Positions 1 through 64,000 of a stretch of DNA of 64,000 bases are shown here, in pieces. Where the stretch lies: the IMG/VR virus record IMGVR_UViG_3300045988_124978, positions 241-64,240 of that record. One strand, given 5' to 3'. A program made the translations under genes and the position numbers. The notes under the pieces were generated by a model. It was not told where the DNA came from and made no database searches. It was given only the letters and a program-made list of their open reading frames with translations. Position 1 is the first letter of the stretch, and the number at the start of each line of letters is the position of its first letter. This DNA comes from a virus.

Positions 1-116
1 TAAAAAATAAACTTCAAACTTAGTTTTTTTGTCGTCGTTGTTGTCTATATTATACGACGTAAGGAGTATAATATATATTCCTTATTCCTATTCTTATATA
101 AACTATCGTTTATATC

Positions 117-130
117 TACGCGCGCGCGTA
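117..130. repeat. perfect 14-bp palindrome TACGCGCGCGCGTA with alternating (CG)5 core
   Basis: read directly from sequence; alternating purine-pyrimidine tract (Z-DNA-prone) in otherwise AT-rich non-coding DNA. Confidence 0.8.
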
Positions 131-140
131 AGGGACGAAC

Positions 141-484
141 GGTTGCCTTTTGAGTTTTCTATGATTTAGAAAAGGCTACCCTTTTGAAAATAGAAAGGCT
201 ACCCTTTTTTATTTGTTCTAACTGCTTGAATTCCAAGGATAATTTAAAACGTGTATTTCTTATGTTTTTCAAATCGCTTAAACAAACTAAAACACATGTT
301 TTTTAATGAGTTTTCTAAAAAAGAAGATGAAAATCAACATAAAAAAGGGTTACTTTTTCTGCTGTTTTTCATAACTCTACCCTTTTGTTTTTAAAAAGGC
401 TACCCTTTTGTTTTTCATAACTCTACCCTTTTGTTTGGGTTATGAATACATAAAAGGTAGCCTTTATGTTGCCTTTTGAAAATT
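141..484. repeat. iteron-like array: direct copies of (G)CTACCCTTTTG(TTTTT) plus inverted/variant copies; flanking GTTGCCTTTTGA copies
   Basis: direct copies at 171-186, 194-210, 378-392, 401-415, 424-439; inverted-orientation variants AAAAGGGTTACTTTTT 341-359 and AAAAGGTAGCCTTTAT 452-468; GTTGCCTTTTGA at 143-154 and 468-479. Confidence 0.8.
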
Positions 485-490
485 GAAGTA

Positions 491-533
491 TATGAAAAAA
501 AACGACCTATCCTCGCGGACTGGTCGTTCAATA
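491..533 (-). terminator. rho-independent terminator downstream of minus-strand gene 612..980
   Basis: 7-bp stem AACGACC(501-507)/GGTCGTT(522-528), 14-nt loop; plus-strand A8 run 495-502 gives a U-tract immediately 3' of the hairpin on the minus strand. Confidence 0.6.
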
Positions 534-611
534 ATTATAAACCTAATCAATCATGAATAACTTCACACATCTAACAATACATTCAACATCTATAAGTAGA
601 TGATTTAGATA

Positions 612-980
612 TTACTCATCATCATCGTTGTCTTCAACATCTTCACCACAAAGCGCACGTAATTTGTCTTCGATTGTGTGTACTTTGACGTCTGCGTTAA
701 CGTCAACATCAATAGCCTTCATTCGTGGTGTGTGATACTCCAATATGCGTATTTCTGCATTTACTCGATCGTCGGGAGACAGCTCTGCCATATCTCTTTC
801 AAAATCAGAAATATTTACAATCTTGCCTTTCTGTTTTAGCTGTTTTGGCATAAAATATTCAGCAGAATGCGCTTTGAGATAGCCTTTTAAGGGGTTATCC
901 TTGTTCGGAGTGCCTTTTTTTCGGCCACCTGTTTTCATTCCCTTCATTGTTTTATCGTTTTTGTTGCGCCTTTGGCGCAA
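612..980 (-). CDS. hypothetical protein, basic Lys/Arg-rich N-terminus, acidic C-terminus (possible DNA-binding/regulatory)
   Basis: 122-aa ORF bounded by terminator (491-533) and divergent intergenic 981-1058; TAtcTTTG -7-like motif on minus strand at 999-1006. Confidence 0.5.
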   Translation of the reverse strand: MRQRRNKNDKTMKGMKTGGRKKGTPNKDNPLKGYLKAHSAEYFMPKQLKQKGKIVNISDFERDMAELSPDDRVNAEIRILEYHTPRMKAIDVDVNADVKVHTIEDKLRALCGEDVEDNDDDE

Positions 981-1058
981 AAGTTAAAAGACGTGGGCAA
1001 AGATACTCCACTAAATTAGCGCACGAATTTTAAGTATTGTAACATAAACAGATTAAAT

Positions 1059-1607
1059 ATGGGACTAATTGGAAGTATTGCTGGTGGCGCACTTGGTGCA
1101 GCTGGCAGCATTTTTGGCGGTATCAAGGCTAGTAAGGCAATGAGACGCGCGAAGAAGAATATTGAAGCGCAAAAGCAGGCTAATCAGAATTGGTATGATA
1201 GACGCTACAATGAGAACGCTACGCAGAGGGCTGACGCTCAGCGAATTTTGGCGAAGACAGAGGAGAGTATTAGGAACCGCAACAAGCAAGCAGCAGGTGC
1301 GCAAGCCGTGATGGGCGGTACTGACGAGAGTACCGCAGCTGCAAAAGCTGCTAATGCGCAAGCCTTGTCTGAGGCTGCATCGCAGATTGCTGTTAACGCG
1401 GACAATCGTAAGGATCAAATTGAACAGCAGTATCAACAGCGTAACGCGAACTATGACGCGCAACTTAATCAGCTTGAATTGGATAAGGCGAAGGCGATTG
1501 GACAAGCCGTGCAGGGTGTAGCACAAGCAGGTGCCGGTATTGCTAACGCATTTGACGAGAGTACCGCAGCTGCAAAAGCTGCTAACGCGGACTATCGTAA
1601 GGATTAA
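1059..1607 (+). CDS. Gly/Ala-rich N-terminal (glycine-zipper-like) and Gln/Ala-rich coiled-coil protein with internal repeats; possible virion-associated protein
   Basis: 182 aa; repeated peptide DESTAAAKAANA; ORF ends at TAA inside a degenerate tandem copy of its own 3' region. Confidence 0.5.
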   Translation: MGLIGSIAGGALGAAGSIFGGIKASKAMRRAKKNIEAQKQANQNWYDRRYNENATQRADAQRILAKTEESIRNRNKQAAGAQAVMGGTDESTAAAKAANAQALSEAASQIAVNADNRKDQIEQQYQQRNANYDAQLNQLELDKAKAIGQAVQGVAQAGAGIANAFDESTAAAKAANADYRKD

Positions 1608-1643
1608 ATTGAATAGCAGTATCGCTATTGCTAACGCATTTTA
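1321..1643 (+). repeat. imperfect tandem duplication of gene 3' segment (1321-1434 echoed at 1551-1623; 1536-1559 echoed at 1624-1643); second copy carries CAA->TAA
   Basis: direct alignment: gacaatcgtaaggatCaaattgaaCagcagtatc (1401-1434) vs gactatcgtaaggatTaaattgaaTagcagtatc (1590-1623); ctgacgagagtaccgcagctgcaaaagctgcta at 1321 and 1555. Confidence 0.75.
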
Positions 1644-1655
1644 AATTGAAATAGT

Positions 1656-2789
1656 ATGATTAAAGGACAATACGACCAAAAGGCTTATGATAGTTCTATT
1701 CCTGGGGCAAGTGGTGTGGGGGGGCAACCTTCTACGCCATCTACTGAAACGGATAGCTCTGTGAACACTGAGGAGACTAAGGATCCGAAGACTGATGTTG
1801 CTCCACCTGCTGACAAGCAGGTTGGGGTGTCGCCACAGAATAATGCTGATGCACTGATTGGTTACGATCAACAGATTGCGATGTTGGAAAATGAGGCTAA
1901 TGGGCTTAAACCTGAGACCGAGGAGGAGCGCAAGAAACGTGAGAGGCGTGAGAAGTCTCAGAAGATTGTTGCTGCTGTGAGTGATGGTTTGCAAGCGTTG
2001 AGTAATCTTTTCTTCACAACTCGCGGTGCTCCCAACATGTATGACCATGACACGAATGGTCAGCTTTCTCCACTGCAAACGAAGTTGGACAAACTAAAGG
2101 CTGAACGTCAAGCTAATGCTGATAAGTATTTGCAGTATTCTCTGAAAATTGGAGATTTGAGGAACGAGCGTGCTAAGACCTTGCGTGAGATGGAGGCTGA
2201 GCAGGAAAAACGGAAGTTGGCGCGTGAGAAGGCGCAACGTGAGCAGGAGGAGCATGGATGGCTTGCTGCATTGCAGCCCGACAAATTGCGTGAGCAGAAA
2301 GGAAAGGCTGATAAGGCTGGTTATGACGCAGACACAGCTAAGGCTGAGGCAGATAATGCTCCTGCAATGCAAAAAGCTAAACTTGAAACGGAAAAGGCGC
2401 ATAAGGATGCCTATGTTGCTTCTGCTGGTGCAAGTAGAGCAGCAGAAACAAATTCGTATGCTTCGGCAAATGAGCACAATACCAATGCTAGGGGACGTTT
2501 CCAGTGGTGGGACGAGAACGGGAACATGCATTATGCCAAGACCGAAGACGAAGCCATTACTAAGGCTCGCCAGCATGGAACACTTGACAGTGTGACTGTG
2601 AGCACTACGGACAGCACGGACAGTGATGTGGTGGTACGTGGCAAAGTTAAGGGCAAGAAGAACTCCAAGAAGACCACATCAAAGAAGGTGTTCTACCCCG
2701 GAATTAGGAAGAGACCTGCAGCAGCGAAGCCGAGTGGTCGCAAGTCTGAACAACAGTCATATAAAAATACAAAAGAATTAGGATATTAA
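1656..2789 (+). CDS. hypothetical protein, Lys/Glu-rich coiled-coil middle, basic C-terminus; candidate virion/internal protein co-transcribed with giant gene
   Basis: 377-aa ORF ending 3 nt before giant ORF start. Confidence 0.5.
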   Translation: MIKGQYDQKAYDSSIPGASGVGGQPSTPSTETDSSVNTEETKDPKTDVAPPADKQVGVSPQNNADALIGYDQQIAMLENEANGLKPETEEERKKRERREKSQKIVAAVSDGLQALSNLFFTTRGAPNMYDHDTNGQLSPLQTKLDKLKAERQANADKYLQYSLKIGDLRNERAKTLREMEAEQEKRKLAREKAQREQEEHGWLAALQPDKLREQKGKADKAGYDADTAKAEADNAPAMQKAKLETEKAHKDAYVASAGASRAAETNSYASANEHNTNARGRFQWWDENGNMHYAKTEDEAITKARQHGTLDSVTVSTTDSTDSDVVVRGKVKGKKNSKKTTSKKVFYPGIRKRPAAAKPSGRKSEQQSYKNTKELGY

Positions 2790-2792
2790 GAT

Positions 2793-5700
2793 ATGCCATA
2801 CGATAAAATAGACCAACTATATGATGCACTGAAGAAAGATGGTGCAGTCAGCAAGAGCCGTGAGTATTTCCGCAGTAAGATGCTTGCTCCTGGTAAGGAG
2901 GGCTATCAAAACCGCTTGCAACTTTACAATGCTCTGAAAGCGGATGGAGCCATAGAGAGCCCAACCTATGAAGAATTTGGCAAGCGTTTGGGGCTTCATG
3001 CGGTAAACACCGCACCTGTGTCTAAACCTCAGCCTCAAAAGCCTAATACAGATAGTCGTGTTGTGTTTATTAATACGCCTCAAAAGCCAGCGCAAGCGAC
3101 ACCTGCAAAACCGAAACCAACTCCAAGAAAGGCTCCAGCAAAACAAAAGGGAACACCGCTTACGCAGGTTGACAAGCAGAAAATGTTGGCTTTCGTTAAC
3201 AACATGAGGAATGAGACCAATGCTTCGCTTCAACGCTTCAATAACCGCATGGACTACCATAGAGCAAATGCTGGACTGAGAGTGCCTCATGTTACACTTG
3301 GTAAAAAGAACAGCGGTATAAAACTTGGTCAGAATAGTAAGGTTGTTGCTAAGAAACCACAGTTTAATCCGCAGTCAGGCAAGATGGAACAGACCTACAT
3401 CACGGAGAGCGGTAATGAGTACACCGACCGCAACTCTGCTGATTTGGAGCAGAATACCATCGACGCGTACAAGGATAGCATGAGCGTAAGTGGTCAGTTG
3501 CGCGAGGCTTATGCGGAGCGCGATAGATTGGACGAGGCAATGAAAAAGCGTATGAAGGAAATAGACGAACGTCCTAATCAGCGTTTCAACGATTTCATGC
3601 GTGAGTTTGCAGCTTCCATGACACCTGGTGCAGGTCCTGTGGGTGAGCAAGATGCGCGTATGTCGAAGTATGACAACGACGATGAATACATGCAACTCAT
3701 GGCAGCAGCTCGCAAGAACCATCAGACCATTCAGTTATTGGAGGACAAGAAAAACAACCAGATGTATAGTTTCTGGCACTCACTTGCTACAACAGCATCG
3801 AATGGTTACACTTTTTCAGACGGTATGAGCGAGATGCGCGATGCAACAGCCCTGCAGCGTGCATCAAAACATATAGACACGATTAACAAAAAGCGTGAGG
3901 AAGGTAAGACCTTGACGAAAGAGGAGCAGACTGCCGAAGCGGTGCTGAAGAACTTCGCCAAAGATAATGCTATGCAAAGCATGTATGGCGGAGATTATGG
4001 CGCATGGGCAAGGGCTGGTGGCATGACTGCCAATTCTTTTGACTTTATGAAAGACCTTATGCTCAATCCTGGTGCTGGAAGCATAGCTAAGGGTGTTATG
4101 CGCGGAACGGCTAAGGGAATGGCTAAAGGTATAGCTAAGTTGACTGGAAAGGAAGCCGCCAATTTATGGAAGAACGATGTGTTGCGCAGAACGCTGAAAG
4201 CGACAGGTGTGTTGTTGGGTGCTCATACGGCAGGTGCATATGTCAGCAATACAACAGGTATAGGTAGAACATCCGCCACAATGGGAACACTTGCTTCGGG
4301 AGAGGTCGGTGTGGACGACAAGGGTAATTATAAGGTGGAGAACGCTATGGGACTTCTCCCTGCATTTGCTGAGGCTGAGCGTCAACAAGCACGCGAGAAT
4401 GGCTCGGAGATGTTCGGTGAATTCATTCCTGGTGTAGGTGGCGTTGTAAAGAAAGGCTTGGAGAAAATAGGTCTTAGTAAGTTGTCGGGAGCTATGACAA
4501 ACATCGGCAACAAGGAATGGTACAAGCAGTATAGTAGATTGCTTGAGTCTGGCGGTTATAATGGTTTGCCTGGTGAGGCTTTGGAGGAATACGAGGGTTC
4601 GCTTTTCGATGCGCTTACTGGCCATGCCGGGGACGCATGGGACGACATGACGAACTTGCAGAACCATGTGGACATCTGGCTGGGGTGTGCTACCATGGGC
4701 GCACTGCTTGGCTCTGTACCGATGATGATGCAGGGGCACCATACTGCGCAATACTACCGATACAAGCACAACACGGACAAAGCCGACAACCTCGCCTCGT
4801 TCCGAATGACCGCAGAACGCTGGGAACCTCTGCGCGACGAGATTGATAACACAGACAACAGCAAGATGGCGGATGTGGTTACTGGTATCATCAACAACCC
4901 TGATCTTCACGTCGAGGAAAAAAAGGCAGCACTGAACTATGTGCGTAATCTAACTATGATGAGAGGTTACAACATTGCGCAGGTAAACAATGCCAGTGAT
5001 GAGGAGGAAGAGCGTCCTGAGGTGCAGAGCGTGAATGACAGTTACTCAAAAGGGTACGAAACCACGGAACCACAAGACATGAACGATACGAAGACTCTGC
5101 TTGAACTGAAGCGTGAGCAGGTTGCGAAAGAACATGGTATTGAGAATGTGGACGATGTGGACGCTCTTATTGGCGATGATCCTCTGCGCTACATTGAGGA
5201 GCAGAAGCAGTTGGGTAATACGGACAAGCTCCAATCTGTTATTGACTATGCCAATGCAAAATCGGCATACGATGGCATGGTGCAGCGTGTGCAAGATGAT
5301 ATTGACAATCGTGTGGAGGAAAGTAATGCGACAGTTAATAGCCGTGTTAATCGCCATGACGGAATGATACACCTTGCATCATTGAAGTTGAAGAACGAGG
5401 ACGGAACGGATAAGAAAGTGTATATTGTCAGCGGCAATGTAGTGATGTTCAATGACGGAAAGGGCGTTGATAGGGAGCAATCCGACAACACGATTGTTAT
5501 CCGTGATGTTGAGACTGGCGAGATGAAAGTAATTCCGCCAGACCTTATCCGTGGCTTGGACGCAGCCGTAGACCCCGAGGAGGAGAAAGCGAGAGCAAGG
5601 GAAGCAATCATTGAGGAGATGTCACAGACCGCAGCAAACAACGTGGACGGTGTGGTGTCTTTCAATGAAGGTGACACCTATACGTTGACAGAGGAGAATG

Positions 5701-8700
5701 GTGAACAGACACATGTGACGCTTGTTGCCAACGAACAGGGACTTGTGGACAATGGGGACGGAACTGTCAACGTAACTGTTGATGGTCAGAATGTTGTGCC
5801 TATGAGTATGGAGGAAATACAGAGTGGCGTGGATGCCACTAATATGGCTCGTACCATGCAAGCAGAAAAAGAACGTCAAGCTAATGAAAACGCACCAAAT
5901 TCAGATGAAAGTGTACAGAATGATGGCGAAAGTGTAGAAGAAAAGCCCGATGGTGTAGAATATGGCGTGAATGACACCTTTACGCTTCTTAATGGTGAAG
6001 ACGAAATCATTCATGGAGAGGTGCAGGGTGTTAGTGATGATGGTGTAGAAATCCGCACGGACGAGCCTTTGAACGGAAAGCGTGTGCAGATTATCCCTGC
6101 CGAGGAGTTTGAAGAAATGGTCGAGAGCATCAATGATGCGGACGGCAATCAAGTATGGGCGAGAGAATATGCCGAAGACACGGAAGATACGAATGAAACC
6201 GAGGAAACATCAGATAATTCCGTAACGCAAGACAATGATGTTGCTCCTGTAACTCCGACAGCGGATGAACTTGTGCGTATGGCTCGTGAAGGTAATGAAC
6301 TTGCACAGCATCAACTTGAAGCGCAAGGTGTGGAGTGGGAAGAACCTTCCGAACACCAGCCTACCGCATTGGAGCGTGTTCCCATCAACGAGGCAACACA
6401 GGAACCTATGTTTGAGAAGGCAGACCGCGAGACAGCCCTTGATGCGCTTAATGAACTTACAGGAGGTAATGAGGAAAATACTTCGGCTATTATTAACGCA
6501 CAGGTTGATCAAGCTACCAAAGCTCTTGAAACTTTGAAGAAGAAGGCCCCGAAAAAGAAAGCTCCTGCATTGACGGGTTCGCCAATGGAAATGTTGAAAG
6601 CGCAGAAGGAGGCTGACGATAGTTACAACACTGCCATTGAGGAGTATAACGCACAAGTAGCCGCAGCAGAAGAGAATCTGAATGCCTGGACGCGTATTTA
6701 TTCGCTCATGGGTGACCGCAAGCGTGCTGCACGTGAGCAGTTGAATGCAGAGCGTAATGCTATGGATGAGCAATTACATGCTGAGGCTGTAGCTAAATTG
6801 GAGGGAAACAAGCGCATTGCAGCTGAGAAAGCAGCCGAGCAAGCCGAAGTTGGCTCTCATGCCGTGAACCCTAAAATAAAGGGAAAGTGGGATGGTGCTA
6901 CTAAGGTTGAGGGCAATCCTAACGCTATTACTCTTGCAGATGGTTCAACGATCCGTGGTCACTACGTCCTCACTGAGGCAGGAGCAGCCACAGCCAGCCA
7001 TGACGTGAACAATGCCTACGAGCCTACTGAAGGTTTCCCCGTTGATGAGAACGGAGAGAGCGTGAATGACCGCGACTATAAGCGTGACACGGACGCACAA
7101 CGCATTGTTAGGGATATGGCAGACAGCTACGATAGCAGAGCTTTGCAGACACCTGTTATTGTTAGTAAGGATGGTGTTGTGCTTTCGGGCAATAACCGCA
7201 CTATGTCGGGAGAGATTGCAGCGAAGAACGGCACAGACAAGGCGTATGTGGAACACTTGCGCGAGTTTGGATCTATGTTCGGTTTCACTCCTGAGCAGAT
7301 TGATGGTATGCAGCATCCACGTGTCGTCTTTGTTCCTGATGAGGAATTGCCTTACGATGCAAGTACGTTTGCACGCTTCAATGCTGAACAGCAGAAGAAG
7401 CAGAGCAAGCCAGAGCATGCCGTGAAGCTTGGCAAGATTGTTCCTGACAATGTATTTGCAAGCATTGTTGGTGATATTAGTCGCTTTGACCGCATGTCGG
7501 ACTACTATGCCGATGGAAATGCAGTATCTTCTGCCATTGGTCAGTTATTGGAGGCTGGTGTTATTAACGAGATGCAGTTGCCGGAGCTTCGCACTGGCAA
7601 TGCTTTGTCGGCAGCAGGTAAGGAACTTATCGAGAACACACTTATAGGCAAGGTCTTCCAGGCTTCGCCCGATGCCGTGCGTCAAATAATCAGCACACCT
7701 ACGCTTCGCCAATCTGTTGTTATGGGATTGAACGAGATTTCCAATAACCGTACACTCGCCAAGAGCGACTATGACCTTAGCAAGGAATTGGCAGCAGCCG
7801 TTAATCTTGTAAATCGTGCCAAGTCAGAGTCACCCGAAATTTACAAAGAAGGTATGCCTGTATCTCCTTACGGCAGACAGCAAGGTTTGTTTGACGATGA
7901 ATACGGAGATAGCCGTGTAACTGATGGCGTTACGCTTATACTTGCTGACATATTGAACAGCGGTAAGCCGAGCGACTTGCGCAAGTTCCTTTCAATATAT
8001 AATAATGAAGCTGCTTCACCTGCAAGCGGTCAGTTGGACATGTTTAGCGGTGGGGTGACTTCAAAGGAAGAATTGTTGAACCGATTAAATGAATATTTTA
8101 GAAATGCAACACCAAAAGAACAACAAGCAATCGTTGATGCCTCAGTCGCAGAACGAAAGCAGAGAGCAGAAGCAGCTGCGCAAAATGCAGATGGCTTTGG
8201 ACGCGATGGAGAAGAGCCAACCGACATACAAGGAGAAAGTAATGGCGGAGTTTCAGAAGCACATGTAGGTTTGAATGATGACGAGGCAAATGAACTTTTG
8301 TCTCGCATGGAAGACAACACGTCAGAAATTCCACAAATGGAACTCAATCCGACTAATTGGATTGAGCAGTTTGGTGAAAATGGTATGGTGTCAACCCCAT
8401 TGGGTAAAGTAAAGATGGGTGAAAACCAAATTGCCAAGTTGTTTGAGAAAGGACGTAGCGAGCAGTTTGGCATGATAAAGCCTACACTTGAGCATCCGCA
8501 CGTTATTGTTGAAGTTCCATCAGAAGCCAGTGATGGCAATACGGAACGTGCAAGTTCGTTACTGTTCATAAAAACTTTCAATGGAACAAACGGCAAAAAA
8601 GTGTATTACTTCAAGTCGGTAACGGTAAAGAAAGACGGATTGGAAGTCAGCGTTAGCAGTCATTATGACCGAGCCAAACGTGTGAAAGAGGCGTTGAAAA

Positions 8701-11700
8701 AAGGGAAGTTGCTATACCGATTTGACGGTGGCGCACAGACCGAACGTCACCCTGCTGACGTTTCTGTGACAACTTCCCCAAAAAATACGCAGGGGAATGA
8801 TAATATGGTTTGGAAACACGCCGATGATGTTTCTGATGCCTCAGACGTGGCACAAGGCTTATACTCGTCGCAAGGGAATGTGTCTGACCTCGCTACCGAG
8901 GGCACGGATGCGCCTCAAACCAGTATGTCAAATAATATTTGGTCTGCTTCCGAAGTGCAGAATGACAACTCGGTGGTTGTCAGTGACGGTTTGCAGTCTG
9001 AGCCTATCACCGAAAACAGCTCTTCCTCTAACGGAGTTCCGTCCAAAAATGAAGTCCATTCCGTACCCGCATTGGGAGAAGGTACTAACACCGATACCTC
9101 CGAAGTTAATAGCGGTCATTCAGAGGGTGTAACCGCGCCAGCAGGAAACTCTTCAAAGACTTCTTTTGGCAAAGTTATAAATAAACAATTATCTCTGCAA
9201 GAAAATGGCGAAAAATCTTCTGAAAATGAAGGTGAAGCACCGTTGTCTGCCCAGATTGAAGCAGCCTCAGCCAAAGTGAACACTGAGCCTACCGAGGCTC
9301 AGAAGAAGGCAGGCAACTACAAGAAGGGGCATGTGCAAGTAGGTACGTTCGACATTACCATTGAGCAACCGCAGGGCAGCGTGCGTAAGGGCACTGATGC
9401 TAACGGCAAGCAATGGGAAAGCAAGATGAACAACACTTATGGCTACATTCGTGGTGCAGTGGGTGTTGATGGCGACCATATAGACGTGTTCCTCTCTAAT
9501 GATATTGATGGTTGGAACGGACGCAAGGTGTTCGTCGTTGATCAGTACAACCCCGATGGTAGCTTTGACGAGCATAAGGTTATGCTTGGTTTCAATGATG
9601 CTGACGAGGCTAAGGGCGATTATCTTGCCAACTATGGAAAAGGTTGGGAGAAAGGTCGTAGGATTGACGTGTCTGCCGTGAACCTCGAAGACTTTGAAAA
9701 GTGGATAGCATCGAGCAAGCGTAAGACTAAGCCTTTTGCAGAGTATGTAGTAGTGAAGAAAGATACTGTGGGTAAAAGCGGCAACATTTCTGATGAGGAG
9801 ATTGAAAACGCGGCATTTGCGCTTGGTTTGCATGGTGAGAACCAAACTCTAATGCGCCTTGAATTGGACAACACTCCCGAAAGAGCAAGGCAGATTCTTG
9901 ACAGAGCTAAGAAATGGAATGAAAAGAATGCAGCAAGTCCGACAACATTATCGAAAGATGAGACGACCTACACCATCACTCCTTCAACCTACACCAACAA
10001 GAAGGGAAAGACGAGCAATGTTTCTCTCCTTACCTTTGACCATGATTTGACAGCCGACCAAGAACGTGCCGTCAAAGAGTTTGCCAAGGAGAAATTGAGC
10101 GAGGGACGCTTTGCTAAGTCGCGCGGTTGGAAAGACCGTGAGAGTGGTGGTTGGATGTTCCGTAGTGAAGAGGACGCACGCAAGGTCGCTGAAATGGTTG
10201 GTAATGAGGAAGCCGTTGCGGATAATCAGCCGTTGACAGCGCAAGAACTCCGCGATGCTGTGGAACCTAAGAAACCAACTGCAAGCAAGAAGCCTGCAAA
10301 CCGCGTAGAGTTAGCAGATGTGGCAGAGCAAAAGCCGTCAGAGCCGACTAAAGCAGAGCAACCAAAGCAAGATAGAGAGAAGAAACTTGTCATTACTGAT
10401 GAGATGAAGCATGATGAGGATATTCTTCGTGAATTGCTTGGTATTGACGATGATGAGTTGGACGGAGGCATGAAATTCCGCGACCCTGATGCAATGACCT
10501 CTCAACAGAGACGTTTTGTGTATAATGCAGGTGTGAACTACTCTTTGGGATATATTGACCAAGGCTTTGTGAAATTCCCCGAATTTGCAAAGGCAATGGT
10601 CAACCGTCTCGGCTATAAAATCAAGCCGTGGTTGAAATCGTTTTATGAGGGTGTAAAACGTATTCCTGGTTACGACCAATCAATATTTACTCCTACAGAG
10701 GAGGTTGATGCCTTTGACGTGGAGAACTTCGACAAGCCTACCAAGGACGTGATGGCACAAGCCAACATGATCGTTGAGGAAGGCAAGGCACAAGTGGCCG
10801 CAGAAAAAGCAAATAATGAATTAAAGGAAATAAGAAATGAGCAACGAAAAGAAACCGAAAAGCAGACAGCAGCAAATACAGATGCTGTTGCAGCAGAAGC
10901 AAAGTCTGTTGCAAGCGAAGCAACGGCTCTCGCAGAAACTTCAAGCGACGAGCAAGCCCTCACCGGAGCAGCAGAGCGAGTAGATGAAACCCTCGACAAG
11001 GTAAATGAGCAGCTTGCCCTACTTGGCTACTATGAGGCTGACGAGGTGGAGAAGGACTACAACGAGGCATACGGCTACATGCGTAATGCCGAGAAGAAGG
11101 CCGTCAAGGATGCAGCCAACCTTGCAAGCCAGTTGATTTCTGATTTGAACCTTAACCACTATGAGGCTTCTCACTCAAAGCAGACGGATAAGAAAGGCAA
11201 TCGTAAGAAAAAACCACTTGCAGTTTCCAACATTTCCCCTATTGGAGGTGATGTGTCTATACACCTGCCATTAGAAGAAGGACGCGAGCTGTATCTGACA
11301 ATAGGCGTTGAGCCAAGAGCAGCCAAGGGTGTAGATGGCTTTGGAGGCAGCGACCTTGAAGTTACTCACATCATGTTCCGTGTTGACCATCCTGAAGGCA
11401 CCGGCAATGACCGCTACGGTAGGAATGTCTTCGTTGACAGCAATGTTACGTATTCTGACCTTCTGAAGCAGGTGCAGCGTGAAACCTACAAATATCTTAT
11501 AGGTAGTGGCGTGACCAATGAAGGAGAGTATGCAGCAGGTGACGAGGTGCAGTATTCAACCGATGGTGGCCGCACATGGACTGATGCAGTTGTAGTGCAG
11601 CCTAACGATGAGGGCGGCATCCGCATTGACACCGGCCTTGCTCCTGTCATGTGGGTTAATGCTCACCCAGACCAGTTGCGTCATAAGCCGAGCGAGTCAG

Positions 11701-14700
11701 CCGAGCCGAAGCATGAAGCCGTTGGCGACTTCTACGAGGATGGTATTAACGAGAATGCAGTTGCGGCATTGCCAGAAGACACTGCCATACAGCTCCATGT
11801 TGTTGACATTCTCAATCCGGGCATGACCGACCATTCAATGAAGTCGAAGATCGAGAGCCTCAACACATTGCTTCCTATGATTTCAGACAAGAAATTGTCG
11901 GAACTCGACAAGGAGTATGGCGACGACAAGGATATGGGCACCCATATCAAGGCAGAGGTGGCGAGACGTGCCAAGGATGGCGGCGTTCAGCCCACATCAT
12001 CAGAGAAACCAGCAGACAAGCCAAAGCCTGCATCCAAGAAAAAAGCAACTAAGAAAGTTAAACCAGAGCAGCCTGTAGGTGATTTGTTTGCCGGGCTGTT
12101 TGATAATACATCAGACAATGGATTACAAGGAAATGATGAAGCGGTACGCACCGAAACAGTGCCAGCCGACAATAGTGGACAACAGCAAGGACTACGAGAA
12201 AGCCAAGGAAGCCCTCGCAAAACAGCTGCACAAGAAGGTGGAAGACCTGACGGAGGACGAGGAGGACAAAGCACTGGCAAAGATAGGGCTGTGTCCGCTG
12301 GACTTCATGGACTGACCCAGCCGAAGAACACACACAACAACCATTCAGAGCGTGGCGCAGACCATGCCCCTACTTCGGTGAATGGCAGAATAGAGGCCAA
12401 TATCAAGGCTATTGAGTTGGCGCATGAATTACTTGAGAGCGGTGAGACAGCCACTCCCGAGCAGATGAGTGTGCTTAGACAGTTCAGTGGTTGGGGTGGT
12501 CTTGGAGCCGCTTTCAGCGACGGAGGCTATGACTGGAAACAGCGTGAGCGTAACAAGAAAATACGTGAGTTGCTTGGAGAAGAAGCCTACGAGCAAGCCG
12601 TTATGAGTGCTAACAGTGCCTACTACACCCCTGCATACGTTGTTGATACACTTTGGGACATTGCAAATCAGCTTGGTTTCAAGGGTGGCAACATCTTGGA
12701 GGGTTCTGCAGGTATTGGCAATATTTTGGGTCAGATGCCAACAATGGTAAGCGAGCGCAGTAACATTCACGCCATTGAGATAGACGGCACATCTGGCGGC
12801 ATTCTCTCATTGCTCTATCCCGATGCCAAGGTGGAGATACAAGGTTTTGAGCAGACACGCATACCTAATGGCAGTGTGGATTTGGCTATTACCAATGTAC
12901 CTTTCGTTACTGGGTTGCGTGTGAATGACACCACAGGCGACAGTGACCTTTCCAAGAAGTTCCACAATATCCACGACTTCTGTATAGCCAAGAATGTGCG
13001 TAAGTTGCGTGAGGGTGGATTGGGTATCTTCATTTCTTCAAACGGCACACTCGATAACAGCAAGGCTTTGCGCGACTGGGTTGTGAACGAGGGAGGTTCG
13101 GACTTCATCGGAGCATTCCGCATGAACAATAAGACCTTTGGCGGTACAACCGTCACGTCGGACATCATCGTTATCCGCAAGCGAGTGAATGGTCAAAAGT
13201 CGGCACAAGCTATTGACGTGAGCACAATCAGCGGTGAGCGTACAGCCGAATATGAAGAACCAGGCGCACGCAAGGCTAAGCAACTCTCCATGGACTACAA
13301 CAAGTATTTCATTGAGCACCCCGACCACATGGCAGGTGAAATGCGCTTTGCATTTGAGAAAGGTGACACATTCAGACCTACGAGCAAGGGACTCTACCCG
13401 GTAAGCGGTAAAGACCAAGGCAAGATGTTGGCTGACTTCGTTAAATCGTTCACTGAAGAAGATAACAGCCAAATGACCGCCACAGATCACCACGATGTTT
13501 CACTTGTGCTTGATGCGTCAGCGGACGGCAAGAAACTTGGTGAAATGTATATGAAAGACGGTAAGATTGTTTTGGCCAGCTTTGGCGGTTACTATCCTCT
13601 TGAAGTAAACGACAAGAAGATAAAGGGACATACTAAGCAAGAGTGTTTTACTGCTTATGCTGCCATCAAGACAGCTTTGGCTGATGTAATGAAGTATCAG
13701 ACAGAGAATGAGGATAATGAAGGACTAAAGCCATTGATTGCCAAACTCAACAAGGCATACGACAGTTTTGTGAGCACATACGGTCACTTCACAAAAAACA
13801 ACCAATTAGCGTGGTTGCGTAATGATGTGGACTATCCAAATGTATTCTCGTTAGAGACTTATAAGGAGCAAGGAGACGGCAAGGGAGGCGTTGTCAAGAC
13901 CTACGATAAGGCCGATGTGATGAAAGGCCGTGTTGTGGAAAAAGAAATCGAACCGCACCCAGAGAATGTTAAGGACGGTGTTGTTGTAAGTATGTTCAAG
14001 AACGGACGCATAGATGTTCCTTACATTGCAAACCAACTCGGAAAGAGTGAGGCGGAAGTAAAACGCGAAATCATTGATAGCGGACTCGGTTTTGAAGACC
14101 CGACAACACGACAGATGGAAGTATCATACCAATATCTGAGTGGAAACGTAAGAGAAAAGCTGAAACAAGCAGAGGCCAACAATGAGAATGGCGAATACAG
14201 CAAGAATATCAAGGCATTGCAGGATGTAGTTCCTATGAATATTCCTGCACACTTGATAGACTTTACACTCGGTTCGTCATGGCTTGACCCAAAACTATAT
14301 GACGAGTATGTGAAAGAGCGTACCGACATAGACGTGCATTTCACAGCAGCTGGTGGTACATGGTTCATGAAAGCCCCGACCTATGGTGTGAACGTTGAAA
14401 AGAACCGCGCAATGGGTATTGTGAGTGAAATGCTTAAGAAAACAATAATGGGTCATGAACTCATTGAAGCTGCTATTCAGAACAAAAGTATTACTATTTC
14501 GCGTACGGAAAAGCATTATGATGGTACAACGGAAACCATCACCGACCGCGAGGCTATGGCAGCATGTGCAGCCAAGATAGATGAGATACGTCAGGACTTC
14601 AAGGATTGGGCGCGAGGAAAGATGCAGCGTAACGCGGACTTGTCAGCACGCATAGAGCAAGAGTATAACGACCGCTTCAACAACTATGTTCCTATGAGCA

Positions 14701-17700
14701 TACCTGAAGACTTTGTACCTGAATACTTCGGTGGCGCAACACACAAGTTCAAGATGCGCCCACACCAAGGTAAAGCCATTGTCCGAGGTACGATGCAGCC
14801 GTTAATGCTTGCCCATGAGGTTGGTACTGGTAAGACATTCACCCTTATCTCCACCGCAATGGAGATGCGCAGACTCGGCACGGCACGCAAACCTATGATT
14901 GTGGTACAGAATGCTACCGTAGGACAATTTGCAGCCTCAGCCAAGGAACTCTATCCAAATGCCAAGGTGCTTGTGTTGGATGATAACGATCGTGACGCAG
15001 AGGGACGCAAAAATTTCTACGCCAAAATAAAGTACAATGATTGGGATATGGTAATTATTCCTCAGAGTACATTGGATAAAATTCCCGATAGTGACGAGCG
15101 TCAGATGCAGTTTGTGCAGGATAAGATAGACGAGAAGATGCGTGTACTTGAGCAGATGCGTGAGGCTGACACCAACGGTAAAGACCCTATAACAAGGCGT
15201 GCAGAAAAAGAATTGGCAGATCTGCAAGTAGAAATGGCTGAACTGTCAGAAGAAATTTCGAAGAAGCGCACAGCTAATAACGAAAAGAAGAAAGCTGTTG
15301 CCAAGCAGAACGCAGCTGTTAAGGCGCAGGAAATGCTCGAGCGTAGCACGGATGATGTGGAGAACTTTGACGATATGGGCATTGATGCCCTACTCATTGA
15401 CGAAGCGCACGAATACAAACACCTTGGTTTTGCTACAGCCATGCAGCGCGGTGTGAAAGGCGTTGACCCTTCATACAGTAAGAAGTCGCAAGGCGTGTAT
15501 TTGAAGACGCAAGCCATATTGGAGAAGAACAATGGACGCAACGTTATCTTCGCCACAGGTACGCCTATCAGTAATACAGCAGCAGAGATTTGGACTTTCA
15601 TGCGTTACCTCATGCCAAAGGACACCATGAAGGAATACGGTATTTACTACTTTGACGACTTTGTGCGCAACTTCGGTAATATACAGCAGATGCCCGAGTT
15701 CAAAACAAATGGCAAGTTCAAGGAAGTGAACCGATTTGCAGGATATGTGAATTTGCCTGAGTTGGTTCGTATATGGTCGAGCGTATCGGATACGGCATTA
15801 ACCAAAGACCAGACGGAGCTTGTTGAGAAAATACCAGAAATGGAGGGTGGCAAGGCGCAGGACATTTATCTACCACAGACACGCGCATTGCGCAGCGTAA
15901 TGAAATATGTACGCAAGCAGTTGGACGATTTCGAGCAGATGAGTGGCAAGGAGAAGAAGGAAAACAGCAGTATACCTCTCACCATGTATGGCATTGCTCA
16001 GAGAGCAGCTGTTGATGCACGATTGGTACAAGTAGATGCTGAGGATGATCCAAGAAGCAAGACCAACGAAGCTGTGCGCCAAACTTTGCGTTCGCTGAAA
16101 GAAACGAACGACTACAAGGGTACGGTAGCCATCTTTGCTGACAGTTACGAGAACAAGCATAGCGGTTTCAACTTGTATGAGGATATCAAGAAAAAACTAG
16201 TTTCGCAAGGTGTTCCTGAAAGCGAAATCGTTGTGATGAAGTCAGGCATGAAAATAAAACAGAAGCTTGACATTTTCGACAAGGTAAACCGAGGCGAGGT
16301 GCGTGTTATACTCGGCAGTACTGCTACCCTTGGAACTGGTGTGAACATACAAGAACGTCTGCACACCCTTATCCATCTTGACGCGCCAAATCGCCCAATG
16401 GATTACACGCAGCGTAACGGACGCATCTTGCGACAGGGCAACCTGCACAAGCAATGGAACAAGCCTGTTCGTGTACTTCGTTTCGGTGTGGAAGATAGTC
16501 TTGACGTAACTGCATATCAGCGTTTGAAAACAAAAGGTGCGATTGCTGATAGTGTTATGGAGGGTGACCGACTGATGCAAGACAGCATGAACAACCGTGT
16601 GCTTGAAGAGGAAGAAGATGTGTTTGGCGACACTGTTGCTCAACTCTCAGGTAGTGAGTACGCTCTACTGAAGAACAATGCGGAGAAGAATGTGCGCAAG
16701 TATGAGAGCCGTAGGAAGCAGTGGGAAGCCGACCAAGTTTATATCCACTATGCCAAACCAAGGATCGAGGGACAGATAGAGGCAGCAGAGCAACGAGCAG
16801 AGGAAGCTAACGCACACCTGCATGCAGTGCAAAAGGCATTCCCCGGTGGTAAGTTCACTGAGATAACTGTAGGCAAGCTAAAATTTGCTTCGGTTGATGG
16901 CATGGCAGACTTCATCAAGGAACACAACAAAAAGATTCTTGATGTGGTAAAGGAAATGAAAAAGACACCTGTCACTAAAACTCAGACACAAACACTCACC
17001 TTATCATTGGGAGGTTATGACTTCGTTGTCAAAACAGAAATGTCACGAGAGACGGTGAATAATGGTGGGTCGTTGTTTGCCGAGATACACCGTAAAATGA
17101 GCTATTCATGCCCTGAACTTGGACTGAATGATGTACCTGTAAAGCAGTCGCTATTGCGCAACGCCATTGAGGATATTACCGAGAATGTAATCACAGGCAA
17201 GGATTTTGCTGAGCGTGTCGACGTTGCCACACGTATGATACAGCACGATAAATCAGAGTTGGAACAAGTAAAGCAGCGTGAAGGTAAACCATTTGAGTTT
17301 GAGAAGGAACTTGAAGAAGCCAAGCGTCAGTTTGAGGAATATTCCGAGGCCATGAAGGTAGAAATGGCAGAAAAGGAGAAGAAGTATGCCGAAATGGACG
17401 CAAGTGTTGAGGCAGCTACTGATGTCGTTGCAGACGATGAGGACGAAGCCGACGATGGTAACAGTAAACATCGTATGCTTGAAGATGATACACCTAATGT
17501 AATGGAGAATGATTCTAACGCGATGGTGGATCGAGTAACTGAGTTGTCAGAACGTCTTCACACTCCTGTACGCATCATACGTACTGAGGAAGAAGTGGCT
17601 GCTTTGCCGAGTGCGCGTCAGCGCAGAATGAAGGGTAGCTTTAATCCTTTGACAGGCGAGGTGACTATTGTTGTTCCCAACAATGCTAACATGGCAGACA

Positions 17701-20700
17701 TTGAGAATACGTTTGTGCATGAGGTTGTGGGTCACGATGGTTTGCGCGTACTGTTCCCTGATGAGGCGAAGCTGAACAATGCTCTTGATGAACTTTATCG
17801 TGTATCGAATGAAGGTATTCAGCAGACCATTGACCGCATGGCGCAGAAAATGTACGATGCCGAGGTGGACCGCATACGTGAGAAGAAGCGCAAAGAGCAT
17901 GAGGCAAAGGGCGAGGATACAAACGCTTCATACTATGCTGACATGGCTGAGGCACATGCCGAGGCGAGCAAGAAACGCGAACAGTTCAAGCGTGATGCCA
18001 CCGAGGAATATGGTGCCGACCTTGCAGGACGTATTGGTGAAAAAGGCTTTGAGCAGATGAGTGCTGAGGAACTTACCTTCTGGGGTAAGTTGAAAGCCAT
18101 GCTCCAAAAGGCTCTACAAAAATTGTTGGATGGATTGAAAATCCCCGGCAGAAGAAAGTGGGGGGATAAGGACTGGGCATTTGTGCTGCATGAAGCTTAC
18201 AAGCGTAAGAAGAATGGTGGTAAGCCTACTGTGTTCGATGCAGCTGATACTGAGGTTATGCGCAGGAAAACAGGGTTTGGAGATGTGATGTTCAGTGAGA
18301 ATAGACGTTCTGGAGGTTCTAGGTATATCGAGGATATGAAACAGAAGGTTGAAGAATTGTTTGAAAAAGCCAGGACAGGAGAGTTTGTCGGGAAACCTGC
18401 AAGCATCGGTCGGCTTAGCGCAGATGGCAAGGTATACTTGGAGCAATTGTCAGGATTGCATTTCAAGGAATATGTAGACTTTGTTCTCAATCCTTCGGAT
18501 TTGAATCACATCCGTGCTGATCACTATGGTCAGAATGAAAAGGATAAGGGTAATAATATTCCTTTGACTGATGAGGATATTCAGAATATGGTGGACGTGC
18601 TGAACCAGCCTGACGGCATACTCTATGGCATTGATAAGAATGATGGACGAAAGTTGTTCTTCTTCTTGAGAGATGCAGGTAACGGATTGTATAATCTGAC
18701 GGAAGTGTGCAGTACAAAAAAAGGAAACCTTACTGCAAAGAGTTTCTTTAAATCAAAAAAGAAAGGTATCGACCAGCGAGTTATGGAAATTAGACAATCC
18801 CTACTCCCTACGTCCGTAACGTACTCTGGTGAATCCCTTTCTTCGGATGCAAAGATACCGCCTTTGTTTGATATTAACGAAGTTTCTGACGAAAATGTTT
18901 CAGATGAGGGCATTATGTTCAGTGATGGTAAGAATAAGACCGGTGAGCCAAAGCCAATAGGACACAGCACATTCGGAAGCGTGTACAACCAGTTCAAGGG
19001 CAAAGTTCTTCAAGCCGTGAAATTCTTGCTCAATCACGAAAGCGGAGATTTGCTTGGTGTTTTCCATAGAAATGATGTAGGAGATATTGATATGGTTTGG
19101 GGTGATGAAGGTGGCGGATTCTGCCATATTCTGAACAAGCATATCAACGACAAGGACTTTCCTACTGTCAAGGATTTGGTATCTCGCATAGAAGACATCA
19201 TAAACAAAGGAGAGGTTGACGAACGACATTCTAATGCCGACAAACTTGTATTGGTGAAGGATGGTTACCTTGTTACGATACGTCGTAACGTAAGAGAAAA
19301 GGGCATAAAAATAGCCGACAAGAACTGGGTTCTGACGGCTTATAATAAAGATGCACCTGCCACCACCAAGGCTCCCGTTGATGGCACTTATGGGAGCACG
19401 GCTGTCGCTCCCGGTACATCTTCGGATGCAAAGTTAGCAACAAAGTCTGAGATTAACGAATTTTCAGACAATAATGTTACAGATGATGGCATTATGTTCC
19501 GCGACGGTGACAGTGAGGAGTATGACAAGGCAATGGCGCGTGACATTTATGAGCAGCGTGTAAGACGTGGTATGTTCCAAACGCAAGAAGCTGTGCAAGA
19601 TAGTATGCTTGGACTGAAGGAAGCTATGGACGCGATACTGAAGGCTGAGGATGAAGATGTTTATATAGAAGACGTGGCAGGATATGAGAATGCTTACCTT
19701 GGCGAGAATCGCCTATCTTCTGTTAATCAGGCTGAGTGTTCTGCCTTTGCGCAAACTTTGTTTAAGCCTTTGCTCGAGGAAGTAGCTAAACTTGCTAAGA
19801 CTGCTGACGAACGTGCAGAGTTGACTGATTACATGATGGCTAAGCATGGGTTGGAACGTAATCAGGTTATGGCGCGGAGGGCTGCTGAGAAGGATGCTCG
19901 TTCGGAGTTCTCTGCAGAGTTGCTTGCTGCTCAGCAGGCTGTAGACAATGATCCGTTAGACCAAGATGCGATTGATGCTCTTGATGATGTGACGCAGCGA
20001 ATGCAAGATCGTGAAGATGAGCTTTACTTGAAGAACCGCGAACGTGACTTTGCTGGTCTTACCGCTTTGACAGGAATGAACAATGTGCTTGATGCGGAAG
20101 CAGAGGCGCAACAAATGGTATCTGACTACGAAAGTAACCATTGGGTTCCTGTTTTGTGGAACAATGTTAAGGCTGTAACAAAGGCTACATTGCAGAAGAC
20201 ATACGAAAGTGGACTCATTAACAAAGCAACATACGACGACATCAGCGGAATGTATGAGACTTATATCCCTTTGCGTGGCTTTGACGACCAAACAAGTGAC
20301 GAGGTGTATGCTTACTTGGCTGATAAGCATAGTGCATTTAATGCTCCTATCAAAACAGCTAAGGGTCGTAAAAGTAAAGCTGACGACCCATTTGCTAATA
20401 TGGAGGCTATGGCTGAAAGTGCGATTATGCAGGGTAACCGCAATGTGCTTGTGAAGCAGAAGTTTTTGAACTTTGCTTTGAACCATCCGAGTGATTTGGT
20501 TAGTGTGAGTGATTTGTGGTTGTATCATGATGATGTGTTAGATGAGTGGCAACCCATTAACACGGGTGGATTTGTTGGTACAGAGGCTATTGAAGAAGAT
20601 GACAGTCCTGCTGAAGTAGAGCGTAAGATGCGTGATTTTGAAGAAGCGATGGAAAATGCTGCAAAAGTTGACCCCGACCATTTTAAGAAGCAGAAGGATC

Positions 20701-22604
20701 ATCCTGAAATTCCATACAGAGTTGTGGAAAGTAGAGATCTAAAGCAGCACCAAGTGTTGGTGAAGAGAAATGGTAAGGACTATTTGATTACAATCAATGG
20801 TAATCCGAGGGCTGCACAGGCGTTGAACGGACAGACCAACCCAGACAATGACGTGTCAGGTGCAATAGGTGCAATCATGCGATTAGGTGAGACCGTAAAT
20901 CGTCAGTTGTCGGCATTTTACACCACACGCAACCCAGACTTCGTTGTGTCGAACTTTATTCGAGACATGATTTATGCTAATACAATGGTATGGGTAAAGG
21001 AAAGCCCGAATTATGCTTGGCGTTTCCATAAGAACTTTGCAAAGGTAAACCCAGCCAAGATGAAGATACTTCTTGCCAAGATGCGCAATGGTACTCTTGA
21101 TATGAACGATGAAACGGAGAAGATGTTCCACCTATTCATGATGAATGGTGGTGAGACTGGCTATGCCAACATACGTGACATCGAACAGCGCAAGAATGAC
21201 ATCAAGCGTGAGTTGAAGAAGTATAATGGTAAGATTCCAATTAGAAAGGCTTGGACTTTGTTGGGAGAAAGACTTGACGAATACAATAGAGCAGTAGAGA
21301 ACTGCGCACGCTTTGCTGCCTTTATGACTTCACGGCAGTTGAGACGTACTATTGACCGTAGCGTGTATGACGCTAAGGAGATCAGTGTGAATTTCAACAA
21401 GAAGGGTAGTGGTGCCAAATTCATGGGTGCGAATAGTCAAACTAGGATAGGCAATGTAGCTGCATTCACTTCAGGGCTTGGCCGTAGTTTCTATGTATTC
21501 TGGAATGCTGCAATTCAAGGTACTACGAATTTTGGACGGCAATTTAAACGACATCCGCAGAAAGCCATTGCAGGAGCAGCAGCAATGTTTCTTTTTGGTG
21601 CATTGATGGCGATTATCGGCAGTTGTGATGGTGGTGATGATGATGACGACAAGAATGCTTATTACAATCTGCCCGAATATGTGCGTAGAAGTAACATCGT
21701 ATTCCGTCTTCCTGGTATGGATCAGTCATGGATAAGCATGCCACTACCTGTTGAGTACCGCGCCATGTATGGCATGGGTGAACTTATGGTTAGCGCGATG
21801 ATTGGAAATGAACACTACACTGCTGGTGAACTTGCGCACCAAATGGCAAGTCAAGTAAGTCAAATGTTCCCGATCGACTTTATGGAGGGAGGTGGTAGTT
21901 TTAAGGCTTTCGTTCCGAGTGCGATAAAACCTGTTGCCGAAGTGATTGGCAATGAAAGTTGGACAGGTATGCCGATCTACAAGGACACACCTTTTAATAA
22001 GGATATGCCAGAATGGACAAAGGCATACAAGAGTGCTAATAAGTACTTGGTAGGCTTATCTAAGGTATTGAATGAGGCAACAGGTGGTGATGCTTATACG
22101 AGTGGCATGATTGACATAAATCCTGCACAAGTGGAATACATGTTGAATGGTGTTTTCGGTGGAGTATCATCAACTATTGACAAACTTACGAAGATGGGTG
22201 AAACTATTATTGGCAACCGAGAGTATGATCCTCGCAGTTTCCTCTTGCTGAACAGACTTGTGAAAAACGGTGACGAACGTACAGAATACAGAGCCGTTAA
22301 TAATGAGTATTTCAGAATAAAGGAAGAAAGCGAGAAATTGCGTACGAGGTTGAACCATTATGAGAACGACACAGCAGACGGAGTGTTTGATTATGCGGAA
22401 AAGATAGCGTGGTTGAACAACTCGCCCGAGTATCGCATATTGGAAACGTACGAAGATTATTCGGGAGACATTGACGATATTAACGAGGAGTTGAAAGCCG
22501 CAACCTCTGATGAGGAGCGCAAAGAGCTTGAAGCCGAACTCAACGAGAAGAAGAAAGAACTTGTTGACGCTGTTAACAATATTCGAAATGGTAAGCAACA
22601 ATAG
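2793..22604 (+). CDS. giant polyvalent multidomain protein (6603 aa): ParB-like, PPase-like, N6-adenine MTase + SF2 helicase (DarB-like), HExxH metallopeptidase-like, tandem His-domains, C-terminal TM segment
   Basis: 19,812-nt stop-free ORF, which chance cannot explain; multiple recognisable enzymatic motifs (sub-features below); immediately upstream of putative portal. Confidence 0.85.
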   Translation: MPYDKIDQLYDALKKDGAVSKSREYFRSKMLAPGKEGYQNRLQLYNALKADGAIESPTYEEFGKRLGLHAVNTAPVSKPQPQKPNTDSRVVFINTPQKPAQATPAKPKPTPRKAPAKQKGTPLTQVDKQKMLAFVNNMRNETNASLQRFNNRMDYHRANAGLRVPHVTLGKKNSGIKLGQNSKVVAKKPQFNPQSGKMEQTYITESGNEYTDRNSADLEQNTIDAYKDSMSVSGQLREAYAERDRLDEAMKKRMKEIDERPNQRFNDFMREFAASMTPGAGPVGEQDARMSKYDNDDEYMQLMAAARKNHQTIQLLEDKKNNQMYSFWHSLATTASNGYTFSDGMSEMRDATALQRASKHIDTINKKREEGKTLTKEEQTAEAVLKNFAKDNAMQSMYGGDYGAWARAGGMTANSFDFMKDLMLNPGAGSIAKGVMRGTAKGMAKGIAKLTGKEAANLWKNDVLRRTLKATGVLLGAHTAGAYVSNTTGIGRTSATMGTLASGEVGVDDKGNYKVENAMGLLPAFAEAERQQARENGSEMFGEFIPGVGGVVKKGLEKIGLSKLSGAMTNIGNKEWYKQYSRLLESGGYNGLPGEALEEYEGSLFDALTGHAGDAWDDMTNLQNHVDIWLGCATMGALLGSVPMMMQGHHTAQYYRYKHNTDKADNLASFRMTAERWEPLRDEIDNTDNSKMADVVTGIINNPDLHVEEKKAALNYVRNLTMMRGYNIAQVNNASDEEEERPEVQSVNDSYSKGYETTEPQDMNDTKTLLELKREQVAKEHGIENVDDVDALIGDDPLRYIEEQKQLGNTDKLQSVIDYANAKSAYDGMVQRVQDDIDNRVEESNATVNSRVNRHDGMIHLASLKLKNEDGTDKKVYIVSGNVVMFNDGKGVDREQSDNTIVIRDVETGEMKVIPPDLIRGLDAAVDPEEEKARAREAIIEEMSQTAANNVDGVVSFNEGDTYTLTEENGEQTHVTLVANEQGLVDNGDGTVNVTVDGQNVVPMSMEEIQSGVDATNMARTMQAEKERQANENAPNSDESVQNDGESVEEKPDGVEYGVNDTFTLLNGEDEIIHGEVQGVSDDGVEIRTDEPLNGKRVQIIPAEEFEEMVESINDADGNQVWAREYAEDTEDTNETEETSDNSVTQDNDVAPVTPTADELVRMAREGNELAQHQLEAQGVEWEEPSEHQPTALERVPINEATQEPMFEKADRETALDALNELTGGNEENTSAIINAQVDQATKALETLKKKAPKKKAPALTGSPMEMLKAQKEADDSYNTAIEEYNAQVAAAEENLNAWTRIYSLMGDRKRAAREQLNAERNAMDEQLHAEAVAKLEGNKRIAAEKAAEQAEVGSHAVNPKIKGKWDGATKVEGNPNAITLADGSTIRGHYVLTEAGAATASHDVNNAYEPTEGFPVDENGESVNDRDYKRDTDAQRIVRDMADSYDSRALQTPVIVSKDGVVLSGNNRTMSGEIAAKNGTDKAYVEHLREFGSMFGFTPEQIDGMQHPRVVFVPDEELPYDASTFARFNAEQQKKQSKPEHAVKLGKIVPDNVFASIVGDISRFDRMSDYYADGNAVSSAIGQLLEAGVINEMQLPELRTGNALSAAGKELIENTLIGKVFQASPDAVRQIISTPTLRQSVVMGLNEISNNRTLAKSDYDLSKELAAAVNLVNRAKSESPEIYKEGMPVSPYGRQQGLFDDEYGDSRVTDGVTLILADILNSGKPSDLRKFLSIYNNEAASPASGQLDMFSGGVTSKEELLNRLNEYFRNATPKEQQAIVDASVAERKQRAEAAAQNADGFGRDGEEPTDIQGESNGGVSEAHVGLNDDEANELLSRMEDNTSEIPQMELNPTNWIEQFGENGMVSTPLGKVKMGENQIAKLFEKGRSEQFGMIKPTLEHPHVIVEVPSEASDGNTERASSLLFIKTFNGTNGKKVYYFKSVTVKKDGLEVSVSSHYDRAKRVKEALKKGKLLYRFDGGAQTERHPADVSVTTSPKNTQGNDNMVWKHADDVSDASDVAQGLYSSQGNVSDLATEGTDAPQTSMSNNIWSASEVQNDNSVVVSDGLQSEPITENSSSSNGVPSKNEVHSVPALGEGTNTDTSEVNSGHSEGVTAPAGNSSKTSFGKVINKQLSLQENGEKSSENEGEAPLSAQIEAASAKVNTEPTEAQKKAGNYKKGHVQVGTFDITIEQPQGSVRKGTDANGKQWESKMNNTYGYIRGAVGVDGDHIDVFLSNDIDGWNGRKVFVVDQYNPDGSFDEHKVMLGFNDADEAKGDYLANYGKGWEKGRRIDVSAVNLEDFEKWIASSKRKTKPFAEYVVVKKDTVGKSGNISDEEIENAAFALGLHGENQTLMRLELDNTPERARQILDRAKKWNEKNAASPTTLSKDETTYTITPSTYTNKKGKTSNVSLLTFDHDLTADQERAVKEFAKEKLSEGRFAKSRGWKDRESGGWMFRSEEDARKVAEMVGNEEAVADNQPLTAQELRDAVEPKKPTASKKPANRVELADVAEQKPSEPTKAEQPKQDREKKLVITDEMKHDEDILRELLGIDDDELDGGMKFRDPDAMTSQQRRFVYNAGVNYSLGYIDQGFVKFPEFAKAMVNRLGYKIKPWLKSFYEGVKRIPGYDQSIFTPTEEVDAFDVENFDKPTKDVMAQANMIVEEGKAQVAAEKANNELKEIRNEQRKETEKQTAANTDAVAAEAKSVASEATALAETSSDEQALTGAAERVDETLDKVNEQLALLGYYEADEVEKDYNEAYGYMRNAEKKAVKDAANLASQLISDLNLNHYEASHSKQTDKKGNRKKKPLAVSNISPIGGDVSIHLPLEEGRELYLTIGVEPRAAKGVDGFGGSDLEVTHIMFRVDHPEGTGNDRYGRNVFVDSNVTYSDLLKQVQRETYKYLIGSGVTNEGEYAAGDEVQYSTDGGRTWTDAVVVQPNDEGGIRIDTGLAPVMWVNAHPDQLRHKPSESAEPKHEAVGDFYEDGINENAVAALPEDTAIQLHVVDILNPGMTDHSMKSKIESLNTLLPMISDKKLSELDKEYGDDKDMGTHIKAEVARRAKDGGVQPTSSEKPADKPKPASKKKATKKVKPEQPVGDLFAGLFDNTSDNGLQGNDEAVRTETVPADNSGQQQGLRESQGSPRKTAAQEGGRPDGGRGGQSTGKDRAVSAGLHGLTQPKNTHNNHSERGADHAPTSVNGRIEANIKAIELAHELLESGETATPEQMSVLRQFSGWGGLGAAFSDGGYDWKQRERNKKIRELLGEEAYEQAVMSANSAYYTPAYVVDTLWDIANQLGFKGGNILEGSAGIGNILGQMPTMVSERSNIHAIEIDGTSGGILSLLYPDAKVEIQGFEQTRIPNGSVDLAITNVPFVTGLRVNDTTGDSDLSKKFHNIHDFCIAKNVRKLREGGLGIFISSNGTLDNSKALRDWVVNEGGSDFIGAFRMNNKTFGGTTVTSDIIVIRKRVNGQKSAQAIDVSTISGERTAEYEEPGARKAKQLSMDYNKYFIEHPDHMAGEMRFAFEKGDTFRPTSKGLYPVSGKDQGKMLADFVKSFTEEDNSQMTATDHHDVSLVLDASADGKKLGEMYMKDGKIVLASFGGYYPLEVNDKKIKGHTKQECFTAYAAIKTALADVMKYQTENEDNEGLKPLIAKLNKAYDSFVSTYGHFTKNNQLAWLRNDVDYPNVFSLETYKEQGDGKGGVVKTYDKADVMKGRVVEKEIEPHPENVKDGVVVSMFKNGRIDVPYIANQLGKSEAEVKREIIDSGLGFEDPTTRQMEVSYQYLSGNVREKLKQAEANNENGEYSKNIKALQDVVPMNIPAHLIDFTLGSSWLDPKLYDEYVKERTDIDVHFTAAGGTWFMKAPTYGVNVEKNRAMGIVSEMLKKTIMGHELIEAAIQNKSITISRTEKHYDGTTETITDREAMAACAAKIDEIRQDFKDWARGKMQRNADLSARIEQEYNDRFNNYVPMSIPEDFVPEYFGGATHKFKMRPHQGKAIVRGTMQPLMLAHEVGTGKTFTLISTAMEMRRLGTARKPMIVVQNATVGQFAASAKELYPNAKVLVLDDNDRDAEGRKNFYAKIKYNDWDMVIIPQSTLDKIPDSDERQMQFVQDKIDEKMRVLEQMREADTNGKDPITRRAEKELADLQVEMAELSEEISKKRTANNEKKKAVAKQNAAVKAQEMLERSTDDVENFDDMGIDALLIDEAHEYKHLGFATAMQRGVKGVDPSYSKKSQGVYLKTQAILEKNNGRNVIFATGTPISNTAAEIWTFMRYLMPKDTMKEYGIYYFDDFVRNFGNIQQMPEFKTNGKFKEVNRFAGYVNLPELVRIWSSVSDTALTKDQTELVEKIPEMEGGKAQDIYLPQTRALRSVMKYVRKQLDDFEQMSGKEKKENSSIPLTMYGIAQRAAVDARLVQVDAEDDPRSKTNEAVRQTLRSLKETNDYKGTVAIFADSYENKHSGFNLYEDIKKKLVSQGVPESEIVVMKSGMKIKQKLDIFDKVNRGEVRVILGSTATLGTGVNIQERLHTLIHLDAPNRPMDYTQRNGRILRQGNLHKQWNKPVRVLRFGVEDSLDVTAYQRLKTKGAIADSVMEGDRLMQDSMNNRVLEEEEDVFGDTVAQLSGSEYALLKNNAEKNVRKYESRRKQWEADQVYIHYAKPRIEGQIEAAEQRAEEANAHLHAVQKAFPGGKFTEITVGKLKFASVDGMADFIKEHNKKILDVVKEMKKTPVTKTQTQTLTLSLGGYDFVVKTEMSRETVNNGGSLFAEIHRKMSYSCPELGLNDVPVKQSLLRNAIEDITENVITGKDFAERVDVATRMIQHDKSELEQVKQREGKPFEFEKELEEAKRQFEEYSEAMKVEMAEKEKKYAEMDASVEAATDVVADDEDEADDGNSKHRMLEDDTPNVMENDSNAMVDRVTELSERLHTPVRIIRTEEEVAALPSARQRRMKGSFNPLTGEVTIVVPNNANMADIENTFVHEVVGHDGLRVLFPDEAKLNNALDELYRVSNEGIQQTIDRMAQKMYDAEVDRIREKKRKEHEAKGEDTNASYYADMAEAHAEASKKREQFKRDATEEYGADLAGRIGEKGFEQMSAEELTFWGKLKAMLQKALQKLLDGLKIPGRRKWGDKDWAFVLHEAYKRKKNGGKPTVFDAADTEVMRRKTGFGDVMFSENRRSGGSRYIEDMKQKVEELFEKARTGEFVGKPASIGRLSADGKVYLEQLSGLHFKEYVDFVLNPSDLNHIRADHYGQNEKDKGNNIPLTDEDIQNMVDVLNQPDGILYGIDKNDGRKLFFFLRDAGNGLYNLTEVCSTKKGNLTAKSFFKSKKKGIDQRVMEIRQSLLPTSVTYSGESLSSDAKIPPLFDINEVSDENVSDEGIMFSDGKNKTGEPKPIGHSTFGSVYNQFKGKVLQAVKFLLNHESGDLLGVFHRNDVGDIDMVWGDEGGGFCHILNKHINDKDFPTVKDLVSRIEDIINKGEVDERHSNADKLVLVKDGYLVTIRRNVREKGIKIADKNWVLTAYNKDAPATTKAPVDGTYGSTAVAPGTSSDAKLATKSEINEFSDNNVTDDGIMFRDGDSEEYDKAMARDIYEQRVRRGMFQTQEAVQDSMLGLKEAMDAILKAEDEDVYIEDVAGYENAYLGENRLSSVNQAECSAFAQTLFKPLLEEVAKLAKTADERAELTDYMMAKHGLERNQVMARRAAEKDARSEFSAELLAAQQAVDNDPLDQDAIDALDDVTQRMQDREDELYLKNRERDFAGLTALTGMNNVLDAEAEAQQMVSDYESNHWVPVLWNNVKAVTKATLQKTYESGLINKATYDDISGMYETYIPLRGFDDQTSDEVYAYLADKHSAFNAPIKTAKGRKSKADDPFANMEAMAESAIMQGNRNVLVKQKFLNFALNHPSDLVSVSDLWLYHDDVLDEWQPINTGGFVGTEAIEEDDSPAEVERKMRDFEEAMENAAKVDPDHFKKQKDHPEIPYRVVESRDLKQHQVLVKRNGKDYLITINGNPRAAQALNGQTNPDNDVSGAIGAIMRLGETVNRQLSAFYTTRNPDFVVSNFIRDMIYANTMVWVKESPNYAWRFHKNFAKVNPAKMKILLAKMRNGTLDMNDETEKMFHLFMMNGGETGYANIRDIEQRKNDIKRELKKYNGKIPIRKAWTLLGERLDEYNRAVENCARFAAFMTSRQLRRTIDRSVYDAKEISVNFNKKGSGAKFMGANSQTRIGNVAAFTSGLGRSFYVFWNAAIQGTTNFGRQFKRHPQKAIAGAAAMFLFGALMAIIGSCDGGDDDDDKNAYYNLPEYVRRSNIVFRLPGMDQSWISMPLPVEYRAMYGMGELMVSAMIGNEHYTAGELAHQMASQVSQMFPIDFMEGGGSFKAFVPSAIKPVAEVIGNESWTGMPIYKDTPFNKDMPEWTKAYKSANKYLVGLSKVLNEATGGDAYTSGMIDINPAQVEYMLNGVFGGVSSTIDKLTKMGETIIGNREYDPRSFLLLNRLVKNGDERTEYRAVNNEYFRIKEESEKLRTRLNHYENDTADGVFDYAEKIAWLNNSPEYRILETYEDYSGDIDDINEELKAATSDEERKELEAELNEKKKELVDAVNNIRNGKQQ
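6960..7350 (+). other. ParB/sulfiredoxin-like nuclease domain within giant protein
   Basis: motif VIVSKDGVVLSGNNRTMSGEIAAKNG (nt 7155-7232) resembling the ParB DGxxLxxGxHR box; in frame. Confidence 0.5.
9300..9720 (+). other. inorganic pyrophosphatase (family I)-like domain within giant protein
   Basis: NTYGYIRGAVGVDGDHIDVFL...DEHKVMLGF compared with PPase signature NYGFIPQT..DGDPLDVLV...DEKI(I/V)AV. Confidence 0.45.
12380..13190 (+). other. gamma-class N6-adenine DNA methyltransferase domain within giant protein
   Basis: SAM motif ILEGSAGIGN (12693-12722) and catalytic DLAITNVPF (NPPY/F-type motif IV, 12894-12905). Confidence 0.65.
14700..16600 (+). other. superfamily-2 (SNF2/DEAH-like) helicase domain within giant protein; with upstream MTase this forms a P1 DarB-like module
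   Basis: Walker A GTGKT (14823-14837), DEAH box LLIDEAHE (15391-15414), motif VI QRNGRILRQGN (16410-16439). Confidence 0.7.
17600..17800 (+). other. zincin-like HExxH motif region (putative metallopeptidase) within giant protein
   Basis: TFVHEVVGHDG at 17712-17744. Confidence 0.4.
18440..19515 (+). other. tandem repeat of [~100-aa His-containing domain + ~33-aa linker] within giant protein; possible nuclease/toxin-type domains
   Basis: domain A HIRADHYGQNE...LFFFLRDAGNGLYNLTEV, domain B FCHILNKHIN...LVLVKDGYLVTIRRNV; linkers ESLSSDAKIPPLFDINEVSDENVSDEGIMFSDG and GTSSDAKLATKSEINEFSDNNVTDDGIMFRDG. Confidence 0.5.
21565..21660 (+). other. predicted transmembrane helix followed by DGGDDDDD acidic run near C-terminus of giant protein
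   Basis: AIAGAAAMFLFGALMAIIGSCDGGDDDDDKN. Confidence 0.5.
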
Positions 22605-22616
22605 TTAAACAACAAA

Positions 22617-22680
22617 GGATGGTGCAAGGAATTACCTTTGCATTCGCGAAGGTAGGGAACCTTTGCACCATCCCAATTTT
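22617..22680 (+). terminator. hairpin (13-bp stem) after giant ORF stop, followed by T-rich tract
   Basis: GGATGGTGCAAGG (22617-22629) pairs with CCTTTGCACCATCC (22660-22673); AATTTTAAAAAAA follows. Confidence 0.5.
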
Positions 22681-22686
22681 AAAAAA

Positions 22687-24645
22687 ATGGCAAGAAGAAA
22701 ATTACATAAAATGAGTGCTGTCATGCCTCATGAAGGTTTGGACAGCGTAAAGGCATCCAAAAGCATGCTTGGCGAAAACCGAGCATTTGAGGTGTTATGG
22801 CAGGCGCAGCAGTTTTGGCTTGCTATGGACACTTTTCGCAGAGACCGCGAACGAAATAAGAACTATGCCTACGGACGGCAGTGGGATGATATTGTTTGCG
22901 TGAATGGTAAGATGATGCGCGAAGAACAACTCATTAGAGAGCAAGGAAATGTTCCATTAAAGAACAACCTTATTAGACGTTTGATTCAATCCGTTCTTGG
23001 TATCTACCGCAGTCAATCCAAAGAACCGACCTGTACGGCACGAGATCGTGACGAACAGCGTTATGGCGAGACAATGAGTACCGTGCTTCAATGCAACATG
23101 CAACTAAATCGCATGACAGAGATAAACGCGCGATGTATGGAGGAGTTCCTTATATCGGGATTTGTTGTGCAGCGTAAGTGGTATGGTTGGCGTGAAAATA
23201 AACTTGATTGTTGGACTGACTATGTACAACCTAATAATTTCTTCATTGATAACAACATGAAAGACTTTAGAGGTTGGGATTGTAGTTGTGTGGGTGAGAT
23301 TCATGATATATCGTTTGAGGAACTGTGCGGAAGATTTGCCAAGGATGGGAAAGATTATAACCGTTTGGCAGAGATATACAAGTTTGCAAGAGATAAATCG
23401 TATCTAACTGCTACGTTTGACAATTTTGGTTATCCGTTACAAGGTAATTACGATTTTTTCGTGCCACGTGACACAACTCGTTGTCGTGTTATTGAAGTAT
23501 GGAGGAAGGAAAGTAAACCACGTGTACGTTGCCATGATGTAAATAATGGTGATATGTTCAAAGTGGAGATTGAGGATTTTCAGGAACTTGTAGTTAACGA
23601 GAACAACAAGCGTTTGCAAGAAGCTCGTGAACTTGGTATGGACGAGCAAGATATACCTCTTATTCGCTATGAATGGTGTATTGATTCATATTGGTACTAT
23701 TATATGCTCACTCCGTTTGGTGACATCCTGGAAGAAGGCGAAACCCCATACGAGCACAAGAGCCATCCGTATGTGTTCAAAGCATATCCGTTCATCGATG
23801 GTGAGATACATAGCTTTGTCAGCAATGTAATAGACCAGCAGCGATACACAAACCGTTTGATTACGATGTACGACTGGATTATGCGAGCTTCGGCAAAAGG
23901 TGTGCTGTTGTTCCCTGAAGACTGTCGTCCCGATGGAATGTCAATGGATGATATTGCCGATGAATGGGCACGCTTCAATGGCATCATCATGATTAAGACG
24001 CCCAAGGCTGGAACACCACTACCACAGCAAATTGCCAACAACTGCACTCAGATAGGTATTTCAGAGTTGCTGAATATGCAGCTAAAATTCTTTGAAGATA
24101 TATCGGGTGTAAATGGTGCATTGCAAGGAAAGCCCGGTTATTCAGGTATGTCAGCAAGTCTCTACAACCAACAGGCGCAGAACGCCTCAACATCTCTGCT
24201 TGACTTGCTCGATACGTTCTCTTCATTCGTAAGGGAAGGCGCGTTAAAGGACGTGAAGAATATTCAGCAATTCTATGATACCCCACGTGTATTCAATATA
24301 GCAGGTAAAAACTCCACCATTATAGAGTATGACCCGAAGAAGATACGTGATGTAGAGTTTGACTTGTCTATTGTCGAAAGTACCTCTACACCTTCTTATC
24401 GTGCTATAACGAATGATATACTTATGCAGTTGTTTGATAGGAATGCTATTAGCGTCGAGCAATTATTGGAGCATGGAGATTTCCCATTTGCAGATGATTT
24501 GCTTCAAAGTATCAAGTCACAACGAGAGCAGTTGGAACAAGGTAATGTTCCAGATGGTATTTCTCCTCAACTCGCTCAACAAGCGCAACAGAGTGCTAAT
24601 ATTAATGCTGCAAACCAAGCGCAACAGATGTTACAATCTGCGTAA
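22687..24645 (+). CDS. putative portal protein
   Basis: about 650 aa, adjacent and divergent to large terminase; ORF track begins at TTG 22663 inside the hairpin, first ATG with purine-rich leader is 22687. Confidence 0.45.
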   Translation: MARRKLHKMSAVMPHEGLDSVKASKSMLGENRAFEVLWQAQQFWLAMDTFRRDRERNKNYAYGRQWDDIVCVNGKMMREEQLIREQGNVPLKNNLIRRLIQSVLGIYRSQSKEPTCTARDRDEQRYGETMSTVLQCNMQLNRMTEINARCMEEFLISGFVVQRKWYGWRENKLDCWTDYVQPNNFFIDNNMKDFRGWDCSCVGEIHDISFEELCGRFAKDGKDYNRLAEIYKFARDKSYLTATFDNFGYPLQGNYDFFVPRDTTRCRVIEVWRKESKPRVRCHDVNNGDMFKVEIEDFQELVVNENNKRLQEARELGMDEQDIPLIRYEWCIDSYWYYYMLTPFGDILEEGETPYEHKSHPYVFKAYPFIDGEIHSFVSNVIDQQRYTNRLITMYDWIMRASAKGVLLFPEDCRPDGMSMDDIADEWARFNGIIMIKTPKAGTPLPQQIANNCTQIGISELLNMQLKFFEDISGVNGALQGKPGYSGMSASLYNQQAQNASTSLLDLLDTFSSFVREGALKDVKNIQQFYDTPRVFNIAGKNSTIIEYDPKKIRDVEFDLSIVESTSTPSYRAITNDILMQLFDRNAISVEQLLEHGDFPFADDLLQSIKSQREQLEQGNVPDGISPQLAQQAQQSANINAANQAQQMLQSA

Positions 24646-24702
24646 ACAAAATCCCCACTGGCGTATTGTCAGTGGGGGTTTTGCATTTGTAGGGTAGGGG
24701 AG

Positions 24703-26832
24703 TTAAATTGAAGCTTCAGAAACAGGTGTATGATTCTTTGTAAATGTACATGCAACGATTGGCACCCATGATGGCATTTCCATTTCATAATAACAGATAT
24801 GAAGACCGATAGCACGCGTCATAAGCAAGTCGTCGTGTTTACCTGTTATAGCTCCATACGCACCATTCTGTTTGCGCTCATAGGTATTGTATTCATCAAG
24901 GCAACGTTTGTCACGCTCGATATACAGACGTTCGCGAACCACTTTAATAAGCGTAGATATAATCATCGGCTTTGTTGATATGTTGGTGTGGAACCCGTAT
25001 TTACGTGGCGCACCTTCTCGTATCTCATCAGCGGACTGTTTACGCGCGTAGAGGTTGGGATAAATATCCGAAATCTGATTGAGAATATATTGCGATTGGT
25101 CTCCACCTTCCACCTGACGTTCCTTGTCGTGAGTTTCTAAGGTGTTTGATTCAATGACAAGAAGAGAGTTGTTGTAGAACGCTGCTATCTGTGCAGCACG
25201 CCAAGCGAGGCGGTCAATGTCGCAGTGTCCGTACCATTGTGCAACCACAGATGGAGGTTCGCTACCATCAATCATACTAATGCGGTCGAATACCACGATC
25301 ACAGACCAGTCAGCCTTATTAGAACGTCCACCCACATCTACCACTGTAAGATAACGATTCTTAACTTCGTAATCATCAAATTTTTCGGGCATTGCCCATA
25401 TAGATAACAATCCTTGTTTGTCATCACGAAATCTGAGATTAGAGAGCGCGTCTTTGCCTTCGTCTCCATCGGCATACACATCGCCAATATATCGAGGTGG
25501 GATGCAGAACTTTTCAAACTTCTTTACTAAGTATTTGTCGAAAACCATTGAACCAGAATGGACGAAAGCCTCTACATCGTCAGAAGGGTACTCCGAAGCC
25601 ATTACACCAAAATCCGCTCTACCTGCTCTTTCTTCCACATACCAGTTAATAGCCTCTAATGTAGCCCCTTTTTCCCACAAAGACCACAAATATTGTCCAC
25701 TTTCTTCACGGTTTGACGGAACGTATGCGTTTTCTCTGTTCGCGTATAGTTTTTGGGCAAACTCTTTTTTCTCGTCCGTAGATGTGAAAGGTTTAGAGTA
25801 TTGCTCAATTTGGAACCATGCAATAAATAACGCTTCGTACTGAGACTTAATAGACGGATCTGCAGCATCCGTGTATTCGGTGTGAAAGAAATTACCTGTA
25901 CCATTAGCTGTGCTTTCCATCACGATCATCGTAAAAGGTTCGAGCAGCATACCAGAGCATGCAGAACGAACAATATCTTGTGGCGACTTTCCATCCGTTT
26001 TTTTCCACAAACCCACCTCTGACAAGTGAACAAGAGAATAAGCACCACCACGACATCCGTCAGGACGCTCAGCAGTACCTACCTTAATTTTACAATTACG
26101 TTGTGGAACACGATGCGTAGAACCAGACTTACCTACGCCTACAAGTTTGGGCTCGTTTTCGGAATAGGTTTCTCCTAACTTATGAAGGAACTCAACTGGA
26201 TATTTGCTAATCATAAGGTCGAACATATCCTTAATTTCGTCAGAAGCCGTACCCTGGTGTGCAATGATAAGCGAATTAAGTCCCTTTCGATGGTTGAATT
26301 GAAGCCATGCCATATAGAGTTGTGTGGTTGTTGAACCACCCCACTGACGTGCTTTCAACAAAATAAGTCGAATTGGTTGCCGTGCTTTTCTCTTCGCTTC
26401 AAAGCGCGATACCAAAATGCGCTGCGGATAGTAAAGTCGGAACAGCACGTCTTTACCAGCCTTCTTGTTGTGGATATATACGAGCGTTGCAGCCCAGAAT
26501 GGGAAATCGTGTTTGAAGCGTAATCGTATGAGTTTACGCGACACCTTGACATAATCTATTTCGTTAGATGTTACACCAAGTACAGATGTCAGAAATTTAT
26601 CAATAGAGCCAGCCTTAACGAGTTTTTCGACCATTGGTATATCCATCATCTCTACAGGGAGCCATTGGACGGGTATGGCAAAATCGGAGATACACACACG
26701 CACACGCTCTCCGATAGACCCCTCTCCTGTAATAGGGTCGAAGTGCGCAAACATTACGCTATTCCTTCGATCGTTCTCATTGAGCAGCTGTGCAATTTCT
26801 GTATCTGTTGTATTGATTCTCATACCATCCAT
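24703..26832 (-). CDS. terL: terminase large subunit
   Basis: 709 aa; P-loop-like LKARQWGGSTTT, Walker-B-like LIIAHQ...SDE, C-terminal acidic nuclease-like VVDVGGRSNKAD; typical size and position. Confidence 0.75.
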   Translation of the reverse strand: MDGMRINTTDTEIAQLLNENDRRNSVMFAHFDPITGEGSIGERVRVCISDFAIPVQWLPVEMMDIPMVEKLVKAGSIDKFLTSVLGVTSNEIDYVKVSRKLIRLRFKHDFPFWAATLVYIHNKKAGKDVLFRLYYPQRILVSRFEAKRKARQPIRLILLKARQWGGSTTTQLYMAWLQFNHRKGLNSLIIAHQGTASDEIKDMFDLMISKYPVEFLHKLGETYSENEPKLVGVGKSGSTHRVPQRNCKIKVGTAERPDGCRGGAYSLVHLSEVGLWKKTDGKSPQDIVRSACSGMLLEPFTMIVMESTANGTGNFFHTEYTDAADPSIKSQYEALFIAWFQIEQYSKPFTSTDEKKEFAQKLYANRENAYVPSNREESGQYLWSLWEKGATLEAINWYVEERAGRADFGVMASEYPSDDVEAFVHSGSMVFDKYLVKKFEKFCIPPRYIGDVYADGDEGKDALSNLRFRDDKQGLLSIWAMPEKFDDYEVKNRYLTVVDVGGRSNKADWSVIVVFDRISMIDGSEPPSVVAQWYGHCDIDRLAWRAAQIAAFYNNSLLVIESNTLETHDKERQVEGGDQSQYILNQISDIYPNLYARKQSADEIREGAPRKYGFHTNISTKPMIISTLIKVVRERLYIERDKRCLDEYNTYERKQNGAYGAITGKHDDLLMTRAIGLHICYYEMEMPSWVPIVACTFTKNHTPVSEASI

Positions 26833-27220
26833 TTTTTATTCGGTAAATAAACTCTCCGACCGTGCGTGCGGTGAGGTAAAATTTCGGTGCAGGTTGGTTT
26901 ACGATAAGTGCCACCAACTCATATACCGACTTATCTGGTTGTTGTTCGTGCATCACAACAAACCTTCTGAAAATTTCCTCAAACATTTCTCGCTTATTCT
27001 TTCTCATTCGTGGCATAGGTCTCCCTGCAGCCATTGCCGAAATAACAATAGCAGCTCTCTCCTCGCTTACCCAAAAACGCGAGGACGGTGATTGTGCCAC
27101 CAATTCAAAAATTACAGGCATGACGATAATACTTGCCTCTGATAGTTTTTCACGATAGACCCTCATAAGGTCTTCATTTCGCTCGCGTGTAAACTCAAGT
27201 ATGCTTCCGAAATATTTCAT
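26777..27220 (-). CDS. hypothetical protein upstream of terL (candidate small terminase subunit/DNA-binding)
   Basis: 147 aa; 3' end overlaps terL start by ~55 nt; position only. Confidence 0.4.
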   Translation of the reverse strand: MKYFGSILEFTRERNEDLMRVYREKLSEASIIVMPVIFELVAQSPSSRFWVSEERAAIVISAMAAGRPMPRMRKNKREMFEEIFRRFVVMHEQQPDKSVYELVALIVNQPAPKFYLTARTVGEFIYRIKNGWYENQYNRYRNCTAAQ

Positions 27221-27267
27221 AAGATATGTAGGTTTAGGAGTAGATTTTATTAGGGGAGTGAACTATA

Positions 27268-27275
27268 CAAAGTTA
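27268..27275 (-). promoter_or_regulatory. candidate Bacteroidota-type -7 element (TAacTTTG on minus strand) for terminase operon
   Basis: plus-strand CAAAGTTA at 27268-27275, about 45 nt upstream of the 27220 start. Confidence 0.3.
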
Positions 27276-27323
27276 GCCATACGAGGTCACAAAAGTTAAA
27301 AGGGAAAGTGAGTACTCATTCAT

Positions 27324-27331
27324 TATTTTTG
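27324..27331 (+). promoter_or_regulatory. candidate -7 element TAttTTTG for plus-strand structural operon
   Basis: TATTTTTG at 27324-27331, about 38 nt upstream of ATG 27369. Confidence 0.3.
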
Positions 27332-27368
27332 CCACAGAATATGAAATAACCTAAAGCATTTTGTAATA

Positions 27369-28106
27369 ATGGCTGATAATAACGGAGTTAAGAGCAGACG
27401 CGACCAACAGTTGGAGCGTATGCGTAAGAAGTATCCAGACAAGAAATTTGAAGACGACGAAGAAATCTACGGTCAGATTTACGACGATTACGACCAATAC
27501 GAGCAAGACCTTAACGGCTACAAGGATAGAGAAAAAGCTATGTCCGACATGTTTTCTGCTGACCCGAGAAGTGCCCAATTTTTAGCTGATATGCATAATG
27601 GGCAGGATCCTTATGTTGGTCTTGTGAAGAATTTTGGGGTTAATATCGAGGATGTTCTTCATGACCCTAAAATGCAGGAGCAGATAGCCGAAGCGAACAA
27701 GGAGTATGTGGAACGCGTAGCCAAGTCAAGAAAGCTTGACGAGGAATATGAGAAGAACATGGACGCAAGTCTTGAAACCCTTCGTCAGTTCCAAGAAGAG
27801 CGTGGCATGAGCGACGAACAAATTGACGCTGTAGTGGATGCCGTTTTGACCGTGGTTCGTGACGGTGTTATGGGCAAGTTCTCGAAAGAGACCCTTGCAA
27901 TGTTCGTGAATGCCATCAACCATGACAGTGATGTAGCCTCAGCAAGTGAAGAAGGCCGTGTAGCTGGACGTAACGACAAGATTGTAGAAGGTTTGCGCAA
28001 ACGTGCTAAGGGAGACGGCACGGCACCTCTTAGTGGTAAAAACGGAGCTGCTTCCATGGCACATAGATCGCAAAACATGTTTGACTTGGCTAACGAAGCT
28101 ATGTAA
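27369..28106 (+). CDS. putative scaffolding protein
   Basis: 245 aa, highly acidic/charged, predicted helical, immediately upstream of capsid candidate. Confidence 0.45.
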   Translation: MADNNGVKSRRDQQLERMRKKYPDKKFEDDEEIYGQIYDDYDQYEQDLNGYKDREKAMSDMFSADPRSAQFLADMHNGQDPYVGLVKNFGVNIEDVLHDPKMQEQIAEANKEYVERVAKSRKLDEEYEKNMDASLETLRQFQEERGMSDEQIDAVVDAVLTVVRDGVMGKFSKETLAMFVNAINHDSDVASASEEGRVAGRNDKIVEGLRKRAKGDGTAPLSGKNGAASMAHRSQNMFDLANEAM

Positions 28107-28310
28107 ATCGCATGAAAGGAGAAGTTGTAAAATTTCCTCCCGAAGGGAAGCATTTGAAACCGAGAAAGGGTAGTGCTGGGTTGAACACTCAACTGTGTGG
28201 TGCTATGGCATCGGTAAGTAATTTGGCTTGTGCTACGGGTGGAATTTCTTCAGGTAATCTTGTTAAGACTGATAGTAAATAATATTATTCACAAATTAAA
28301 CTTTTAATAT

Positions 28311-29828
28311 ATGGACGGAGAAACCGTAGCAGTGGGTGGAACTAATCCTACCCCTAATCCAGGTTCAGCAGGTGTAGCAAGCCAAGTTCCTGGTACCGCA
28401 ACAACTGTTAGTTCTGTATCGGACGCGACAGGCGGTGTTGGTCCTGGAAATCTAGTTCAGACAGACCTCGACCAAGAACTTTACAAGTTCAAGAGTGACG
28501 ATACCCCTCTTATGCAGCTCATGTTGAAGGCTAAGAAGGTGAAAGTAGGTTCACCCGAAGTGGAACACTACATGATTGATGAACCTCGCTCGAGTGTGAC
28601 CGGTACGACTAAGGTTACAGCTGGTAGTGCGAAGCAGTTTATTTTGCCTTTGCTTGCCAATGATGCTGAAATTCCTCGCCCTTATGGTACTTTGCTTGCC
28701 AAGGGTGTTGATGGTTATGCTGATGATGGTAAGACCAAAACGCCCGGTAAGGACATGATGTTGTTCGTTACAGGTCACGACCCCTCAACAGGTAACCCCA
28801 TTTGTCGTGCAGTGAATGGTCCGAAAGCTCAGACGAGTGATGAGTATTGCACTACTCCTGACATTCCTGCAGGTACGACTTTCATCATCCTCTCGAATGC
28901 GCTCTACGAAACGCAGAAGGAGGTTGACCCCGATTTGATTGTTCCGCAAGGCACACTTGTATACCTTCAGAAACGCGGTATGAACCAGATTGTGTCAGAC
29001 TACTTTGAGCATCAGAAAAAGAAGATTCCTTTTGGCAAGGCACTTATTGCAGAGGCAGCCATTACGAATTTCAAGGTACGTGGCAACCGTACACTTTATG
29101 CTGGTCGCAAGGGTAAGTTTAGAGTTCAGACTGATAAGGTTGGCGTGCAGACGGTGTACTGTACAGAAGGTGTGCGTTACCAAGTGAAGAAGGAATTGCA
29201 GCACACTGGCAAGTGGACTATTGAGGAGATTATCGCCTTGGCTAAGATGATTTATACGGGTGAAGATGTTCCTAAGAATGTTATTGCTCTTGCTGGTAAG
29301 AACTTCTTGGAGAATATTCAGTGCATCGACTATTCGAAGCATCCCGAAATTCAGATTACGACCAAGACGAACCCTGCTGGTTGGGTTGTGACCAACTTCC
29401 ACACCGTGTTTGGTGACATCGAGTTTAAGCATGACCCGACGCTTGACCGTTTGAAGTGGAGCAATTCAGCGTTTATTGTAGCTCCTGATCGTTTGGTACA
29501 CTACCAATACTCAGCAGAACACACAGCCACAGACCGTGTAGAGGGTGAAGAAGCAACACGCGAAGCCATGCTTGTGTGGGATGCTCTTGCCTTAAAGGGT
29601 TCTTGCCATGTATGGATTAACGGTGAGGGTGATAGCGAAAATACGAGTGCTGTTCAAATTCACTTGTGGGATAGTGCAGAAGCACCTACAGCTCCAGTTG
29701 AAGGTGATGTTTATTACCTTATTCAGGCCTGTCCTGGCATTAACGCAGAAGCTGTTAATGGTCAGATGTGGCAGTATAAGAATGAAGCATGGGTTGAATA
29801 TGCTGGTGACGTAATGGCGGCAGCATAA
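28311..29828 (+). CDS. putative major capsid protein
   Basis: 505 aa, follows scaffold-like gene, followed by a strong terminator; no motif-level proof. Confidence 0.5.
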   Translation: MDGETVAVGGTNPTPNPGSAGVASQVPGTATTVSSVSDATGGVGPGNLVQTDLDQELYKFKSDDTPLMQLMLKAKKVKVGSPEVEHYMIDEPRSSVTGTTKVTAGSAKQFILPLLANDAEIPRPYGTLLAKGVDGYADDGKTKTPGKDMMLFVTGHDPSTGNPICRAVNGPKAQTSDEYCTTPDIPAGTTFIILSNALYETQKEVDPDLIVPQGTLVYLQKRGMNQIVSDYFEHQKKKIPFGKALIAEAAITNFKVRGNRTLYAGRKGKFRVQTDKVGVQTVYCTEGVRYQVKKELQHTGKWTIEEIIALAKMIYTGEDVPKNVIALAGKNFLENIQCIDYSKHPEIQITTKTNPAGWVVTNFHTVFGDIEFKHDPTLDRLKWSNSAFIVAPDRLVHYQYSAEHTATDRVEGEEATREAMLVWDALALKGSCHVWINGEGDSENTSAVQIHLWDSAEAPTAPVEGDVYYLIQACPGINAEAVNGQMWQYKNEAWVEYAGDVMAAA

Positions 29829-29864
29829 TTACTGTGAAGAATTAACCCTTAATATCAACCATTG

Positions 29865-29900
29865 AAGGCGGATAGGTAGTAATGCCTTCCGCCTTTTTTA
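29865..29900 (+). terminator. rho-independent terminator after capsid candidate
   Basis: AAGGCGG (29865-29871)...CCGCCTT followed by TTTTTTATT. Confidence 0.65.
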
Positions 29901-29914
29901 TTACAACAAGAAGA

Positions 29915-30472
29915 ATGAAAAAGAAAAGAATTACCTATGGTGTGAACGGCATGATGGAGTATCAAGCCATTATTAAGATTGGTAGAGCTACGCTTAAGGT
30001 GTTGTTCAGTGATGGTAGTATGACTGCGATGGGAGAGAACCCAGCCCATTTTACTACTACGGACTTTATTACTCAGCATGCGATTGAAAATTGCAGAGAC
30101 TTTAAGCGAGGTCTTATTAAGAAGTTGAATGTTATTGAACTTGACGAGGAAGTTCATATTGAGCGCAACTTAAACGCAGATGCGAAGAAAGAGTCCGTTG
30201 AAAACGCAGACTTGAAAAATAGTGGTGAATCGTTAGTTCAGGATGTTTCAGATGACGTTATAGAAACTACTGTTGACGAATCAAGTGAAAAACCTACAGC
30301 GGACGAAACCACAGAGAACGTAGTTACAGAGGTGGAGTTCAATTCAAATCAAGAAGCTAAAGACTTTCTCTCTAAGTCGTATGGAGTAAAATCCAGTGCA
30401 ATGAGAACTCGTGCCGACATTATCGCAGCAGGTGAAGCCAATGGTGTGAAAATCATTTTTGTAACTGAGTAA
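29915..30472 (+). CDS. hypothetical structural protein (acidic central region)
   Basis: ORF track start 29882 lies inside the terminator; first ATG after it is 29915 (MKKKRITYG...). Confidence 0.45.
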   Translation: MKKKRITYGVNGMMEYQAIIKIGRATLKVLFSDGSMTAMGENPAHFTTTDFITQHAIENCRDFKRGLIKKLNVIELDEEVHIERNLNADAKKESVENADLKNSGESLVQDVSDDVIETTVDESSEKPTADETTENVVTEVEFNSNQEAKDFLSKSYGVKSSAMRTRADIIAAGEANGVKIIFVTE

Positions 30473-30483
30473 AAAACGACGAT

Positions 30484-31119
30484 ATGGTGTACAAAATCGA
30501 AGTCGTGGAGCGCGATGTGCGTATTGCCATTGATGAAAACAAAACAAGCGATCAGCTCATCAGCGATGAGGATATTGACACCTTATCGTTGAATGACGTT
30601 ATTCGTTCAAAGATCGTCGAAGCCGTTCAGCGTGTAGAATCGTCAGCTCCTGTACATTTCCTTGAAGAAGGTCACGTGTTTGGCGATGCTGTTTATTGGG
30701 ATAGTAAGGGCAGTGGTTGGGTATTATTGCCCGATGATTTTATGCGTCTTGTAGCCTTTCGCATGAGCGATTGGGAGCGCACGTGTTACATGGCCATATC
30801 AGCAGACGACCCATTGTATGACCTACAATCTTCGAGATACAAGGGAATTCGTGGCAATGTTCAGAAGCCAGTGTGTGCTATTGTGAATCGTGCAGAAGGC
30901 AAGGCTTTAGAGTTTTATAGTTGCAATAGCGAAGAAGCCTACGTAAAACGCGCCTCATACATCCCCTATCCGAGCATAGACGATGAAGACGGTATAGACA
31001 TCAGCGAGCGTTGTTACACATCCGTGGTCTATACTACGGCAGCATTAGTATTAACCGCCTATGGTGCAAGCGAGCAAGCAACCGCAATGAACACCTTGGC
31101 AAAAAGCATATTTGAATAA
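30484..31119 (+). CDS. hypothetical structural protein
   Basis: 211-aa ORF, stop overlaps next gene start (ATGA-type junction at 31119). Confidence 0.45.
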   Translation: MVYKIEVVERDVRIAIDENKTSDQLISDEDIDTLSLNDVIRSKIVEAVQRVESSAPVHFLEEGHVFGDAVYWDSKGSGWVLLPDDFMRLVAFRMSDWERTCYMAISADDPLYDLQSSRYKGIRGNVQKPVCAIVNRAEGKALEFYSCNSEEAYVKRASYIPYPSIDDEDGIDISERCYTSVVYTTAALVLTAYGASEQATAMNTLAKSIFE

Positions 31120-33230
31120 TGAGTTCAATACCAACAAAACAGATAGACGGAGATGTTTCAGTTGGGCGTGATGTGAACATTGGCGGAAAGACCACCATAC
31201 GCGGTTCGGTTAAGGTTGGTCACAACCTAACTATTGAAGGTTGGCTGGAAGCCAAGAACATCAAAGGCCCGAACAAAGGTCTGTTCAAGACGGCAGCACA
31301 GCTACGCGAGGCTTACCCTAATCCCCATAAAGGATGGTGGGCATTGGTGACCATAGAAGGCAGTGTGGCGTCAGATCATCTTGGGCAGCTATATGTGGTC
31401 GATGGTGGCACGTGGGTGGCGCAGGTTGACAGCAACGGTAATCCGCTGCTGAGGGGTAATCCTACGGTTGATAGTACGAAATATTTTGACGCCTATATTG
31501 AAACGCTTAAGCCTTGGTTGGGGGGGACGTTGGGTAGCTTTGATTCAAGCGAAGCATTCAACAACTACTTGGATGGGCTTACTTATAACAGCTTGAAGAG
31601 CGGACGGTATGTAGCCTATTTGGGTGGTGTGCCCTTTTTTGTGACATTTACGTTGCTCTATGCCAAAGAGCAAATCTCGGCTGTATGGGTTGAGGGTAGC
31701 TTGATGGTGAGTGATAACGCTATAAATTCGAACACGGGTAAGGGCGTGACTATTGCTTATAGATATCATAAAAATGGTGCTTGGGAAGCGTGGAAAACCA
31801 TCTATGATGAGTTGAATGGTGCGGTAGCTTCGCAAGGTTCGCGTATTAGCACTTTGGAGGGTAAGATGCCATCGGTGCAGACTTCTGCGAATGGCACAAC
31901 TAAGAACTACATTTACTCGGCAAGTGGTGACGATATGCACACAGCATTGAGTAGCAAGATATGGACGTACACGCACGGTGACGGTAATTTGTTCTTACGC
32001 TTTAAGCATTGGGGGGCAAGCAACGACACCAGTGAGAGCAATTATAGCCAAGTAATGGTAGCTAATGCTTGGATAGGTGGAAATGGTGTCTTGCGAAGGG
32101 ATGTGTACAGAAGGCTTGATGATTTTTCGCTCCGTGAAGAAAACTCTACAGCCGATGCGGTGAACATTGTAACTCCTATATTCACTACGGGGGGAACACG
32201 TAGTTTTCCCATTTCTAAGGCAACTACTGCTAAGGCAGGTGTAATGACAGCTGCTCAAGTGACTGCGCTGAACAAGGCGAGCGAAGACGTCAAAGCGCTT
32301 AACGACAGTCTGCAAGGTTTTCAGGAAGACTTCACGGAATTCAAGAACACTAAAGGACATTCCAACGGACTTGCGCCATTGGACGAAACAGGTAAGGTAC
32401 CATCCAAGTATTTGCCAGAGAATGTGTTGGAATTTAGCGGTATGGTTAGCGGCATAACTCCTCAAACAGTCTCATTAAACAAGTATTCATCAGACGAGAA
32501 TTGCAGTGTGGTATACAGCAAAGATAGAGAAGTCTTTATGTTGAAATATGAACAGCCCTCTACATCGCCATTCTTGCCTGCAACGATTACGTACTACAAC
32601 AACTGGATAGATGGAGACTTATTTGGAGAACTTTCTGCAGATGCAGATGGTCGTGTTCCTCATAGTTGTAAAATCTACATAGATGTAACTACTAACAAGA
32701 CTTATTATTGGAGAGGCATCACACTTAAAACAATTGGTGCCACAGCCCAAGATGGCGTTCAAGGCACAAGTGAGAACTACATCTATTCGGCAAGTGGTGA
32801 CGAAATGCACACGGCATTAAGTAGTAAGATATGGATATACCAACATGGCGACTATAACCAGTTCCTCCGCATCAAGCACTGGGGAGCTAACAATGATACC
32901 AGTGAAAGCAACTATAGCCAAGTACAACTACCCAACGCATGGACGGGGGGCACGGGGCTGTTAAAGTGGGATGTGTATCGTAGGCTTGATGAATTTAAAC
33001 TTCGCGAAGAAAATTCTACAGCCGATGCAGTGAACATTATAACTCCTATTTTTACTACTGGTGGTACACGTAGTTTTCCAATTTCTAAGGCTACAACCGC
33101 CAAGGCTGGTGTGATGACGGCTACTCAGGTGACTGCGTTGAACAAGGCGAGTGAAGACATACAAACGCTTAATGAGCGTATAGTAGCACTCGAGAAAAAG
33201 GTATCAGCATTAGAAGCAAAACTTAAATAA
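31119..33230 (+). CDS. putative tail fibre/receptor-binding protein with internal tandem duplication and C-terminal coiled coil
   Basis: 703 aa; two ~140-aa copies (about 80% nt identity); C-terminal heptad LNERIVALEKKVSALEAKLK. Confidence 0.55.
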   Translation: MSSIPTKQIDGDVSVGRDVNIGGKTTIRGSVKVGHNLTIEGWLEAKNIKGPNKGLFKTAAQLREAYPNPHKGWWALVTIEGSVASDHLGQLYVVDGGTWVAQVDSNGNPLLRGNPTVDSTKYFDAYIETLKPWLGGTLGSFDSSEAFNNYLDGLTYNSLKSGRYVAYLGGVPFFVTFTLLYAKEQISAVWVEGSLMVSDNAINSNTGKGVTIAYRYHKNGAWEAWKTIYDELNGAVASQGSRISTLEGKMPSVQTSANGTTKNYIYSASGDDMHTALSSKIWTYTHGDGNLFLRFKHWGASNDTSESNYSQVMVANAWIGGNGVLRRDVYRRLDDFSLREENSTADAVNIVTPIFTTGGTRSFPISKATTAKAGVMTAAQVTALNKASEDVKALNDSLQGFQEDFTEFKNTKGHSNGLAPLDETGKVPSKYLPENVLEFSGMVSGITPQTVSLNKYSSDENCSVVYSKDREVFMLKYEQPSTSPFLPATITYYNNWIDGDLFGELSADADGRVPHSCKIYIDVTTNKTYYWRGITLKTIGATAQDGVQGTSENYIYSASGDEMHTALSSKIWIYQHGDYNQFLRIKHWGANNDTSESNYSQVQLPNAWTGGTGLLKWDVYRRLDEFKLREENSTADAVNIITPIFTTGGTRSFPISKATTAKAGVMTATQVTALNKASEDIQTLNERIVALEKKVSALEAKLK
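31878..32310 (+). repeat. tail-fibre internal repeat copy 1
   Basis: NYIYSASGDDMHTALSSKIW...REENSTADAVNIVTPIFTTGGTRSFPISKATTAKAGVMTAAQVTALNKASED. Confidence 0.8.
32769..33190 (+). repeat. tail-fibre internal repeat copy 2
   Basis: NYIYSASGDEMHTALSSKIW...REENSTADAVNIITPIFTTGGTRSFPISKATTAKAGVMTATQVTALNKASED. Confidence 0.8.
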
Positions 33231-33524
33231 CAGATTAAGAGCCGATGGAAATAATTTAGTATATATGCTCAATAGTTACTGGAGTAGCATTGCCTTTGTT
33301 GGGAGATCACTTTGAGCAATAGGAACGTAGAAGTCGTCTAAACTTTTCTGACGAAGATTTGATTTGACTTTTGAGTTTTTCTAAATTCAAGTTTAGACGA
33401 CTTCGAAATCACAACATCATCAATAAGAGGAATATGAGAAATCTTGCTCCTCTTTTTTTGCTACAATAGTTAAAACGACGCTTACTGGTTAAGTCGCTAA
33501 ATTTGCCAAGAACATAAAATCATA

Positions 33525-33770
33525 ATGGCAATGAAAAAGATTATTACATGGTTAAAATCAAGCAATCACGGCAAGTATGTTGTGGGTGGTGCTCTCATTG
33601 GTTTTGGAGCTGATGATATCTACTGTGCGCTGTATGCTGGAGCAGGAGTTGCTGGTGCATTGGAGCTTAAAAACAAGTTGTGGGGTGGCAAGTGGGATTG
33701 GATAGACTTCGGCTGTACGATGGCAGGAGTTATTGTTGGACGCTTAATGAGATGGGGTGTATGGCAATAG
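33525..33770 (+). CDS. small membrane protein (holin/antiholin candidate)
   Basis: 81 aa, two hydrophobic segments; 10-nt overlap with next membrane-protein gene. Confidence 0.45.
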   Translation: MAMKKIITWLKSSNHGKYVVGGALIGFGADDIYCALYAGAGVAGALELKNKLWGGKWDWIDFGCTMAGVIVGRLMRWGVWQ

Positions 33771-34273
33771 TATTTAAACTATGGAAGTTGGCTGCTATGA
33801 TTGTGGGTGGCATGATAGGTTGGTTGGTGGCAGAGTTTAGACCTACGTTTCCGCTGATAGCTGTGGCAATTATTTTTATACTCTATGATGCCTATACAGC
33901 TTTTAAACTCGATAAGCGTGTACATGCAGCCTATCCAGACAAGACGGACCGGAAGAAGGCTAAGTTTACTTCGTTCGCCTTTGGGAAGGTAGTGAAACAG
34001 ACTATCCCTAAGCGTTTGTGGTTGATATTCTTGGCGTACTTGGCAGAGCATTGGGTGTTTATACATGTGCAGATATCGCTCTCGTACATACTGACAGGTG
34101 TTATATGTTTTGAACAAGCATGGTCGATACTGGAGAATGAGAGTAGTTGTCGCCCAGAAGCTGAACATCGTTTTTGGAAGTTGTTGCAGCAAATTATGGT
34201 TGACAAGACCGCGAGACATTTTGACGTAAATCTTGACAAACTAAAAGAAGATAACGATGATTGTACTAATTGA
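33761..34273 (+). CDS. holin-like multi-pass membrane protein
   Basis: start set at in-frame ATG 33761 (MAIVFKLWKLAAMIVGG...); 3-4 predicted TM segments; directly upstream of endolysin. Confidence 0.45.
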   Translation: MAIVFKLWKLAAMIVGGMIGWLVAEFRPTFPLIAVAIIFILYDAYTAFKLDKRVHAAYPDKTDRKKAKFTSFAFGKVVKQTIPKRLWLIFLAYLAEHWVFIHVQISLSYILTGVICFEQAWSILENESSCRPEAEHRFWKLLQQIMVDKTARHFDVNLDKLKEDNDDCTN

Positions 34274-34850
34274 CAATGGGCATGGTGTTAACACGCCTGG
34301 AAAATGCAGCCCCGACAAGCGACTGCGTGAATATGCGTATGCGAGAGAGATTGCAACGCGCGTTGTTAATGAACTTCGTAACAAGGGTTATAGGGCTGAG
34401 CGCGTGGTTGAGGAAGAGCAAGATGTTGCTCTGTCAACGCGCTGCAAGCGTGTGAATGACATTTGCAAAAAGGAGGGTGCTAAGAATGTGCTGCTTGTCT
34501 CGATCCATAATAATGCAGCAGGTGGTGATGGTAAGTGGCATGAGGCGCGAGGCTTTTCGGCACATGTAGGAAAGAATGCTTCGTGGAAGAGTAAGGAGTT
34601 TGCTCAGTATCTTTGGAACGAAGCTTTGCAGCAAGGGTTAAAGGGTAACCGCTGTGTGCCTTTTTGCAAATATATTGAACAGAACCTTGCTATTTGTCGT
34701 GATACGCTTTGCGCTGCTGTATTGACGGAGAACCTTTTCCAAGACAACAAAGAAGACGTTGACCTGCTGTTGAGCGAGGAAGGCAAGGAGAAGGTGACAG
34801 CCGTACACGTGAACGCTATTGTTGAATTTATTCGTGACTATTATGGATAA
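34257..34850 (+). CDS. endolysin, N-acetylmuramoyl-L-alanine amidase (Amidase_3 family)
   Basis: IVLIDNGHGVNTPG and SIHNNAAGG motifs typical of Amidase_3 (CwlD/AmiC type). Confidence 0.8.
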   Translation: MIVLIDNGHGVNTPGKCSPDKRLREYAYAREIATRVVNELRNKGYRAERVVEEEQDVALSTRCKRVNDICKKEGAKNVLLVSIHNNAAGGDGKWHEARGFSAHVGKNASWKSKEFAQYLWNEALQQGLKGNRCVPFCKYIEQNLAICRDTLCAAVLTENLFQDNKEDVDLLLSEEGKEKVTAVHVNAIVEFIRDYYG

Positions 34851-35400
34851 TAAGAAGCAATTAGTATATACCATCACAAAGGTAATAGCTTTTTTTATCG
34901 CATTTTGTTTGATTGTATTCTTGATAAGAAACATGGTGCATAACAAAGAGCACCCCTCTAATAAATGCGACACGACAAGAGTAACAATCGTAGATACGAT
35001 TCCTTACCTAAATCCTGTACCTGTAGACAGTGTAGTGTTGACTTACAAGACCGTTACACTGGCTAAGATAGGTGAAAATTCAGAATTAAAAATTCGTGCA
35101 GACACTCAATCAGGGAACAGCTATTTACAGGAGAAACCTATAATAGAGGACAGTGCAGAAGTTGAAATTCCAATCACTCAAAAAATGTATAAGAGTGACG
35201 ACTATACTGCATGGGTGAGCGGATATGACGTACAACTTGATAGTATCTATGTATATCCCAAGCATGAATATGTAGAATACAGAGAAAAGCAACCTCCCAA
35301 GAAATGGCACATTGGTGTTATGGCAGGTTATGGATATAGTCCACACGGCATGCAGCCCTATATAGGTATAGGATTAACGTATTCGTTATTTTCTTTTTGA
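34843..35400 (+). CDS. N-terminally membrane-anchored protein in lysis cassette (spanin-like candidate)
   Basis: start ATG 34843 overlaps endolysin stop; N-terminal TM VIAFFIAFCLIVFLI. Confidence 0.4.
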   Translation: MDNKKQLVYTITKVIAFFIAFCLIVFLIRNMVHNKEHPSNKCDTTRVTIVDTIPYLNPVPVDSVVLTYKTVTLAKIGENSELKIRADTQSGNSYLQEKPIIEDSAEVEIPITQKMYKSDDYTAWVSGYDVQLDSIYVYPKHEYVEYREKQPPKKWHIGVMAGYGYSPHGMQPYIGIGLTYSLFSF

Positions 35401-35401
35401 C

Positions 35402-35878
35402 ATGGAAACAATTACCATACAAGTATCAAAGGACGATGTGTATGAAGAAGTAGCCAAGGCTACAGATTACACAGGTGCAAAATTGATAAATGGCGACGAG
35501 AACGCACGCGATCGCATTCTTGCTACAGACAGCGACCTCTCAGACCTTAGTAGATTTTGGGAAGAATCAGTACTTGCCACTAACGAGAGGTTGAAAGAGA
35601 TGGTTGTGAGTGGTGAGACAAAAAGTGTTGACGTGGATAAATCTACTAAAATTGTCTACGAAGTAACATTGGAGGTTAGCAAATCGTTCGACAAGTCACT
35701 GACGGCTAATGTGCAGTCAGCCATTCGCAATTTCTTTATTGCATCCATTATTGGTCAATGGTTTAAATTTTCCAATAAAGGCGAAGCAAAGGACTATTTT
35801 AGCCAAGCAGGAGAAATGATGAATGGTGCGGAACGTTTGCTGTACAGCCGTAAGAAACCCACCCGTCCAATGGATTAA
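35402..35878 (+). CDS. hypothetical protein, paralog 1 of 3 (tandem family)
   Basis: shared C-terminal pattern I..Y/F-L....(I/V)A.W......(K).........R..P.RP with the next two genes. Confidence 0.5.
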   Translation: METITIQVSKDDVYEEVAKATDYTGAKLINGDENARDRILATDSDLSDLSRFWEESVLATNERLKEMVVSGETKSVDVDKSTKIVYEVTLEVSKSFDKSLTANVQSAIRNFFIASIIGQWFKFSNKGEAKDYFSQAGEMMNGAERLLYSRKKPTRPMD

Positions 35879-35897
35879 ACAAAACAAACAACAGAAT

Positions 35898-36410
35898 ATG
35901 GGACAAGAAAATACATTAGGTTCAAAGAAACAAGTGACGGCAACAATCAAGATAAATTGGTTGCTTTACGACATTATGAATGAGACTTTTTTGCGCGGTC
36001 GTACCATTCAGAATGCAGAGAATCACAAGGAAGTTGCCAGCATGTTTGCCTCAGAAGATGAGGAGAACCGCGAAAAAATTCTTCGCTCGATCAAGAAAGG
36101 CTTAGCCGAAGTGAAGACAGAATTGTCGGACTACCTCGATGAGGACGGAACGACCACAGATAACAGCCACTATGACGGCAGCACAGACCTAACGCTAAGC
36201 CTCAAAATGCCGAGCAACTTCAACGAGGCAGCAACCACCGGTGTTGGCGAGGCTATTCACGACTACTTGAAGAACTCAGCCATTGCCGAGTGGTACATGG
36301 TGACCAACAAGGCAGACGCTGAACAGTACATAGCTCTTGCGCAGAAGAGCATGCAGAGTATTCAGCAAGCTGTGAGCAAGCGTAGCCGTCCGAAGCGTCC
36401 AACAGAGTAA
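35898..36410 (+). CDS. hypothetical protein, paralog 2 of 3
   Basis: start set at ATG 35898 (MGQENTLGSKK...); ends ...AVSKRSRPKRPTE. Confidence 0.5.
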   Translation: MGQENTLGSKKQVTATIKINWLLYDIMNETFLRGRTIQNAENHKEVASMFASEDEENREKILRSIKKGLAEVKTELSDYLDEDGTTTDNSHYDGSTDLTLSLKMPSNFNEAATTGVGEAIHDYLKNSAIAEWYMVTNKADAEQYIALAQKSMQSIQQAVSKRSRPKRPTE

Positions 36411-36422
36411 GGAGGAACGCTT

Positions 36423-36950
36423 ATGAGTTGCTGTATGGTAAACGAGGGAGCGCAACAAAAGGTAACGCTAAATTTTATGCGCTCCCAACTACTCTATGAC
36501 ATCAAGAACAATGCCTATGTGGAGAGTCATGTAATGACACCTGATACCGAACATGCCAAGCACATGGTAGCAGACGTGGGAGAAGAAGGCAATGTGGACC
36601 GTGTTACGAGAGTATTAGATTTAGGCATATCCATGTGCCGTGAAATGCTCTATCCTTGGGCAAAGAAAGAAATTCATAAAACCGAATTTAACGATGAACT
36701 AAAGGAACGAGAGCAGTATAAGATAGTAATGAACGTGCCGAGCACAATGTCGCAAACCACTCTAACCCTTGTGGAGCGACTGATACATGAATATCTTGTG
36801 TGTAGGGGCGTAGCAGATTGGTTAAGTATAACCAATCCACAAAAGGCGGAAACGTGGCTTGCAAAAGCTGCTGAAGCCGAAACATCAATTCGCACATCTA
36901 TTCAGTCAAGAATGGAACGTGTGAGACTTAAACAACATTGGTTTTCATAA
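36423..36950 (+). CDS. hypothetical protein, paralog 3 of 3
   Basis: ends ...SIQSRMERVRLKQHWFS; same pattern as paralogs 1-2. Confidence 0.5.
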   Translation: MSCCMVNEGAQQKVTLNFMRSQLLYDIKNNAYVESHVMTPDTEHAKHMVADVGEEGNVDRVTRVLDLGISMCREMLYPWAKKEIHKTEFNDELKEREQYKIVMNVPSTMSQTTLTLVERLIHEYLVCRGVADWLSITNPQKAETWLAKAAEAETSIRTSIQSRMERVRLKQHWFS

Positions 36951-36959
36951 TATATAAGC

Positions 36960-36992
36960 AAGAGCCGAGGTGCATCACGCATCCCGGCTCTT
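36960..36992. terminator. bidirectional terminator hairpin between convergent gene blocks
   Basis: AAGAGCCG (36960-36967) pairs with CGGCTCTT (36985-36992). Confidence 0.55.
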
Positions 36993-37036
36993 TAGTTAAA
37001 TCCTAAAAACAATTAATCCTTAAGGTCCTAATATCT

Positions 37037-40000
37037 TTATCTTATTTTGTTGTTTTGTCGAGGTGCAAAACTTACAGATGCACCGAAGATATTTTCATCG
37101 GGTGAGAGTGTGGCTACACCTGCAATTCGGAAGAATTTGTAGGGAGAACCACGGAACCCCTTTAAATAGTGATCCTTGCTTGACCAAACAAGGTACCAGT
37201 TCTGCAAGTCGCGTGAACCATAGAGCACTGTAGAGACATTCCCTTTGCTAAACATTCCACGCTGAATAAGTGTGTCGATAGTTTTCAGCACATTTGCTGC
37301 TTCGAGCTTTAGCGGACGAGTAACATATAGGCACTTAACAGCTTCAGCGTTTTGTACAGAGAAGTTTAGTACATTGTTGTTATCATCTATTGCCAATGCT
37401 TCGGGGTAGGAGTTAATGTGCGAAGTGATGTTAGAGAACATCATTCCCCATTGTTTTGTTTTCAGCGAAAGAACGTAAGCGTATGTAATGTTTGGTGCGT
37501 AAACAATGATGCGTTGGTGCACGTAGTCGTAGAGCATTTGACACTGCTTTAAGAACTCGCTAAAGGGTAGGGTAGGCAAGCATTTGTCAGTGCTCGGCTT
37601 GTGATTGAGCATGTTGTGTAGCTTTTCAAAAGCTGGCAGTTTGCGCACATCGAACGGATATTCAGAGTTGATGGCTTCGGAAATGCACTGCGCTTGTGAA
37701 CCGCTAAGCAGCATTATTCCGCGATCTGTTGGAAATATTACAGCCGAGTCGAGTTGTGTGACAGCATTGTTATTTATACATACGTCGCGCGTGATGGGTT
37801 GTCTAGCTGTGTATGTTCCTGTTGTGGAAACCTCTAAAGCCCACACACCCTCGGATGTAAATGCGTAGAGGGGGAATTGTCCGAACTGCCCTTGCGAGAG
37901 AGCCTTTGCAGCAGAAGAGAGTGCTTTGATTTTTTGTACCCCCAATGAAGTCATAAGACTTGATGGGAAAAGGAATGGTGTTGCCACATTGCTTTGTAAC
38001 ACTGCGTTGGGGTAGTGCGAAATGTCGTCAACTTGTGCGCATGCTGCGTTGTCGCTATTGACCACGGATGTGATGACCATTGAACCGTCTATGGTGTCTG
38101 CCATCCAGTAGGCACCATTTAAGATTGGGTGCTGTTTGAGGTTGAGGCCAGCGATGTTTGTTTTATTGTCTGTTCCTTTAAAATAGAGCACGGCTCTGTA
38201 GGCTCCATTGTGTGGATAGAAGAACCAGGTTGTGTCGGTTGAGTAGTTGTAATCACCTTCATCTGCATTACACTCAACAATACGTTCTCCCTGCGCTGTG
38301 CGTATAAAGACTTGCAATTTGTATAGTTCTCCGTAGCTATCGTAACGGTAGATTTGTCCGTTTTGTCGGCTTGGAACAGTTGGTTTTGCGTGTTGCAGGT
38401 TGTAGTCGAAAAGATGAAGTCTTTGATTGTAAGTTGTGAGGTGTGCGTTAAGGAATGTACAATTAGATAGTTGGTCGTCGGACAATGGCTGTCGTACTAC
38501 CAACGAAGAAAGCGTGCCTTCTTTGAGCTTGATTGTGGTGTAATTTTCAGTGCCTGTATCATCAACGCCTTTTTTTATTTCGTCGAAGTCAAAAGAGTGT
38601 GCGAGGTAGAATTGGCTTACGTTCTCTAACTTTTCTCTTGTGTTTTCGACAGGTGCGATTTTGATAATTTGCCAATTTACGCGCACGTTGAAATCGCCAA
38701 AGTTGAAAACGTCTTTTGCTACGTCGTATAGATCTTGTTTTGCTCGTCCGTAATAATGGTTGTAATACTCATCAGGCAAGTCAACATAACCATAGCTTGT
38801 TCCTTCGACTTGGTTAATATTGTTTTCCTTTCTGATTAGTGCGTATGAGAACAAGTTTTTAGAAGCATCGAAATTAGCTCCTTGATTGTATGGGTAAACT
38901 TGTTCGGACACAAACACATCTACACCAGAGACAATATCTTTCCACTTCTCTTCTATACTATTGAGGAATAAACACTGTAAGTCGGCAATGAATGCGTATA
39001 GATAAAGTTTATTATCTCCATAATTAAACGAAATAAATGGTGCATAGCCAGAGTTCGGAATCATCAATATTGGTTCGGAAATACGTGCGTGAGAACCATC
39101 GCTGAGGCGTAATGCGTAGCGGATGAAGAATGGGTAGATAAACTTGTCTTTGTTTGTGGCTTGTTCAGCTACGAACTTGTTGATTACTGCTGCTATTGCT
39201 GTGTAATTGCTATCGTTATATTCTATAACTTTACCTGTAAAGCTTTTCTCAAAACCTTCAAGAATTTCGATTGTTCCGCTTGCTTTTGTTGGCGTTTCTA
39301 AATTGCTATCATATAACCTAATTCTGAAAGAAGACTTATGTGTATCTGGAAATTTAATTATGGTTTCACGGTTTCTGCGTACCACACAAATTGCTTCGTA
39401 TTCATTTGTAGTGTTATTTTGTGCAAACAGTGTAAGGGTATTAAAACCACTTCCACCTACCTTGATTTTGTATTCGTGTCCAGACTTTAGATCTTGCGAA
39501 AATGAAATGTCAAATATTTTTAAGTCTTTTTCGTTTGAGTATGTGAACGATTTATTTGTGTAGTCGGTCCATGATGCTTCAGCCGAGCTATAGTCATTGT
39601 AAGAAACATTTGTAACATGATTGTATGATACAGGTTTTGCCGAGAGCGCAAACTTTATGTCCACCTTAGGCAGTTCTGTGCCGAGGTTGATGTATCGATT
39701 GTTCTTGAAATAGCAATAATGAAGGTGTTTATTGGTTGAGACTATAAGCATATTGCCAATAGCATTTATGTCTACCATTGTTTCGTCTTGCAGCAACGAA
39801 AGAAACGCATCCCTGCTTTTGTGGTACGAGAATATGGTGTACCCATTTGCTTCGTGGGTTGTGATGTAGTTAATATAACCATTTCCCTTATGGATATAGA
39901 CAACCTTACGTCCTTTATCAAGGGTAAATTTAGTAGAAGGGCTGAGAATAGGTTTTAAAGCTCCCTCTTCAGGTATGAGGTTGATGGACGCAGCAAGTGC

Positions 40001-40066
40001 ACCATCGGCACATTCATAGTCGGATGGTGCAACAGAAAAACCGCTGTATTTAATTTCTTGGTTCAT
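37037..40066 (-). CDS. large hypothetical protein (1009 aa), candidate tail/structural or host-interaction protein
   Basis: long ORF, no recognisable catalytic motif; N/Y/S-rich (beta-rich-like) composition. Confidence 0.6.
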   Translation of the reverse strand: MNQEIKYSGFSVAPSDYECADGALAASINLIPEEGALKPILSPSTKFTLDKGRKVVYIHKGNGYINYITTHEANGYTIFSYHKSRDAFLSLLQDETMVDINAIGNMLIVSTNKHLHYCYFKNNRYINLGTELPKVDIKFALSAKPVSYNHVTNVSYNDYSSAEASWTDYTNKSFTYSNEKDLKIFDISFSQDLKSGHEYKIKVGGSGFNTLTLFAQNNTTNEYEAICVVRRNRETIIKFPDTHKSSFRIRLYDSNLETPTKASGTIEILEGFEKSFTGKVIEYNDSNYTAIAAVINKFVAEQATNKDKFIYPFFIRYALRLSDGSHARISEPILMIPNSGYAPFISFNYGDNKLYLYAFIADLQCLFLNSIEEKWKDIVSGVDVFVSEQVYPYNQGANFDASKNLFSYALIRKENNINQVEGTSYGYVDLPDEYYNHYYGRAKQDLYDVAKDVFNFGDFNVRVNWQIIKIAPVENTREKLENVSQFYLAHSFDFDEIKKGVDDTGTENYTTIKLKEGTLSSLVVRQPLSDDQLSNCTFLNAHLTTYNQRLHLFDYNLQHAKPTVPSRQNGQIYRYDSYGELYKLQVFIRTAQGERIVECNADEGDYNYSTDTTWFFYPHNGAYRAVLYFKGTDNKTNIAGLNLKQHPILNGAYWMADTIDGSMVITSVVNSDNAACAQVDDISHYPNAVLQSNVATPFLFPSSLMTSLGVQKIKALSSAAKALSQGQFGQFPLYAFTSEGVWALEVSTTGTYTARQPITRDVCINNNAVTQLDSAVIFPTDRGIMLLSGSQAQCISEAINSEYPFDVRKLPAFEKLHNMLNHKPSTDKCLPTLPFSEFLKQCQMLYDYVHQRIIVYAPNITYAYVLSLKTKQWGMMFSNITSHINSYPEALAIDDNNNVLNFSVQNAEAVKCLYVTRPLKLEAANVLKTIDTLIQRGMFSKGNVSTVLYGSRDLQNWYLVWSSKDHYLKGFRGSPYKFFRIAGVATLSPDENIFGASVSFAPRQNNKIR

Positions 40067-40611
40067 AGCAATGGGTCTTTGTAAATTATTGGAACAATCG
40101 TTTCTCCGTAGTTGTTATCTTCTGGCAGTCCAACAGCGAATGAAGCTTTGTCTTTTGTAATACCGCATTTGTCGAGCATGAGCCGTGCGAGTTGTACGGA
40201 ACTTGCGGAATAGTTGTTTGAGCCTTTTTTTGTGCGGTGGCATTGTGCTATGTGTCGTCCTACTGCATTTGGATGTCGTACGGACAGTAGATAGCATTCG
40301 CCAAGATGGAATGCTATGTTAATGCTATCACCGGGGTGCAGAGATAACATCCTGGCAACCCTTGCCGTAATGGATATGCGACCATTGCGACAGAATGTAA
40401 TGTCGGGACGTCGTGTCAGTTCCAATAGTTTTATCATATATATTGCAAAGATATAGGGGTGTTGGTTAATGGTAGTTTTAAGTTTAGGATAATGACGTTC
40501 AACCCACCATGTTATGCGATGATGAGTTGAACGTAGAAGTGAAACTCTTTGCAGAGTCGCTTGATTTGTGGGTAATCGTCGGGAGATAGGGTGTAGGGGA
40601 GGTATATGCAC
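40063..40611 (-). CDS. hypothetical protein (start uncertain)
   Basis: 182-aa ORF overlapping 1009-aa gene start by 4 nt. Confidence 0.35.
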   Translation of the reverse strand: MHIPPLHPISRRLPTNQATLQRVSLLRSTHHRITWWVERHYPKLKTTINQHPYIFAIYMIKLLELTRRPDITFCRNGRISITARVARMLSLHPGDSINIAFHLGECYLLSVRHPNAVGRHIAQCHRTKKGSNNYSASSVQLARLMLDKCGITKDKASFAVGLPEDNNYGETIVPIIYKDPLL

Positions 40612-40691
40612 CGCTCCTTGGTGTTGCAGTGTATGCCTCTCCTACGTAGTTTGTAAAGCAGATTAGCTCTGCGTTTGGGATGGCGCATGAA

Positions 40692-41132
40692 TTACATGCT
40701 AATGCCTAATCCAAGTAAAGGCAACATCATTTCAAATTGTCTCCCTTCATCGCCCTGCTTGTAGAACTCAGGAGAAATGATGGTGAACCCTTTCTTTTTC
40801 AAGTTCTCTATTTTGGCTGCAACATCCTCCAACATTTTGTCGTCAGCTCCACCAAGAGTTAGCAGAGAAATAGTCTTGTTGATACTTCCATGAGTTAAGG
40901 GGAAACACACCATTGCGACTTGTCCCTCATCACACACGTTGTAGGAACTCTCGAACACCTGCTTAGGCGACCAAGAGTCGTAGGTTGTGCCGTCGGGGTT
41001 GGTGTACTGCACGTGATAGCCTTCACGCCATTCGTGGTTGTCCTCGTTCTTGCGAGCGTAACCTTTCTCTACTGCGGCCAATTCGTTCATAGGTTCGGCC
41101 TTAACCTGTTTAGTTCCGATGTAAGTTTTCAT
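40692..41132 (-). CDS. hypothetical protein
   Basis: 146-aa ORF downstream of SPFH gene. Confidence 0.45.
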   Translation of the reverse strand: MKTYIGTKQVKAEPMNELAAVEKGYARKNEDNHEWREGYHVQYTNPDGTTYDSWSPKQVFESSYNVCDEGQVAMVCFPLTHGSINKTISLLTLGGADDKMLEDVAAKIENLKKKGFTIISPEFYKQGDEGRQFEMMLPLLGLGISM

Positions 41133-41237
41133 TGTTATGCTGTTTTAAATTTCTCCTTTTATTTCTGCAATCAATTCATCTTTGTGAATAGGTGTCATGC
41201 CCCGATTGTGGTGTGGGGCATGACACTTATAGGTGTT

Positions 41238-42020
41238 TTACTTTGCAATCATGAGTTGTGGTACGTTGCCGTAGACTGGTAGTTTTCCGTCCCACTTTTC
41301 TATCCACATTTTTTTAAGAATAGCTGGGGTGAGTGTTGCAGATTTGAGTTCGTTTGCTTCTTTTTCTGCGCGTGCTTGTACGAGCATCTTTTCCGCTTCA
41401 GCCTTTTTTACTGCAACTTCGTTGAGTGCTCGTTGTGCTTCTTGTATAGCTTTGTTCTTTTGGTTGACAGCCTCTACGATGGATTTGGGGTATTTGAGTC
41501 CAGAGGTGAGTTGTTCGAGATGGAAGTGTTCGTTGGCGAGTGCACTGCTTAGTTGTGTTTCGATGGCACGTTCAACCAGGTCTCTGTTGCTAACGATTTG
41601 GTCGGTGGTGTATTTGTTGAGCTGAATGCGGAATGCGTCCTTTACGTAGTTAAAGAGTGTTCCGTTGATGATGTCGTTGAGTTCTTTGCGGTATTTTTTG
41701 AATACTTTTGGCGCATTGCCATCGACCATTTTTAGTGACACGGTTGGGTCGACCGTGAACTCTGAACCATCTTTGGCGTTGATGGTGAATGCTGGGTAGT
41801 CGATAGTTTGAACGAATGTGGGGTATTCGTAGACTTCTTCGGTGAATGGGTTGTACCAAACGCGTCCTGTGACGAGGCTCACATCGTCGACGCCTTTTTC
41901 GGATCCATAGAGATTGACGAGGATGCCTTCGGAGCCTGCGTCGATTCGTTCGCTGCAAGATGTTAGGAAGAGTGCTGCGAAGATTAGTGCGAACGTGCAC
42001 ATTGAATTAAACTTTTTCAT
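41238..42020 (-). CDS. SPFH/Band-7 (HflC/stomatin-like) domain lipoprotein
   Basis: signal peptide plus lipobox LTSC; Band-7-like core ...RIQLNKYTTDQIVSNRDLVE... followed by Ala/Glu-rich coiled coil AEAEKMLVQARAEKEANE. Confidence 0.65.
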   Translation of the reverse strand: MKKFNSMCTFALIFAALFLTSCSERIDAGSEGILVNLYGSEKGVDDVSLVTGRVWYNPFTEEVYEYPTFVQTIDYPAFTINAKDGSEFTVDPTVSLKMVDGNAPKVFKKYRKELNDIINGTLFNYVKDAFRIQLNKYTTDQIVSNRDLVERAIETQLSSALANEHFHLEQLTSGLKYPKSIVEAVNQKNKAIQEAQRALNEVAVKKAEAEKMLVQARAEKEANELKSATLTPAILKKMWIEKWDGKLPVYGNVPQLMIAK

Positions 42021-42210
42021 TGTTTTTTTTGTTTTTAAAAGTTAGACAATTTGTTGCGATGGAGAGAAGTATCCAGAACAACAAGATGGTTATGCTAATT
42101 AAGTTTGTGGCGGTGCATGGTTTGCTAACGCCTCGTAGTGTTGCGCTGACGATGATGAGGGTTATTACAACCCACGCCACGAATGCAGCGATTTTGTAGT
42201 TAATATTCAT
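42007..42210 (-). CDS. small two-TM membrane protein
   Basis: 67 aa; start overlaps SPFH gene stop region; operon-like chain. Confidence 0.4.
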   Translation of the reverse strand: MNINYKIAAFVAWVVITLIIVSATLRGVSKPCTATNLISITILLFWILLSIATNCLTFKNKKNNEKV

Positions 42211-42452
42211 TTTATAATTCTTTTTTTTCGTAGAACTTTTTCGTTGTGGGCTGCAATCTCACTAAACAATTTGCCATCGTTATAGCCTTGCTGCTCTCCA
42301 GCAGCGAAGCCTTTTTTGTAGCCATCGTCATAGGCATTGCGAACAGCTTTGTCTAAATTATCTTTTTGAAAGCGTCTTTGTTTACCAAATATCAGCCCTA
42401 TCAGTAGGATTGATGTGGTAGTAATAAGATAGAAAATTATCATTCCAATCAT
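42207..42452 (-). CDS. small protein with N-terminal TM segment
   Basis: 81 aa; ATGA overlaps on both sides. Confidence 0.4.
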   Translation of the reverse strand: MIGMIIFYLITTTSILLIGLIFGKQRRFQKDNLDKAVRNAYDDGYKKGFAAGEQQGYNDGKLFSEIAAHNEKVLRKKRIIK

Positions 42453-42673
42453 AATGTATCTTTGTTAAGTTCGTCAATTAAGTTTAAAGCGCGTGAGTGA
42501 GCCACCCAATCGCAATAATCGTCAAACTCTTTGATTGTTACCCATATAAATGGGAAAATGCGCATTTGCACTGCGTATACGTTGTAGCATGGAGCGACAT
42601 CCATGTACTGGGTATTCAGCCAAGTGTCTACGTCCTCGCGCTGAGTAGTCTTAATTCTGTATTTTCTTTTCAT
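42449..42673 (-). CDS. hypothetical small protein
   Basis: 74 aa; overlapping start/stop chain. Confidence 0.4.
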   Translation of the reverse strand: MKRKYRIKTTQREDVDTWLNTQYMDVAPCYNVYAVQMRIFPFIWVTIKEFDDYCDWVAHSRALNLIDELNKDTL

Positions 42674-43026
42674 TTAAAATCCTCCTTTATTTCGAGTAGT
42701 TCAATTATTTCTTTTTCGTATTTCTCCCAATCTTCGTTGAACATTTTTCCGCCTTCGCGACCATTCAGGAAAGTTTGGGAAAAATCGCGTGTGTATTTGC
42801 ACATTTCATCAATGCTCTTATTGAATTGCTTCTTATCTTCGCCAAGCAGTAAGCCGTGCTTTTTCAATTTCTCGCCTGCTTCATCATAGAAGTCTTGCGC
42901 AATCACAAAGAGCAAGAATGCTGAACTAATTAGTCTGTCGCACTTATCCAGTGTGCCATCAGCTTTTGCTTCTTCGATTATTTTTTTTCTCGTTTTCATT
43001 GTTCGTTTTTTTCGTTTTATTCGCAA
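42670..43026 (-). CDS. hypothetical protein
   Basis: 118 aa. Confidence 0.4.
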   Translation of the reverse strand: MRIKRKKRTMKTRKKIIEEAKADGTLDKCDRLISSAFLLFVIAQDFYDEAGEKLKKHGLLLGEDKKQFNKSIDEMCKYTRDFSQTFLNGREGGKMFNEDWEKYEKEIIELLEIKEDFK

Positions 43027-43333
43027 TCATGCTAAATCGGCAACCTTTTAACCACGATTTTAGATTGATGTTGCCTTTAGTTTCGCCATATTTGATGTTG
43101 GCATCGCGCCATTCGGCATACTCATCATAGGTGAGGTTGGCTTTAAGAATGAGTACCATTTCTTCGGGGGTAAGGAAGTCGGTATCTCCGAAATCGCACG
43201 TACCGCCTACTTCGTTGGCTACCCAATAGGGGGCGCGTATGCCATTAAATAGTTGTTTGTTGACGGCATTGGCAAGTGCATTGCATGCGGTGTAAAACTG
43301 CTGAACAAGTTGGTATGTGTGGGGTTGGCTCAT
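42959..43333 (-). CDS. hypothetical protein
   Basis: start set at Met (MSQPHTYQ...) giving an ATGA junction with the upstream gene. Confidence 0.4.
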   Translation of the reverse strand: MSQPHTYQLVQQFYTACNALANAVNKQLFNGIRAPYWVANEVGGTCDFGDTDFLTPEEMVLILKANLTYDEYAEWRDANIKYGETKGNINLKSWLKGCRFSMIANKTKKTNNENEKKNNRRSKS

Positions 43334-43794
43334 TGTTCGGGGTCGTTTGTTGTTCCTAATAGATGTTCGTTGCCCTCGAACGGAATGCACTGATGCCAAT
43401 ACGAGCTAACGCACACATAATAGTCATCCTCGTCCATACTACTGAAAAAGTTGCACTGCCATACATATCCATCCCCATATCGCACAAGCACCTTATCAAA
43501 TGGCTTGAACTGATGTTTGGTTTCTTGGTCATTAACTTGGTCGGGCACGATAAACTTTCTCCAATCGCGTTGGTCGCGAGATGGAAAAAGCATACATTCA
43601 GAATCAGGATAATTTGGGTAATATCTGCCATCGCTTGCGAAGAACTCTAGCCCTCCATCTGTCGTTATCACACAAACAATAGGATATTCTACACCGTCGA
43701 GTTCTTCGACTTTATACAATTCTACCTCTCCATAAAGTGGACTATACAACTTCGTTCCTTTCGGGTAATTTTTTAAAATTTCTGCAACATTCAT
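43330..43794 (-). CDS. hypothetical protein, family C (paralog of 46973..47446)
   Basis: MNVAEILKNYPKGTKLYS... and ...DQVNDQETKHQFKPFDKVLVR shared with the paralog. Confidence 0.55.
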   Translation of the reverse strand: MNVAEILKNYPKGTKLYSPLYGEVELYKVEELDGVEYPIVCVITTDGGLEFFASDGRYYPNYPDSECMLFPSRDQRDWRKFIVPDQVNDQETKHQFKPFDKVLVRYGDGYVWQCNFFSSMDEDDYYVCVSSYWHQCIPFEGNEHLLGTTNDPEQ

Positions 43795-43815
43795 TGTTGT
43801 TTGTTTTGAGTTATG

Positions 43816-44292
43816 TTATTCTTTTACTTTAATTCCGTAGTAATCGAAGAATATGCTCTCAAATTGCTTGGCTGCGTAGAGGGCGGATTCTTCGCTGTTA
43901 AAGCATAAGGGGAAACCATAATGCGTAAGAAAAAACACACCACGATCACACGAAGCTGGACAGCGGATACCCGAAAATTCCGTATCAAGCGCAACTGCAC
44001 AGGAGGAGATCTGCCTAATACCAATTCTCCGCATCTCCTCATCACTCATGCGCTTCATGTCTTCCTTGGCGTAGGGCACCCAGTAAGGATAATAGCTCCA
44101 GCCATCCTTATCACGCCACTTGTCATTGTTAATAGCCTTTTGAATAATCATTAACTTATAGAGCGCATTTGCTTGCAAGAATGCTTCGGTATCGCCTAAC
44201 GAATCTACAAGCAGAGATTCTGCACTAATTCCCAACCGCTTGCAAGCATCCTCAAATGTCTTGATGTCGTGAAAGTCAAATTCTTTATTATC
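43816..44292 (-). CDS. hypothetical protein, family B (paralog of 46491..46970)
   Basis: NKEFDFHDIKTFEDACKR...FGFPLCFNSEE..ALYAA.QFE..FF.YYGI.VKE shared with the paralog. Confidence 0.55.
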   Translation of the reverse strand, partial: DNKEFDFHDIKTFEDACKRLGISAESLLVDSLGDTEAFLQANALYKLMIIQKAINNDKWRDKDGWSYYPYWVPYAKEDMKRMSDEEMRRIGIRQISSCAVALDTEFSGIRCPASCDRGVFFLTHYGFPLCFNSEESALYAAKQFESIFFDYYGIKVKE

Positions 44293-44830
44293 CATTATCA
44301 TTATTTTTAGTTGTTGCAGTTGATTCTGCATCGAGTTCTTGTATGAGTTCTTCGTAGCTCTTAGTCGTGTCTATCAAGCGTTCGGTCACCTTTGATAGTG
44401 GAAGGTAATGTACCCAGGTGTACGTTTTGCCATTTCCTCCATAAAATACAACGTCACCCACTGAATTTCTGCCAGCGCACACCAGCACACCCCACGCACT
44501 TTTCTCGTCATCTCTCACTACGCATATTTGCCATTTGCACGGCTTAAAGTTGGAGTAGTTCTTGTGGTAGGTGGGGACTTCGAGGTGGATGTCTAAAGAG
44601 CTTTCATAACTATTGTTCTCACGTCCGTTTTCGCTGTACGTATATAAAATTTCTTCTCCGTCTGCCATCATAACTAAGCAGACAATCGGATAACGACCCA
44701 TCCTGTTGAAGCAAATAATGCGGGCTTCTTTTCCATTACCATTAACTATTCGTCCCGTAACCTCCTTGTTGGTTATCTTCTTCGCCAGTTCAATGTCGAA
44801 GGGAACTCTTTTAAACTTTGTTTGTGTCAT
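44288..44830 (-). CDS. hypothetical protein, family A (paralog of 47443..48177)
   Basis: MTQTKFKRVPFDIELAKKITN... shared with the paralog. Confidence 0.55.
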   Translation of the reverse strand: MTQTKFKRVPFDIELAKKITNKEVTGRIVNGNGKEARIICFNRMGRYPIVCLVMMADGEEILYTYSENGRENNSYESSLDIHLEVPTYHKNYSNFKPCKWQICVVRDDEKSAWGVLVCAGRNSVGDVVFYGGNGKTYTWVHYLPLSKVTERLIDTTKSYEELIQELDAESTATTKNNDNG

Positions 44831-44842
44831 TGCTGTTTGTTT

Positions 44843-45058
44843 TTAATCATTGAAATATTTAATGCCGTCACACATCATATCAATCATCCGTTTCTTTTCG
44901 CCACCACTCCTTACGTATGCTTCAACAAACTTTGATATAGCCATTCCAAAAATGACGCTTAAATCGACGGGAGTCGTGTATTCGTCTGCTTCTTTAATTG
45001 CACGTATTACTTTGTTAGCCCTTTCTACATAATAGGCTTCAGATTTTAAATTTTCCAT
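44843..45058 (-). CDS. hypothetical small protein
   Basis: 71-aa ORF in gene chain. Confidence 0.4.
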   Translation of the reverse strand: MENLKSEAYYVERANKVIRAIKEADEYTTPVDLSVIFGMAISKFVEAYVRSGGEKKRMIDMMCDGIKYFND

Positions 45059-45082
45059 TACTTCTTTTCTTTAGTATTTAAG

Positions 45083-45514
45083 TTAGACACCAGTACTACC
45101 TAATCCGCCTTCTCCTCGGTCGCTCTCAGACAATTCGCAAGCATCCACGTACTCAACTTCAGGCACGGGCAAGATAACAGCCTGCGCAATGCGATCGCCA
45201 AGTTTGTAGGGCCCTTCAATACCTTTGAACACCACATGGACTTCACCTCTGTAACCCGAATCAATTACCGATGCGCAATTAGCCATCATAGCTGCATGCT
45301 TGTAGCACGATGAACGCGGAAAGATGAACATTGCGTAACCTTTAGGAATTTCCACTCTCAAACCAGTGCTGTAGATCATGCACTCGTTAACAAGGTCCAC
45401 CTTGCGTGAGTTCGCCACAAGGTCGAAGCCTGCGTCACCAACGTGCATTTGTTTGGGAAGTGCAGCTAATGCACCTTTTCGAATGACTTTAATTGTAATT
45501 TTTTTCGATTCCAT
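45083..45514 (-). CDS. dut: dUTP diphosphatase (dUTPase)
   Basis: all signature motifs present: AGFDL, PRSS, VIDSGYRGEV, RGEGGLGSTG. Confidence 0.9.
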   Translation of the reverse strand: MESKKITIKVIRKGALAALPKQMHVGDAGFDLVANSRKVDLVNECMIYSTGLRVEIPKGYAMFIFPRSSCYKHAAMMANCASVIDSGYRGEVHVVFKGIEGPYKLGDRIAQAVILPVPEVEYVDACELSESDRGEGGLGSTGV

Positions 45515-45541
45515 TTTATTGTTTGTTATTGATTTTAGAAC

Positions 45542-45817
45542 TTATTTTTCGATTCCTTGCAACTGCCTTACTAAGCGGTTGTTCTCGTCTATGAGCTGAT
45601 TCAAACGCTGCTCTAGTTTTACTTTTTCTTTCACCATCTCGTCCAATTTTTTGATGAGTTCATCATCTTTCTCCACCTTTCGCTTCAACCATATTTTACT
45701 GTTGTAATCACTCTCAAGGTGAATAAACTCCCATCCATACTTTCCCTCTGCATTTAGTCTAGGCATAGGGTCTTCGTTATTGAGAATGAGAATGGCTTTA
45801 TATTCAAACTTGTTCAT
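45542..45817 (-). CDS. hypothetical coiled-coil protein
   Basis: 91 aa. Confidence 0.4.
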   Translation of the reverse strand: MNKFEYKAILILNNEDPMPRLNAEGKYGWEFIHLESDYNSKIWLKRKVEKDDELIKKLDEMVKEKVKLEQRLNQLIDENNRLVRQLQGIEK

Positions 45818-45885
45818 TGTTTATTTGTTTTTAAAATTTATTCCATGTCTTTCTTATACGAAGGCATGCTTCACGCTTGTTGCAG

Positions 45886-46488
45886 TTATTGCCGTGGCAT
45901 GGAATTAGTTTGCTCATAATCGTTTATTTGTTTCTTAATCCATTTTTTTAACCACTGCTTTTGCTTTTCGCTAGCAGGATAGCAACTTGTTATGAATCCG
46001 TAATGATAAGTGTACGGTTCATATTGTAGTCGTCCACGAGCATTGTCTGCATAGGCTTCATAATATACTTCTCCTTCTGCGCCAATGTGATGAATTTTGA
46101 TGAGCGTGTCGTCTGACGCATGAACAATGTCTCCACGATTTACCATATTGGCTTCAAGCTTAAAACGGAACTGCATACGAAGAAAAGCATCTTGCTTAAT
46201 ATATGCTTCCATTTCTTCTTTAGTGTGCTCGCCTTCCCATAGTAAATCAGTATGACAACCATCGCGTGCATCATCCACCGACCAAGGAACTGCATACACA
46301 GACCACTCAGAACCGAATAATAAACCTTGGCTATATTTGCCTTTTTTCTCTATCCAATTAAGCATAGCACCATCGAAACGCGCCCAATCGTCACTTTTTA
46401 CATTAGGCAAATCTGAATTGATAGGCAGAGCATAATGCCCAGCACAACCATTCGTTCCGAAATAGAACATTCGTTGTTTCTTTTCCAT
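45886..46488 (-). CDS. hypothetical protein
   Basis: 200 aa. Confidence 0.45.
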   Translation of the reverse strand: MEKKQRMFYFGTNGCAGHYALPINSDLPNVKSDDWARFDGAMLNWIEKKGKYSQGLLFGSEWSVYAVPWSVDDARDGCHTDLLWEGEHTKEEMEAYIKQDAFLRMQFRFKLEANMVNRGDIVHASDDTLIKIHHIGAEGEVYYEAYADNARGRLQYEPYTYHYGFITSCYPASEKQKQWLKKWIKKQINDYEQTNSMPRQ

Positions 46489-46490
46489 TG

Positions 46491-46970
46491 TTACTCTTTT
46501 ACTGTAATTCCGTAGTATTGGAAGAATAAGTCTTCAAACTGATTGGCTGCGTAGAGGGCGGCTTCCTCGCTGTTAAAGCACAAGGGGAAACCAAAAGTCG
46601 TATCCGCATACGCACCACGATAAGCCGCATACGCACAGCGGACACCCACATTCTCCGTAGCATACGCAACAGCACAGGAGAGGAGTTGTCTAATACCCTT
46701 TCTCTGCTTCTCCTCCTCACTCATGCGCTCCATTTCTTCCTTTGAGTAGAGCTTCCAGTAAGGGTAATAGCTCCAGCCTTCTTCATCACGCCAAACACCA
46801 TTGTTGATAGCCTTTTGAATAATGAGTAGTTTGTATAGTGCATTTGCTTGCAAGAATGCCGAGGCAACGCCAAATGATTCTACAGTGAGAGCTTCGGCAG
46901 GAAGCCCAAACCGCTTGCAAGCATCCTCAAATGTTTTGATTTCGTAAAAGTCGAATTGTTTATTTTCCAT
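46491..46970 (-). CDS. hypothetical protein, family B copy 2
   Basis: paralog of 43816..44292. Confidence 0.55.
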   Translation of the reverse strand: MENKQFDFYEIKTFEDACKRFGLPAEALTVESFGVASAFLQANALYKLLIIQKAINNGVWRDEEGWSYYPYWKLYSKEEMERMSEEEKQRKGIRQLLSCAVAYATENVGVRCAYAAYRGAYADTTFGFPLCFNSEEAALYAANQFEDLFFQYYGITVKE

Positions 46971-46972
46971 TG

Positions 46973-47446
46973 TTATTCTGGTTTGTTTGTTGTTCCTACA
47001 AGATGCTCATTTCCTTCGTAAGGAATGCACTGCTTAAAAGCAAAATCTGTCATGTGATGAAGATTCATTATATGGTATGGATTATTCCAAGACTTCTCGA
47101 ATTTCTCGAAGAACCCTGCCAACCATTTGTCTGTATCTGAATTTCTAACCAGCACCCAATCAAATGGCTTGAACTGATGTTTAGTTTCTTGGTCATTAAC
47201 TTGGTCACTCACTACAAACTTGCTCCAATCGCGTTGGTCTTTTGATGGGAAGAGCGTAGGTTCTGCATCTGTTATGTTACGTTTACCATCTTCTGTAAAA
47301 CTTACTGTGCTTCCACTCCTTATTACCTTACAATATATAGGATAAAGCGAGCAAGACAGAACGTACAATAAGCTTAGCTCGCCAAATATTGAGCTATAAA
47401 GCTTCGTTCCTTTCGGGCAATTCTTCAAAATTTTTGCTATGTTCAT
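46973..47446 (-). CDS. hypothetical protein, family C copy 2
   Basis: paralog of 43330..43794. Confidence 0.55.
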   Translation of the reverse strand: MNIAKILKNCPKGTKLYSSIFGELSLLYVLSCSLYPIYCKVIRSGSTVSFTEDGKRNITDAEPTLFPSKDQRDWSKFVVSDQVNDQETKHQFKPFDWVLVRNSDTDKWLAGFFEKFEKSWNNPYHIMNLHHMTDFAFKQCIPYEGNEHLVGTTNKPE

Positions 47447-48177
47447 AATTGTTCGTTTTGAGTTAATTCCGCATCAAGTTCTTGTATGAGTTCTTCGTAG
47501 CTCTTTTTCGTGCCAATCAGTCGTTCGGTAACATCGTCTAGCGGAAGAACGTTTTCCACATGTTCCGTGCCTCCATCTTGGTTGTAAAAAATCACATTGT
47601 CAACTTCGTCTCGACCAGCACACACCCGGATCTCCCACTTGTCTGCTTGATAATTTCGTGCCACACATGGATTCAACTTGCACGGCTCAAAATTGGAGTA
47701 GTCTTTGTAGTAAGTTGGCACTTCGATGTGGAGATTTTTGCCATATACATTATCGCCCAATGCTTTTCCGTCAAGTTTATAAGCAACTACATAGTCATAA
47801 TCATATTCTTTAATTAGAGCTAAAAGTTGAACTAGAGAATAGCATTTTCTGTCAAAGCAAATAATTCTTGCATTAAATCCAGCCTCAGTTACAATCTGTC
47901 CTTTGATTTCGTGATTTGTTATCTTCTTCGCCAATTCAAGGTCGAAGGGAACTCTCTTAAATTGTATTTCGGTCTTAGGTTGTATTGCTTCCGTTGTTGT
48001 TTGTGTCATTGTTGTACGTTTTTTAGTTGTTGCAGTTGATGCTGCATCAAGTTCTTTAATAAATTCTTCGTAACACTCGTTGGTTATCTTCTTAGCCAGT
48101 TCAAGGTTGAAGGGAAATTTCTTAAATTTGGTTTGTGTCATTGTTGTTTTGTTTTTTATGATTAAACTTACGTTCAT
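47443..48177 (-). CDS. hypothetical protein, family A copy 2, N-terminally fused to a remnant (N-terminal 22 aa + C-terminal ~20 aa) of a further A-type copy
   Basis: MTQTKFKKFPFNLELAKKITNE + CYEEFIKELDAASTATTKKRTT + MTQTTTEAIQPKTEIQFKRVPFDLELAKKITNH... Confidence 0.5.
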   Translation of the reverse strand: MNVSLIIKNKTTMTQTKFKKFPFNLELAKKITNECYEEFIKELDAASTATTKKRTTMTQTTTEAIQPKTEIQFKRVPFDLELAKKITNHEIKGQIVTEAGFNARIICFDRKCYSLVQLLALIKEYDYDYVVAYKLDGKALGDNVYGKNLHIEVPTYYKDYSNFEPCKLNPCVARNYQADKWEIRVCAGRDEVDNVIFYNQDGGTEHVENVLPLDDVTERLIGTKKSYEELIQELDAELTQNEQL

Positions 48178-48446
48178 TGGACTGCGTTCTTACACCAATA
48201 CACACTAAGGGTTGTTCCCTCAGAAGACAAATAGCACTCGTACTTGTAAATGTTTTTTAGCACAAAGCGAACATCTTCAAAACAGAATCTGTTGAGAAAT
48301 AATTTGTTTGCATTCCGAATTTTTACAGAACTTTGTCCATTCTCGCAAGCCTTTGCAATATGATTGGCTATGATGTTGAGTTGGTCTTTATATTTTTCTT
48401 CGAGTATTTTTCCAGTGAGTTGTCTTGCTTCTTCTGCTTTAATCAT
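48174..48446 (-). CDS. hypothetical small protein
   Basis: 90 aa. Confidence 0.4.
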   Translation of the reverse strand: MIKAEEARQLTGKILEEKYKDQLNIIANHIAKACENGQSSVKIRNANKLFLNRFCFEDVRFVLKNIYKYECYLSSEGTTLSVYWCKNAVQ

Positions 48447-48627
48447 GCGAACCTCCTTCCTTTTTTTTAGGTTTAAACATGGGGCATACCCTCATGCTTG
48501 GTCTTTCAGGCAGCAAGCACCAATATTCCCACTTGTCTCCAATTACCTTAGGTGTTGGTAAACCTACGTTGTCATGCGTTGGTACTACCATATCTGTTAC
48601 ACCAAGTTTCTTACTCATAGAATACAT
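48439..48627 (-). CDS. hypothetical small protein
   Basis: 62 aa. Confidence 0.3.
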   Translation of the reverse strand: MYSMSKKLGVTDMVVPTHDNVGLPTPKVIGDKWEYWCLLPERPSMRVCPMFKPKKKEGGSHD

Positions 48628-48643
48628 ACGCGCATTAAACTCG

Positions 48644-48901
48644 TCAATTTGATTTTGTGTTTTGCGCGCATCCTTTCTCCTCCTTGATGTCGGAATAATC
48701 GACCTTTAATACAAATTTCCTGTCAATATATTCTTTTCTGCCCCGGATGTCTTTGAGTGTAAGACCTTTGGTGGCTTTGACACGCTTACACTTATTTAGT
48801 GGCACTCGAAGGTTTTTGACATTGGCATTTTTGGAAAGATAGTCTGTAATTTCGATGCAGCGCATTATCAGCTTATAAACTTTATAATCCTTCTTTTTCA
48901 T
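48644..48901 (-). CDS. hypothetical small basic protein
   Basis: 85 aa. Confidence 0.4.
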   Translation of the reverse strand: MKKKDYKVYKLIMRCIEITDYLSKNANVKNLRVPLNKCKRVKATKGLTLKDIRGRKEYIDRKFVLKVDYSDIKEEKGCAQNTKSN

Positions 48902-49101
48902 ATTAATCCTCCAGTTCTTTAAGGACTTGCTCGCATCTTTCCATATTCAAGTCCATGTATGTCATAAGATGTTCGTCTTTGCCCATATACATACCCTTTA
49001 CAAGAAAGAGACTATCCTTAATCTCTTTCATTAACTCAATAGTTTTTGCTTTATTCATTGCTTATGACCACTAATTTGTAACCATTTTTTAGAGTTGTAT
49101 T

Positions 49102-49713
49102 TTATTTTACAAGATAAAAATTGTAAACGAAAACCCAAGGGTTGCTCTCCCATGTGCCCTTGCCGCTGATTTTGTCTATCAGGGCAGCGTAGGCTTCTTT
49201 CGCTGTTCTGAACGAGGAGTTGGCAAGACCGTGATACCAATATGTCATGCCTTCAAACCCTACGTTGTCGTCACACCAAATGCCTTCTTTTAGGCAGTCG
49301 GCTTCGCTGATGTCTTGCAGACGTTCTACGCGGATGTTGGTAATGCGAATATGATGGGGCATAAGGTCTGCACGGACAAACATCTTGTTGTTGCACCCTC
49401 TCTCGTATTTGATGCACTCCAAAGGCATTCCGTTTTTGCCACAAAGACGGTAAAATTCATCGTTCTTTATCAAATCTTCGTATTTCTGGGCGATGGCTAT
49501 GGTTTCGCCTATTTTATAGTGGGCGGTTTTAAACCTGTTGTTGCAAAGCGTAAGCAGAGCCTGTCCATTGTCGAGCTTTTTGAGTTGGAAATCTTCACCA
49601 CCAAACACAACAAACCCGTTTTGCGTATAGACTATTCTTCTTGTCTGCGTCTTTCGACCGTCAAGTACGGCTTGTGTTAAGCCGCACTCGTCGTTGAACA
49701 TTATCTTTTTCAT
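49102..49713 (-). CDS. hypothetical protein with ASCH-like N-terminal domain
   Basis: AVLDGRKTQTRR resembles the ASCH GxKT.E.R motif. Confidence 0.4.
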   Translation of the reverse strand: MKKIMFNDECGLTQAVLDGRKTQTRRIVYTQNGFVVFGGEDFQLKKLDNGQALLTLCNNRFKTAHYKIGETIAIAQKYEDLIKNDEFYRLCGKNGMPLECIKYERGCNNKMFVRADLMPHHIRITNIRVERLQDISEADCLKEGIWCDDNVGFEGMTYWYHGLANSSFRTAKEAYAALIDKISGKGTWESNPWVFVYNFYLVK

Positions 49714-49740
49714 AAAAATATTATTAATAAGTTTGAGTAT

Positions 49741-49974
49741 TTAAATCTCTCGTCCGAGCGGCTCTGGAGGTATCACACGACTAAATTTGCGTACGATACG
49801 CTCGGCACGGCGTATGCGTTCGTTAATGAGTGTTAGTAGAAGCACGTTAGAAGGACGCACGTCATATCTATTCCAATAGTTAGCCGTTCTACGCCCTGAT
49901 CTCTTGATGATTTTTCTCGCTTGCCGAAGTTTCATATTTATACTTTTAGTTCTGCGTTCAACCCCAACGCCCAA
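49741..49974 (-). CDS. hypothetical small basic protein
   Basis: 77 aa. Confidence 0.35.
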   Translation of the reverse strand: MGVGVERRTKSINMKLRQARKIIKRSGRRTANYWNRYDVRPSNVLLLTLINERIRRAERIVRKFSRVIPPEPLGREI

Positions 49975-50396
49975 AGGATATGTTGAAGTTCGTGGATGTA
50001 TTTAATTTTTCGTAACAGAGCATAATCGTACAAACTACAATACTTAATGAAAACGGCCCAATTACCACTTTTCCGCTCTACCGCCGAATATCTCGCAAGA
50101 GAATACTCCTCGTTATCAAGAGGCTTTGTATAGTATTCACCAACGGATTCTTCCTTAAAATCATTTTTGTTGAGTATTTCGGGTGTAACGGGTATGCCTT
50201 CGACATTGCAGCACCAAACGCCCCAAGGACCGTCGTCGTCATCGTTGATAGCACTTAGACTGACAACTCCTTTTTTATCATTAAAAACTTTTAGGGGATT
50301 TATATCAGAAACAACGCACATTGTGCCTTTCGGAAACGCGCAATCGCGACTCACCCTTACAAGGTCGCCTGTTCTTAGGTCTTCGGGGTTAATCAT
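49938..50396 (-). CDS. hypothetical protein
   Basis: 152 aa. Confidence 0.45.
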   Translation of the reverse strand: MINPEDLRTGDLVRVSRDCAFPKGTMCVVSDINPLKVFNDKKGVVSLSAINDDDDGPWGVWCCNVEGIPVTPEILNKNDFKEESVGEYYTKPLDNEEYSLARYSAVERKSGNWAVFIKYCSLYDYALLRKIKYIHELQHILWALGLNAELKV

Positions 50397-50775
50397 TTTG
50401 TTCGTTCTTTTTTAGTTCTTTGATAAGTGTATCTGCGAAGCGTATAGCTTCACGGCAGCAGCCTTCGAGAGTCTTATACTCAAAGCCGTTGATTGGCGAG
50501 TGGTCATCTCTTGCCGCATTGCCATCGTCGGTGTAGATGGCAGGGAGCATGGTCTTTGCTATCTCGTAGCGGCGTTGTTCCCAGTTTACGTTACGGTCAG
50601 CTCGTCCCATGTAAGCCCAGTATAAATCAAGGTTCTTGTCATAGCTATTCTTTGAGTCGAGAATGAAACCGTTAAACTCTGCGACAACACGACTTCCTGA
50701 TATTTTGGCGGTGTGTAATACTAATTTGACAGCATCTTCAATGCTCGTCATTGATTTAATCTCTATTGTTTCCAT
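50389..50775 (-). CDS. hypothetical protein
   Basis: 128 aa. Confidence 0.45.
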   Translation of the reverse strand: METIEIKSMTSIEDAVKLVLHTAKISGSRVVAEFNGFILDSKNSYDKNLDLYWAYMGRADRNVNWEQRRYEIAKTMLPAIYTDDGNAARDDHSPINGFEYKTLEGCCREAIRFADTLIKELKKNEQND

Positions 50776-50844
50776 AACTACTTAATTTTTTGGATTGATA
50801 ACTGGTATTTTCCGTGCCCAATTTCCGAAGAAAACTTTCTTAAA

Positions 50845-51270
50845 TTATTTTATCACCATTTCTGGGTTGTCGTAGATGTTTCCAACAATTTCTACATCGC
50901 CTTCGTAATCGTAAGCCACAACATAATATAGCGACCAATCTTTATCTCCTCCTGGTTCCGGATGGGCATATACCACTTTGAAGCAGTAACCACGACCCTC
51001 CTCCACATGACCAACAACTTTACCATTGTGTGCAAGAATATCTCCGTTATAAATTTCACGTCCGTGCTTGTCGTTCAAACCTGTTGACTGACAGATAAAA
51101 CACACTTCAATAGCCTTTGCTTCATACTCGCCTTTATTATTGAATTTTGGTGCTGTGTTTGGGATAATGAACGTGTTGCCCATTGGGGTTACGCAACCAC
51201 CACCATACACCCAATTGTCAGGCGTGTTGCTCTTGTTTTTGGCTTTTCCACGAAAACTAATCTTTCTCAT
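50845..51270 (-). CDS. YopX-family phage protein
   Basis: C-terminal VGNIYDNPEMV matches the YopX signature GNIYENPELL. Confidence 0.6.
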   Translation of the reverse strand: MRKISFRGKAKNKSNTPDNWVYGGGCVTPMGNTFIIPNTAPKFNNKGEYEAKAIEVCFICQSTGLNDKHGREIYNGDILAHNGKVVGHVEEGRGYCFKVVYAHPEPGGDKDWSLYYVVAYDYEGDVEIVGNIYDNPEMVIK

Positions 51271-51292
51271 TGTCTTGTTTTTTTGGTTTATA

Positions 51293-52141
51293 CTATCTTC
51301 TACTTTTACCTGTTAATGGAATTACGTTGTAAGTTTTGAAGCGATCCACAAGTCTGCCGTAGCCGTCGTTGCGCTTGAACCGCTTTTCAAGTTCATTATT
51401 GTCAAGGTTTGTAGTGAGGTGCGCGAACTTGCCGAACTGCGTCCAAATTTCGTTGCGAGCATGAAGAAACTCATCGGTGAGTAACCCGGTGTCCATTCCG
51501 AAGAACGTGCGGTCTTGAATGCCTATATCGTTGAGGCACACGTTTTCGGGTTTGCACTGGAATCCCTTGCTTTCCTCCTCAAAGTAAGTGAAACGGTCGA
51601 GGTTATTGTGAATGGTGTAGTAGTTGACCATTTGTGTTACAGAGAGATTGTGAAAGTAACGAGGATTGTTGGTGCGTCTTAGATACTCGCTGAAGATTTG
51701 CATGAGAAGCGTTTTTCCGACGCCCACACCGCCCTGTATGAGTAGGTTTTTGTGCAGTTTGTAACCACGTTCTGGGAATACCTTTTCAGCTAAAGGGCAG
51801 TTGTTGAAGTAGAGCAAGAGGAAGCGCAGCACCTGCTTGTTGTCGTCGTCAACGATGAACTTGCGCCTTTGTGGAGCCAGCACAACAGAGTCAGCAATGT
51901 AAATAAGGAACTTAGAATGTGCGTTATACACATCAGGATCTGCGAGATTTGGTGTATTCGCTTTTTCTCTGTCGTATTGTTGCCTTAAATTGAGCGCACA
52001 TTGGTGTAGCGTAAGCCACGGAACATCATTTATCTTGTCGCGACTTGCAAGTGCAGAAAGCACAGCAGCGTCCCAATCTCTATTCCCTGTTGGTTTGCGG
52101 TTGAAACTGACAAGTCCGTTGATTATGTCTTTGTAGTCCAT
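51293..52141 (-). CDS. DnaC/IstB-like AAA+ ATPase (putative helicase loader)
   Basis: Walker A GGVGVGKT, Walker B VCLNDIG; next to a DnaD-like gene. Confidence 0.6.
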   Translation of the reverse strand: MDYKDIINGLVSFNRKPTGNRDWDAAVLSALASRDKINDVPWLTLHQCALNLRQQYDREKANTPNLADPDVYNAHSKFLIYIADSVVLAPQRRKFIVDDDNKQVLRFLLLYFNNCPLAEKVFPERGYKLHKNLLIQGGVGVGKTLLMQIFSEYLRRTNNPRYFHNLSVTQMVNYYTIHNNLDRFTYFEEESKGFQCKPENVCLNDIGIQDRTFFGMDTGLLTDEFLHARNEIWTQFGKFAHLTTNLDNNELEKRFKRNDGYGRLVDRFKTYNVIPLTGKSRR

Positions 52142-52148
52142 ATTTCAT

Positions 52149-52757
52149 TTAAACATCTTGTCCGCCAAATCCACCATTAAATTCGTAGGACGGTGGCGGA
52201 AGTTGGTCTGCATCTTCTTCGTGTTGTATGGGGTAAGCCTTACGCATCCATGCACAAAAGTGTCGCTTTGCGTCTGTTAAGCTATCATGCGCTTTGCCAT
52301 CAGCCTCGCATTGAATGTGGTTTTGAAACGCATCAAGCCGTTTGGATAATTCTTCAGCATCAATGTGAAACTGCATGCACACAGGTTCATTCCATGTGCG
52401 GTCGGTTTTCATCTGCTCAATCTCCTGCAAGAGTGTAAGCGTATAGGTTGATGGAGGTGTAGGAATGTCGGCTTTGATCTTGGCAGACGAGGCAGCTTTG
52501 CCTTTCTTCGTTGGTCGACCGCCAAGTTTGCCGAATTTTTTGCCATTCTCTATGCGTGTGATGCTCGCGTCAATGTTAGGCTTGACGAGAATAAACACCC
52601 CTTGTGCGATATCGGAGAGGCCCTTTGGTTCCTTGCCGTTAAGCGCATACTCAACGAGTGCAGGGTAGACCTCAGCCTGTACCTCTGGTGGCATCAGCCT
52701 GATAGCCTCATGAAAACTGCGATAGAAAATAAAACTGTCTCGTGCCATATAAATCAA
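52149..52757 (-). CDS. putative replisome organiser (DnaD-like/phage Lin1244-type N-terminal domain)
   Basis: N-terminal FIFYRSFHEAIRLMP...ALVEYALNG pattern; adjacent to DnaC-like ATPase. Confidence 0.4.
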   Translation of the reverse strand: MIYMARDSFIFYRSFHEAIRLMPPEVQAEVYPALVEYALNGKEPKGLSDIAQGVFILVKPNIDASITRIENGKKFGKLGGRPTKKGKAASSAKIKADIPTPPSTYTLTLLQEIEQMKTDRTWNEPVCMQFHIDAEELSKRLDAFQNHIQCEADGKAHDSLTDAKRHFCAWMRKAYPIQHEEDADQLPPPSYEFNGGFGGQDV

Positions 52758-53137
52758 ACCTCTTTAATGCGGATGCCATGCACATGCAGCATGAGTTTCC
52801 TCTTGATGATGTACTCTTTAGTTCTAACCCCTTTTGTATCCTCTACAACTGTTTGTCTTGTCGCATTGTCTGTGTAAACAAAGTCTGCGATGTAGGAACA
52901 AGCACGTTCGAGAAGGACACGTGTAGGACGATTTTTGAAATCTTTGCCACACTCTTCGTATTGTGCAGGTATCAACAGGTATTTTACTTGTTCCCGAAGG
53001 TCGGAGATAAGTCCGGCACGCTGCATCATGCGTAGCTCAGCAGCCCGGTAGTGCTCCTTCTTGGATGCGTGAGAGCCTACGCGCTTGTTGCCGTACTTAT
53101 TCCGACCTTGGAAAGCAAAGGATGAAAACTTAGCCAT
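52754..53137 (-). CDS. DUF1064-family protein (putative nuclease-fold protein common in phage replication modules)
   Basis: NKYGNKRV..S.KE..R..EL..M..AG.ISDL..QV.Y.LIPAQ.E pattern. Confidence 0.55.
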   Translation of the reverse strand: MAKFSSFAFQGRNKYGNKRVGSHASKKEHYRAAELRMMQRAGLISDLREQVKYLLIPAQYEECGKDFKNRPTRVLLERACSYIADFVYTDNATRQTVVEDTKGVRTKEYIIKRKLMLHVHGIRIKEV

Positions 53138-53582
53138 TACTGCTTGTTTTATTAACCATGTAGCGGAACAAGTCCATTATTTTAGTTTCGTCGAGCGTAG
53201 CAATCTCGTAGTCAACGACTGTGGTTTTCATGTGCCCGACAACCACCGTGTGGGCATTGTTGATGTCGGAAGCCTTTACAATGAAGTAAACCGCCTGTTT
53301 CTTTTCCTTAGCTGTTTTCTCGTCAAAGGTTACGAACATCAACTTAGCCTTGAACCACTTGTCGGCAGAGTCGGCACCATTCTCGACAATCTCGGAGTAG
53401 TTGGTGCGCTTGATAGTGACCACTTCGAAGTCGCCAGATATGTACGGTTCCATTTCCTTTGTGATGCGTCCTTCAGCCTCGGCAAACGAGCAAGCATCAA
53501 CAAGATATAACTCTGTGACTTTCCTAGACAACCCATTCGGCATAGTCCGCTCGTATCGTACGCCACATTCGTATAACATCAT
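53130..53582 (-). CDS. hypothetical protein
   Basis: 150 aa. Confidence 0.45.
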   Translation of the reverse strand: MMLYECGVRYERTMPNGLSRKVTELYLVDACSFAEAEGRITKEMEPYISGDFEVVTIKRTNYSEIVENGADSADKWFKAKLMFVTFDEKTAKEKKQAVYFIVKASDINNAHTVVVGHMKTTVVDYEIATLDETKIMDLFRYMVNKTSSNG

Positions 53583-53584
53583 AA

Positions 53585-53866
53585 TTAATCCTCCTTATTA
53601 AAAGTTTTGACAAGTTCCTTACTCGGTCGTAGTTTGATAGACTTATGAGCAGGGATGGTTACGCTGTCTCCGGTCTTGAAGTTGCGTGCTGTGCGCTCGG
53701 CTACCTCAACAGGGGTGAATGTGCCGAAGCCACGAATTGTAAGACATTCGCCCTTAGCGATTGTTTCTTTAATCAATCTGAATACTCCATCAATCGCCTT
53801 AACGGTTGTAGAGAGGTGAAGCTTTTCTGATACTGAAACTTCACGTGCAAGTTCATTTTTTGTCAT
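53585..53866 (-). CDS. HU/IHF-family DNA-binding protein
   Basis: GFGTF..V.VAERTARNFKTGDSVTIPA...KL.PSKELVK matches the HU signature GFGxF...R.gRNP.TG. Confidence 0.85.
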   Translation of the reverse strand: MTKNELAREVSVSEKLHLSTTVKAIDGVFRLIKETIAKGECLTIRGFGTFTPVEVAERTARNFKTGDSVTIPAHKSIKLRPSKELVKTFNKED

Positions 53867-54066
53867 TGTAGTTTATTTTTAAGTTTATCGATAAGTTTTC
53901 TGATGCACCATGCACGGCACGAATTGCGCAAGCCTTGCTGTTGATCGTAGAGTGCAGCTGCATCGTTGAGATACTTGATAACCTTTTGTAGGTCGGTTTT
54001 GCAGAGGTCAGCCATCGTCGTCCGGATTGAGGAAGAGTGACGTAAGCTGATCGAAGTACATTTCAT
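53863..54066 (-). CDS. hypothetical small protein
   Basis: 67 aa. Confidence 0.35.
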   Translation of the reverse strand: MKCTSISLRHSSSIRTTMADLCKTDLQKVIKYLNDAAALYDQQQGLRNSCRAWCIRKLIDKLKNKLQ

Positions 54067-55471
54067 CCTGTGGAATGTCGTCGTCGGTAGCCATTATTTG
54101 GTTGGCGATGGACTTCTTCTTGTGGATGATTGCATAGAGTGTGCGGTCGATGGTGCCACGACCAAGGAGATAGTAACAAGTTACGTTGTCTTTTTGTCCT
54201 ATACGATGTGCGCGGTCTTCGCATTGGCAACAGTCAGCGTAAGTCCAAGGAAATTCCACGAAAGCCACGTTGGATGAGGCTGTGAGTGTAAGCCCCACAC
54301 CTGCTGCCTTTATGGAACAGATGATGAGTTGCGCCTTGCCCGACTGAAAAGCATCGACGGCTGCTTGCTTTTGCATCATGGAGTCGCGCCCGGTAACGCT
54401 GACGGCTTTAGGGAATGCTTTTTTAATTTCGTCGACTATCTCATGCAGAGAGCAGAAGAGAATGAGTGGCTTGCCGTTGGCGAGGAAGGTGCGCGTGAAG
54501 TCGATAGCTTGCTTTACTTTTCCTTTGGCAGAGAGTGAACGCAGCGTCATGAACTTAACAAGAGCCTCCATGCGCATTTTGCGTCGGATGTCGATGTCGT
54601 CGCACTCGGTGTATTGGCGCAGGTATTCGGCAAGGTCATGTTCGGCAAGCATATACTCGTCGCGGTTGGAGATGTCAACGATGAGGTCGGTGCGCGTTTT
54701 GTCGGGTAGTTGGGTAAGAACTTTTGACTTTTCGCGACGTATCATGCAACGTGCATAAAGTTCGGATGAAAGTTTTTCAAGGTTTCGAGGAGCATCGTCT
54801 TCCTCTTTTCCTCGTCTCTCTCTGCTTATCTCGCCACCGCCATACTCGGCAAGGAACTTGGTACGACCTCCAAATTCAGGCAAACGCCCCATAATGGACA
54901 GCTGTGCGATAAGATCGGCAGGACGGTTGACAACAGGTGTACCAGAAAGAAGTATTCTGTATTCCTTACCCTCAGCAATGCCACGTGCAAAGATTGATTG
55001 CTGTGCGGATGGGTCCTTAACACGGTGACTCTCGTCGATGATGATAGACTTAAAGAGTTTAATTTCGGGATTGAAGACCACATCTTTCAATCGGAAGCCA
55101 CCACCTTTTTCACGTTTGGTTATGTCCCACACAAAGTACTTGCGTAGTGATTCGTAGTTTACAACAGCTACTTGCTGCATCCCCATTCGGAGTAGATAAG
55201 GCCATGTAGTCATTACCGCATTGTCGAGGACAAGTGCTTTTTTGTTGGTGAATTTTTCAAACTCTCGTTGCCAGTTGATTTTGAGCGAAGACGGACAAAT
55301 AACGAGGCAAGGATAAGCGTTTGCGCAGTCAACAACACCGATACTTTGCAGTGTCTTGCCCAAACCTGGTTCGTCACCGATGAGAAAGCGGTGCCAGCGC
55401 AGACCGGCAAGTATGCCCTCCTTCTGATAGTCGTACGGCTCAACACGTAGATTATGTTTTAGTGTGTCAGC
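54008..55471 (-). CDS. SNF2/SF2-family DNA helicase
   Basis: Walker A GDEPGLGKT, DExH box IIIDESHR, C-terminal helicase domain; start set at MADTLKH to give an ATGA junction. Confidence 0.7.
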   Translation of the reverse strand, partial: ADTLKHNLRVEPYDYQKEGILAGLRWHRFLIGDEPGLGKTLQSIGVVDCANAYPCLVICPSSLKINWQREFEKFTNKKALVLDNAVMTTWPYLLRMGMQQVAVVNYESLRKYFVWDITKREKGGGFRLKDVVFNPEIKLFKSIIIDESHRVKDPSAQQSIFARGIAEGKEYRILLSGTPVVNRPADLIAQLSIMGRLPEFGGRTKFLAEYGGGEISRERRGKEEDDAPRNLEKLSSELYARCMIRREKSKVLTQLPDKTRTDLIVDISNRDEYMLAEHDLAEYLRQYTECDDIDIRRKMRMEALVKFMTLRSLSAKGKVKQAIDFTRTFLANGKPLILFCSLHEIVDEIKKAFPKAVSVTGRDSMMQKQAAVDAFQSGKAQLIICSIKAAGVGLTLTASSNVAFVEFPWTYADCCQCEDRAHRIGQKDNVTCYYLLGRGTIDRTLYAIIHKKKSIANQIMATDDDIPQDEMYFDQLTSLFLNPDDDG

Positions 55472-55727
55472 CATACGCGTTGATGGTTTGCGTTGATAGT
55501 GTAATGTCGTAACCGCGAGCAAAGGCTTGTTTGCGCAAGTCTATGCAAGACAGTGTGCAGTGTCGAGCTTCCTTTGATTGTGCTCCCAATCCTGATGAGC
55601 AACGCACACCCCCCACTAATCCGCCACAGGTATATCCGTATGGTCCTGATAGCACAACGAATGGGCAGAGCCGACGTAGGCTTTTGAGTAGGGATATTTG
55701 TTTTGTTTTAGAGAGTTTCTTGTTCAT
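55467..55727 (-). CDS. hypothetical small protein
   Basis: 86 aa. Confidence 0.4.
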   Translation of the reverse strand: MNKKLSKTKQISLLKSLRRLCPFVVLSGPYGYTCGGLVGGVRCSSGLGAQSKEARHCTLSCIDLRKQAFARGYDITLSTQTINAYG

Positions 55728-55729
55728 AA

Positions 55730-56431
55730 CTAATAGAGATTAAACGCCCAATATTGAAATGCAAGTTCTTCGTACTTTTCGCGTCCACGATTGTAGATGT
55801 CGTCGCCACGTGTGATGAACTTTTTGAAGATCCTGCAATTTTTTTTGCTGATTGCGTAGATAAAATCGTAATTGGATTGTGCTATGTCCATGTACCACGC
55901 TCTTGACCTATCCCAATCGAAGAAATCTACAGCATTGTCGAACTCCGCTTGCGTTGAGGCGAATGTAGTTTTTAGATCGCCACCGAAGTTAGCCGTTTGT
56001 AACCACCAATCCCATTTGCAGCGTGTGTCGAGATGGAAGGTAAATCCCCCATTGCAGAACTCCTGCTGCTTGTTGACCATGAAGCGTTGTGTTTCGGCTT
56101 GTTCGAGTACTTTAGCGAGGAATGGATCGTGCCTTGCTTCGGCACGCAGTGCGCGTTGCATTTCGCGAGCATGGAGGAACTCCTCCTCGGAACATTGTTC
56201 ACCGTCTATCGTCATGTGTAGAAAGTCAACACGCGAGGGTTCGGTGATGATGGCATCGACGATAGACCCGAAGCGGAAAGCAGCCTCCTTGTCACCGAAT
56301 TGCATGTGAGGGTGGAGCAGGTTCTTCAGTTCGGTGAGGTCAGAGTTGCTGACCTCACTTCGCTGATAGTATTCGTCGGGGTTAATGATGGCTTTAGTAT
56401 TCGTCATCGTAATCGTCATAATCGGGTTCAT
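55730..56431 (-). CDS. putative PD-(D/E)xK-type nuclease (candidate exonuclease partner of RecT)
   Basis: HLDTRCKWD and GGDLKT acidic/Lys motifs; genomic context with RecT. Confidence 0.35.
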   Translation of the reverse strand: MNPIMTITMTNTKAIINPDEYYQRSEVSNSDLTELKNLLHPHMQFGDKEAAFRFGSIVDAIITEPSRVDFLHMTIDGEQCSEEEFLHAREMQRALRAEARHDPFLAKVLEQAETQRFMVNKQQEFCNGGFTFHLDTRCKWDWWLQTANFGGDLKTTFASTQAEFDNAVDFFDWDRSRAWYMDIAQSNYDFIYAISKKNCRIFKKFITRGDDIYNRGREKYEELAFQYWAFNLY

Positions 56432-56717
56432 ACGGCTCTTGTTCTACCTCACCTTCACCGTTGCACACGTCACAAGTTACTTTGTCACCTTTGATTTGCT
56501 CAAGGTCAAGGGCTTGGGCTTCTTCCTCTGTGTCGGGCAGGCTTTCCCATTCAGCCTCGGTGCATTCCTTTTCAATGTCGTTGACGAAATCGTAGGAATA
56601 GAATAGATAACCTGTGCCGTTACATTCGTCACACTCAACCATAACAGGGTCTTCTTGGTTCCATGGAGCGTTGGGGTCGTGCTCTGCGCCAGCTGGGTAA
56701 TAACCACTTTCGTACAT
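56394..56717 (-). CDS. acidic protein with two CxxC/C4 zinc-ribbon motifs
   Basis: VECDECNGTG ... CDVCNGEG; highly acidic tails. Confidence 0.5.
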   Translation of the reverse strand: MYESGYYPAGAEHDPNAPWNQEDPVMVECDECNGTGYLFYSYDFVNDIEKECTEAEWESLPDTEEEAQALDLEQIKGDKVTCDVCNGEGEVEQEPYEPDYDDYDDEY

Positions 56718-56723
56718 AATTGC

Positions 56724-57941
56724 TTACTTTGCTTTAATCTCGTCTGTATAAGTTACAGATGGTGAGTTTATAAATTCGGGGGTATTCTTATCGTTCGCAG
56801 CCTTTTCGCAGAATGTGATTTGCTTTTTGAACGTCTTAACCAAGTCTTCGAGTGGAAGGTGTTGCCCCTCTTTTGCCCACCAAAATGACACGACAGCCAT
56901 AATACCTTCAGGACTGTTGATTGAGATTTTCTTTTTAACGGACGTCTTAGGCTGATAGCCAGCAGGAGCGACAATAGCTTGTTGACCGAACAGGTTACCA
57001 ATCTCGGAAGCCTCGGCTTGCATTTTCTGCTTTGCTGCTTCTTCCTCTTCTTTGCGTTTGCGTTCAGCTTCAATGCGTTCGGCTTCGGCTTGTTCGCGTG
57101 CTTTGAGTTCGGCTGCCATGCGAGCCTTTTCTTCCTCGTTGGCTTTCTGCATACGTTCTAATTCAGCCTTCTTTGATGGCAGCGTGTCGAGGATATTGTC
57201 GCGGTATTCGCCCACTTCAAACTCGTACTGCTTAGCAAACTGCTCCATGAGTTTGTTGACTATGGATGTGCGCACCTCACGGAGTTTGTCCTGCATGTCG
57301 GCAAGTTCGGCAGGTATGCAGACATTTGATGGGGTCTTTGTTGCCCATTCCTGCGGAAACTTGATAGGGATTTGCTTGATTATCTTGTACTGTTTCTCAT
57401 AGTTGTCGAGCGTGACAGCAGTATTTATTTCGGTGAGGAAGTTGATGGCGTTGGTTGTGTAGGTGTTGAACGATCGCTTGTAGTCGTCCTCAACATCTTG
57501 TCTGTATTTATCGTATGCTTGTTTGCGTTGATACTGAATCATTGCCTCCTTACGCTTTTTCTCCTCTTCCTCACGCTTTTTTGCTGCATAGGCATTACGA
57601 GCTTGTTGTATTTGATTAGGGATGGAGTTTGCTTTGGTAGGATCTACAGCGTTTTCCATTCCTGTAAACTCAGAGCGTATTTGGTCGAAGATCTTAGTGA
57701 TGGCAGAACGGTTGGTGTTCATCTTCTTCACCGTGTTTTTTGCCTTGACGATGTAAGCAGCACATTGTTGGTCAAGTTCATCGTTCATGCCGTTTGCCTT
57801 GATTTGGTCGAGCAGCTTTTTGCCAAACTCGCTACAGCGTTGGCACGATAGTGTATTGTCATTGTAAATCTGTGGTGCAGATTGTGCAATCATTTGTACG
57901 TTCTCTTGTCGTACGATTGTGAGGTTTTGTTGGTCACTCAT
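56724..57941 (-). CDS. hypothetical coiled-coil protein (Glu/Lys/Arg-rich central region)
   Basis: 405 aa; EAERKRKEEEEAAKQK tract. Confidence 0.5.
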   Translation of the reverse strand: MSDQQNLTIVRQENVQMIAQSAPQIYNDNTLSCQRCSEFGKKLLDQIKANGMNDELDQQCAAYIVKAKNTVKKMNTNRSAITKIFDQIRSEFTGMENAVDPTKANSIPNQIQQARNAYAAKKREEEEKKRKEAMIQYQRKQAYDKYRQDVEDDYKRSFNTYTTNAINFLTEINTAVTLDNYEKQYKIIKQIPIKFPQEWATKTPSNVCIPAELADMQDKLREVRTSIVNKLMEQFAKQYEFEVGEYRDNILDTLPSKKAELERMQKANEEEKARMAAELKAREQAEAERIEAERKRKEEEEAAKQKMQAEASEIGNLFGQQAIVAPAGYQPKTSVKKKISINSPEGIMAVVSFWWAKEGQHLPLEDLVKTFKKQITFCEKAANDKNTPEFINSPSVTYTDEIKAK

Positions 57942-57958
57942 GATTGTGTATGGTTTTG

Positions 57959-58954
57959 TTAGAACGAATCATCATCGTTGTTTTCAGCAGGGTCTATTGT
58001 TACACCTGCAGAGGTGTTGGTTTGCGGTGCGAAGTCTTGTTTTGCTTCGCTTGTGATTTCACCTGTTTCGGTGTTGACGGTATCTCCATCGGCAGTTACG
58101 CCATAGATGTCGTCGTTAAATTCGGGTTCTTCGACTTGTGACTCTAATTGAGTGCCACGGCCTACGCGTGCTTTGGGGTAAGTCTTGAATGCGTGTTTGA
58201 TACACTTGGCAACGAGGAACCCGGGGTCAATCTGTCCGCCTTGTGCAGTGTAGAGCGCATTAGGCTTGCCGTTCTCCCACTGCTTGGCTTGATAATTGTA
58301 CTTGCCGTTTTGTCGTGCAGAGTAGTTGGAAAGTCGCATCCAATCTTCAGGGAGCATTACTGCGTAGTCTACAGATCCGTCAGCACGTGTTATCTTCATG
58401 AAGCAAGCAACGATACGACCTGTGGTGTGGGGAAGACGACAAGTATAGTTGACGAACTTCTGTCCGTTGTGTTCGCCATACTCGAAGCCATCCTCTTCGT
58501 ACACGATAACAGGGTTGTCAGCATGTCGAATTTGTCCGCATCGTGCGCGTAGTACCAACTCTCCATATCCAGACACGGTGAGCATGCAGTGTGTCTCGTA
58601 CTTGTTTTTCTTCTGTCCGTTTTCATAGTAGCTGTCAACGGCTACGGAGCGAGCAAGGAGGTAGGCTTGCGCCTTGGTGCCAGGGTCGAGTGTTAGTCCT
58701 GAAATTGCCACGTCGAGGAAGGCTGTGAAGAGCGAGAACTTTGTGCACGTCTTTCGCAAGTCTTCTTTTTCAGAAAGCAGTCGGTTGAAGTTGCGCGATT
58801 CACGTTCGTAGGCTGCTTCGCCTGACACGCCTGTGGATGGTGTCCACATTGCTTCGTAGATTTGAATGAATTTGTCGCGCACGTTTTCGTTACGTACGAT
58901 ACTCTCGGGCTGCATCGTGTTGATTTGCTCGATTGTTAATCCTATTTTACTCAT
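57959..58954 (-). CDS. recT: RecT-family single-strand annealing protein
   Basis: LDPGTKAQAYLL, LTVSGYGELVLRARCGQI, and ...AKCIKHAFKTYP align by eye with E. coli RecT segments LEPGSALGHAYLL / LIIGYRGMIDLARRSGQI / KKTAIRRLFKYLP. Confidence 0.6.
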   Translation of the reverse strand: MSKIGLTIEQINTMQPESIVRNENVRDKFIQIYEAMWTPSTGVSGEAAYERESRNFNRLLSEKEDLRKTCTKFSLFTAFLDVAISGLTLDPGTKAQAYLLARSVAVDSYYENGQKKNKYETHCMLTVSGYGELVLRARCGQIRHADNPVIVYEEDGFEYGEHNGQKFVNYTCRLPHTTGRIVACFMKITRADGSVDYAVMLPEDWMRLSNYSARQNGKYNYQAKQWENGKPNALYTAQGGQIDPGFLVAKCIKHAFKTYPKARVGRGTQLESQVEEPEFNDDIYGVTADGDTVNTETGEITSEAKQDFAPQTNTSAGVTIDPAENNDDDSF

Positions 58955-59135
58955 AGTGTTGTATTGTTTAATTGTGAATAATATTGTTGTGTGTGAGCTG
59001 CAGGTGGGAGTCGAACCGCACTAATGCACTCCATGAGCATATTTGAGCCTTGTACTTCGGCTGTAACATGCCTTCAGTGGTTCCCGTTACTCCGGGATGC
59101 CCTTTCCGATTAAGCATTCTATCTGCAGCAGTTGA

Positions 59136-59408
59136 CTACATTTCGTCAGTTGAGTATTGGTGGTATGTCATCCACTTAACAAGGTCATTGCGATTGAAAT
59201 AAGTGAATTTACCTCCTTTGCTTTTTGAGTACGGAATTTTGTGTTCTCTGACTAACTGATAGAGGTAGCTTTTTTTTACGCCAAGAAAGGCACATGCTTC
59301 AGCAGTGTTATATATTTCTTTTTGGGACAGGAGTGATGCAGCACGTATTTCATTGAGTTGCTCATCAATGCTGTTGAGCCGTCCAATGATGTCGGCATTA
59401 TCAGGCAT
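59136..59408 (-). CDS. AlpA/Xis-like helix-turn-helix DNA-binding protein
   Basis: ACAFLGVKKSYLYQLVREHKIPYSKSKGGKFTYFNRNDLVKWM (HTH_17-like). Confidence 0.6.
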   Translation of the reverse strand: MPDNADIIGRLNSIDEQLNEIRAASLLSQKEIYNTAEACAFLGVKKSYLYQLVREHKIPYSKSKGGKFTYFNRNDLVKWMTYHQYSTDEM

Positions 59409-59411
59409 TGA

Positions 59412-59642
59412 CTAATCCTCCTCAATTAGTTTTTTGAGTTCGTGTAGTTGTCCTTTCCATTGTTTTTTGCAAAGTACCCATGCTGTTGCGTAGAGTATAA
59501 GCGACACGAGTTTAGAACCAATAAATATTGCTGTGTATGCAATAATTTCGGTAGATTCTTCAGGAACCACAAACAGACTAATTGTTGCAGCTGATAGGAT
59601 GATGGCTAAAATCCAATAGCGATAGTTTGTAAGATATTTCAT
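59412..59642 (-). CDS. small two-TM membrane protein
   Basis: 76 aa; hydrophobic segments. Confidence 0.45.
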   Translation of the reverse strand: MKYLTNYRYWILAIILSAATISLFVVPEESTEIIAYTAIFIGSKLVSLILYATAWVLCKKQWKGQLHELKKLIEED

Positions 59643-59782
59643 TGTTGCTCGTTTTTAGTTGTACATGGTGGTACTTTGGCGTGTTCTACATAACGATTGA
59701 GGTATATGCAGAAGCAGCCATTTATGAGTATGTACGATTTGTTGCACGACTTGCAAATGGGATTTGCTTTACTGCTCATTTG

Positions 59783-60055
59783 TTAGTAGAGGTTGATGCC
59801 AAGTTTGCTGAAGGCATCTTCTTCGTCAGCCGATCCTCGCCAGCAGTCAAGGTAATTGTTAATTGCCTCCTGGTTGTTGGCGTCTAACTTGTCGTTATAG
59901 CCGAATGTGTTGCAGAATGCTTTCCAGCTAATGCGGTCGAGTTCTTCTTCTGAAAGATTGTTTGTTGTGTTGCAGCTGATGAGGCTTGCAAGGATGAGTG
60001 CGAGTGTGATGATTTTCTTTGTCATGATGATTGGGTGTTTAAATGGCGAACGCAC
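59783..60055 (-). CDS. small putative lipoprotein
   Basis: signal-like N-terminus plus lipobox LISC. Confidence 0.45.
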   Translation of the reverse strand: MRSPFKHPIIMTKKIITLALILASLISCNTTNNLSEEELDRISWKAFCNTFGYNDKLDANNQEAINNYLDCWRGSADEEDAFSKLGINLY

Positions 60056-60152
60056 CTTGTGATTGAAATGTAAAAGTGTCGAATTTTTAATTTTTGTCGT
60101 TTGGCGCGTTCGCTTATGTTGATTATCTTTGTTGTGTCGAATTTTTAATTTT
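60047..60152. promoter_or_regulatory. divergent control region: inverted repeat GCGAACGC/GCGTTCGC flanking two direct copies of GTGTCGAATTTTTAATTTTT
   Basis: GCGAACGC 60047-60054, GCGTTCGC 60106-60113; 20-nt direct repeat at 60077-60096 and 60133-60152. Confidence 0.5.
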
Positions 60153-60158
60153 TATTTT

Positions 60159-60407
60159 ATGAGTAATCTTATTTCAGATTCAGAGTTGCGTAACCTTGAG
60201 AAGGTTATAGCAGCCGAAGTGTGCCCTTATTGTGGCAAGTCGTGTGAACCTTCTATTGCTTTTTCCCAACGTTTGAATGTTGATAGGAGTTCGGGCGTTA
60301 TTTCGGTTGGTGTGAACAACTGCTGTTGTGAAGATCGGAAGAGGGATATTGTTAATTTCTTGATGCAGATAGCAAGCAAGCGTAGAATGCCTAAATTCCC
60401 ATTTTGA
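60159..60407 (+). CDS. hypothetical small Cys-rich protein
   Basis: start set at ATG 60159 (MSNLISDSELRN...); CPYCGKSC motif. Confidence 0.4.
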   Translation: MSNLISDSELRNLEKVIAAEVCPYCGKSCEPSIAFSQRLNVDRSSGVISVGVNNCCCEDRKRDIVNFLMQIASKRRMPKFPF

Positions 60408-60525
60408 TGTAGCGTCCATAAAGCTTTAAGTATTTCGCCTGGTCGTGCTGCACGTATTCCCTTATCGGTTAATACAGATGTGCGGTATGGCTGGGCTGAC
60501 ACTATAAAGATGATGTGCTTAATCT

Positions 60526-60732
60526 TCATGCAATTCGTGTAGCCGTTATTGTTCTCTGTTCTCGATTGGTTGTTGTGGAGAATGTTTTGTCCCACTGCAA
60601 CCCAAAGCTGGTGCAAATTGACTTGAGGTAGCTTGAACGGCTAACAGATACCGTCAACGCTTCACCAACTTCAAGGTCTCGTAACTGACCTAAGAGCGTT
60701 TTTTTTCGCTGATTTTTAGATGTTTCTGTCAT
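60526..60732 (-). CDS. hypothetical small protein divergent from XRE gene
   Basis: 68 aa; divergent arrangement with 60858 gene. Confidence 0.35.
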   Translation of the reverse strand: MTETSKNQRKKTLLGQLRDLEVGEALTVSVSRSSYLKSICTSFGLQWDKTFSTTTNREQRTITATRIA

Positions 60733-60857
60733 TGTTTCGATATTTATTTATAACTTTATGGTGCAAAGCTATCAAATATATTCGTGACTAACAAATTTAT
60801 TCGCCATTATTTTTTAGCCAAAACGAGCACTTGTTTTAGTAATAACTACGTAAATCA

Positions 60858-61235
60858 TTGATTATCATGAATTTAGAGGCTATAAAAAAATTTAGTGAAA
60901 AGCGTGAAGGTGGTTTAAAGAAATTAGCTGCCGACATAGGAATGAGTGAACAAAATTTACATCGCTGTATTCGAAACAATAAAATTCAAGCAGCCGACCT
61001 TGAAAACATAGCATTGTTACTGAAAGTCGATATTCGCATTTTCTTCGATGAAGAAATTTTATCACTTCCAAATAATTTAGTTGAGACTAAAGGCGATTTT
61101 AGCCCTGCCTCAATGAATGGTAATGTGACTGTTGGCACAGATGCTGTGTTGGTTGAGCGAGTAAAGAGTCTTGAAGCCCTGCTCGCAGAGAAAGAAAGAT
61201 TGATTAAGGTTTACGAAAAAATGGTGGAGAAATGA
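60858..61235 (+). CDS. XRE-family helix-turn-helix transcriptional regulator (repressor candidate)
   Basis: LKKLAADIGMSEQNLHRCIRNNKIQAADLENIALLLKVDIRIFF; C-terminal coiled-coil. Confidence 0.55.
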   Translation: MIIMNLEAIKKFSEKREGGLKKLAADIGMSEQNLHRCIRNNKIQAADLENIALLLKVDIRIFFDEEILSLPNNLVETKGDFSPASMNGNVTVGTDAVLVERVKSLEALLAEKERLIKVYEKMVEK

Positions 61236-61780
61236 AAGACATTTCAATCATTTTTATTGTATGCTTTTTCTTGGCATGTGACAACAAGACAAAGTTGGGG
61301 CAATATGTTTACGAGGATGACATGGAGGTTTTTCATACCGATGATAATTGTCCAAAATTAAAAGACGGCAAAGATGATGCTGGTCATTCAATTTATGCTA
61401 TGCAGCCTATTGATACTGCACAATTAGCATATTGCGGCAAGGTTTGTTCTCAGTGTGTTAGTAGAAATACTTATGAACAACTGAAAAATATTGTTGAGAA
61501 GAACGCCAAAAAGGCTCAACGCGAAAGGTTCAAAAACTGTGGAAATAACCGCAAGTGGCTTTATCGCCTGTTGGAGCGAGGCGAGGACCCTATTCAAGAA
61601 CAATACATTGTTGAAATGCCGTCTTATGAAGAATTTGAAAAAGAAATGTCAGATCCTATCTTCCGCAGAAATGTTTACGACATGATAGAAGAACGAAGTT
61701 ACCACTATGGACAACATCGTGTTTTGGACTATAATTCATACGAAGATTTTTCTCGGCTAATGGGGTATGATGAACAATAG
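61232..61780 (+). CDS. putative lipoprotein, Cys-rich
   Basis: N-terminal signal IFIVCFFLAC; ATGA overlap with XRE gene. Confidence 0.45.
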   Translation: MKDISIIFIVCFFLACDNKTKLGQYVYEDDMEVFHTDDNCPKLKDGKDDAGHSIYAMQPIDTAQLAYCGKVCSQCVSRNTYEQLKNIVEKNAKKAQRERFKNCGNNRKWLYRLLERGEDPIQEQYIVEMPSYEEFEKEMSDPIFRRNVYDMIEERSYHYGQHRVLDYNSYEDFSRLMGYDEQ

Positions 61781-62210
61781 ACTTATGAGCGAAGATAAGG
61801 ACTTGAAGAAACTGAATATGCTGATGAACGCCTTCAACGAGGTTAAGGCAGAAGAAAGTCAAGAGGAGGAAGAAGAGACTCCAGACTTCTATGCTGAACT
61901 TAAAGAGGCAGCATGGAATGTTCTGCACGAAAATCCTGATATGGACATGGAGAGTTGGAAGATGATGCTCATTGAGCAATATCCAACTGAAGTGGTGGAC
62001 GCATTGGGCACCAATCCTCCTGAAGTCTTTGCGGAACTTTCCGATTGGTGGGACAGCATGGGGTATGATGATGGTATAACAGATTTGTGTTATACGTTCT
62101 GTGAATGGGCAGAGTATTTTGCCACGGAGCGTTCGGTGGAACTCTACGACTTGCTTGTTGAGGCGAAACGCGAAATAAAGCGTTTAGAGCAAGAAAAATT
62201 CAATAAATAA
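61767..62210 (+). CDS. hypothetical acidic protein
   Basis: 147 aa, Glu/Asp-rich. Confidence 0.45.
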   Translation: MMNNRLMSEDKDLKKLNMLMNAFNEVKAEESQEEEEETPDFYAELKEAAWNVLHENPDMDMESWKMMLIEQYPTEVVDALGTNPPEVFAELSDWWDSMGYDDGITDLCYTFCEWAEYFATERSVELYDLLVEAKREIKRLEQEKFNK

Positions 62211-62462
62211 TAAAACCCTCACAAAGCACAAGAAACCGCGTTAAATCGAAAACAAAACGGCTTTTTGGGCTTTTATGGAGGTTGAATAAGATACACAATA
62301 AACGTGAGGAAGCAGTAGGGGGAGAGCACGAAGCCATTTCGTATGTCTCCCATCTGTCTCCCACCCAGATTAACCCTTTGGACACCAACGGGCGACGTGA
62401 TAATGTACGATAACTTCGGTGGTTAATAACAAACCATAGAAAACCTATACTAAACATTAACA

Positions 62463-62493
62463 AAGTCGCTGATTTTCAGCGGCTTTGTTGCGT
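62463..62493 (+). terminator. rho-independent terminator
   Basis: GTCGCTGA-TTTT-TCAGCGGC hairpin followed by TTTGTTG. Confidence 0.5.
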
Positions 62494-62543
62494 TATAGGA
62501 AATCACTTGTTGTGGTTTGTTATAGGTTTATTGGGAGTAGCTA

Positions 62544-62575
62544 TGTCACCCAGATGTCACCCGAGTATGTCACCC
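62544..62575. repeat. three direct copies of TGTCACCC (spacing 11 and 13 bp)
   Basis: 62544-62551, 62555-62562, 62568-62575. Confidence 0.8.
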
Positions 62576-62697
62576 GCGTAGCCTTTAGGTGTGCGATAGG
62601 ACGTAGGGCGAACAGCCGTTTTTTTTCATAGCCCGAGCCTATCCAAAAAGTCGTATATTAGGGGGTAAAGTAGTGCAAAACGGAGAGTATAGCGAAA

Positions 62698-62765
62698 GTG
62701 ACAAGTGACAAGTGACACCCAAAAGTTTTGATAATCAACCACTTAGGTGTCACTTTATCACTCGG
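62698..62765. repeat. GTGACA x3 (7-bp period) ending GTGACACCC, then inverted GGTGTCAC 26 bp downstream and GTCACTTTATCACTCGG
   Basis: 62698-62720 direct; 62746-62753 inverted partner; shares the CACTCGG tail with the 63841 repeat. Confidence 0.75.
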
Positions 62766-62829
62766 AATTTTTCTTAAATTGCAGTTAACGAATGTAAAGT
62801 GTTAAGTAGGGGATTAAGTATTACACACT

Positions 62830-63075
62830 ATTGCAGAAGCACGCCCTGAATTATCGTGCAAACCGAACGCAATCAAACTTGTTTGAATTGCTGAGGTGCA
62901 GCCGATAATGCACGCCCTGAAAGGGCAACAGCACATAGCACTAAGTTTGCATATGGAAGCGGCGAAGCGAAGCTGAGCCGCTAAAATGCCCAGGGCAAGC
63001 GAAGCGACACCTTGGGTCAAAGCACGTTCGTTAGTGACGCCCTGTAAGGTAGGGTGTTCAAAATTGGCATCAAAA
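62830..63075. other. GC-rich non-coding island with three copies of ACGCCCTG(A/T)AA and multiple short hairpins; candidate structured ncRNA or protein-binding origin element
   Basis: GCACGCCCTGAA at 62849 and 62920, GACGCCCTGTAA at 63037; local stems GCACG/CGTGC, GCCC/GGGC, AGCGGC/GCCGCT. Confidence 0.35.
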
Positions 63076-63840
63076 GCGAGACCACTTTTTAGGCTGTTTT
63101 GAGTGTTTTGATACGTTTGGTAACAAGTTTTTCCATAAGATATTTTTCTCGCCAAAGAGTAATATCTTTAATCCTTGTCCTGCATAAGTGTTCTTTGACA
63201 TTGTATCTTTTTGAATTAGATATGCCAGCAAAAGATAATATCACTGGTAGATGCAAATACTAAAGTAGTGACACCATTGAGTTTGTTGGGGGACTGAATG
63301 TACTTAAAATTCCAAATGTTGTTTCTATGAGATCTGAAGAATTGTTGACAATCTTTGTGTTCTTTAGAAGTCCGTTTTCTTCTGAAAGATAGGAAAGGAA
63401 GCAGGTGCCAACCCTTTTCATTCTCTCATTTCCACACATTATAGTAACATTTATATGCATTCTGCATTTTGCTATAGTATTCTTACTCAACCCATTGTAC
63501 TTCATTTATGAGGTGCTATTCTTGTTTTTATAATATATTTTAACTGCGATATTTTGTAATACTATAGATTTCGTGTTAAATCTTATTTGAGATGTTAATT
63601 CGATACAATAGTAAAGCCATTTGGCTTGCCTATTTGTAACTTTTTTCTTAACATATATTTTATGCTATAAAGTAATATGTAAACATATACAAAAACTGAA
63701 TAACACAAAAAACTATTCCTACCACATTATTAGAAGCCTTGTAAATACATTCAATCTGCTCAATTTTTCTACTTATTTTATCCACAAAATACCTTTCCAA
63801 TTCCATATAATTATTAACCTAATTTCACATGAAAAAGGTC

Positions 63841-63989
63841 ACTCGGTCACTGGTCACTTGCACTTCGATTTTAATGTCAGAAAAAAAAAGAAGAAGTATA
63901 TAATATATTGATTATTAATAACTTATACATTAACATTCTTTTTTTCGAGAAAAATTTATTGAAAAGTGACCAGTGACCGAGTGACTTTT
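63841..63989. repeat. perfect 22-bp inverted repeat GTCACTCGGTCACTGGTCACTT / AAGTGACCAGTGACCGAGTGAC flanking a ~105-bp AT-rich spacer
   Basis: 63841-63862 and 63968-63989 are exact reverse complements; each arm contains three GTCAC units. Confidence 0.85.
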
Positions 63990-64000
63990 CTAAATAACAA

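Follow-up and report, generated by a model that had tools for sequence, protein, structure and literature searches.

The gene-free stretch of about 500 bases near the left end of the prophage studied here, which holds palindromes and repeat clusters, may well be a cis-acting lytic replication origin of the iteron type that is served by a DUF6291/DUF7833 replisome organizer; we put the probability of this reading at roughly 0.45. A replication origin was one of three functions that the original prediction had offered for the region, next to a packaging site and an operator array, and it is the best supported of them: the array is the only one in the prophage, it encloses an AT-rich core and it co-occurs with the organizer, although clean covariation between sites and organizer is not seen. 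Throughout, the window is the whole stretch of DNA that was analysed (64,000 nucleotides), and positions refer to it.

Genomic setting of the non-coding region

Judging from its sequence, the window represents an integrated Bacteroidales prophage akin to Bacteroides phage BKO1-TP3, with gut Prevotella or Bacteroides as the type of host. The gene order of the window phage is that of BKO1-TP3, an isolated and propagated temperate phage (PMC12694917). The paper on its isolation mentions neither termini nor attP and does not discuss terminase or origin (PMC12694917). A contig that is 100% identical to window positions 1-1259 (L383) shows what lies further to the left: after the host nqr operon come a 75-bp att repeat, a gene for a 375-aa tyrosine integrase and the array region, with the integrase gene stopping 70 bp short of window position 1. 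One copy of the att repeat is located at 62458-62532 of the window and the other upstream of int in L383; the prophage is thus about 64 kb long and the final 1.5 kb of the window are host DNA. The left boundary of the region is the integrase terminator, as seen in longer contigs of the window phage, and the right boundary is the terminator of a small gene resembling gp58 of BKO1-TP3. A 99% identical phage carries a second integrase module in a ppdK-attL-int498-small ORF arrangement, after which the identical non-coding region follows. The genes and signals outside the array that matter for the following are:

492-529, minus strand: intrinsic terminator of the gp58-like gene (hairpin plus U8; -17.9 kcal/mol, z = -4.0); hairpin kept in relatives; right boundary of the module
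612-947, minus strand: small gp58-like gene, homolog of BKO1-TP3 gp58; product with basic N-terminus and acidic C-terminus; always adjoins the module
24703-26832, minus strand: TerL, 709 aa, annotated as "tail spike" in BKO1-TP3
26777-27220, minus strand: TerS candidate, directly upstream of TerL
27369-28106: scaffold candidate
40063-40437: AbrB-like protein
51293-52141, minus strand: DnaC-like helicase loader (PHROG phrog_50), in the same replication module as the organizer
52149-52757, minus strand: DUF6291/DUF7833 replisome organizer (DUF6291 N-domain, basic linker, DUF7833 C-domain; PHROG and Pfam matches); putative trans-acting partner of the array
53585-53866: HU-like protein
60858-61235: XRE-family regulator with an N-terminal HTH match, near the right prophage end

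The replication genes (organizer, DnaC-like loader and helicase) occupy 51-56 kb. To the right of gp58 follow the genes for a T7 gp14-like internal virion protein (a weak match), a 377-aa protein (1656-2789), a 6603-aa polyvalent protein and the portal. The region had been described as sitting just upstream of the virion-gene block, which does not hold strictly, as the small minus-strand gene at 612-947 intervenes. Its gp58-like product found no match in Pfam, PHROG or the PDB, and a search of 5.8 billion proteins returned only "hypothetical" homologs without a Pfam domain. A 1009-aa protein (37037-40066) was considered as a terminase and rejected; it has no Walker motif and resembles a structural tail protein. 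When it served as the query in a search for relatives, only near-identical contigs were retrieved.

Anatomy of the array

Site types T1 (that of the window), T2 and T3 in the following list are defined in the next section. From left to right, the module consists of an AT-rich block, (CG)5, a degenerate site, a GAGTTTTCT box, two perfect sites, a spacer, five to six further sites and the gp58 terminator:

33-59: inverted repeat a (CGTCGT ... ACGACG), first element of the left block; predicted hairpin (20-135 folded as DNA, z = -3.9)
60-84: inverted repeat b (TAAGGAGTATA / TATATTCCTTA) with 11-bp arms; kept in T1, T2 and T3
96-115: inverted repeat c (ATATAAAC TATC GTTTATAT) with 8-bp arms; invariant in T1 relatives
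117-130: TA(CG)5TA palindrome, an alternating purine-pyrimidine GC block; symmetry stops after 14 bp
137-153, plus strand: degenerate site S1, including GTTGCCTTTTGA at 142-153; T2 and T3 have a site of their own type at the matching position
152-160, plus strand: GAGTTTTCT box, copy 1; identical 9-mer at the matching place in T1, T2 and T3
171-184 and 194-207, plus strand: cluster 1, two perfect dyad sites AAAGGCTACCCTTT, 23 bp apart
210-343: AT-rich spacer of 134 bp, 24% GC as compared to 44% for the prophage; candidate DNA-unwinding region
344-479, plus strand: cluster 2, with a degenerate site at 344-357, right halves only at 372-385 and 418-431 and a perfect site at 395-408
452-465 and 463-479: right part of cluster 2, an inverted site with one mismatch and a GTTGCCTTTTGA variant

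The repeats on which the original prediction was built were all recovered. The palindrome TACGCGCGCGCGTA at 117-130 is the sole match in 64 kb even when two mismatches are allowed. Five direct copies of CTACCCTTTT(G/T) start at 176, 199, 377, 400 and 423, all on the plus strand, and with up to one mismatch this motif has seven matches in the window as compared to 0.83 expected, a number reached in none of 100 shuffles. Both copies of GTTGCCTTTTGA are exact (142-153 and 468-479), and the two inverted variants were located at 343-358 and 452-467. The region is indeed non-coding: its ORFs are short, none exceeding 47 aa, and the short-ORF stretch at 210-300 is not conserved among relatives.

The repeat unit, formerly given as a motif of 11-16 bp, can be refined to a 14-bp near-palindrome, the dyad AAAGGsTAsCCTTT. 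Perfect copies start at 171, 194 and 395 and an inverted copy with one mismatch at 452, while partial copies are present at 372 and 418 (right half only) and, in degenerate form, at 137, 344 and 463. Every match to the dyad with at most one mismatch in the 64 kb falls within 171-465. From centre to centre, successive sites are 34, 23, 150, 28, 23, 23, 34 and 11 bp apart and, except for the 28-bp step, these distances approximate multiples of about 11.4 bp. There are thus about nine sites in two clusters (3 + 5-6), with 150 bp from cluster to cluster, centre to centre, and with the repeats in helical phase as in an iteron origin. Nowhere else in the prophage do repeated 8-mers form a cluster, and no iteron-like array was found inside or beside the organizer and loader genes, both of which speak in favor of an origin at this place.

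The left block has a GC content of 24% and contains three short inverted repeats, with the (CG)5 palindrome as a fourth at its end. A second GAGTTTTCT box is located at 308-316, inside the spacer, and the 80-bp windows with the highest AT content in the prophage part also lie there, at 241-281. An AT-rich unwinding element of the kind present in iteron origins is therefore indicated at 210-343 by composition only. Dyad sites, phased spacing and the position of the clusters on either side of the most AT-rich DNA of the phage are all in line with an origin; DnaA boxes, which were searched for within the region and not found, are an argument against it. Rfam families have no match in the window, and the Bacteroides-type -7 promoter motif does not occur inside the arrays. 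A simple sigma-70 promoter and terminator scan was also run and is uninformative for Bacteroidales.

Conservation and lineage-specific site types

Relatives were collected with a single protein query, the gp14-like protein, and the best 80 of 138 genome matches and the best 80 of 378 viral matches were inspected. The architecture of the region is shared by more than 100 related loci and was seen in nearly all of the about 160 listed, whereas the sequence of the sites is lineage-specific and falls into at least six types. Module order in the array-bearing lineages is the same throughout (terminator, AT-rich inverted repeats, alternating CG tract, one or more arrays, terminator), and all those examined have an alternating CG/CA tract of 12-30 bp whose sequence varies. 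A constant module order combined with at least six site types is what would be expected for an origin and initiator that form a specificity pair. The site types, besides which others exist, are:

T1: AAAGGsTAsCCTTT
T2: AACCCCATAGGGGTT
T3: AACCCCTTGGGGTT plus TTAGGGTTTTG half sites
T4: ATTTCTTCCGAAGAAAT
T5: AAATGTACATTT
T6: 10-17 direct copies of CGTTTGGTT in 11-bp phase

Lineages with direct 11-bp repeats have no dyad. Across T1 relatives, with protein identities of 70-85%, block 28-165 and cluster 2 have hardly changed, whereas the spacer, apart from its box, has diverged; such a pattern is characteristic of a functional cis element. The left block (28-165) is also found in the T2 and T3 lineages. 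To judge from these sequences, the non-coding DNA of the region is under purifying selection. Comparison with the intergenic regions of related phages had been named in advance as one of the tests that could refute a role for the motifs; they are conserved, which favors function. A putative cluster of protein-binding sites, as originally suggested, fits both the conserved sites and left block and the recurrence of the architecture with sites specific to each lineage.

The array acts as a cassette that is able to recombine separately from neighboring genes. In contig L255, a T2 array and a T2-type organizer occur beside a divergent set of virion genes and a truncated gp58. That array and organizer match in spite of the divergent virion genes supports the origin reading; on the other hand, cassette-like recombination of the array is awkward if a distant protein has to match it.

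Which protein reads the sites?

No protein tracking the site type was found among gp58, integrase, XRE and all ORFs in 37-62 kb, nor among gp57, gp56, residues 1-1700 of the giant protein, TerS, TerL and the scaffold candidate. A phage with T2 sites (L090) has a gp58 whose N-terminal two-thirds match the version of a T1 relative (L163), so gp58 does not set site specificity. T2 phages have an integrase that is 97% identical and yet possess different sites. T1, T2 and T3b phages have TerS candidates of 81-88% identity, and the XRE proteins of T1 relatives and of T2 phages alike share about 40% identity with that of the window.

For the organizer, a weak pattern emerges. All four T1 members share ENGKK-FGKLGGRP without insertion in helix 3 and the linker, a count in which phylogeny confounds and few lineages are represented, and both site types of the AACCCC..GGGGTT form go along with a three-residue insertion at this very point. 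The T6 organizer is devoid of the GKLGGRP motif, and that of T4 aligned only over the C-terminal ~50 residues. Each site type is accordingly paired with a helix 3 and linker variant peculiar to it, which would suit an initiator, but as far as the sequences go the correlation between organizer variant and site type is weak, confounded by phylogeny and drawn from few independent lineages. Covariation is not clean either: the organizer N-domains of a T1 relative (L180) and a T3b phage (L186) are almost identical, differing in few residues and a 3-aa indel, while their sites are very different. An AlphaFold model of only moderate confidence (pLDDT 71) places the changed residues on the long third helix that it predicts and on the basic linker. 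Compared with the PDB, this model gave no significant match and no known origin-binding protein, which weighs against the origin reading.

More telling than the pattern of organizer variants is the presence or absence of the organizer module as a whole. An organizer homolog is present in all six site-type lineages tested. BKO1-TP3 has neither an organizer nor a DnaC-like loader homolog and is equipped with another initiator (Lin1244_N); its int-gp58 gap contains two terminators only and no trace of the module, the left block or the CG tract. It does retain homologs of TerS, TerL, portal, gp58, HU-like, AbrB-like and helicase proteins. Array and organizer/DnaC-like module therefore occur together and are both absent from BKO1-TP3, an argument for the origin that is limited by the fact that absence of the module is documented in one lineage only, the BKO1-like phages. 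Position is a further difficulty: on the circular map the array is 12-13 kb away from the organizer gene, at the opposite prophage end, and many phage origins sit inside or beside the initiator gene.

How the proposed origin could work

Dimers of the phage initiator would bind to the 14-bp dyad sites. The likeliest initiator is the DUF6291/DUF7833 organizer (52149-52757), acting together with the adjacent DnaC-like loader. As they are in helical phase, the two site clusters could give rise to a nucleoprotein complex flanking the 134-bp, 24%-GC spacer, which would then melt and allow the host replicative helicase to be loaded, so that replication would start within the region. The left block with its three AT-rich inverted repeats and CG tract, common to all lineages, may function as an auxiliary structural element; it is conceivable that it forms a supercoil-sensitive cruciform or a Z-DNA element or that it provides a GC clamp limiting the melted zone.

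Alternative explanations

The main rival, to which we give a real if minor chance, is a cos or pac site, with TerS assembling on the clusters and TerL cutting nearby, for example at the GC-rich palindrome. The region borders the virion-gene block, the GC-rich palindrome flanked by AT-rich inverted repeats would make a plausible cleavage site, the conserved terminase could read the conserved left block, and two clusters around a central stretch are reminiscent of P1 pac and lambda cosB. Among the 80 listed IMG/VR contigs, 27 have an end in the 1.4 kb or so upstream of the gp57-like gene, and at the start of one (L087) an Illumina adapter is joined on at window position 520. The terminase genes, however, are not next to the array but 24-27 kb away, the TerS candidate does not follow the site type as a specificity subunit should, BKO1-TP3 has TerS and TerL homologs and no module, and the assembly of a 66-kb relative is circular and runs through the region without a break. 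Contig ends were considered as physical termini and rejected: instead of being fixed they are scattered over about 1.2 kb, and an equal pile-up is present at the TerL/portal junction, so that assembly breaks at mosaic junctions are the simplest explanation. The packaging function named in the original prediction is weakened by all this. The third function it named, an operator array, now for the XRE regulator (60858-61235) or another immunity repressor, finds no support and is very improbable. Dyads of 14 bp are typical targets of helix-turn-helix dimers and XRE has an HTH match, but XRE proteins of phages that have T1 sites in common are only about 40% identical, the sites are absent near the XRE gene, which has different repeats of its own at 60769 and 60788, and there is no promoter in the region that could be regulated or overlapped. 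The region's position between the convergent terminators of integrase and gp58 also speaks against an XRE operator. There is next to no chance that the clusters are arm-type integrase sites of an attP in a 2+3 layout like lambda P1, P2 / P'1-3. Such a layout is suggested by two clusters around a central stretch and by the neighboring tyrosine integrase with its Arm-DNA-binding N-domain. The region is intact in prophages (ppdK-attL-int498-array and nqr-attL-int375-array) and was thus rejected as the place of crossover; the 75-bp att repeat lies elsewhere, at 62458-62532 and upstream of int. Moreover, two unrelated integrases have the identical array as their neighbor, T2 phages combine different sites with a 97% identical integrase, and likely arm sites (GCTTACAA / TTGTACAA) adjoin the real att core upstream of int.

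Other readings dispense with replication and packaging alike. There is a small chance that the array serves another DNA-binding protein or a host factor as an insulator or silencer between lysogeny and virion genes, or as a centromere-like or compaction site. Candidate binders encoded by the phage are the AbrB-like and HU-like proteins. In favor of such a role are the presence of these two genes, the 10-17 direct repeats in 11-bp phase in some lineages, which resemble parC/ParR and omega arrays, and the fact that no phage protein clearly covaries with site type, so that a host factor or some other protein may be responsible. Both candidates are retained in the module-less BKO1-TP3 and conserved across site types, though, and neither the AT-rich core nor the conserved inverted-repeat/CG block would be explained. 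As the phage integrates, it does not need a centromere, and a partition ATPase gene was not noticed among the ORFs scanned. A smaller chance falls to the possibility that the module is a self-contained, swappable cis element that is matched by no phage specificity protein and is read by a host factor or via DNA structure. If so, it would constitute an undescribed kind of phage origin or genome-processing signal in a large family of Bacteroidales prophages from human and animal guts. The structural version of this idea draws on cruciform-prone palindromes and a Z-DNA-prone CG tract under supercoiling. Structured RNA or weak bidirectional terminators, each unit of A-tract, GC hairpin and T-tract being a small hairpin in RNA or single-stranded DNA, are improbable. 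Dyads are kept while their sequences change (AAAGGGTACCCTTT, AACCCCATAGGGGTT, TTCTTCCGAAGAA, AAATGTACATTT), A-runs and T-runs flank most units and the region is flanked by convergent genes; against this stand stems of 4-6 bp only, several palindromes that are loop-free, the lineages with direct 11-bp repeats and no dyad, the missing Rfam match, the lack of a Bacteroides -7 motif inside the arrays and the strong terminators already in place on both sides.

Relevance of a possible origin in this phage family

An origin-type element is ordinary in kind and undescribed for the family of phages related to BKO1-TP3; a literature search yielded no paper describing the module. The prophage family is common in gut Bacteroidales, including Prevotella, Bacteroides, Muribaculaceae and others. 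Lysogens with a member of the family include Prevotellamassilia timonensis Marseille-P2831, Leyella stercorea MSK.21.24 and Bacteroides congonensis Marseille-P3132. Three features set the candidate origin apart: its distance from the initiator gene, the location of sites on both flanks of AT-rich DNA and the conserved alternating CG tract. A defined origin would aid the construction of phage-derived replicons for the genetically difficult Prevotella and Bacteroides, would help to read coverage peaks of induced prophages in metagenomes and would supply a first function for the DUF6291/DUF7833 protein. Lineage-specific site types at a fixed position would also offer a natural system for origin-specificity switching by cassette exchange. 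If the region turned out to function in packaging or as some other kind of signal, the map of its conserved and variable parts would still guide the choice of targets for mutagenesis.

Comparison with known systems

The origin of phage lambda consists of ~19-bp sites with internal dyad symmetry, spaced by about two helical turns, and works with the initiator O and the loader P. It lies inside the O gene, and its site sequence varies among related phages. Shared with the region studied here are dyad sites, an adjacent AT-rich region, a nearby palindrome, sites that vary between lineages and an organizer that comes with a DnaC-type loader. Our array differs in that it occupies a gap between terminators, 12-13 kb away from the organizer gene, and in that its clusters lie to the left and to the right of the AT-rich DNA; the organizer belongs to the DUF6291/DUF7833 type and is not an O homolog, and covariation of sites and initiator is weakly indicated. 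Bacillus phage SPP1 with its oriL and oriR employs the organizer G38P and the loader G39P, and oriR is situated in non-coding DNA far from the replication genes. An organizer plus loader and repeated boxes next to AT-rich or bent DNA connect our region with SPP1 and with the non-coding origins of lactococcal and streptococcal phages, whereas a sequence relation or detectable structural relation to the SPP1 system was not found. To our knowledge, nothing comparable to the conserved inverted-repeat block or to the alternating CG tract has been described for the SPP1, lactococcal or streptococcal origins.

Iteron plasmid origins (P1 oriR/incA, F, RK2, R6K) possess repeats of 17-22 bp that are spaced by ~22-23 bp and often arranged in two clusters, an AT-rich unwinding element by a GC-rich stretch and an adjacent autoregulated Rep gene; DnaA boxes are usual. 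The spacing of ~23 bp, the two clusters and the AT-rich element beside a GC-rich stretch recur in the window, but a rep gene next to the array and DnaA boxes are lacking, and the sites are palindromic rather than asymmetric. Packaging sites such as lambda cos (cosN/cosB) and P1 pac are found next to or inside the terminase genes, their specificity follows the small subunit and cohesive ends are GC-rich. The clusters of sites beside or around a possible cleavage site are comparable, while the distance of 24-27 kb to the terminase genes and the lack of covariation between these and the sites are not. With the parC/ParR centromere of plasmid R1, the module has two clusters of short repeats in common and, in some lineages, 10-17 repeats in 11-bp phase. 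It differs in that no adjacent parMR-like genes were seen, that the phage integrates and that the sites of the window are 14-bp dyads at 23-bp spacing.

The telomere resolution centre of N15 and KO2 is TACGCGCGTA, and a protelomerase target requires a palindrome of 40-56 bp. A protelomerase target (telRL) was considered for the window and rejected, as the palindrome measures only 14 bp and the phage integrates. In contrast to N15 and KO2, symmetry ends at 14 bp, a protelomerase gene was not seen and integration relies on a tyrosine integrase; the likeness resides in the TA(CG)nTA core amid AT-rich DNA.

Terminase genes and contig breaks beside them

The large terminase gene and the candidate gene for its small subunit are both on the minus strand:

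24703-26832, minus strand, divergent large terminase subunit (TerL), 709 aa, recognized by its motifs and a PHROG match
26777-27220, minus strand, small terminase candidate, 147 aa, the ORF upstream of TerL

The 709-aa TerL features KARQWGGST as Walker A together with the motifs HLSEVG, STANG and HDD, and it matches PHROG phrog_2 with E = 2e-17. Its closest known TerL relatives stem from Stx-converting E. coli phages and from Vibrio phages and share ~24% identity; its homolog in the related Bacteroides phage BKO1-TP3 is gp51, where it is annotated as 'tail spike protein'. The 147-aa ORF is likely to encode the small terminase subunit. The junction of the convergent TerL and portal genes is a second contig-break hotspot among related IMG/VR contigs, and L396, L404, L407, L414, L416, L418 and L438 are contigs from this database that end a few bases from the TerL stop codon.

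Polyvalent protein and the late/early gene junction

Three further genes are relevant here:

2793-22604, plus strand, polyvalent protein of 6603 aa in a single ORF, assigned via Pfam
37037-40066, minus strand, 1009-aa protein, PHROG 32516
40063-40437, minus strand, AbrB/SpoVT-like DNA-binding protein, its gene preceding that for the 1009-aa protein

The recorded Pfam matches of the 6603-aa polyvalent protein comprise InPase, WH_1, DUF8437, helicase domains, PBECR1/3 and LPD38, and a weak ddrB-ParB match is present in some of its variants. Its first 1200 amino acids (N-terminal) exhibit strong mosaicism between close relatives. On one side of the ORF come genes for an internal virion protein resembling T7 gp14 (a weak Pfam match) and then for a 377-aa protein; the portal gene resides on its other side. 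Within the 1009-aa protein no ATPase motif was found, and it is probably a tail protein. Its gene and that of the AbrB/SpoVT-like protein sit at the junction between the late and early gene blocks.

Prophage ends and integrase exchange

A 75-bp direct repeat is found on both sides of the prophage, at 62458-62532 in the window and at 7602-7676 in L383, a contig that is 100% identical to window positions 1-1259. This repeat is the att core, and all window sequence beyond ~62533 is host DNA. A gene for a 375-aa integrase lies outside the window, which therefore begins 70 bp past the stop codon of that gene. One and the same phage (99% identical copies) occurs with two alternative integrase modules left of window position 1 (L383, L384, L386 and L086). 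The first consists of the 375-aa integrase, with insertion after the host nqr operon; the second pairs a 498-aa integrase with an ORF of 75 aa, and here insertion is at the ppdK 3' end. The exchange point is located at most ~100 bp from window position 1.

Immediately outside attR, AT-rich and ORF-poor host DNA carries a second repeat family of short GTCAC-based elements (62540-62580, 62697-62720, 63838-63862 and 63966-63986) that continues in contig L241, where an IS-like transposase follows. The copies read ATGTCACCC (three times), GTGACAAGTGACAAGTGACA and GGTCACTCGGTCACTGGTCAC, with four copies of GGTCACTTTT past the window end.

Other repeats and an adapter-fused contig

Immediately upstream of the XRE-like gene (60858-61235), CTAwCAAATwTATTCG occurs twice in direct orientation, 19 bp apart (60769-60803); the pair probably represents the immunity operators. 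Arrays of the T6 lineage type contain 10-17 direct copies of CGTTTGGTT(CA/GG) with an exact 11-bp period (L137 220-520, L109, L105 and L142), and a few half sites of the window's own type T1, CTACCCTTTTG, are situated inside them (L137, L109, L105 and L142). The public viral contig L087 (IMGVR_UViG_3300045988_125242) begins, in the region of positions 1-47, with the Illumina adapter GTGACTGGAGTTCAGACGTGTGCTCTTCCGATCT; the fusion point of adapter and phage is equivalent to window position 520, within the terminator hairpin of the small minus-strand gene gp58.

Follow-up and report, generated by a model that had tools for sequence, protein, structure and literature searches.

A 6,603-residue phage-type polyvalent protein with a constant chassis and a variable middle, encoded beside a portal gene

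Results

A single gene in the window (the whole 64,000-nucleotide stretch of viral DNA analyzed here) encodes a phage-type polyvalent protein in the sense of Iyer et al. (2017), as evidenced by its domain count, its class-specific domains, and its place among virion genes. Our best explanation, which we consider probable, is that the product is an injected, virion-packaged anti-defence protein of a podovirus-like phage, temperate in type, that infects gut Bacteroidales. The host is likely a member of the Prevotellaceae. Our analysis adds to the known class a constant chassis around a variable middle, the exchange of predicted BECR-RNase cassettes at slots even at ~98% identity, and a repeated linker at the cassette borders.

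A giant gene in the head module

The gene and its neighbors are laid out as follows.

1059..1607, + strand: candidate T7-gp14-like internal virion protein, 182 aa (PF24072, near full-length, 21.3 bits, below the cutoff of 27)
1656..2789, + strand: 377-aa ORF, in the same position as BKO1-TP3 gp56 and BS-TP4 gp2
2793..22604, + strand: giant polyvalent-protein gene (ATG start, 6603 codons plus stop, 735 kDa)
22663..24645, + strand: P22-like portal protein (PF16510, E=9.4e-42)
24703..26832, - strand: terminase large subunit (PHROG 2, E=2.3e-17)

Translation of 2793..22604 revealed no internal stops, and the ORF list holds the gene as one ORF. With the gene's own base composition, the probability of finding no stop across 6603 codons is ~1e-173, in agreement with the original prediction that the frame is real and not a product of chance. 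The stop codon of the 377-aa ORF lies 3 nt before the ATG of the giant gene. The portal gene starts 58 nt downstream, so that the giant gene sits directly upstream of it, as had been claimed. The surrounding head module comprises the portal, TerL, and MCP genes. BKO1-TP3 gp57, the orthologue of the 182-aa ORF, matches PF24072 at 23.4 bits, also under the cutoff of 27. No tRNAs were found in the window, and no integrase was found among the window ORFs scanned. Prophage copies of the giant gene are present in Bacteroidales genomes. The giant protein had no match in the plasmid collection, which speaks against an origin from a conjugative element.

Predicted domains along the chain

Ten Pfam domain matches exceed their own gathering cutoffs in the 6,603-aa chain, and the match to PHROG 10089 ("DarB-like antirestriction") scores 2206 bits over aa ~2134-5060. 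The domain order is LPD14, DdrB-type ParB, PBECR2, InPase, MTase, SNF2 helicase, HExxxH, PBECR3, PBECR1, and LPD38. The at least six enzymatic modules proposed earlier correspond to six predicted kinds spread over eight domains, and all of the motifs quoted at the time (ILEGSAGIGN, NVPF, GTGKT, DEAH, QRNGRILRQGN, and DDDDD) are present in the translation. Long low-complexity or coiled-coil linkers run between the domains (e.g., aa 1-130, 1980-2160, and 3060-3190). About half of the protein is without any domain call; nine segments that lack a domain assignment gave only noise in Pfam at E<=1 (Herpes_U47, SPO22, S1, BNR, and others).

The N-terminal features are listed here.

2793..6932, + strand: aa 1-1380, lineage-specific module at the N terminus, belonging to the constant chassis
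4389..4721, + strand: LPD14, aa 533-643 (PF18827, E=1e-7, 32.5 bits, cutoff 27)
6942..7319, + strand: predicted DdrB-type ParB/Srx domain, aa 1384-1509 (PF18763, 29.7 bits, cutoff 27.6)
8358..8720, + strand: PBECR2, predicted BECR-fold RNase cassette, aa 1856-1976, slot 1 (PF18810, E=1.5e-7)
9294..9707, + strand: InPase, aa 2168-2305, predicted OB domain of a family-I-type pyrophosphatase (PF18823 matched over its full length, E=1.4e-51)

The N-terminal module consists of a basic low-complexity start, a Gly-rich hydrophobic stretch, and an acidic beta-rich region. It is common only to BKO1-TP3 gp55 and BS-TP4 gp3 (29-34% identity) and occurs in 44 clusters, of which those with a named source are all Bacteroidales; a PDB sequence search with the N-terminal 2,169 aa found no relative. 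LPD14, which comes with a weak hydrophobic segment (aa 628-646, KD 1.51), had been overlooked, as had the third BECR domain, PBECR2. The ParB/Srx-like motif noticed in the letters was confirmed by the PF18763 profile. A GNNR arginine motif lies at aa ~1465 of this domain, and the ParB of the BS-TP4 orthologue scores 84 bits against the same profile. The pyrophosphatase-like signature (DGDHIDV at aa 2226) likewise held up against PF18823.

The methyltransferase-helicase dyad and a candidate peptidase

The central part of the chain carries the following features.

12381..13202, + strand: LPD36-like lead-in plus predicted N6-adenine MTase, aa 3197-3470 (PHROG 11801 "DNA methyltransferase", 1.4e-56)
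14748..16439, + strand: predicted SF2/SNF2-type helicase, aa 3986-4549 (PF04851, PF00176, PF00271)
17523..17852, + strand: probable zincin-like HExxxH metallopeptidase, aa 4911-5020 (HEVVGH at 4976-4981)

The pairing of an MTase with a helicase had been read as the architecture of phage P1 DarB, and BLASTP supports this reading over both halves. The MTase aligned with P1 DarB aa 47-274 at 29% identity (E=2e-19), with LExSAGxG and NVPF in register, and the helicase, which lies C-terminal to it, is collinear with P1 DarB as well (E=2e-20). Motif I of the MTase (ILEGSAGIGN) is at aa 3301 and motif IV (NVPF) at aa 3368. The MTase region matched no Pfam MTase, even at E<=1. An LPD36-type GxG[GAS] motif (FSGWGGLG, aa ~3231) occurs in the expected position N-terminal to the MTase, with no Pfam LPD36 match at E<=1. 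The helicase assignment was confirmed by its three profiles, and motifs I, II, III, and VI are intact (GTGKT at aa 4011, DEAH at 4203, TGTP, and QRNGRILRQGN at 4540). In a sequence search against PDB, the MTase-helicase region returned only INO80-type SNF2 similarity. A link to DISARM through the NCBIfam model DrmD (SNF2) was rejected as generic helicase similarity, the match being weak and far under the cutoff.

The earlier claim of an HExxH motif stood in part. The only strict HExxH in the protein, HEYKH at aa 4206, is spurious and consists of the residues trailing the DEAH box; the candidate metal site is instead HEVVGH, of the HExxxH type. In favor of a probable metallopeptidase, this motif is invariant and the predicted topology fits. 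The domain had no Pfam match at E<=1, its profile found nothing among PDB sequences, and the peptidase fold search was dominated by generic helical matches. Protein-search matches to the segment were mostly fragments, none longer than ~1,820 aa in the word-indexed search. An HEXXXH clade of such metallopeptidases is already described in the literature.

A constant chassis around exchanged cassettes

The second variable slot, its linker copies, and the C-terminal features are as follows.

18270..18302, + strand: junction linker copy 1, GFGDVMFSEN, aa ~5160-5170, at which the BKO1-TP3 alignment breaks
18441..18773, + strand: PBECR3, predicted RNase cassette, aa 5217-5327, slot 2 (PF18812, E=2.7e-15)
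18846..18932, + strand: junction linker copy 2, aa 5352-5380, ...INEVSDENVSDEGIMFSDG, directly repeated at the DNA level in copy 3
19062..19352, + strand: PBECR1, predicted RNase cassette, aa 5424-5520, slot 2 (PF18809, E=2.6e-17)
19425..19511, + strand: junction linker copy 3, aa 5545-5573, ...INEFSDNNVTDDGIMFRDG, which doubles as the start of the C-terminal module
19470..22601, + strand: C-terminal chassis module, ~1,000-1,040 aa, mostly helical (PHROG 14770, 1195 bits)
21564..21650, + strand: predicted TM helix, aa 6258-6276 (KD 2.21), then CDGG-DDDDD (6282-6286)

What had appeared as two tandem His-bearing domains of ~100 aa turned out to be PBECR3 and PBECR1. In alignments with relatives, constant N- and C-terminal modules frame a variable middle, in which cassettes predicted to be BECR-fold RNases are exchanged at slots. 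The PBECR2 region aligns in just 4-25% of relatives and is swapped out or moved in relatives that are ~98% identical. The content of slot 2 also differs among relatives, and MuF_C-type BECR cassettes occur in relatives only. At the cassette borders lies a linker of ~30 aa with the consensus ...INExSDxNVxDxGIMF[SR]DG; its motif has three matches in the protein versus 0.025 expected by chance, and RDGD is kept at the start of the C-terminal module (alignment A2).

The C-terminal module contains PLRGFD at aa 5826 and LPD38 at aa 6288-6469 (PF18857, 1.4e-39). It was found in 335 phage records and 392 clusters, and it recurs C-terminally on polyvalent proteins with unrelated cargo; nearly all of its viral-model matches (n=49) are C-terminal parts of polyvalent proteins. 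The module had no PDB match by sequence, and a Foldseek search of its low-confidence AF2 model (pLDDT 62) against PDB was also empty. Any role that we assign to the module is therefore a guess. The C-terminal TM helix noticed earlier corresponds to a strong hydrophobic helix just before the poly-Asp run. The A2 consensus retains this acidic run, and the helix lies ~330 aa from the C terminus and not at its extreme end.

Proposed function and alternatives

How might such a protein work? Under our best explanation, the 735-kDa protein would be made late, join the products of the two small upstream genes as an internal protein of the virion head, and be ejected with the DNA through the portal and tail. 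The N-terminal module and the LPD38 C-terminal module, with its TM helix and acidic run, would serve virion incorporation and/or envelope passage, and the middle region would be the payload. Within this payload, the DarB-like MTase-SNF2 dyad with its LPD36-like lead-in may act in cis to shield the entering DNA from restriction, the DdrB-type ParB, the InPase, and the three predicted BECR-fold RNase domains may hit or neutralize host nucleic-acid or nucleotide-based defences, and the probable HExxxH metallopeptidase may cut the polyprotein into functional parts. Evolution of this payload would proceed through cassette exchange at defined slots flanked by the repeated linker.

Some observations speak against this explanation. 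The protein has no lysozyme or transglycosylase domain, unlike Bcep22 gp75 or T7 gp16, and the gp14-like matches fall under the Pfam gathering cutoff. Packaging of P1 DarB depends on DarA, Hdf, and DdrA, and for the phage studied here no homologues of these three (or, in the comparison with P1, of Ulx) were identified.

A primarily structural role in DNA ejection is a possibility that we entertain tentatively. The protein would play the part of T7 gp16 or P22 gp16 within a trio resembling gp14/gp15/gp16, its N- and C-terminal modules would form a trans-envelope conduit, and the enzymes would be secondary passengers. This reading overlaps our best explanation; the two part ways only over which role is the essential one. 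Consistent with it, a small/medium/giant trio of genes occurs in the window, in BKO1-TP3, BS-TP4, and Bcep22, and in the Stx phage TL-2011c; the two orthologous small proteins have sub-threshold T7_gp14 matches; the C-terminal module has a TM helix and the N-terminal module a hydrophobic Gly-rich region; and the C-terminal module is conserved over podophage lineages whatever the cargo. Against it, PDB searches by sequence and by fold turned up no resemblance to a solved ejection protein, Pfam gave no SLT, lysozyme, or transglycosylase match, the gp14 matches are sub-threshold, and the C-terminal model has low confidence.

A related proposal, which we regard as rather unlikely, would make the protein a modular delivery vehicle. 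The LPD38 and N-terminal modules would act as the third subunit of the ejection apparatus and thread the chain into the cell, the linkers would be both swap joints and cleavage sites for the HExxxH peptidase, and the toxins would be freed after injection. If true, this would amount to a system in which injected anti-defence effectors are exchanged as cassettes, resembling polymorphic toxin systems but within a virion protein.

Could the protein instead stay inside the cell in which it is made? We judge it improbable that the polyprotein remains unpackaged in the infected cell or lysogen, with phage DNA modification and host RNA degradation (for takeover or superinfection exclusion) as its tasks and an incidental position in the head module. 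In favor of this idea, a cargo of 735 kDa is large for the capsid of a ~64-kb genome, and in some relatives the same modules occur as two or more ORFs. However, virion-associated homologues of 4,515-4,602 aa are known from phages of similar genome size: JC1 gp69 was detected in purified virions by mass spectrometry, and Bcep22 gp75 was reported likewise (PMC9144972). P1 Dar proteins, DarB among them, are internal head proteins ejected alongside DNA (PMC12810830). The tight spacing to the upstream ORF (3 nt) and to the portal gene (58 nt) also argues against an incidental position, as does the report (PMC5512222) that LPDs, InPase, PBECR, and DdrB-ParB are specific to phage-type, virion-context polyvalent proteins. 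The families of this kind in the giant protein are PF18827, PF18763, PF18810, PF18823, PF18812, PF18809, and PF18857.

A false fusion of several neighboring genes into one ORF, through an error of assembly or sequencing, is extremely improbable. In-frame interruptions or frame changes do occur at a few related loci (L069, L070, L078, L096, and L104), and ~6 homologous loci in all are split or rearranged. In contrast, independent assemblies from different studies (isolate genomes, MAGs, and IMG/VR contigs) yielded 75 complete, unbroken homologous ORFs, 4,393-6,806 aa long, among them those of the isolates Leyella stercorea and Bacteroides congonensis and the cultured phages BKO1-TP3 and BS-TP4, and such an ORF would arise by chance with the probability of ~1e-173 given above. 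These data largely answer the question of hidden frameshifts, with the split loci as the exception. A repetitive fibre or tape-measure-like structural protein with spurious enzymatic motifs is a negligible possibility, since the low-complexity and coiled-coil linkers that would suit it are outweighed by the Pfam matches over gathering cutoffs, the collinear DarB homology, and the absence of internal repeats at E<1e-3 in self-BLAST.

Significance

The prediction for giant polyvalent proteins is that they are injected and act as multi-tool effectors against host defences. To our knowledge, hardly any of them has been studied beyond P1 DarB. The chassis, the swappable predicted BECR-RNase cassettes, and the junction linker offer handles on packaging, on cleavage sites, and on the defences countered by each cassette. 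The family is abundant in human-gut Bacteroidales, with relatives at 34 loci in species-representative genomes and 161 in IMG/VR. The giant gene takes up ~31% of the 64-kb window, a share that implies strong selection and is of similar order to that reported for the homologous gene of JC1, at 22% of the genome (PMC9144972).

Comparison with known systems

To a specialist, neither the presence of such a protein nor its general character will come as a surprise. In Iyer et al. (2017; PMC5512222), polyvalent proteins are described as carrying 2 to 15 functionally unrelated effector domains per polypeptide, often in >2,000 aa. The giant protein shares with this class the single chain of unrelated effectors, the MTase-SF2 dyad (here with an LPD36-like lead-in), and mosaicism between close relatives. 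A zincin-like MPTase hub domain is frequent in the class, though not obligatory, and its candidate counterpart here is the probable HEXXXH metallopeptidase. The label of an undescribed toolkit therefore had to be given up: all identified modules belong to Pfam families based on that study, and the BKO1-TP3 orthologue is already annotated. Size is no mark of novelty either, as a 12,242-aa member is cited there. The analogy with MuF-fused proteins found no support, since the giant protein had no Phage_Mu_F match in Pfam, including at E<=1. The protein differs from the class in that its exact domain order and combination occur in no other locus examined, that relatives vary in slot content, and that the N-terminal ~1,380 aa are confined to phages of Bacteroidales. 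No mention of the repeated junction linker turned up in the available part of PMC5512222.

Close relatives are gp55 of the Bacteroides phage BKO1-TP3 (XPO94969.1, 5,553 aa, annotated "DarB-like antirestriction") and BS-TP4 gp3 (XPO95421.1, 5,391 aa, annotated "hypothetical protein"). Both phages have identical synteny, with a gene of ~370-390 aa followed by the giant gene and the portal gene; the paper on BKO1-TP3 is silent about the giant gene. Both proteins share the N-terminal module (29-31%), the ParB, the InPase (46-47%), the HExxxH segment, and the C-terminal module (52-66%), and both are without counterparts of aa ~1513-2145 (PBECR2) and ~5165-5540 (PBECR3 and PBECR1). BKO1-TP3 gp55 also has the MTase-helicase core, at 63% identity, whereas in BS-TP4 gp3 a Strawberry-notch-type helicase (AAA_34/Helicase_C_4) replaces the DarB dyad.

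More distant are Bcep22 gp75 (4,602 aa) and JC1 gp69 (4,515 aa), which have a DarB-like dyad and a homologous C-terminal module at ~23-27% identity (for JC1 gp69, ~27% over ~62% of a 3000-aa query). Phages of this type infect Proteobacteria, and their giant gene is the last of the structural block, after two virion-protein genes and not beside the portal gene. Annotations of homologues of this type (e.g., in CSP3 and DC1) name a lytic transglycosylase, an activity for which no domain was detected in the giant protein. Stx-converting 933W-like phages share a homologous LPD38 module (~25% over ~660 aa; e.g., TL-2011c gp71, 2,263 aa). TL-2011c gp71 has a BECR-type cassette (MuF_C) upstream of this module, along with LPD5 and LPD1, but it is one third the size and lacks the MTase-helicase dyad, InPase, and ParB.

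P1 DarB (YP_006479.1, 2,255 aa) takes part in protection against the EcoB and EcoK type I systems (PMC12810830; PMC5512222). P1 is a myovirus, whereas the phage studied here has a P22-like portal and SU10-like capsid genes. The two proteins are only 22-29% identical, and the giant protein is three times larger, with at least five extra domains. They nevertheless have the same collinear MTase-SNF2 arrangement, with LExSAGxG, NVPF, and QRNGR common to both, and both genes adjoin the portal gene. Module types that P1 splits over its Dar proteins (the DarB dyad, a DdrB-type ParB, and a metallopeptidase-like domain) are joined here in one giant chain.

Integrity of the giant gene

The giant gene (2793..22604, + strand) starts with ATG and, when the window is translated, runs for 6,603 codons with zero internal stops. 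Computed from the gene's own base composition, the chance of so many sense codons in a row is ∼1e-173. The gene takes up 31% of the 64-kb window, and its product is a 735-kDa protein with a pI of 5.1. Is this a genuine single gene, or have separate ORFs been fused by artefact? Relatives were sought by a back-translated search with the segment encoding the N6-adenine methyltransferase (MTase). This search matched 34 loci in species-representative genomes, with amino acid identities over the segment of 99% in a Leyella stercorea isolate, 98% in a Prevotellamassilia timonensis isolate, and 79% in a Bacteroides congonensis isolate. It also returned 161 IMG/VR relatives, 80 of which were retained for analysis.

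The homologous ORF was unbroken (4,393-6,806 aa) in 75 loci with the whole gene inside the fetched stretch; in loci L004 and L058, it reached the edge of that stretch and is at least 6,973 aa. The nearest relative, L038, has 97.6% DNA identity across 93% of the giant gene. A split or rearranged giant gene was carried by ∼6 loci. Frame changes were found in L096 and L104, and L043 is a rearranged contig. In three IMG/VR loci (L069, L070, and L078), an in-frame interruption lies in the variable slot matching window aa ∼2980-3092 and divides the gene into two collinear ORFs, one for the N-terminal half and one for the DarB-like half. The original prediction had raised the question of stop codons or frameshifts splitting the ORF; the unbroken ORFs in 75 loci therefore favor a genuine single gene, and intact homologs across loci refute the fused-ORF artefact.

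Domain content and kinship with DarB

On the basis of its domains, the giant protein almost certainly belongs to the polyvalent-protein class.

Domains of the giant protein matched in Pfam (gene on the + strand)
aa 533-643, LPD14 (PF18827, E=1e-7)
aa 1384-1509, DdrB-type ParB (PF18763, 29.7 bits, cutoff 27.6)
aa 1856-1976, PBECR2, a predicted BECR-fold RNase (PF18810, E=1.5e-7)
aa 2168-2305, InPase (PF18823, E=1.4e-51)
aa 3986-4209, ResIII/SNF2 (PF04851, E=1.7e-6; PF00176, E=2e-8)
aa 4438-4549, Helicase_C (PF00271, E=6e-12)
aa 5217-5327, PBECR3 (PF18812, E=2.7e-15)
aa 5424-5520, PBECR1 (PF18809, E=2.6e-17)
aa 6288-6469, LPD38 (PF18857, E=1.4e-39)

The nongeneric families among these (LPD, InPase, PBECR, and DdrB-ParB) were defined for polyvalent proteins (Iyer et al. 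2017, PMC5512222). That paper gives InPase, DdrB-ParB, PBECR2, and LPD38 as found in phage-type polyvalent proteins only, describes an LPD36-MTase-SF2 dyad typified by DarB, and cites a 12,242-aa polyvalent protein as an example. The giant protein scored 2,206 bits against PHROG 10089, "DarB-like antirestriction," and PHROG 14770 spans its final ∼1,040 aa (1,195 bits). The MTase region had no Pfam match; it matched PHROG 11801, "DNA methyltransferase," at 1.4e-56. The architecture of phage P1 DarB, which had been recognized in the MTase-helicase pair, was borne out by alignment: the MTase is 29% identical (E=2e-19), its LExSAGxG and NVPF motifs line up with those of DarB, and the helicase follows collinearly (E=2e-20) with motif VI (QRNGR) kept. 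Judged from its sequence, FSGWGGLG at ∼3231, a stretch without a profile match, fits the GxG[GAS] description of LPD36 in the same paper.

All of the motifs quoted in the original prediction were located (ILEGSAGIGN at 3301, NVPF at 3368, GTGKT at 4011, DEAH at 4203, QRNGRILRQGN at 4540, and DDDDD at 6282). Of the two hydrophobic segments in the protein, the strong one (aa 6258-6276, KD 2.21) immediately precedes CDGG-DDDDD, and the weaker one lies at aa 628-646. Self-BLAST found no internal repeats at E<1e-3, and thus the protein is not a repetitive fibre, a reading that the Pfam domains and the DarB alignment likewise refute. By eye, the acidic N-terminal region shows three beta-rich units in tandem, each ∼60-70 aa long (aa ∼855-925, 955-1015, and 1056-1112; nt ∼5355-6128). 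These were undetected by self-BLAST, and S1 and BPL_C matches there were at noise level only; the units may represent small binding domains with a barrel fold (SH3/OB-like).

The HExxH motif that had also been reported did not hold: its sole strict match, HEYKH at 4206, is the tail of the DEAH box. A candidate metal-binding motif in its place is HEVVGH (HExxxH; aa 4976-4981). According to the account of zincin-like peptidases of polyvalent proteins in Iyer et al. (2017, PMC5512222), HEXXXH replaces HEXXH in one clade. Among 56 distinct family sequences, HExxxHxGLR was invariant, with a conserved KG...PN...D upstream. As modeled by AlphaFold2, aa 4905-5165 (pLDDT 71.8) form a helix, three strands, the HEVVGH-bearing helix, and a further helix; this predicted topology fits the minimal zincin core of that account.

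A constant chassis around exchangeable cassettes

The giant protein is a constant chassis around a variable middle. Window aa ∼3200-5000 were aligned by 97-100% of the 75 complete relatives, aa 2150-2700 by ∼82-97%, and the C-terminal module (∼5600-6550) by ∼73-75%, compared to 4-25% for aa 1800-2150, 30-57% for aa 2700-3050, and 20-34% for aa 5200-5550.

A total of 335 phage records contain the C-terminal module, among them Stx-converting/933W-like, Bcep22-like, Ralstonia, and Vibrio phages, as do 392 protein clusters; among the matches listed, almost all clusters have LPD38, and the adjoining domains vary. The AlphaFold2 model of the module (pLDDT 62) is mainly helical and matched no solved structure. 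Among viral models it had 49 matches; almost all of these are the C-terminal parts of polyvalent proteins, and their names reflect disparate cargo (lytic transglycosylase, RelA/SpoT, Zeta toxin, ART-PolyVal, and type I methylase). Of 50,697 phage records, only those of the Bacteroides phages BKO1-TP3 and BS-TP4 matched the N-terminal 1,390 aa, and 44 protein clusters matched the first 800 aa, those with a named source being Bacteroidales. The word-indexed protein search gave no match longer than ∼1,820 aa, although full-length giants occur in the DNA loci; that search apparently covers proteins of such length only in pieces and is therefore of limited use for the polyvalent class.

Across relatives, the slot that separates the C-terminal module from the HExxxH segment measures 137-647 aa and holds nothing recognizable, MuF_C, PBECR3, PBECR1, PBECR3 together with another copy of HExxxH, or unassigned sequence. 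The ParB-to-InPase slot has PBECR1 in one relative versus PBECR2 in the window. Two IMG/VR 3300045988 contigs, L037 and L038, encode proteins that match most of the window protein at 98-99% identity. Their PBECR2-like domain (positions ∼2240-2400) lies after InPase, not before, and is 45% identical to the window's. A moved and divergent domain in otherwise nearly identical proteins indicates that this cassette was exchanged very recently.

Copies of the junction linker (+ strand)
18270-18302, aa ∼5160-5170, copy 1, GFGDVMFSEN at ∼5163
18846-18932, aa 5352-5380, copy 2, ...INEVSDENVSDEGIMFSDG
19425-19511, aa 5545-5573, copy 3, ...INEFSDNNVTDDGIMFRDG

The linker (consensus ...INExSDxNVxDxGIMF[SR]DG / GFGDVMFSEN) is placed exactly on the PBECR cassette borders, with 3 copies observed where chance would give 0.025. 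In the family, 42 of 78 proteins carry it, with 1-3 copies each. The two longer copies form a ∼58-nt direct DNA repeat flanking the PBECR1 cassette, and copy 3 doubles as the conserved start of the C-terminal module (RDGD). DGGMKFRDP at aa ∼2558 is a possible weaker copy. The linker may serve as a joint for recombination, as a site of proteolytic processing, or as both. Modestly new observations are the N-terminal module specific to Bacteroidales, the defined BECR slots with their repeated linker, and cassette turnover between ∼98%-identical phages.

Genomic neighborhood and proposed role

The giant gene lies in the virion module. The portal gene next to it is P22-like (E=9e-42); genes for the terminase large subunit, encoded on the opposite strand, and for a major capsid protein of the SU10 type are also found downstream.

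Other genes of the window
1059-1607 (+), two genes upstream, T7 gp14 internal-virion-protein family match (21.3 bits, below the cutoff of 27; near full-length)
1656-2789, 377-aa ORF ending 3 nt ahead of the giant gene's ATG
41238-42020 (-), SPFH/Band 7 protein
54008-55522 (-), stand-alone SNF2-type helicase (PHROG 62, 2.9e-102)
55730-56431 (-), PDDEXK (DUF3799) nuclease
57959-58954 (-), RecT

The window has no tRNAs, no integrase was found among the window ORFs scanned, and the plasmid collection gave no match. The ortholog of 1059-1607 in the temperate Bacteroides phage BKO1-TP3, gp57 (L001:35471-35950 (-)), gave the same near full-length gp14 match, also sub-threshold (23.4 bits, cutoff 27). 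By sequence, the paired matches hint at a podophage-style ejection-protein block.

We propose that the giant protein would be made late, enter the head as an internal protein, probably alongside the two small upstream products, and be ejected together with the DNA. By analogy with its homologs, packaging and ejection are likely: gp69 (4,515 aa) of the Bcep22-type podophage JC1 was found by mass spectrometry in purified virions (PMC9144972), and P1 Dar proteins are internal head proteins co-ejected with DNA (PMC12810830; PMC5512222). A purely intracellular role is unlikely because of this detection of homologs in virions and the gene context. A mainly structural role in the ejectosome is compatible with the trio gene layout and the transmembrane helix, but neither fold nor sequence ties the protein to known ejection proteins, and it has no transglycosylase domain.

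For an ejected protein, the N- and C-terminal modules may serve incorporation and/or envelope passage. Following the DarB model as outlined in PMC5512222, the MTase-helicase would move along the entering genome, methylating in cis. ParB, InPase, and the three BECR RNase domains would, after the functional proposals of Iyer et al. (2017), target host nucleic-acid or nucleotide-based defences, and the probable HExxxH peptidase may release units. Anti-restriction has an even or slightly better chance of being the dyad's main role.

Comparison with known systems

The object was well recognized in the original prediction, but it is of an already described kind: the class, its domains, its genomic context, and the proposed role were set out in 2017 by Iyer et al., and a PHROG family is named DarB-like, with a cultured syntenic ortholog annotated accordingly. 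That ortholog, a 5,553-aa gene product of BKO1-TP3 (gp55; "DarB-like antirestriction"), has the same placement relative to the portal and goes undiscussed in the paper describing the phage. It shares window aa 4-1512 (29%), 2146-2500 (46%), 3076-5164 (63%), and 5541-6591 (52%) and lacks counterparts of aa ∼1513-2145, ∼2694-3075, and ∼5165-5540. Since the family is abundant in the human gut, it offers a good experimental entry point.

In the Bacteroides phage BS-TP4, gp3 (L117:1511-17686; 5,391 aa) is publicly labeled just "hypothetical protein." Its synteny is the same, and it has in common with the window protein the N-terminal module, ParB, InPase, the HExxxH segment, and the LPD38 C terminus, whereas the DarB dyad is replaced by a helicase of the Strawberry-notch type (AAA_34 + Helicase_C_4). 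It is a polyvalent protein built on the window protein's chassis (DdrB-ParB, InPase, and LPD38), and its public annotation is open to improvement. Homologs in Bcep22-type podophages are ∼27% identical across ∼62% of a 3,000-aa query. The C-terminal module also recurs, at ∼25% identity, in gp71 of the Escherichia phage TL-2011c (L118:4480-11271). Such large terminal genes of Stx-converting (933W-like) phages themselves encode a polyvalent protein (LPD5 + LPD1 + MuF_C + LPD38). In P1, DarB takes part in protection against the EcoB and EcoK type I systems, as stated in PMC12810830 and PMC5512222. The window protein joins in a single chain a DarB-type dyad, a ParB of the DdrB type, and a peptidase-like domain, which P1 distributes over separate Dar proteins.

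Follow-up and report, generated by a model that had tools for sequence, protein, structure and literature searches.

A DarB-type DNA methylase-helicase dyad inside a giant polyvalent protein of a temperate gut Bacteroidales phage

Introduction

What might a phage do with a DNA methyltransferase and an ATP-driven motor placed in the middle of a protein of more than six thousand residues? The question is raised by a 64,000-nucleotide stretch of viral DNA (the window; from IMG/VR record IMGVR_UViG_3300045988_124978), whose source is a temperate gut Bacteroidales phage. A preliminary description of the window, made from the sequence alone, saw in one giant frame a gamma-class N6-adenine methyltransferase followed by an SF2 helicase, and likened the pair to the anti-restriction protein DarB of phage P1.

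Each P1 virion contains about 40 copies of DarB (PMC9024508), Dar activity operates only in cis (PMC12707154), and P1 with a darB deletion is sensitive to EcoB and EcoK (PMC11109961). Capsid packaging, anti-restriction and in-cis action are established for P1 only (PMC9024508, PMC12707154), and plasmid-based assays of darB anti-restriction are confounded by a DNA-mediated effect (PMC11109961). The segment in the window is what Iyer et al. (2017) describe in polyvalent proteins as the 'DNA methylase-helicase dyad', and it belongs to the DarB family; every family hallmark listed in that study is found here.

The giant protein and its genomic setting

The dyad lies within a frame of 6,603 codons that runs without interruption and is followed by two head genes:

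2793..22604, + strand: giant ORF, 6,603 aa, a phage-type polyvalent protein containing the dyad (ORF list and translation)
22663..24645, + strand: portal protein gene (phrog_156 portal, E 7.5e-93), 58 nt 3' of the giant ORF
24703..26832, - strand: terminase large subunit gene (phrog_2, E 2.3e-17), head/packaging context

The encoded protein (about 700 kDa, estimated from its 6,603 aa) carries the Pfam domains LPD14, ddrB-ParB, PBECR2, InPase, SNF2-rel/Helicase_C, PBECR3, PBECR1 and LPD38, with the ParB domain below threshold. Complete giant ORFs in related prophages range from 4,551 to 7,474 aa, and the dyad is the sole block of the giant protein found in every relative. The only strong transmembrane-like segment (aa 6257-6278) lies in a C-terminal block common with Bcep22 gp75, and a putative HExxH peptidase in the giant protein has no family support. 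The accessory Dar proteins of P1 (DarA, Hdf, Ulx and DdrB) were not found here, the sub-threshold ParB domain excepted.

Within the cluster of head genes, the giant gene immediately precedes the portal gene. In 37 related loci (prophages), too, a portal gene stands directly 3' of the giant ORF, with the terminase large subunit adjoining it in 28, and the order in Bacteroides phage BKO1-TP3 is identical. This portal gene directly downstream is a context that argues for virion incorporation; in P1, darB also adjoins the portal gene prt.

Architecture of the dyad

Positions 12375-17492 (aa 3195-4900) encode one conserved, apparently intact unit, in the order helical N-domain, methyltransferase, winged-helix/beta domain, 400-aa pre-helicase domain and complete SNF2 ATPase. 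Its parts and motifs are:

12375..12647, + strand: helical N-domain, LPD36-like, with GWGGLG and YYTP (AF2 helical, pLDDT >86; domain described in PMC5512222)
12489-12506, + strand: GWGGLG of the N-domain (aa 3233-3238)
12621-12632, + strand: YYTP, motif X helix of the N-domain (aa 3277-3280)
12648..13217, + strand: gamma-class N6-adenine DNA methyltransferase catalytic domain (profiles, AF2/Foldseek, PADLOC, DarB alignment)
12699-12722, + strand: methylase motif I, EGSAGIGN (aa 3303)
12894-12905, + strand: methylase motif IV, NVPF (aa 3368)
13218..13472, + strand: small beta-hairpin/helix domain packed on the methylase (AF2 strands/helices, model residues 289-362)
13560..14747, + strand: dyad-specific pre-helicase domain (conservation 0.58-0.74 in 51 relatives; AF2 pLDDT 80-95)
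14748..15578, + strand: SNF2 ATPase lobe 1 (Pfam SNF2-rel_dom 4.7e-11, ResIII 1.1e-7; PDB INO80 match; model/Foldseek)
14823-14837, + strand: Walker A, GTGKT, lobe 1 (aa 4011)
15399-15410, + strand: DEAH, lobe 1 (aa 4203)
15555-15575, + strand: motif III, TGTPISN, lobe 1 (aa 4255)
15579..16109, + strand: inter-lobe insertion of helices and beta-sheet (AF2 secondary structure, model residues 684-860)
16110..16592, + strand: SNF2 ATPase lobe 2 (Pfam Helicase_C 8e-13; aligns to DarB 1483-1603)
16410-16439, + strand: motif VI, QRNGRILRQG, lobe 2 (aa 4540)
16593..17492, + strand: C-terminal extension accompanying the dyad in the Bacteroidales lineage (conservation 0.4-0.56)

The module had been placed at 12380-16600. 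That start agrees with ours (about 12375), but the end falls short, since in the Bacteroidales lineage the dyad reaches about 17492 (aa 4900), some 300 aa further. In almost all loci, blocks of tblastn similarity stop around aa 4880-4908, and the Bcep22 gp75 alignment extends to aa 4859; no family could be assigned to the extension itself (16593..17492).

Across 51 Bacteroidales relatives (52-92% identity), conservation is highest on the two catalytic cores. The motifs hold up in alignment: NVPF, G-GK, DEAH, FATGTPISN and QR-GR are invariant in all 51, including the Q, R, G and R of motif VI. At least 49 of these relatives retain GWGGLG, and 50 and 51 of them retain the T and the P of YYTP, respectively. 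In 10 phage modules, GWGG and [YH]YT[PS] are likewise conserved. At the level of the whole family, PHROG 10089 ('DarB-like antirestriction') matches three consecutive pieces of the module (E 1.5e-167, 4.8e-138 and 7e-278).

The domain at 13218..13472 is probably Pfam WH_1 (PF28553) of relatives; this family is recorded on homologous fragments without a position, and we infer its placement here. Beyond it, a linker (aa 3540-3590) shows a dip in conservation to 0.35 and is disordered at AF2 model residues 371-387. The pre-helicase domain at 13560..14747 is probably DUF8437 (PF28554), placed there by the order in which the families are listed in relatives. It packs on the helicase in the AF2 model (pTM 0.85), the alignment of its C-terminal part to DarB runs from DarB residue 662 to the helicase start, and a 1.84-billion-protein library contains 5,399 cluster representatives of the domain. 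Lobe 1 contains a coiled-coil insert (about aa 4100-4185). An insertion between the ATPase lobes is a typical Snf2-family feature, and multihelical inserts have been described in the SNF2 families of polyvalent proteins (Iyer 2017, PMC5512222).

The methylase and the Snf2 motor

The proposed gamma class is borne out by the motif order, which runs X (YYTP, aa 3277), I, IV with no insert between and so marks a gamma-class enzyme. A family profile of the methylase domain matches BsaXI (7e-11), EcoKI HsdM (3e-9), CamA (8e-9) and TaqI (7.5e-7), while the PADLOC MTase_II (1.5e-7) and orphan-MTase models match the single sequence at about 1e-7. The AF2 model (pLDDT 90.5) has HsdM, PacII, BsaXI, CamA, BpuSI, BseCI and TaqI as its top PDB matches (Foldseek). 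The single sequence gives no Pfam or NCBIfam match for the methylase domain, even at E<10, so that its identification requires family profiles, PHROGs, PADLOC or the fold. The profile searches suggested in the preliminary description (N6_Mtase, SNF2_N/Helicase_C) succeeded for the motor, with SNF2-rel_dom and Helicase_C, but left the Pfam methylase model unmatched. Motif IV (NVPF) has Val where the canonical NPP[YF] has its first Pro, and DarB likewise has NVPF; no target-recognition domain could be assigned in the dyad. This non-canonical motif and the Pfam/NCBIfam miss might suggest chance matches or relics of a decayed, non-functional domain, a reading we reject as next to impossible given the PHROG and methylase-profile matches (to E 7e-278), the invariance of the motifs in 51 relatives, two confident AF2 folds with Foldseek matches for both, and the NVPF of DarB.

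The helicase core is as complete as had been described: GTGKT, DEAH, TGTPISN and QRNGRILRQG are all there, with Pfam matches to both lobes (4.7e-11 and 8e-13). Motif IV and Walker A are 643 aa apart, close to the estimate of about 600. More specifically, the SF2 core is a Snf2-family ATPase; with the helicase model (pLDDT 85.6, pTM 0.85), the top 50 Foldseek matches are all Snf2 dsDNA translocases.

Relatives of the dyad

The likeness to the domain order of DarB is confirmed by three collinear BLASTP segments: the methylase (aa 3199-3463 against DarB 47-274; 29% identity, E 8e-20), the pre-helicase domain plus N-lobe (aa 3815-4351 against 662-1200; E 2e-20) and the C-lobe (against 1483-1603; E 3e-4). 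Like the dyad here, P1/P7 DarB (2,255 aa, the family archetype) combines a helical N-domain, a gamma-class N6A methylase, a connector and a Snf2 ATPase. However, its identity to the dyad is only 21-29%, tblastn covers about 30% of the module, and the host of P1 is Enterobacteriaceae rather than Bacteroidales. DarB is also free-standing, with a 30-aa N-terminal capsid-targeting signal and a packaging requirement for DarA, Hdf, DdrB and Ulx (PMC9024508, PMC12810830), whereas the dyad here is internal to a 6,603-aa polypeptide.

Judged by sequence, the dyad is much closer to the giant virion proteins of Bcep22, PEp14 and SopranoGao than to DarB: these, together with VvAW1 and Mwe-JY07, align at 28-31% identity over 98-99% of the module. 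In the Bcep22-like giants ('DarB-like / PLxRFG'; Bcep22 gp75 of 4,602 aa, JC1 gp69, PEp14, SopranoGao/SJM3, VvAW1 and Mwe-JY07), the dyad sits, as here, inside a multi-thousand-residue late-gene protein. A second common block is C-terminal, where gp75 3816-4463 aligns to aa 5770-6462 (E 4e-37); PLRGF occurs there at aa 5826. The closest characterised relatives are the giant proteins of Bcep22 and JC1, which are virion-associated; gp69 of JC1 ranks second among the proteins of purified virions when abundance is judged by score (PMC9144972). On the other hand, Bcep22-type annotations mention a lytic transglycosylase, whereas ParB-like, PBECR1/2/3 and InPase domains occur here; the Bcep22 giant gene ends the morphogenesis module instead of adjoining the portal gene; and the phage here, unlike that set, is temperate and infects Bacteroidales.

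The nearest GenBank phage is BKO1-TP3, whose gp55 (5,553 aa, PQ571269) is already annotated 'DarB-like antirestriction' and is likewise followed by the portal gene, with an integrase nearby. Identity is 74% (nucleotide) and 76% (protein) over the module, 63% over the dyad plus flank (aa 3076-5164) and 52% over the C-terminal block. Yet gp55 is 1,050 aa shorter, its N-terminal third is 29% identical, and several internal cassettes are missing or replaced. The isolate paper does not discuss the giant protein (PMC12694917).

Full dyads also occur as stand-alone plasmid/ICE methylase-SNF2 proteins (about 30% identity over 90-99% of the module), with the Pfam content N6_Mtase/Eco57I, WH_1, DUF8437, SNF2-rel and Helicase_dom. 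They are labelled 'SNF2-related protein', 'Eco57I methylase domain-containing' or 'N12 class adenine-specific DNA methylase' (JGI), the last of which we take to be COG4646. Plasmid records that carry the stand-alone dyad number 2,129, and 713 of these are conjugative. These proteins measure 1,400-2,000 aa, lie near relaxases (TrwC is 1.8 kb away in locus L068) rather than within a giant protein near portal/terminase, and presumably act on conjugatively transferred DNA.

Type ISP enzymes have the order nuclease-helicase-methylase-TRD. As here, LlaGI and LlaBIII join an SF2 dsDNA translocase and a gamma-class N6A methylase on one polypeptide, and the methylase profile matches both (LlaBIII E 9.7e-6, LlaGI 2e-4). 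In the dyad, the domain order is reversed, the nuclease is absent, the motor is of Snf2 type and the predicted role is anti-restriction instead of restriction. Type ISP enzymes are nonetheless the mechanistic model for the dyad in Iyer 2017 (PMC5512222).

Proposed function and alternatives

On balance, the dyad is probably a packaged, ejected methylase-motor that protects the phage's own DNA in cis. For the giant protein, packaging and an anti-restriction role in cis are suggested by homology, the portal-adjacent position and the virion proteomics of JC1 gp69. The protein would be produced late, incorporated into the capsid and released with the DNA at infection, whole or cleaved; at about 700 kDa, it would have to be unfolded or cleaved for tail passage. 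An EcoKI/TaqI-like methyltransferase would be rigidly coupled to the Snf2 translocase via the winged-helix domain and the 400-aa connector domain. The motor would burn ATP as it tracks along the incoming double-stranded DNA, and the tethered methylase would N6-methylate adenines during tracking.

The same family and delivery could also serve physical protection, in which the ejected translocase coats or patrols the DNA and blocks or strips Type I (and BREX-like) complexes, the methylase being mainly a DNA-/SAM-binding clamp. Mot1 and CSB, which are among the Foldseek matches with other remodellers, displace proteins from DNA, as do similar remodellers. A review proposes that Dar obstructs DNA access physically (PMC12707154), the DarB mechanism is described as 'not defined' (PMC11109961), and the literature searched gave no instance of a DarB-family protein reported to methylate DNA. 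However, neither NVPF nor the SAM-binding motif varies in 51/51 relatives or across ten phage lineages, which is hard to explain if catalysis is dispensable, and methylase-SNF2 coupling is strict family-wide (Iyer 2017, PMC5512222). We regard this alternative as unlikely.

It is less probable that the dyad acts in the producing cell before or during packaging, tethered at the portal and methylating progeny DNA like a phage orphan methylase. The gene does lie within the late/head cluster beside portal and terminase, and protection limited to packaged DNA would mimic an in-cis effect. Against this, P1 Dar proteins are reportedly co-ejected with the DNA and active at infection (PMC12810830), PBECR RNases and InPase on the same polypeptide are sensible only inside a new host (PMC5512222), and an ATP-driven translocase has no fuel within the capsid.

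Slightly more doubtful still is a motor that chiefly internalises DNA, with an envelope-anchored ejected complex pulling in the genome and methylation secondary. RNA polymerases pull the T7 and N4 genomes into the cell, and the transmembrane-like segment lies in the block common with the virion protein Bcep22 gp75. Snf2 enzymes are established as forceful dsDNA translocases (cited in PMC5512222). Yet this dyad often occurs as a stand-alone protein on conjugative plasmids/ICEs, whose DNA import differs, and darB mutants of P1 can still infect hosts that do not restrict (PMC11109961).

The dyad family is common and already described, and the Bacteroidales giant protein is a further member. If it works as the packaged methylase-motor that we favour, the phage's own DNA alone would be made refractory, in cis, to Type I and other m6A-sensitive restriction before the host could cut it.

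A methylase joined to a Snf2-type motor

The giant gene of this gut Bacteroidales phage (2793-22604, plus strand) reads through 6,603 codons without interruption and occupies 31% of the 64-kb window. Within it, the preliminary description had picked out a segment (12380-16600, or aa 3197-4602 of the giant protein) that it likened to DarB, the anti-restriction protein of phage P1. All the motifs it named are found in the translated ORF at the places where it had put them. They belong to a methylase-SNF2 module, or dyad, that spans aa 3195-4900 (12375-17492).

Motifs of the module (residues of the giant protein, plus strand)
aa 3233-3238, +: GWGGLG of a helical N-domain (LPD36-like)
aa 3277-3280, +: YYTP, methylase motif X
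aa 3303, +: EGSAGIGN, methylase motif I
aa 3368, +: NVPF, methylase motif IV
aa 4011, +: GTGKT, Walker A
aa 4203, +: DEAH
aa 4255, +: TGTPISN, motif III
aa 4540, +: QRNGRILRQG, motif VI

The methylase motifs follow one another in the order X, I, IV with no recognition domain between them, which is how gamma-class enzymes are arranged. In the 51 Bacteroidales relatives NVPF is always kept, as is the proline of YYTP (its threonine in 50). The domain has the TP-capped helix and the NPP[YF]-type motif IV of an EcoKI/TaqI-like gamma-class N6-adenine methylase. Ahead of it, each position of GWGGLG is retained in at least 49 of the 51 relatives, and GWGG is common to most of ten aligned phage modules. 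The stretch is helical, with high pLDDT, in an AlphaFold2 model; it has no LPD36 match in the Pfam copy used. Sequence and model together are those expected of a four-helix LPD36 N-domain with its GxGU motif.

Recognizing the methylase required family profiles, PHROGs, PADLOC and structure prediction. Queried as a single sequence, the domain has no family match in Pfam or NCBIfam, even at E<10; P1 DarB itself passes Pfam N6_Mtase and Eco57I. The Type II and orphan methylase models of PADLOC do match the single sequence (~1e-7). A methylase family profile built from nine sequences matches BsaXI (7e-11), EcoKI HsdM (3e-9), CamA (8e-9) and TaqI (7.5e-7), and also LlaBIII and BrxX. The AlphaFold2 model of aa 3190-3600 (pLDDT 90.5, pTM 0.85) has its best PDB matches among Type I HsdM subunits, PacII, BsaXI, CamA, BpuSI, BseCI and TaqI. 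Motif order, profile matches and predicted fold agree with the gamma-class N6-adenine methylase (SAM motif plus NVPF) first proposed. The profile search suggested at that stage recovered the motor half in Pfam (SNF2-rel_dom and Helicase_C) and came back empty for the methylase half on this sequence alone.

The helicase core had been placed some 600 residues after the methylase, and the distance from motif IV to Walker A is 643 residues. It is complete: Pfam finds SNF2-rel_dom (4.7e-11), Helicase_C (8e-13) and ResIII (1.1e-7), and a PDB sequence search returns INO80 and other remodellers. Among Foldseek matches to the AlphaFold2 model of aa 3580-4620 (pLDDT 85.6, pTM 0.85), the best 50 are all Snf2-family double-strand DNA translocases, at TM-scores of up to 0.80 (Mot1, SMARCAD1, CSB, Sth1, Chd1, SNF2h, ISW1 and INO80 among them). 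The 'helicase' is therefore, more specifically, a Snf2-type motor. In the model, inserts lie in or after lobe 1 (model residues 522-603 and 684-860). Judged from sequence and predicted structure, the domain looks like a SWI2/SNF2-clade ATPase fused C-terminally and carrying helical inserts in and after its first lobe. Its high pTM points to a single body in which the 400 residues before the ATPase pack onto the motor.

Kinship with P1 DarB and with giant phage proteins

PHROG 10089, the 'DarB-like antirestriction' family, matches the module in three consecutive pieces (E 1.5e-167, 4.8e-138 and 7e-278). In direct BLASTP comparison, aa 3199-3463 align to P1 DarB 47-274 (29% identity, E 8e-20), aa 3815-4351 to DarB 662-1200 (21% identity, E 2e-20) and the C-lobe to DarB 1483-1603 (E 3e-4). 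These three collinear segments bear out the domain order claimed earlier and point to homology with P1 DarB along the whole unit. Motif IV is NVPF in both proteins. Since DarB has it too, the valine, which departs from the canonical NPP[YF], is a family trait and no defect. A ten-phage alignment brings out the GWGG of the LPD36 N-domain, the TP-capped helix, LEPSxGxG, N[PVI]P[FY] and the Snf2 motifs, which are the hallmarks of the dyad family according to Iyer et al. 2017 (PMC5512222).

The module aligns over 98-99% of its length, at 28-31% identity, with the giant proteins of Bcep22, PEp14, SopranoGao/SJM3, VvAW1 and Mwe-JY07, while P1/P7 DarB covers only ~30% of the module query in tblastn. 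By sequence comparison, it is thus closer to the Bcep22-type giants than to DarB. The nearest deposited relative is Bacteroides phage BKO1-TP3 (74% nucleotide identity), isolated as an inducible temperate phage (PMC12694917). Its gp55 (5,553 aa) is already annotated 'DarB-like antirestriction', has an integrase nearby and is followed by the portal gene, the order seen here. Our literature searches returned nothing on DarB-like or polyvalent proteins in Bacteroides phages.

The giant protein around the dyad

Apart from the module, the giant protein carries a mixture of recognizable and unassigned regions. Pfam finds InPase (2.4e-52), LPD38 (2.7e-39), PBECR1 (1.3e-17), PBECR3 (3e-15), LPD14 (6.5e-8) and PBECR2 (8.4e-8). 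Six stretches (aa 1-530, 640-1380, 1510-1850, 2310-3190, 4600-5210 and 5530-6290) have no Pfam or NCBIfam family and give noise only in Pfam. Outside the module the protein has no NCBIfam match, and no PLxRFG model responds.

Features of the giant protein outside the dyad
2817-2846 and 2922-2951 (aa 9-18 and 44-53), +: tandem motif LY[DN]ALK.DGA, present twice at the extreme N-terminus
6942-7319 (aa 1384-1509), +: DdrB-like ParB domain (Pfam ddrB-ParB 4.9e-6, 27.1 bits against a cut-off of 27.6)
17718-17735 (aa 4976-4981), +: HExxH motif (HEVVGH), in the region 17580-18287 (aa 4930-5165)
19470-22601 (aa 5560-6603), +: C-terminal block, aligning to the C-terminus of Bcep22 gp75 (E 4e-37)

According to Iyer et al. 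(PMC5512222), PBECR2, InPase, DdrB-ParB and LPD38 occur solely in polyvalent proteins of the phage type. With its many unrelated domains, its phage-only domains and its packaging/late context, the giant protein is one of these. On sequence and structure prediction, it appears to combine all the sequence- and structure-level features that define the DarB-family dyad with those of the phage-type polyvalent class. If the ParB-like domain is real, one polypeptide would join two P1 Dar components (DdrB-like and DarB-like); a tblastn search of phages for its link to P1 DdrB gave two unrelated records and no P1 match.

In the HExxH region both histidines and the glutamate of the motif, as well as a downstream Glu, are invariant in 25 diverse relatives, none of which has a Pfam family here, the polyvalent-protein metallopeptidase included. 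The region may be a divergent autoprocessing peptidase. Zincin-like metallopeptidases for autoprocessing are common, and not obligatory, in phage-type polyvalent proteins (Iyer et al. 2017). The C-terminal block holds PLRGF (aa 5826; compare 'PLxRFG'), LPD38 and the sole strong transmembrane-like segment of the protein (aa 6257-6278, 21561-21626), and could anchor it to the virion, or to the host's membrane during ejection. At the other end, the N-terminus is conserved in only ~10 related loci. The N-terminal 30 residues of P1 DarB are a capsid-targeting signal (PMC9024508, PMC12810830), to which the tandem motif may, by analogy, be comparable.

The giant gene is purine-rich on its coding strand (AT skew 0.07-0.23 and GC skew 0.11-0.22 over 2001-24000). 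Antisense frames therefore stay open, giving spurious minus-strand ORFs of 150-250 aa. Two such ORFs, at 13038-13493 and 15101-15601, were discarded as spurious, being broken by stops in 41 of 51 and 38 of 55 relatives, respectively.

Gene neighbourhood

The next gene downstream, 58 nt past the stop of the giant ORF, encodes the portal protein (phrog_156, E 7.5e-93), and the terminase large subunit follows on the opposite strand. In 37 related loci, too, the portal gene comes after the giant gene.

Other genes in the window
1059-1607: upstream ORF, 182 aa, no known family
1656-2789: upstream ORF, 377 aa, ending 3 nt before the giant start codon, no known family
41238-42020, -: SPFH/Band-7 family protein (E 2.2e-22), among phage genes
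54008-55522, -: stand-alone SNF2 helicase (SNF2-rel_dom 1.8e-27)

The 377-aa ORF has homologues beside the giant gene in 17 related loci and the 182-aa ORF in 15; the two are possible accessory or packaging partners. The stand-alone SNF2 helicase belongs to a recombination module whose other members are a PDDEXK (DUF3799) nuclease and RecT (55730-56431 and 57959-58954, both on the minus strand). It was rejected as a close paralogue of the dyad motor (BLASTP E 0.18). Positions 40000-64000 have no megablast match among phages, and no tRNA genes were found.

Conservation and spread

A scan of one genome per species yielded 58 loci, nearly all from Bacteroidales. They include Leyella stercorea (94%), Prevotellamassilia timonensis (93%), Bacteroides congonensis, Parabacteroides distasonis and Muribaculaceae, and span the Prevotellaceae, Bacteroidaceae, Muribaculaceae, Tannerellaceae and Rikenellaceae. 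Close relatives at six loci (L010, L013, L019, L049, L062 and L064) sit on contigs that metagenome binning had placed in Eggerthellaceae, Wujia, Oscillospiraceae, Eubacteriales, Clostridia or Staphylococcaceae. Because their nearest relatives are all Bacteroidales prophages, they are probably mis-binned phage contigs.

When the whole giant protein is compared with the loci by tblastn, one block (aa ~3080-4900) occurs in essentially every locus at ~49-91% identity, and the parts flanking it are present or absent by locus. The InPase, ParB-region and PBECR1 cassettes are found in some loci and are missing or replaced in others, which makes the flanks mosaic. A second, C-terminal block (aa ~5560-6600) is retained in most complete loci. 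Complete giant ORFs of the lineage are between 4,551 and 7,474 aa long, which makes a length of 6,603 aa nothing unusual.

Conservation of the motifs was read from a 51-sequence alignment (52-92% identity to the window), which supports the catalytic motifs of both enzymes. NVPF, the Walker A residues G/G/K, DEAH, FATGTPISN and the Q/R/G/R of motif VI are invariant, and GWGGLG and the TP of YYTP nearly so. Conservation peaks at the methylase core (0.76-0.85) and the ATPase motifs (0.87-0.94), and falls at a disordered linker (aa 3540-3590) and beyond aa 4640. The invariant motifs and these peaks imply that both enzymes are under purifying selection.

The family extends well beyond this lineage. 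In a set of 1.84 billion, the dyad-specific pre-helicase region alone matches 5,399 cluster representatives, of which 3,835 reach E<=1e-10; the best 150 are mostly giants of 3,000-7,568 aa. Stand-alone dyads (1,400-2,000 aa) are also abundant and align along 90-99% of the module at ~30% identity, under the labels 'N12 class adenine-specific DNA methylase', 'SNF2-related protein' and 'Eco57I methylase domain'. Plasmid records with the module number 2,129, and 713 of these are conjugative. In one stand-alone case, a gene for a TrwC relaxase is 1.8 kb away. Newer Pfam families found on relatives (WH_1 PF28553, DUF8437 PF28554 and Helicase_dom PF28555) probably cover the connector regions.

Proposed function and its rivals

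Several readings of the module can be set aside. A conjugative-element origin of this copy is rejected on its portal and terminase genes and its phage-only domains, although stand-alone homologues do occur on ICEs and plasmids. DISARM fails on score: NCBIfam DrmD gives 36 bits against a cut-off of 610, and PADLOC DrmD matches the generic C-lobe only (E ~2e-9). A Type I, ISP or III restriction-modification enzyme is rejected because neither Pfam nor NCBIfam matches aa 3100-4830 to a nuclease or to HsdS; PADLOC likewise matched no nuclease or HsdS model in aa 3190-4703. The motor of the dyad is Snf2-like by fold rather than HsdR/Res-like, and the domain order is opposite to that of Type ISP. For Type ISP, DISARM and BREX alike, the grounds for rejection are the missing nuclease, DrmD matches limited to the generic C-lobe, and a setting among phage head genes rather than in a defence island.

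Alongside the observed folds, intact motifs, homology, conservation and head-gene context stands, as the most likely account, a model in which the giant protein would be built into the capsid and leave it with the DNA. The Snf2 motor would track along the entering duplex and the tethered methylase would N6-methylate adenines, making the phage's own DNA refractory in cis to Type I and other m6A-sensitive restriction. The model follows one put forward by Iyer et al. (PMC5512222). [quoted passage not shown] In phage JC1, gp69, the homologue of Bcep22 gp75, is the second-highest-scoring protein in purified virions by mass spectrometry (PMC9144972). By analogy with this virion homologue, and given portal adjacency here and in 37 loci, packaging in the head and ejection with DNA would be expected for our phage.

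Protection in cis against Type I restriction may be expected by analogy with P1, the only phage for which it is known (PMC12707154, PMC11109961). The former states that Dar proteins act in cis only. The latter reports that darB deletion mutants are sensitive to EcoB and EcoK, describes the DarB mechanism as 'not defined' and notes that plasmid assays of darB are confounded by a DNA-mediated effect. The preliminary description was correct in observation and in interpretation; packaging and in-cis anti-restriction are what we infer for this phage.

The literature searched yielded no report of DNA methylation by any member of the dyad family, and no recognition domain could be assigned in the module. 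One rival account is that the protein physically shields DNA from restriction complexes, or displaces them. Ejection faces a serious caveat of its own: a protein of roughly 700 kDa must exit the capsid. A second rival places methylation at the time of packaging, and a third makes the dyad a DNA-entry motor.

Returning to methylation upon entry, a more specific version is possible, and we offer it tentatively as somewhat doubtful. The dyad would be the invariant core of an ejected protein of 4.5-7.5 thousand residues, around which other cassettes (ParB-like nuclease, PBECR RNases, InPase and unknown domains) are freely swapped, and it would methylate entering DNA processively and with low specificity. 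If true, the Type I systems of Bacteroidales would be neutralised, which would help explain the occurrence of related temperate phages across several Bacteroidales families.

The architecture is already known: it was published in 2017, the nearest phage is annotated and relatives number in the thousands, and practical value beyond a test system for DarB is limited. Bacteroidales carry many Type I systems, and in the gut members of the order restriction-modification is one of the main barriers that phages and gene flow encounter. Nearly forty years after the first description of the dar genes, an abundant, widespread lineage with one cultured close relative (BKO1-TP3) offers a practical and tractable system in which the mechanism of DarB could be settled. 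A methylase-translocase delivered by the virion would let a temperate phage cross the restriction barrier in any host it enters.
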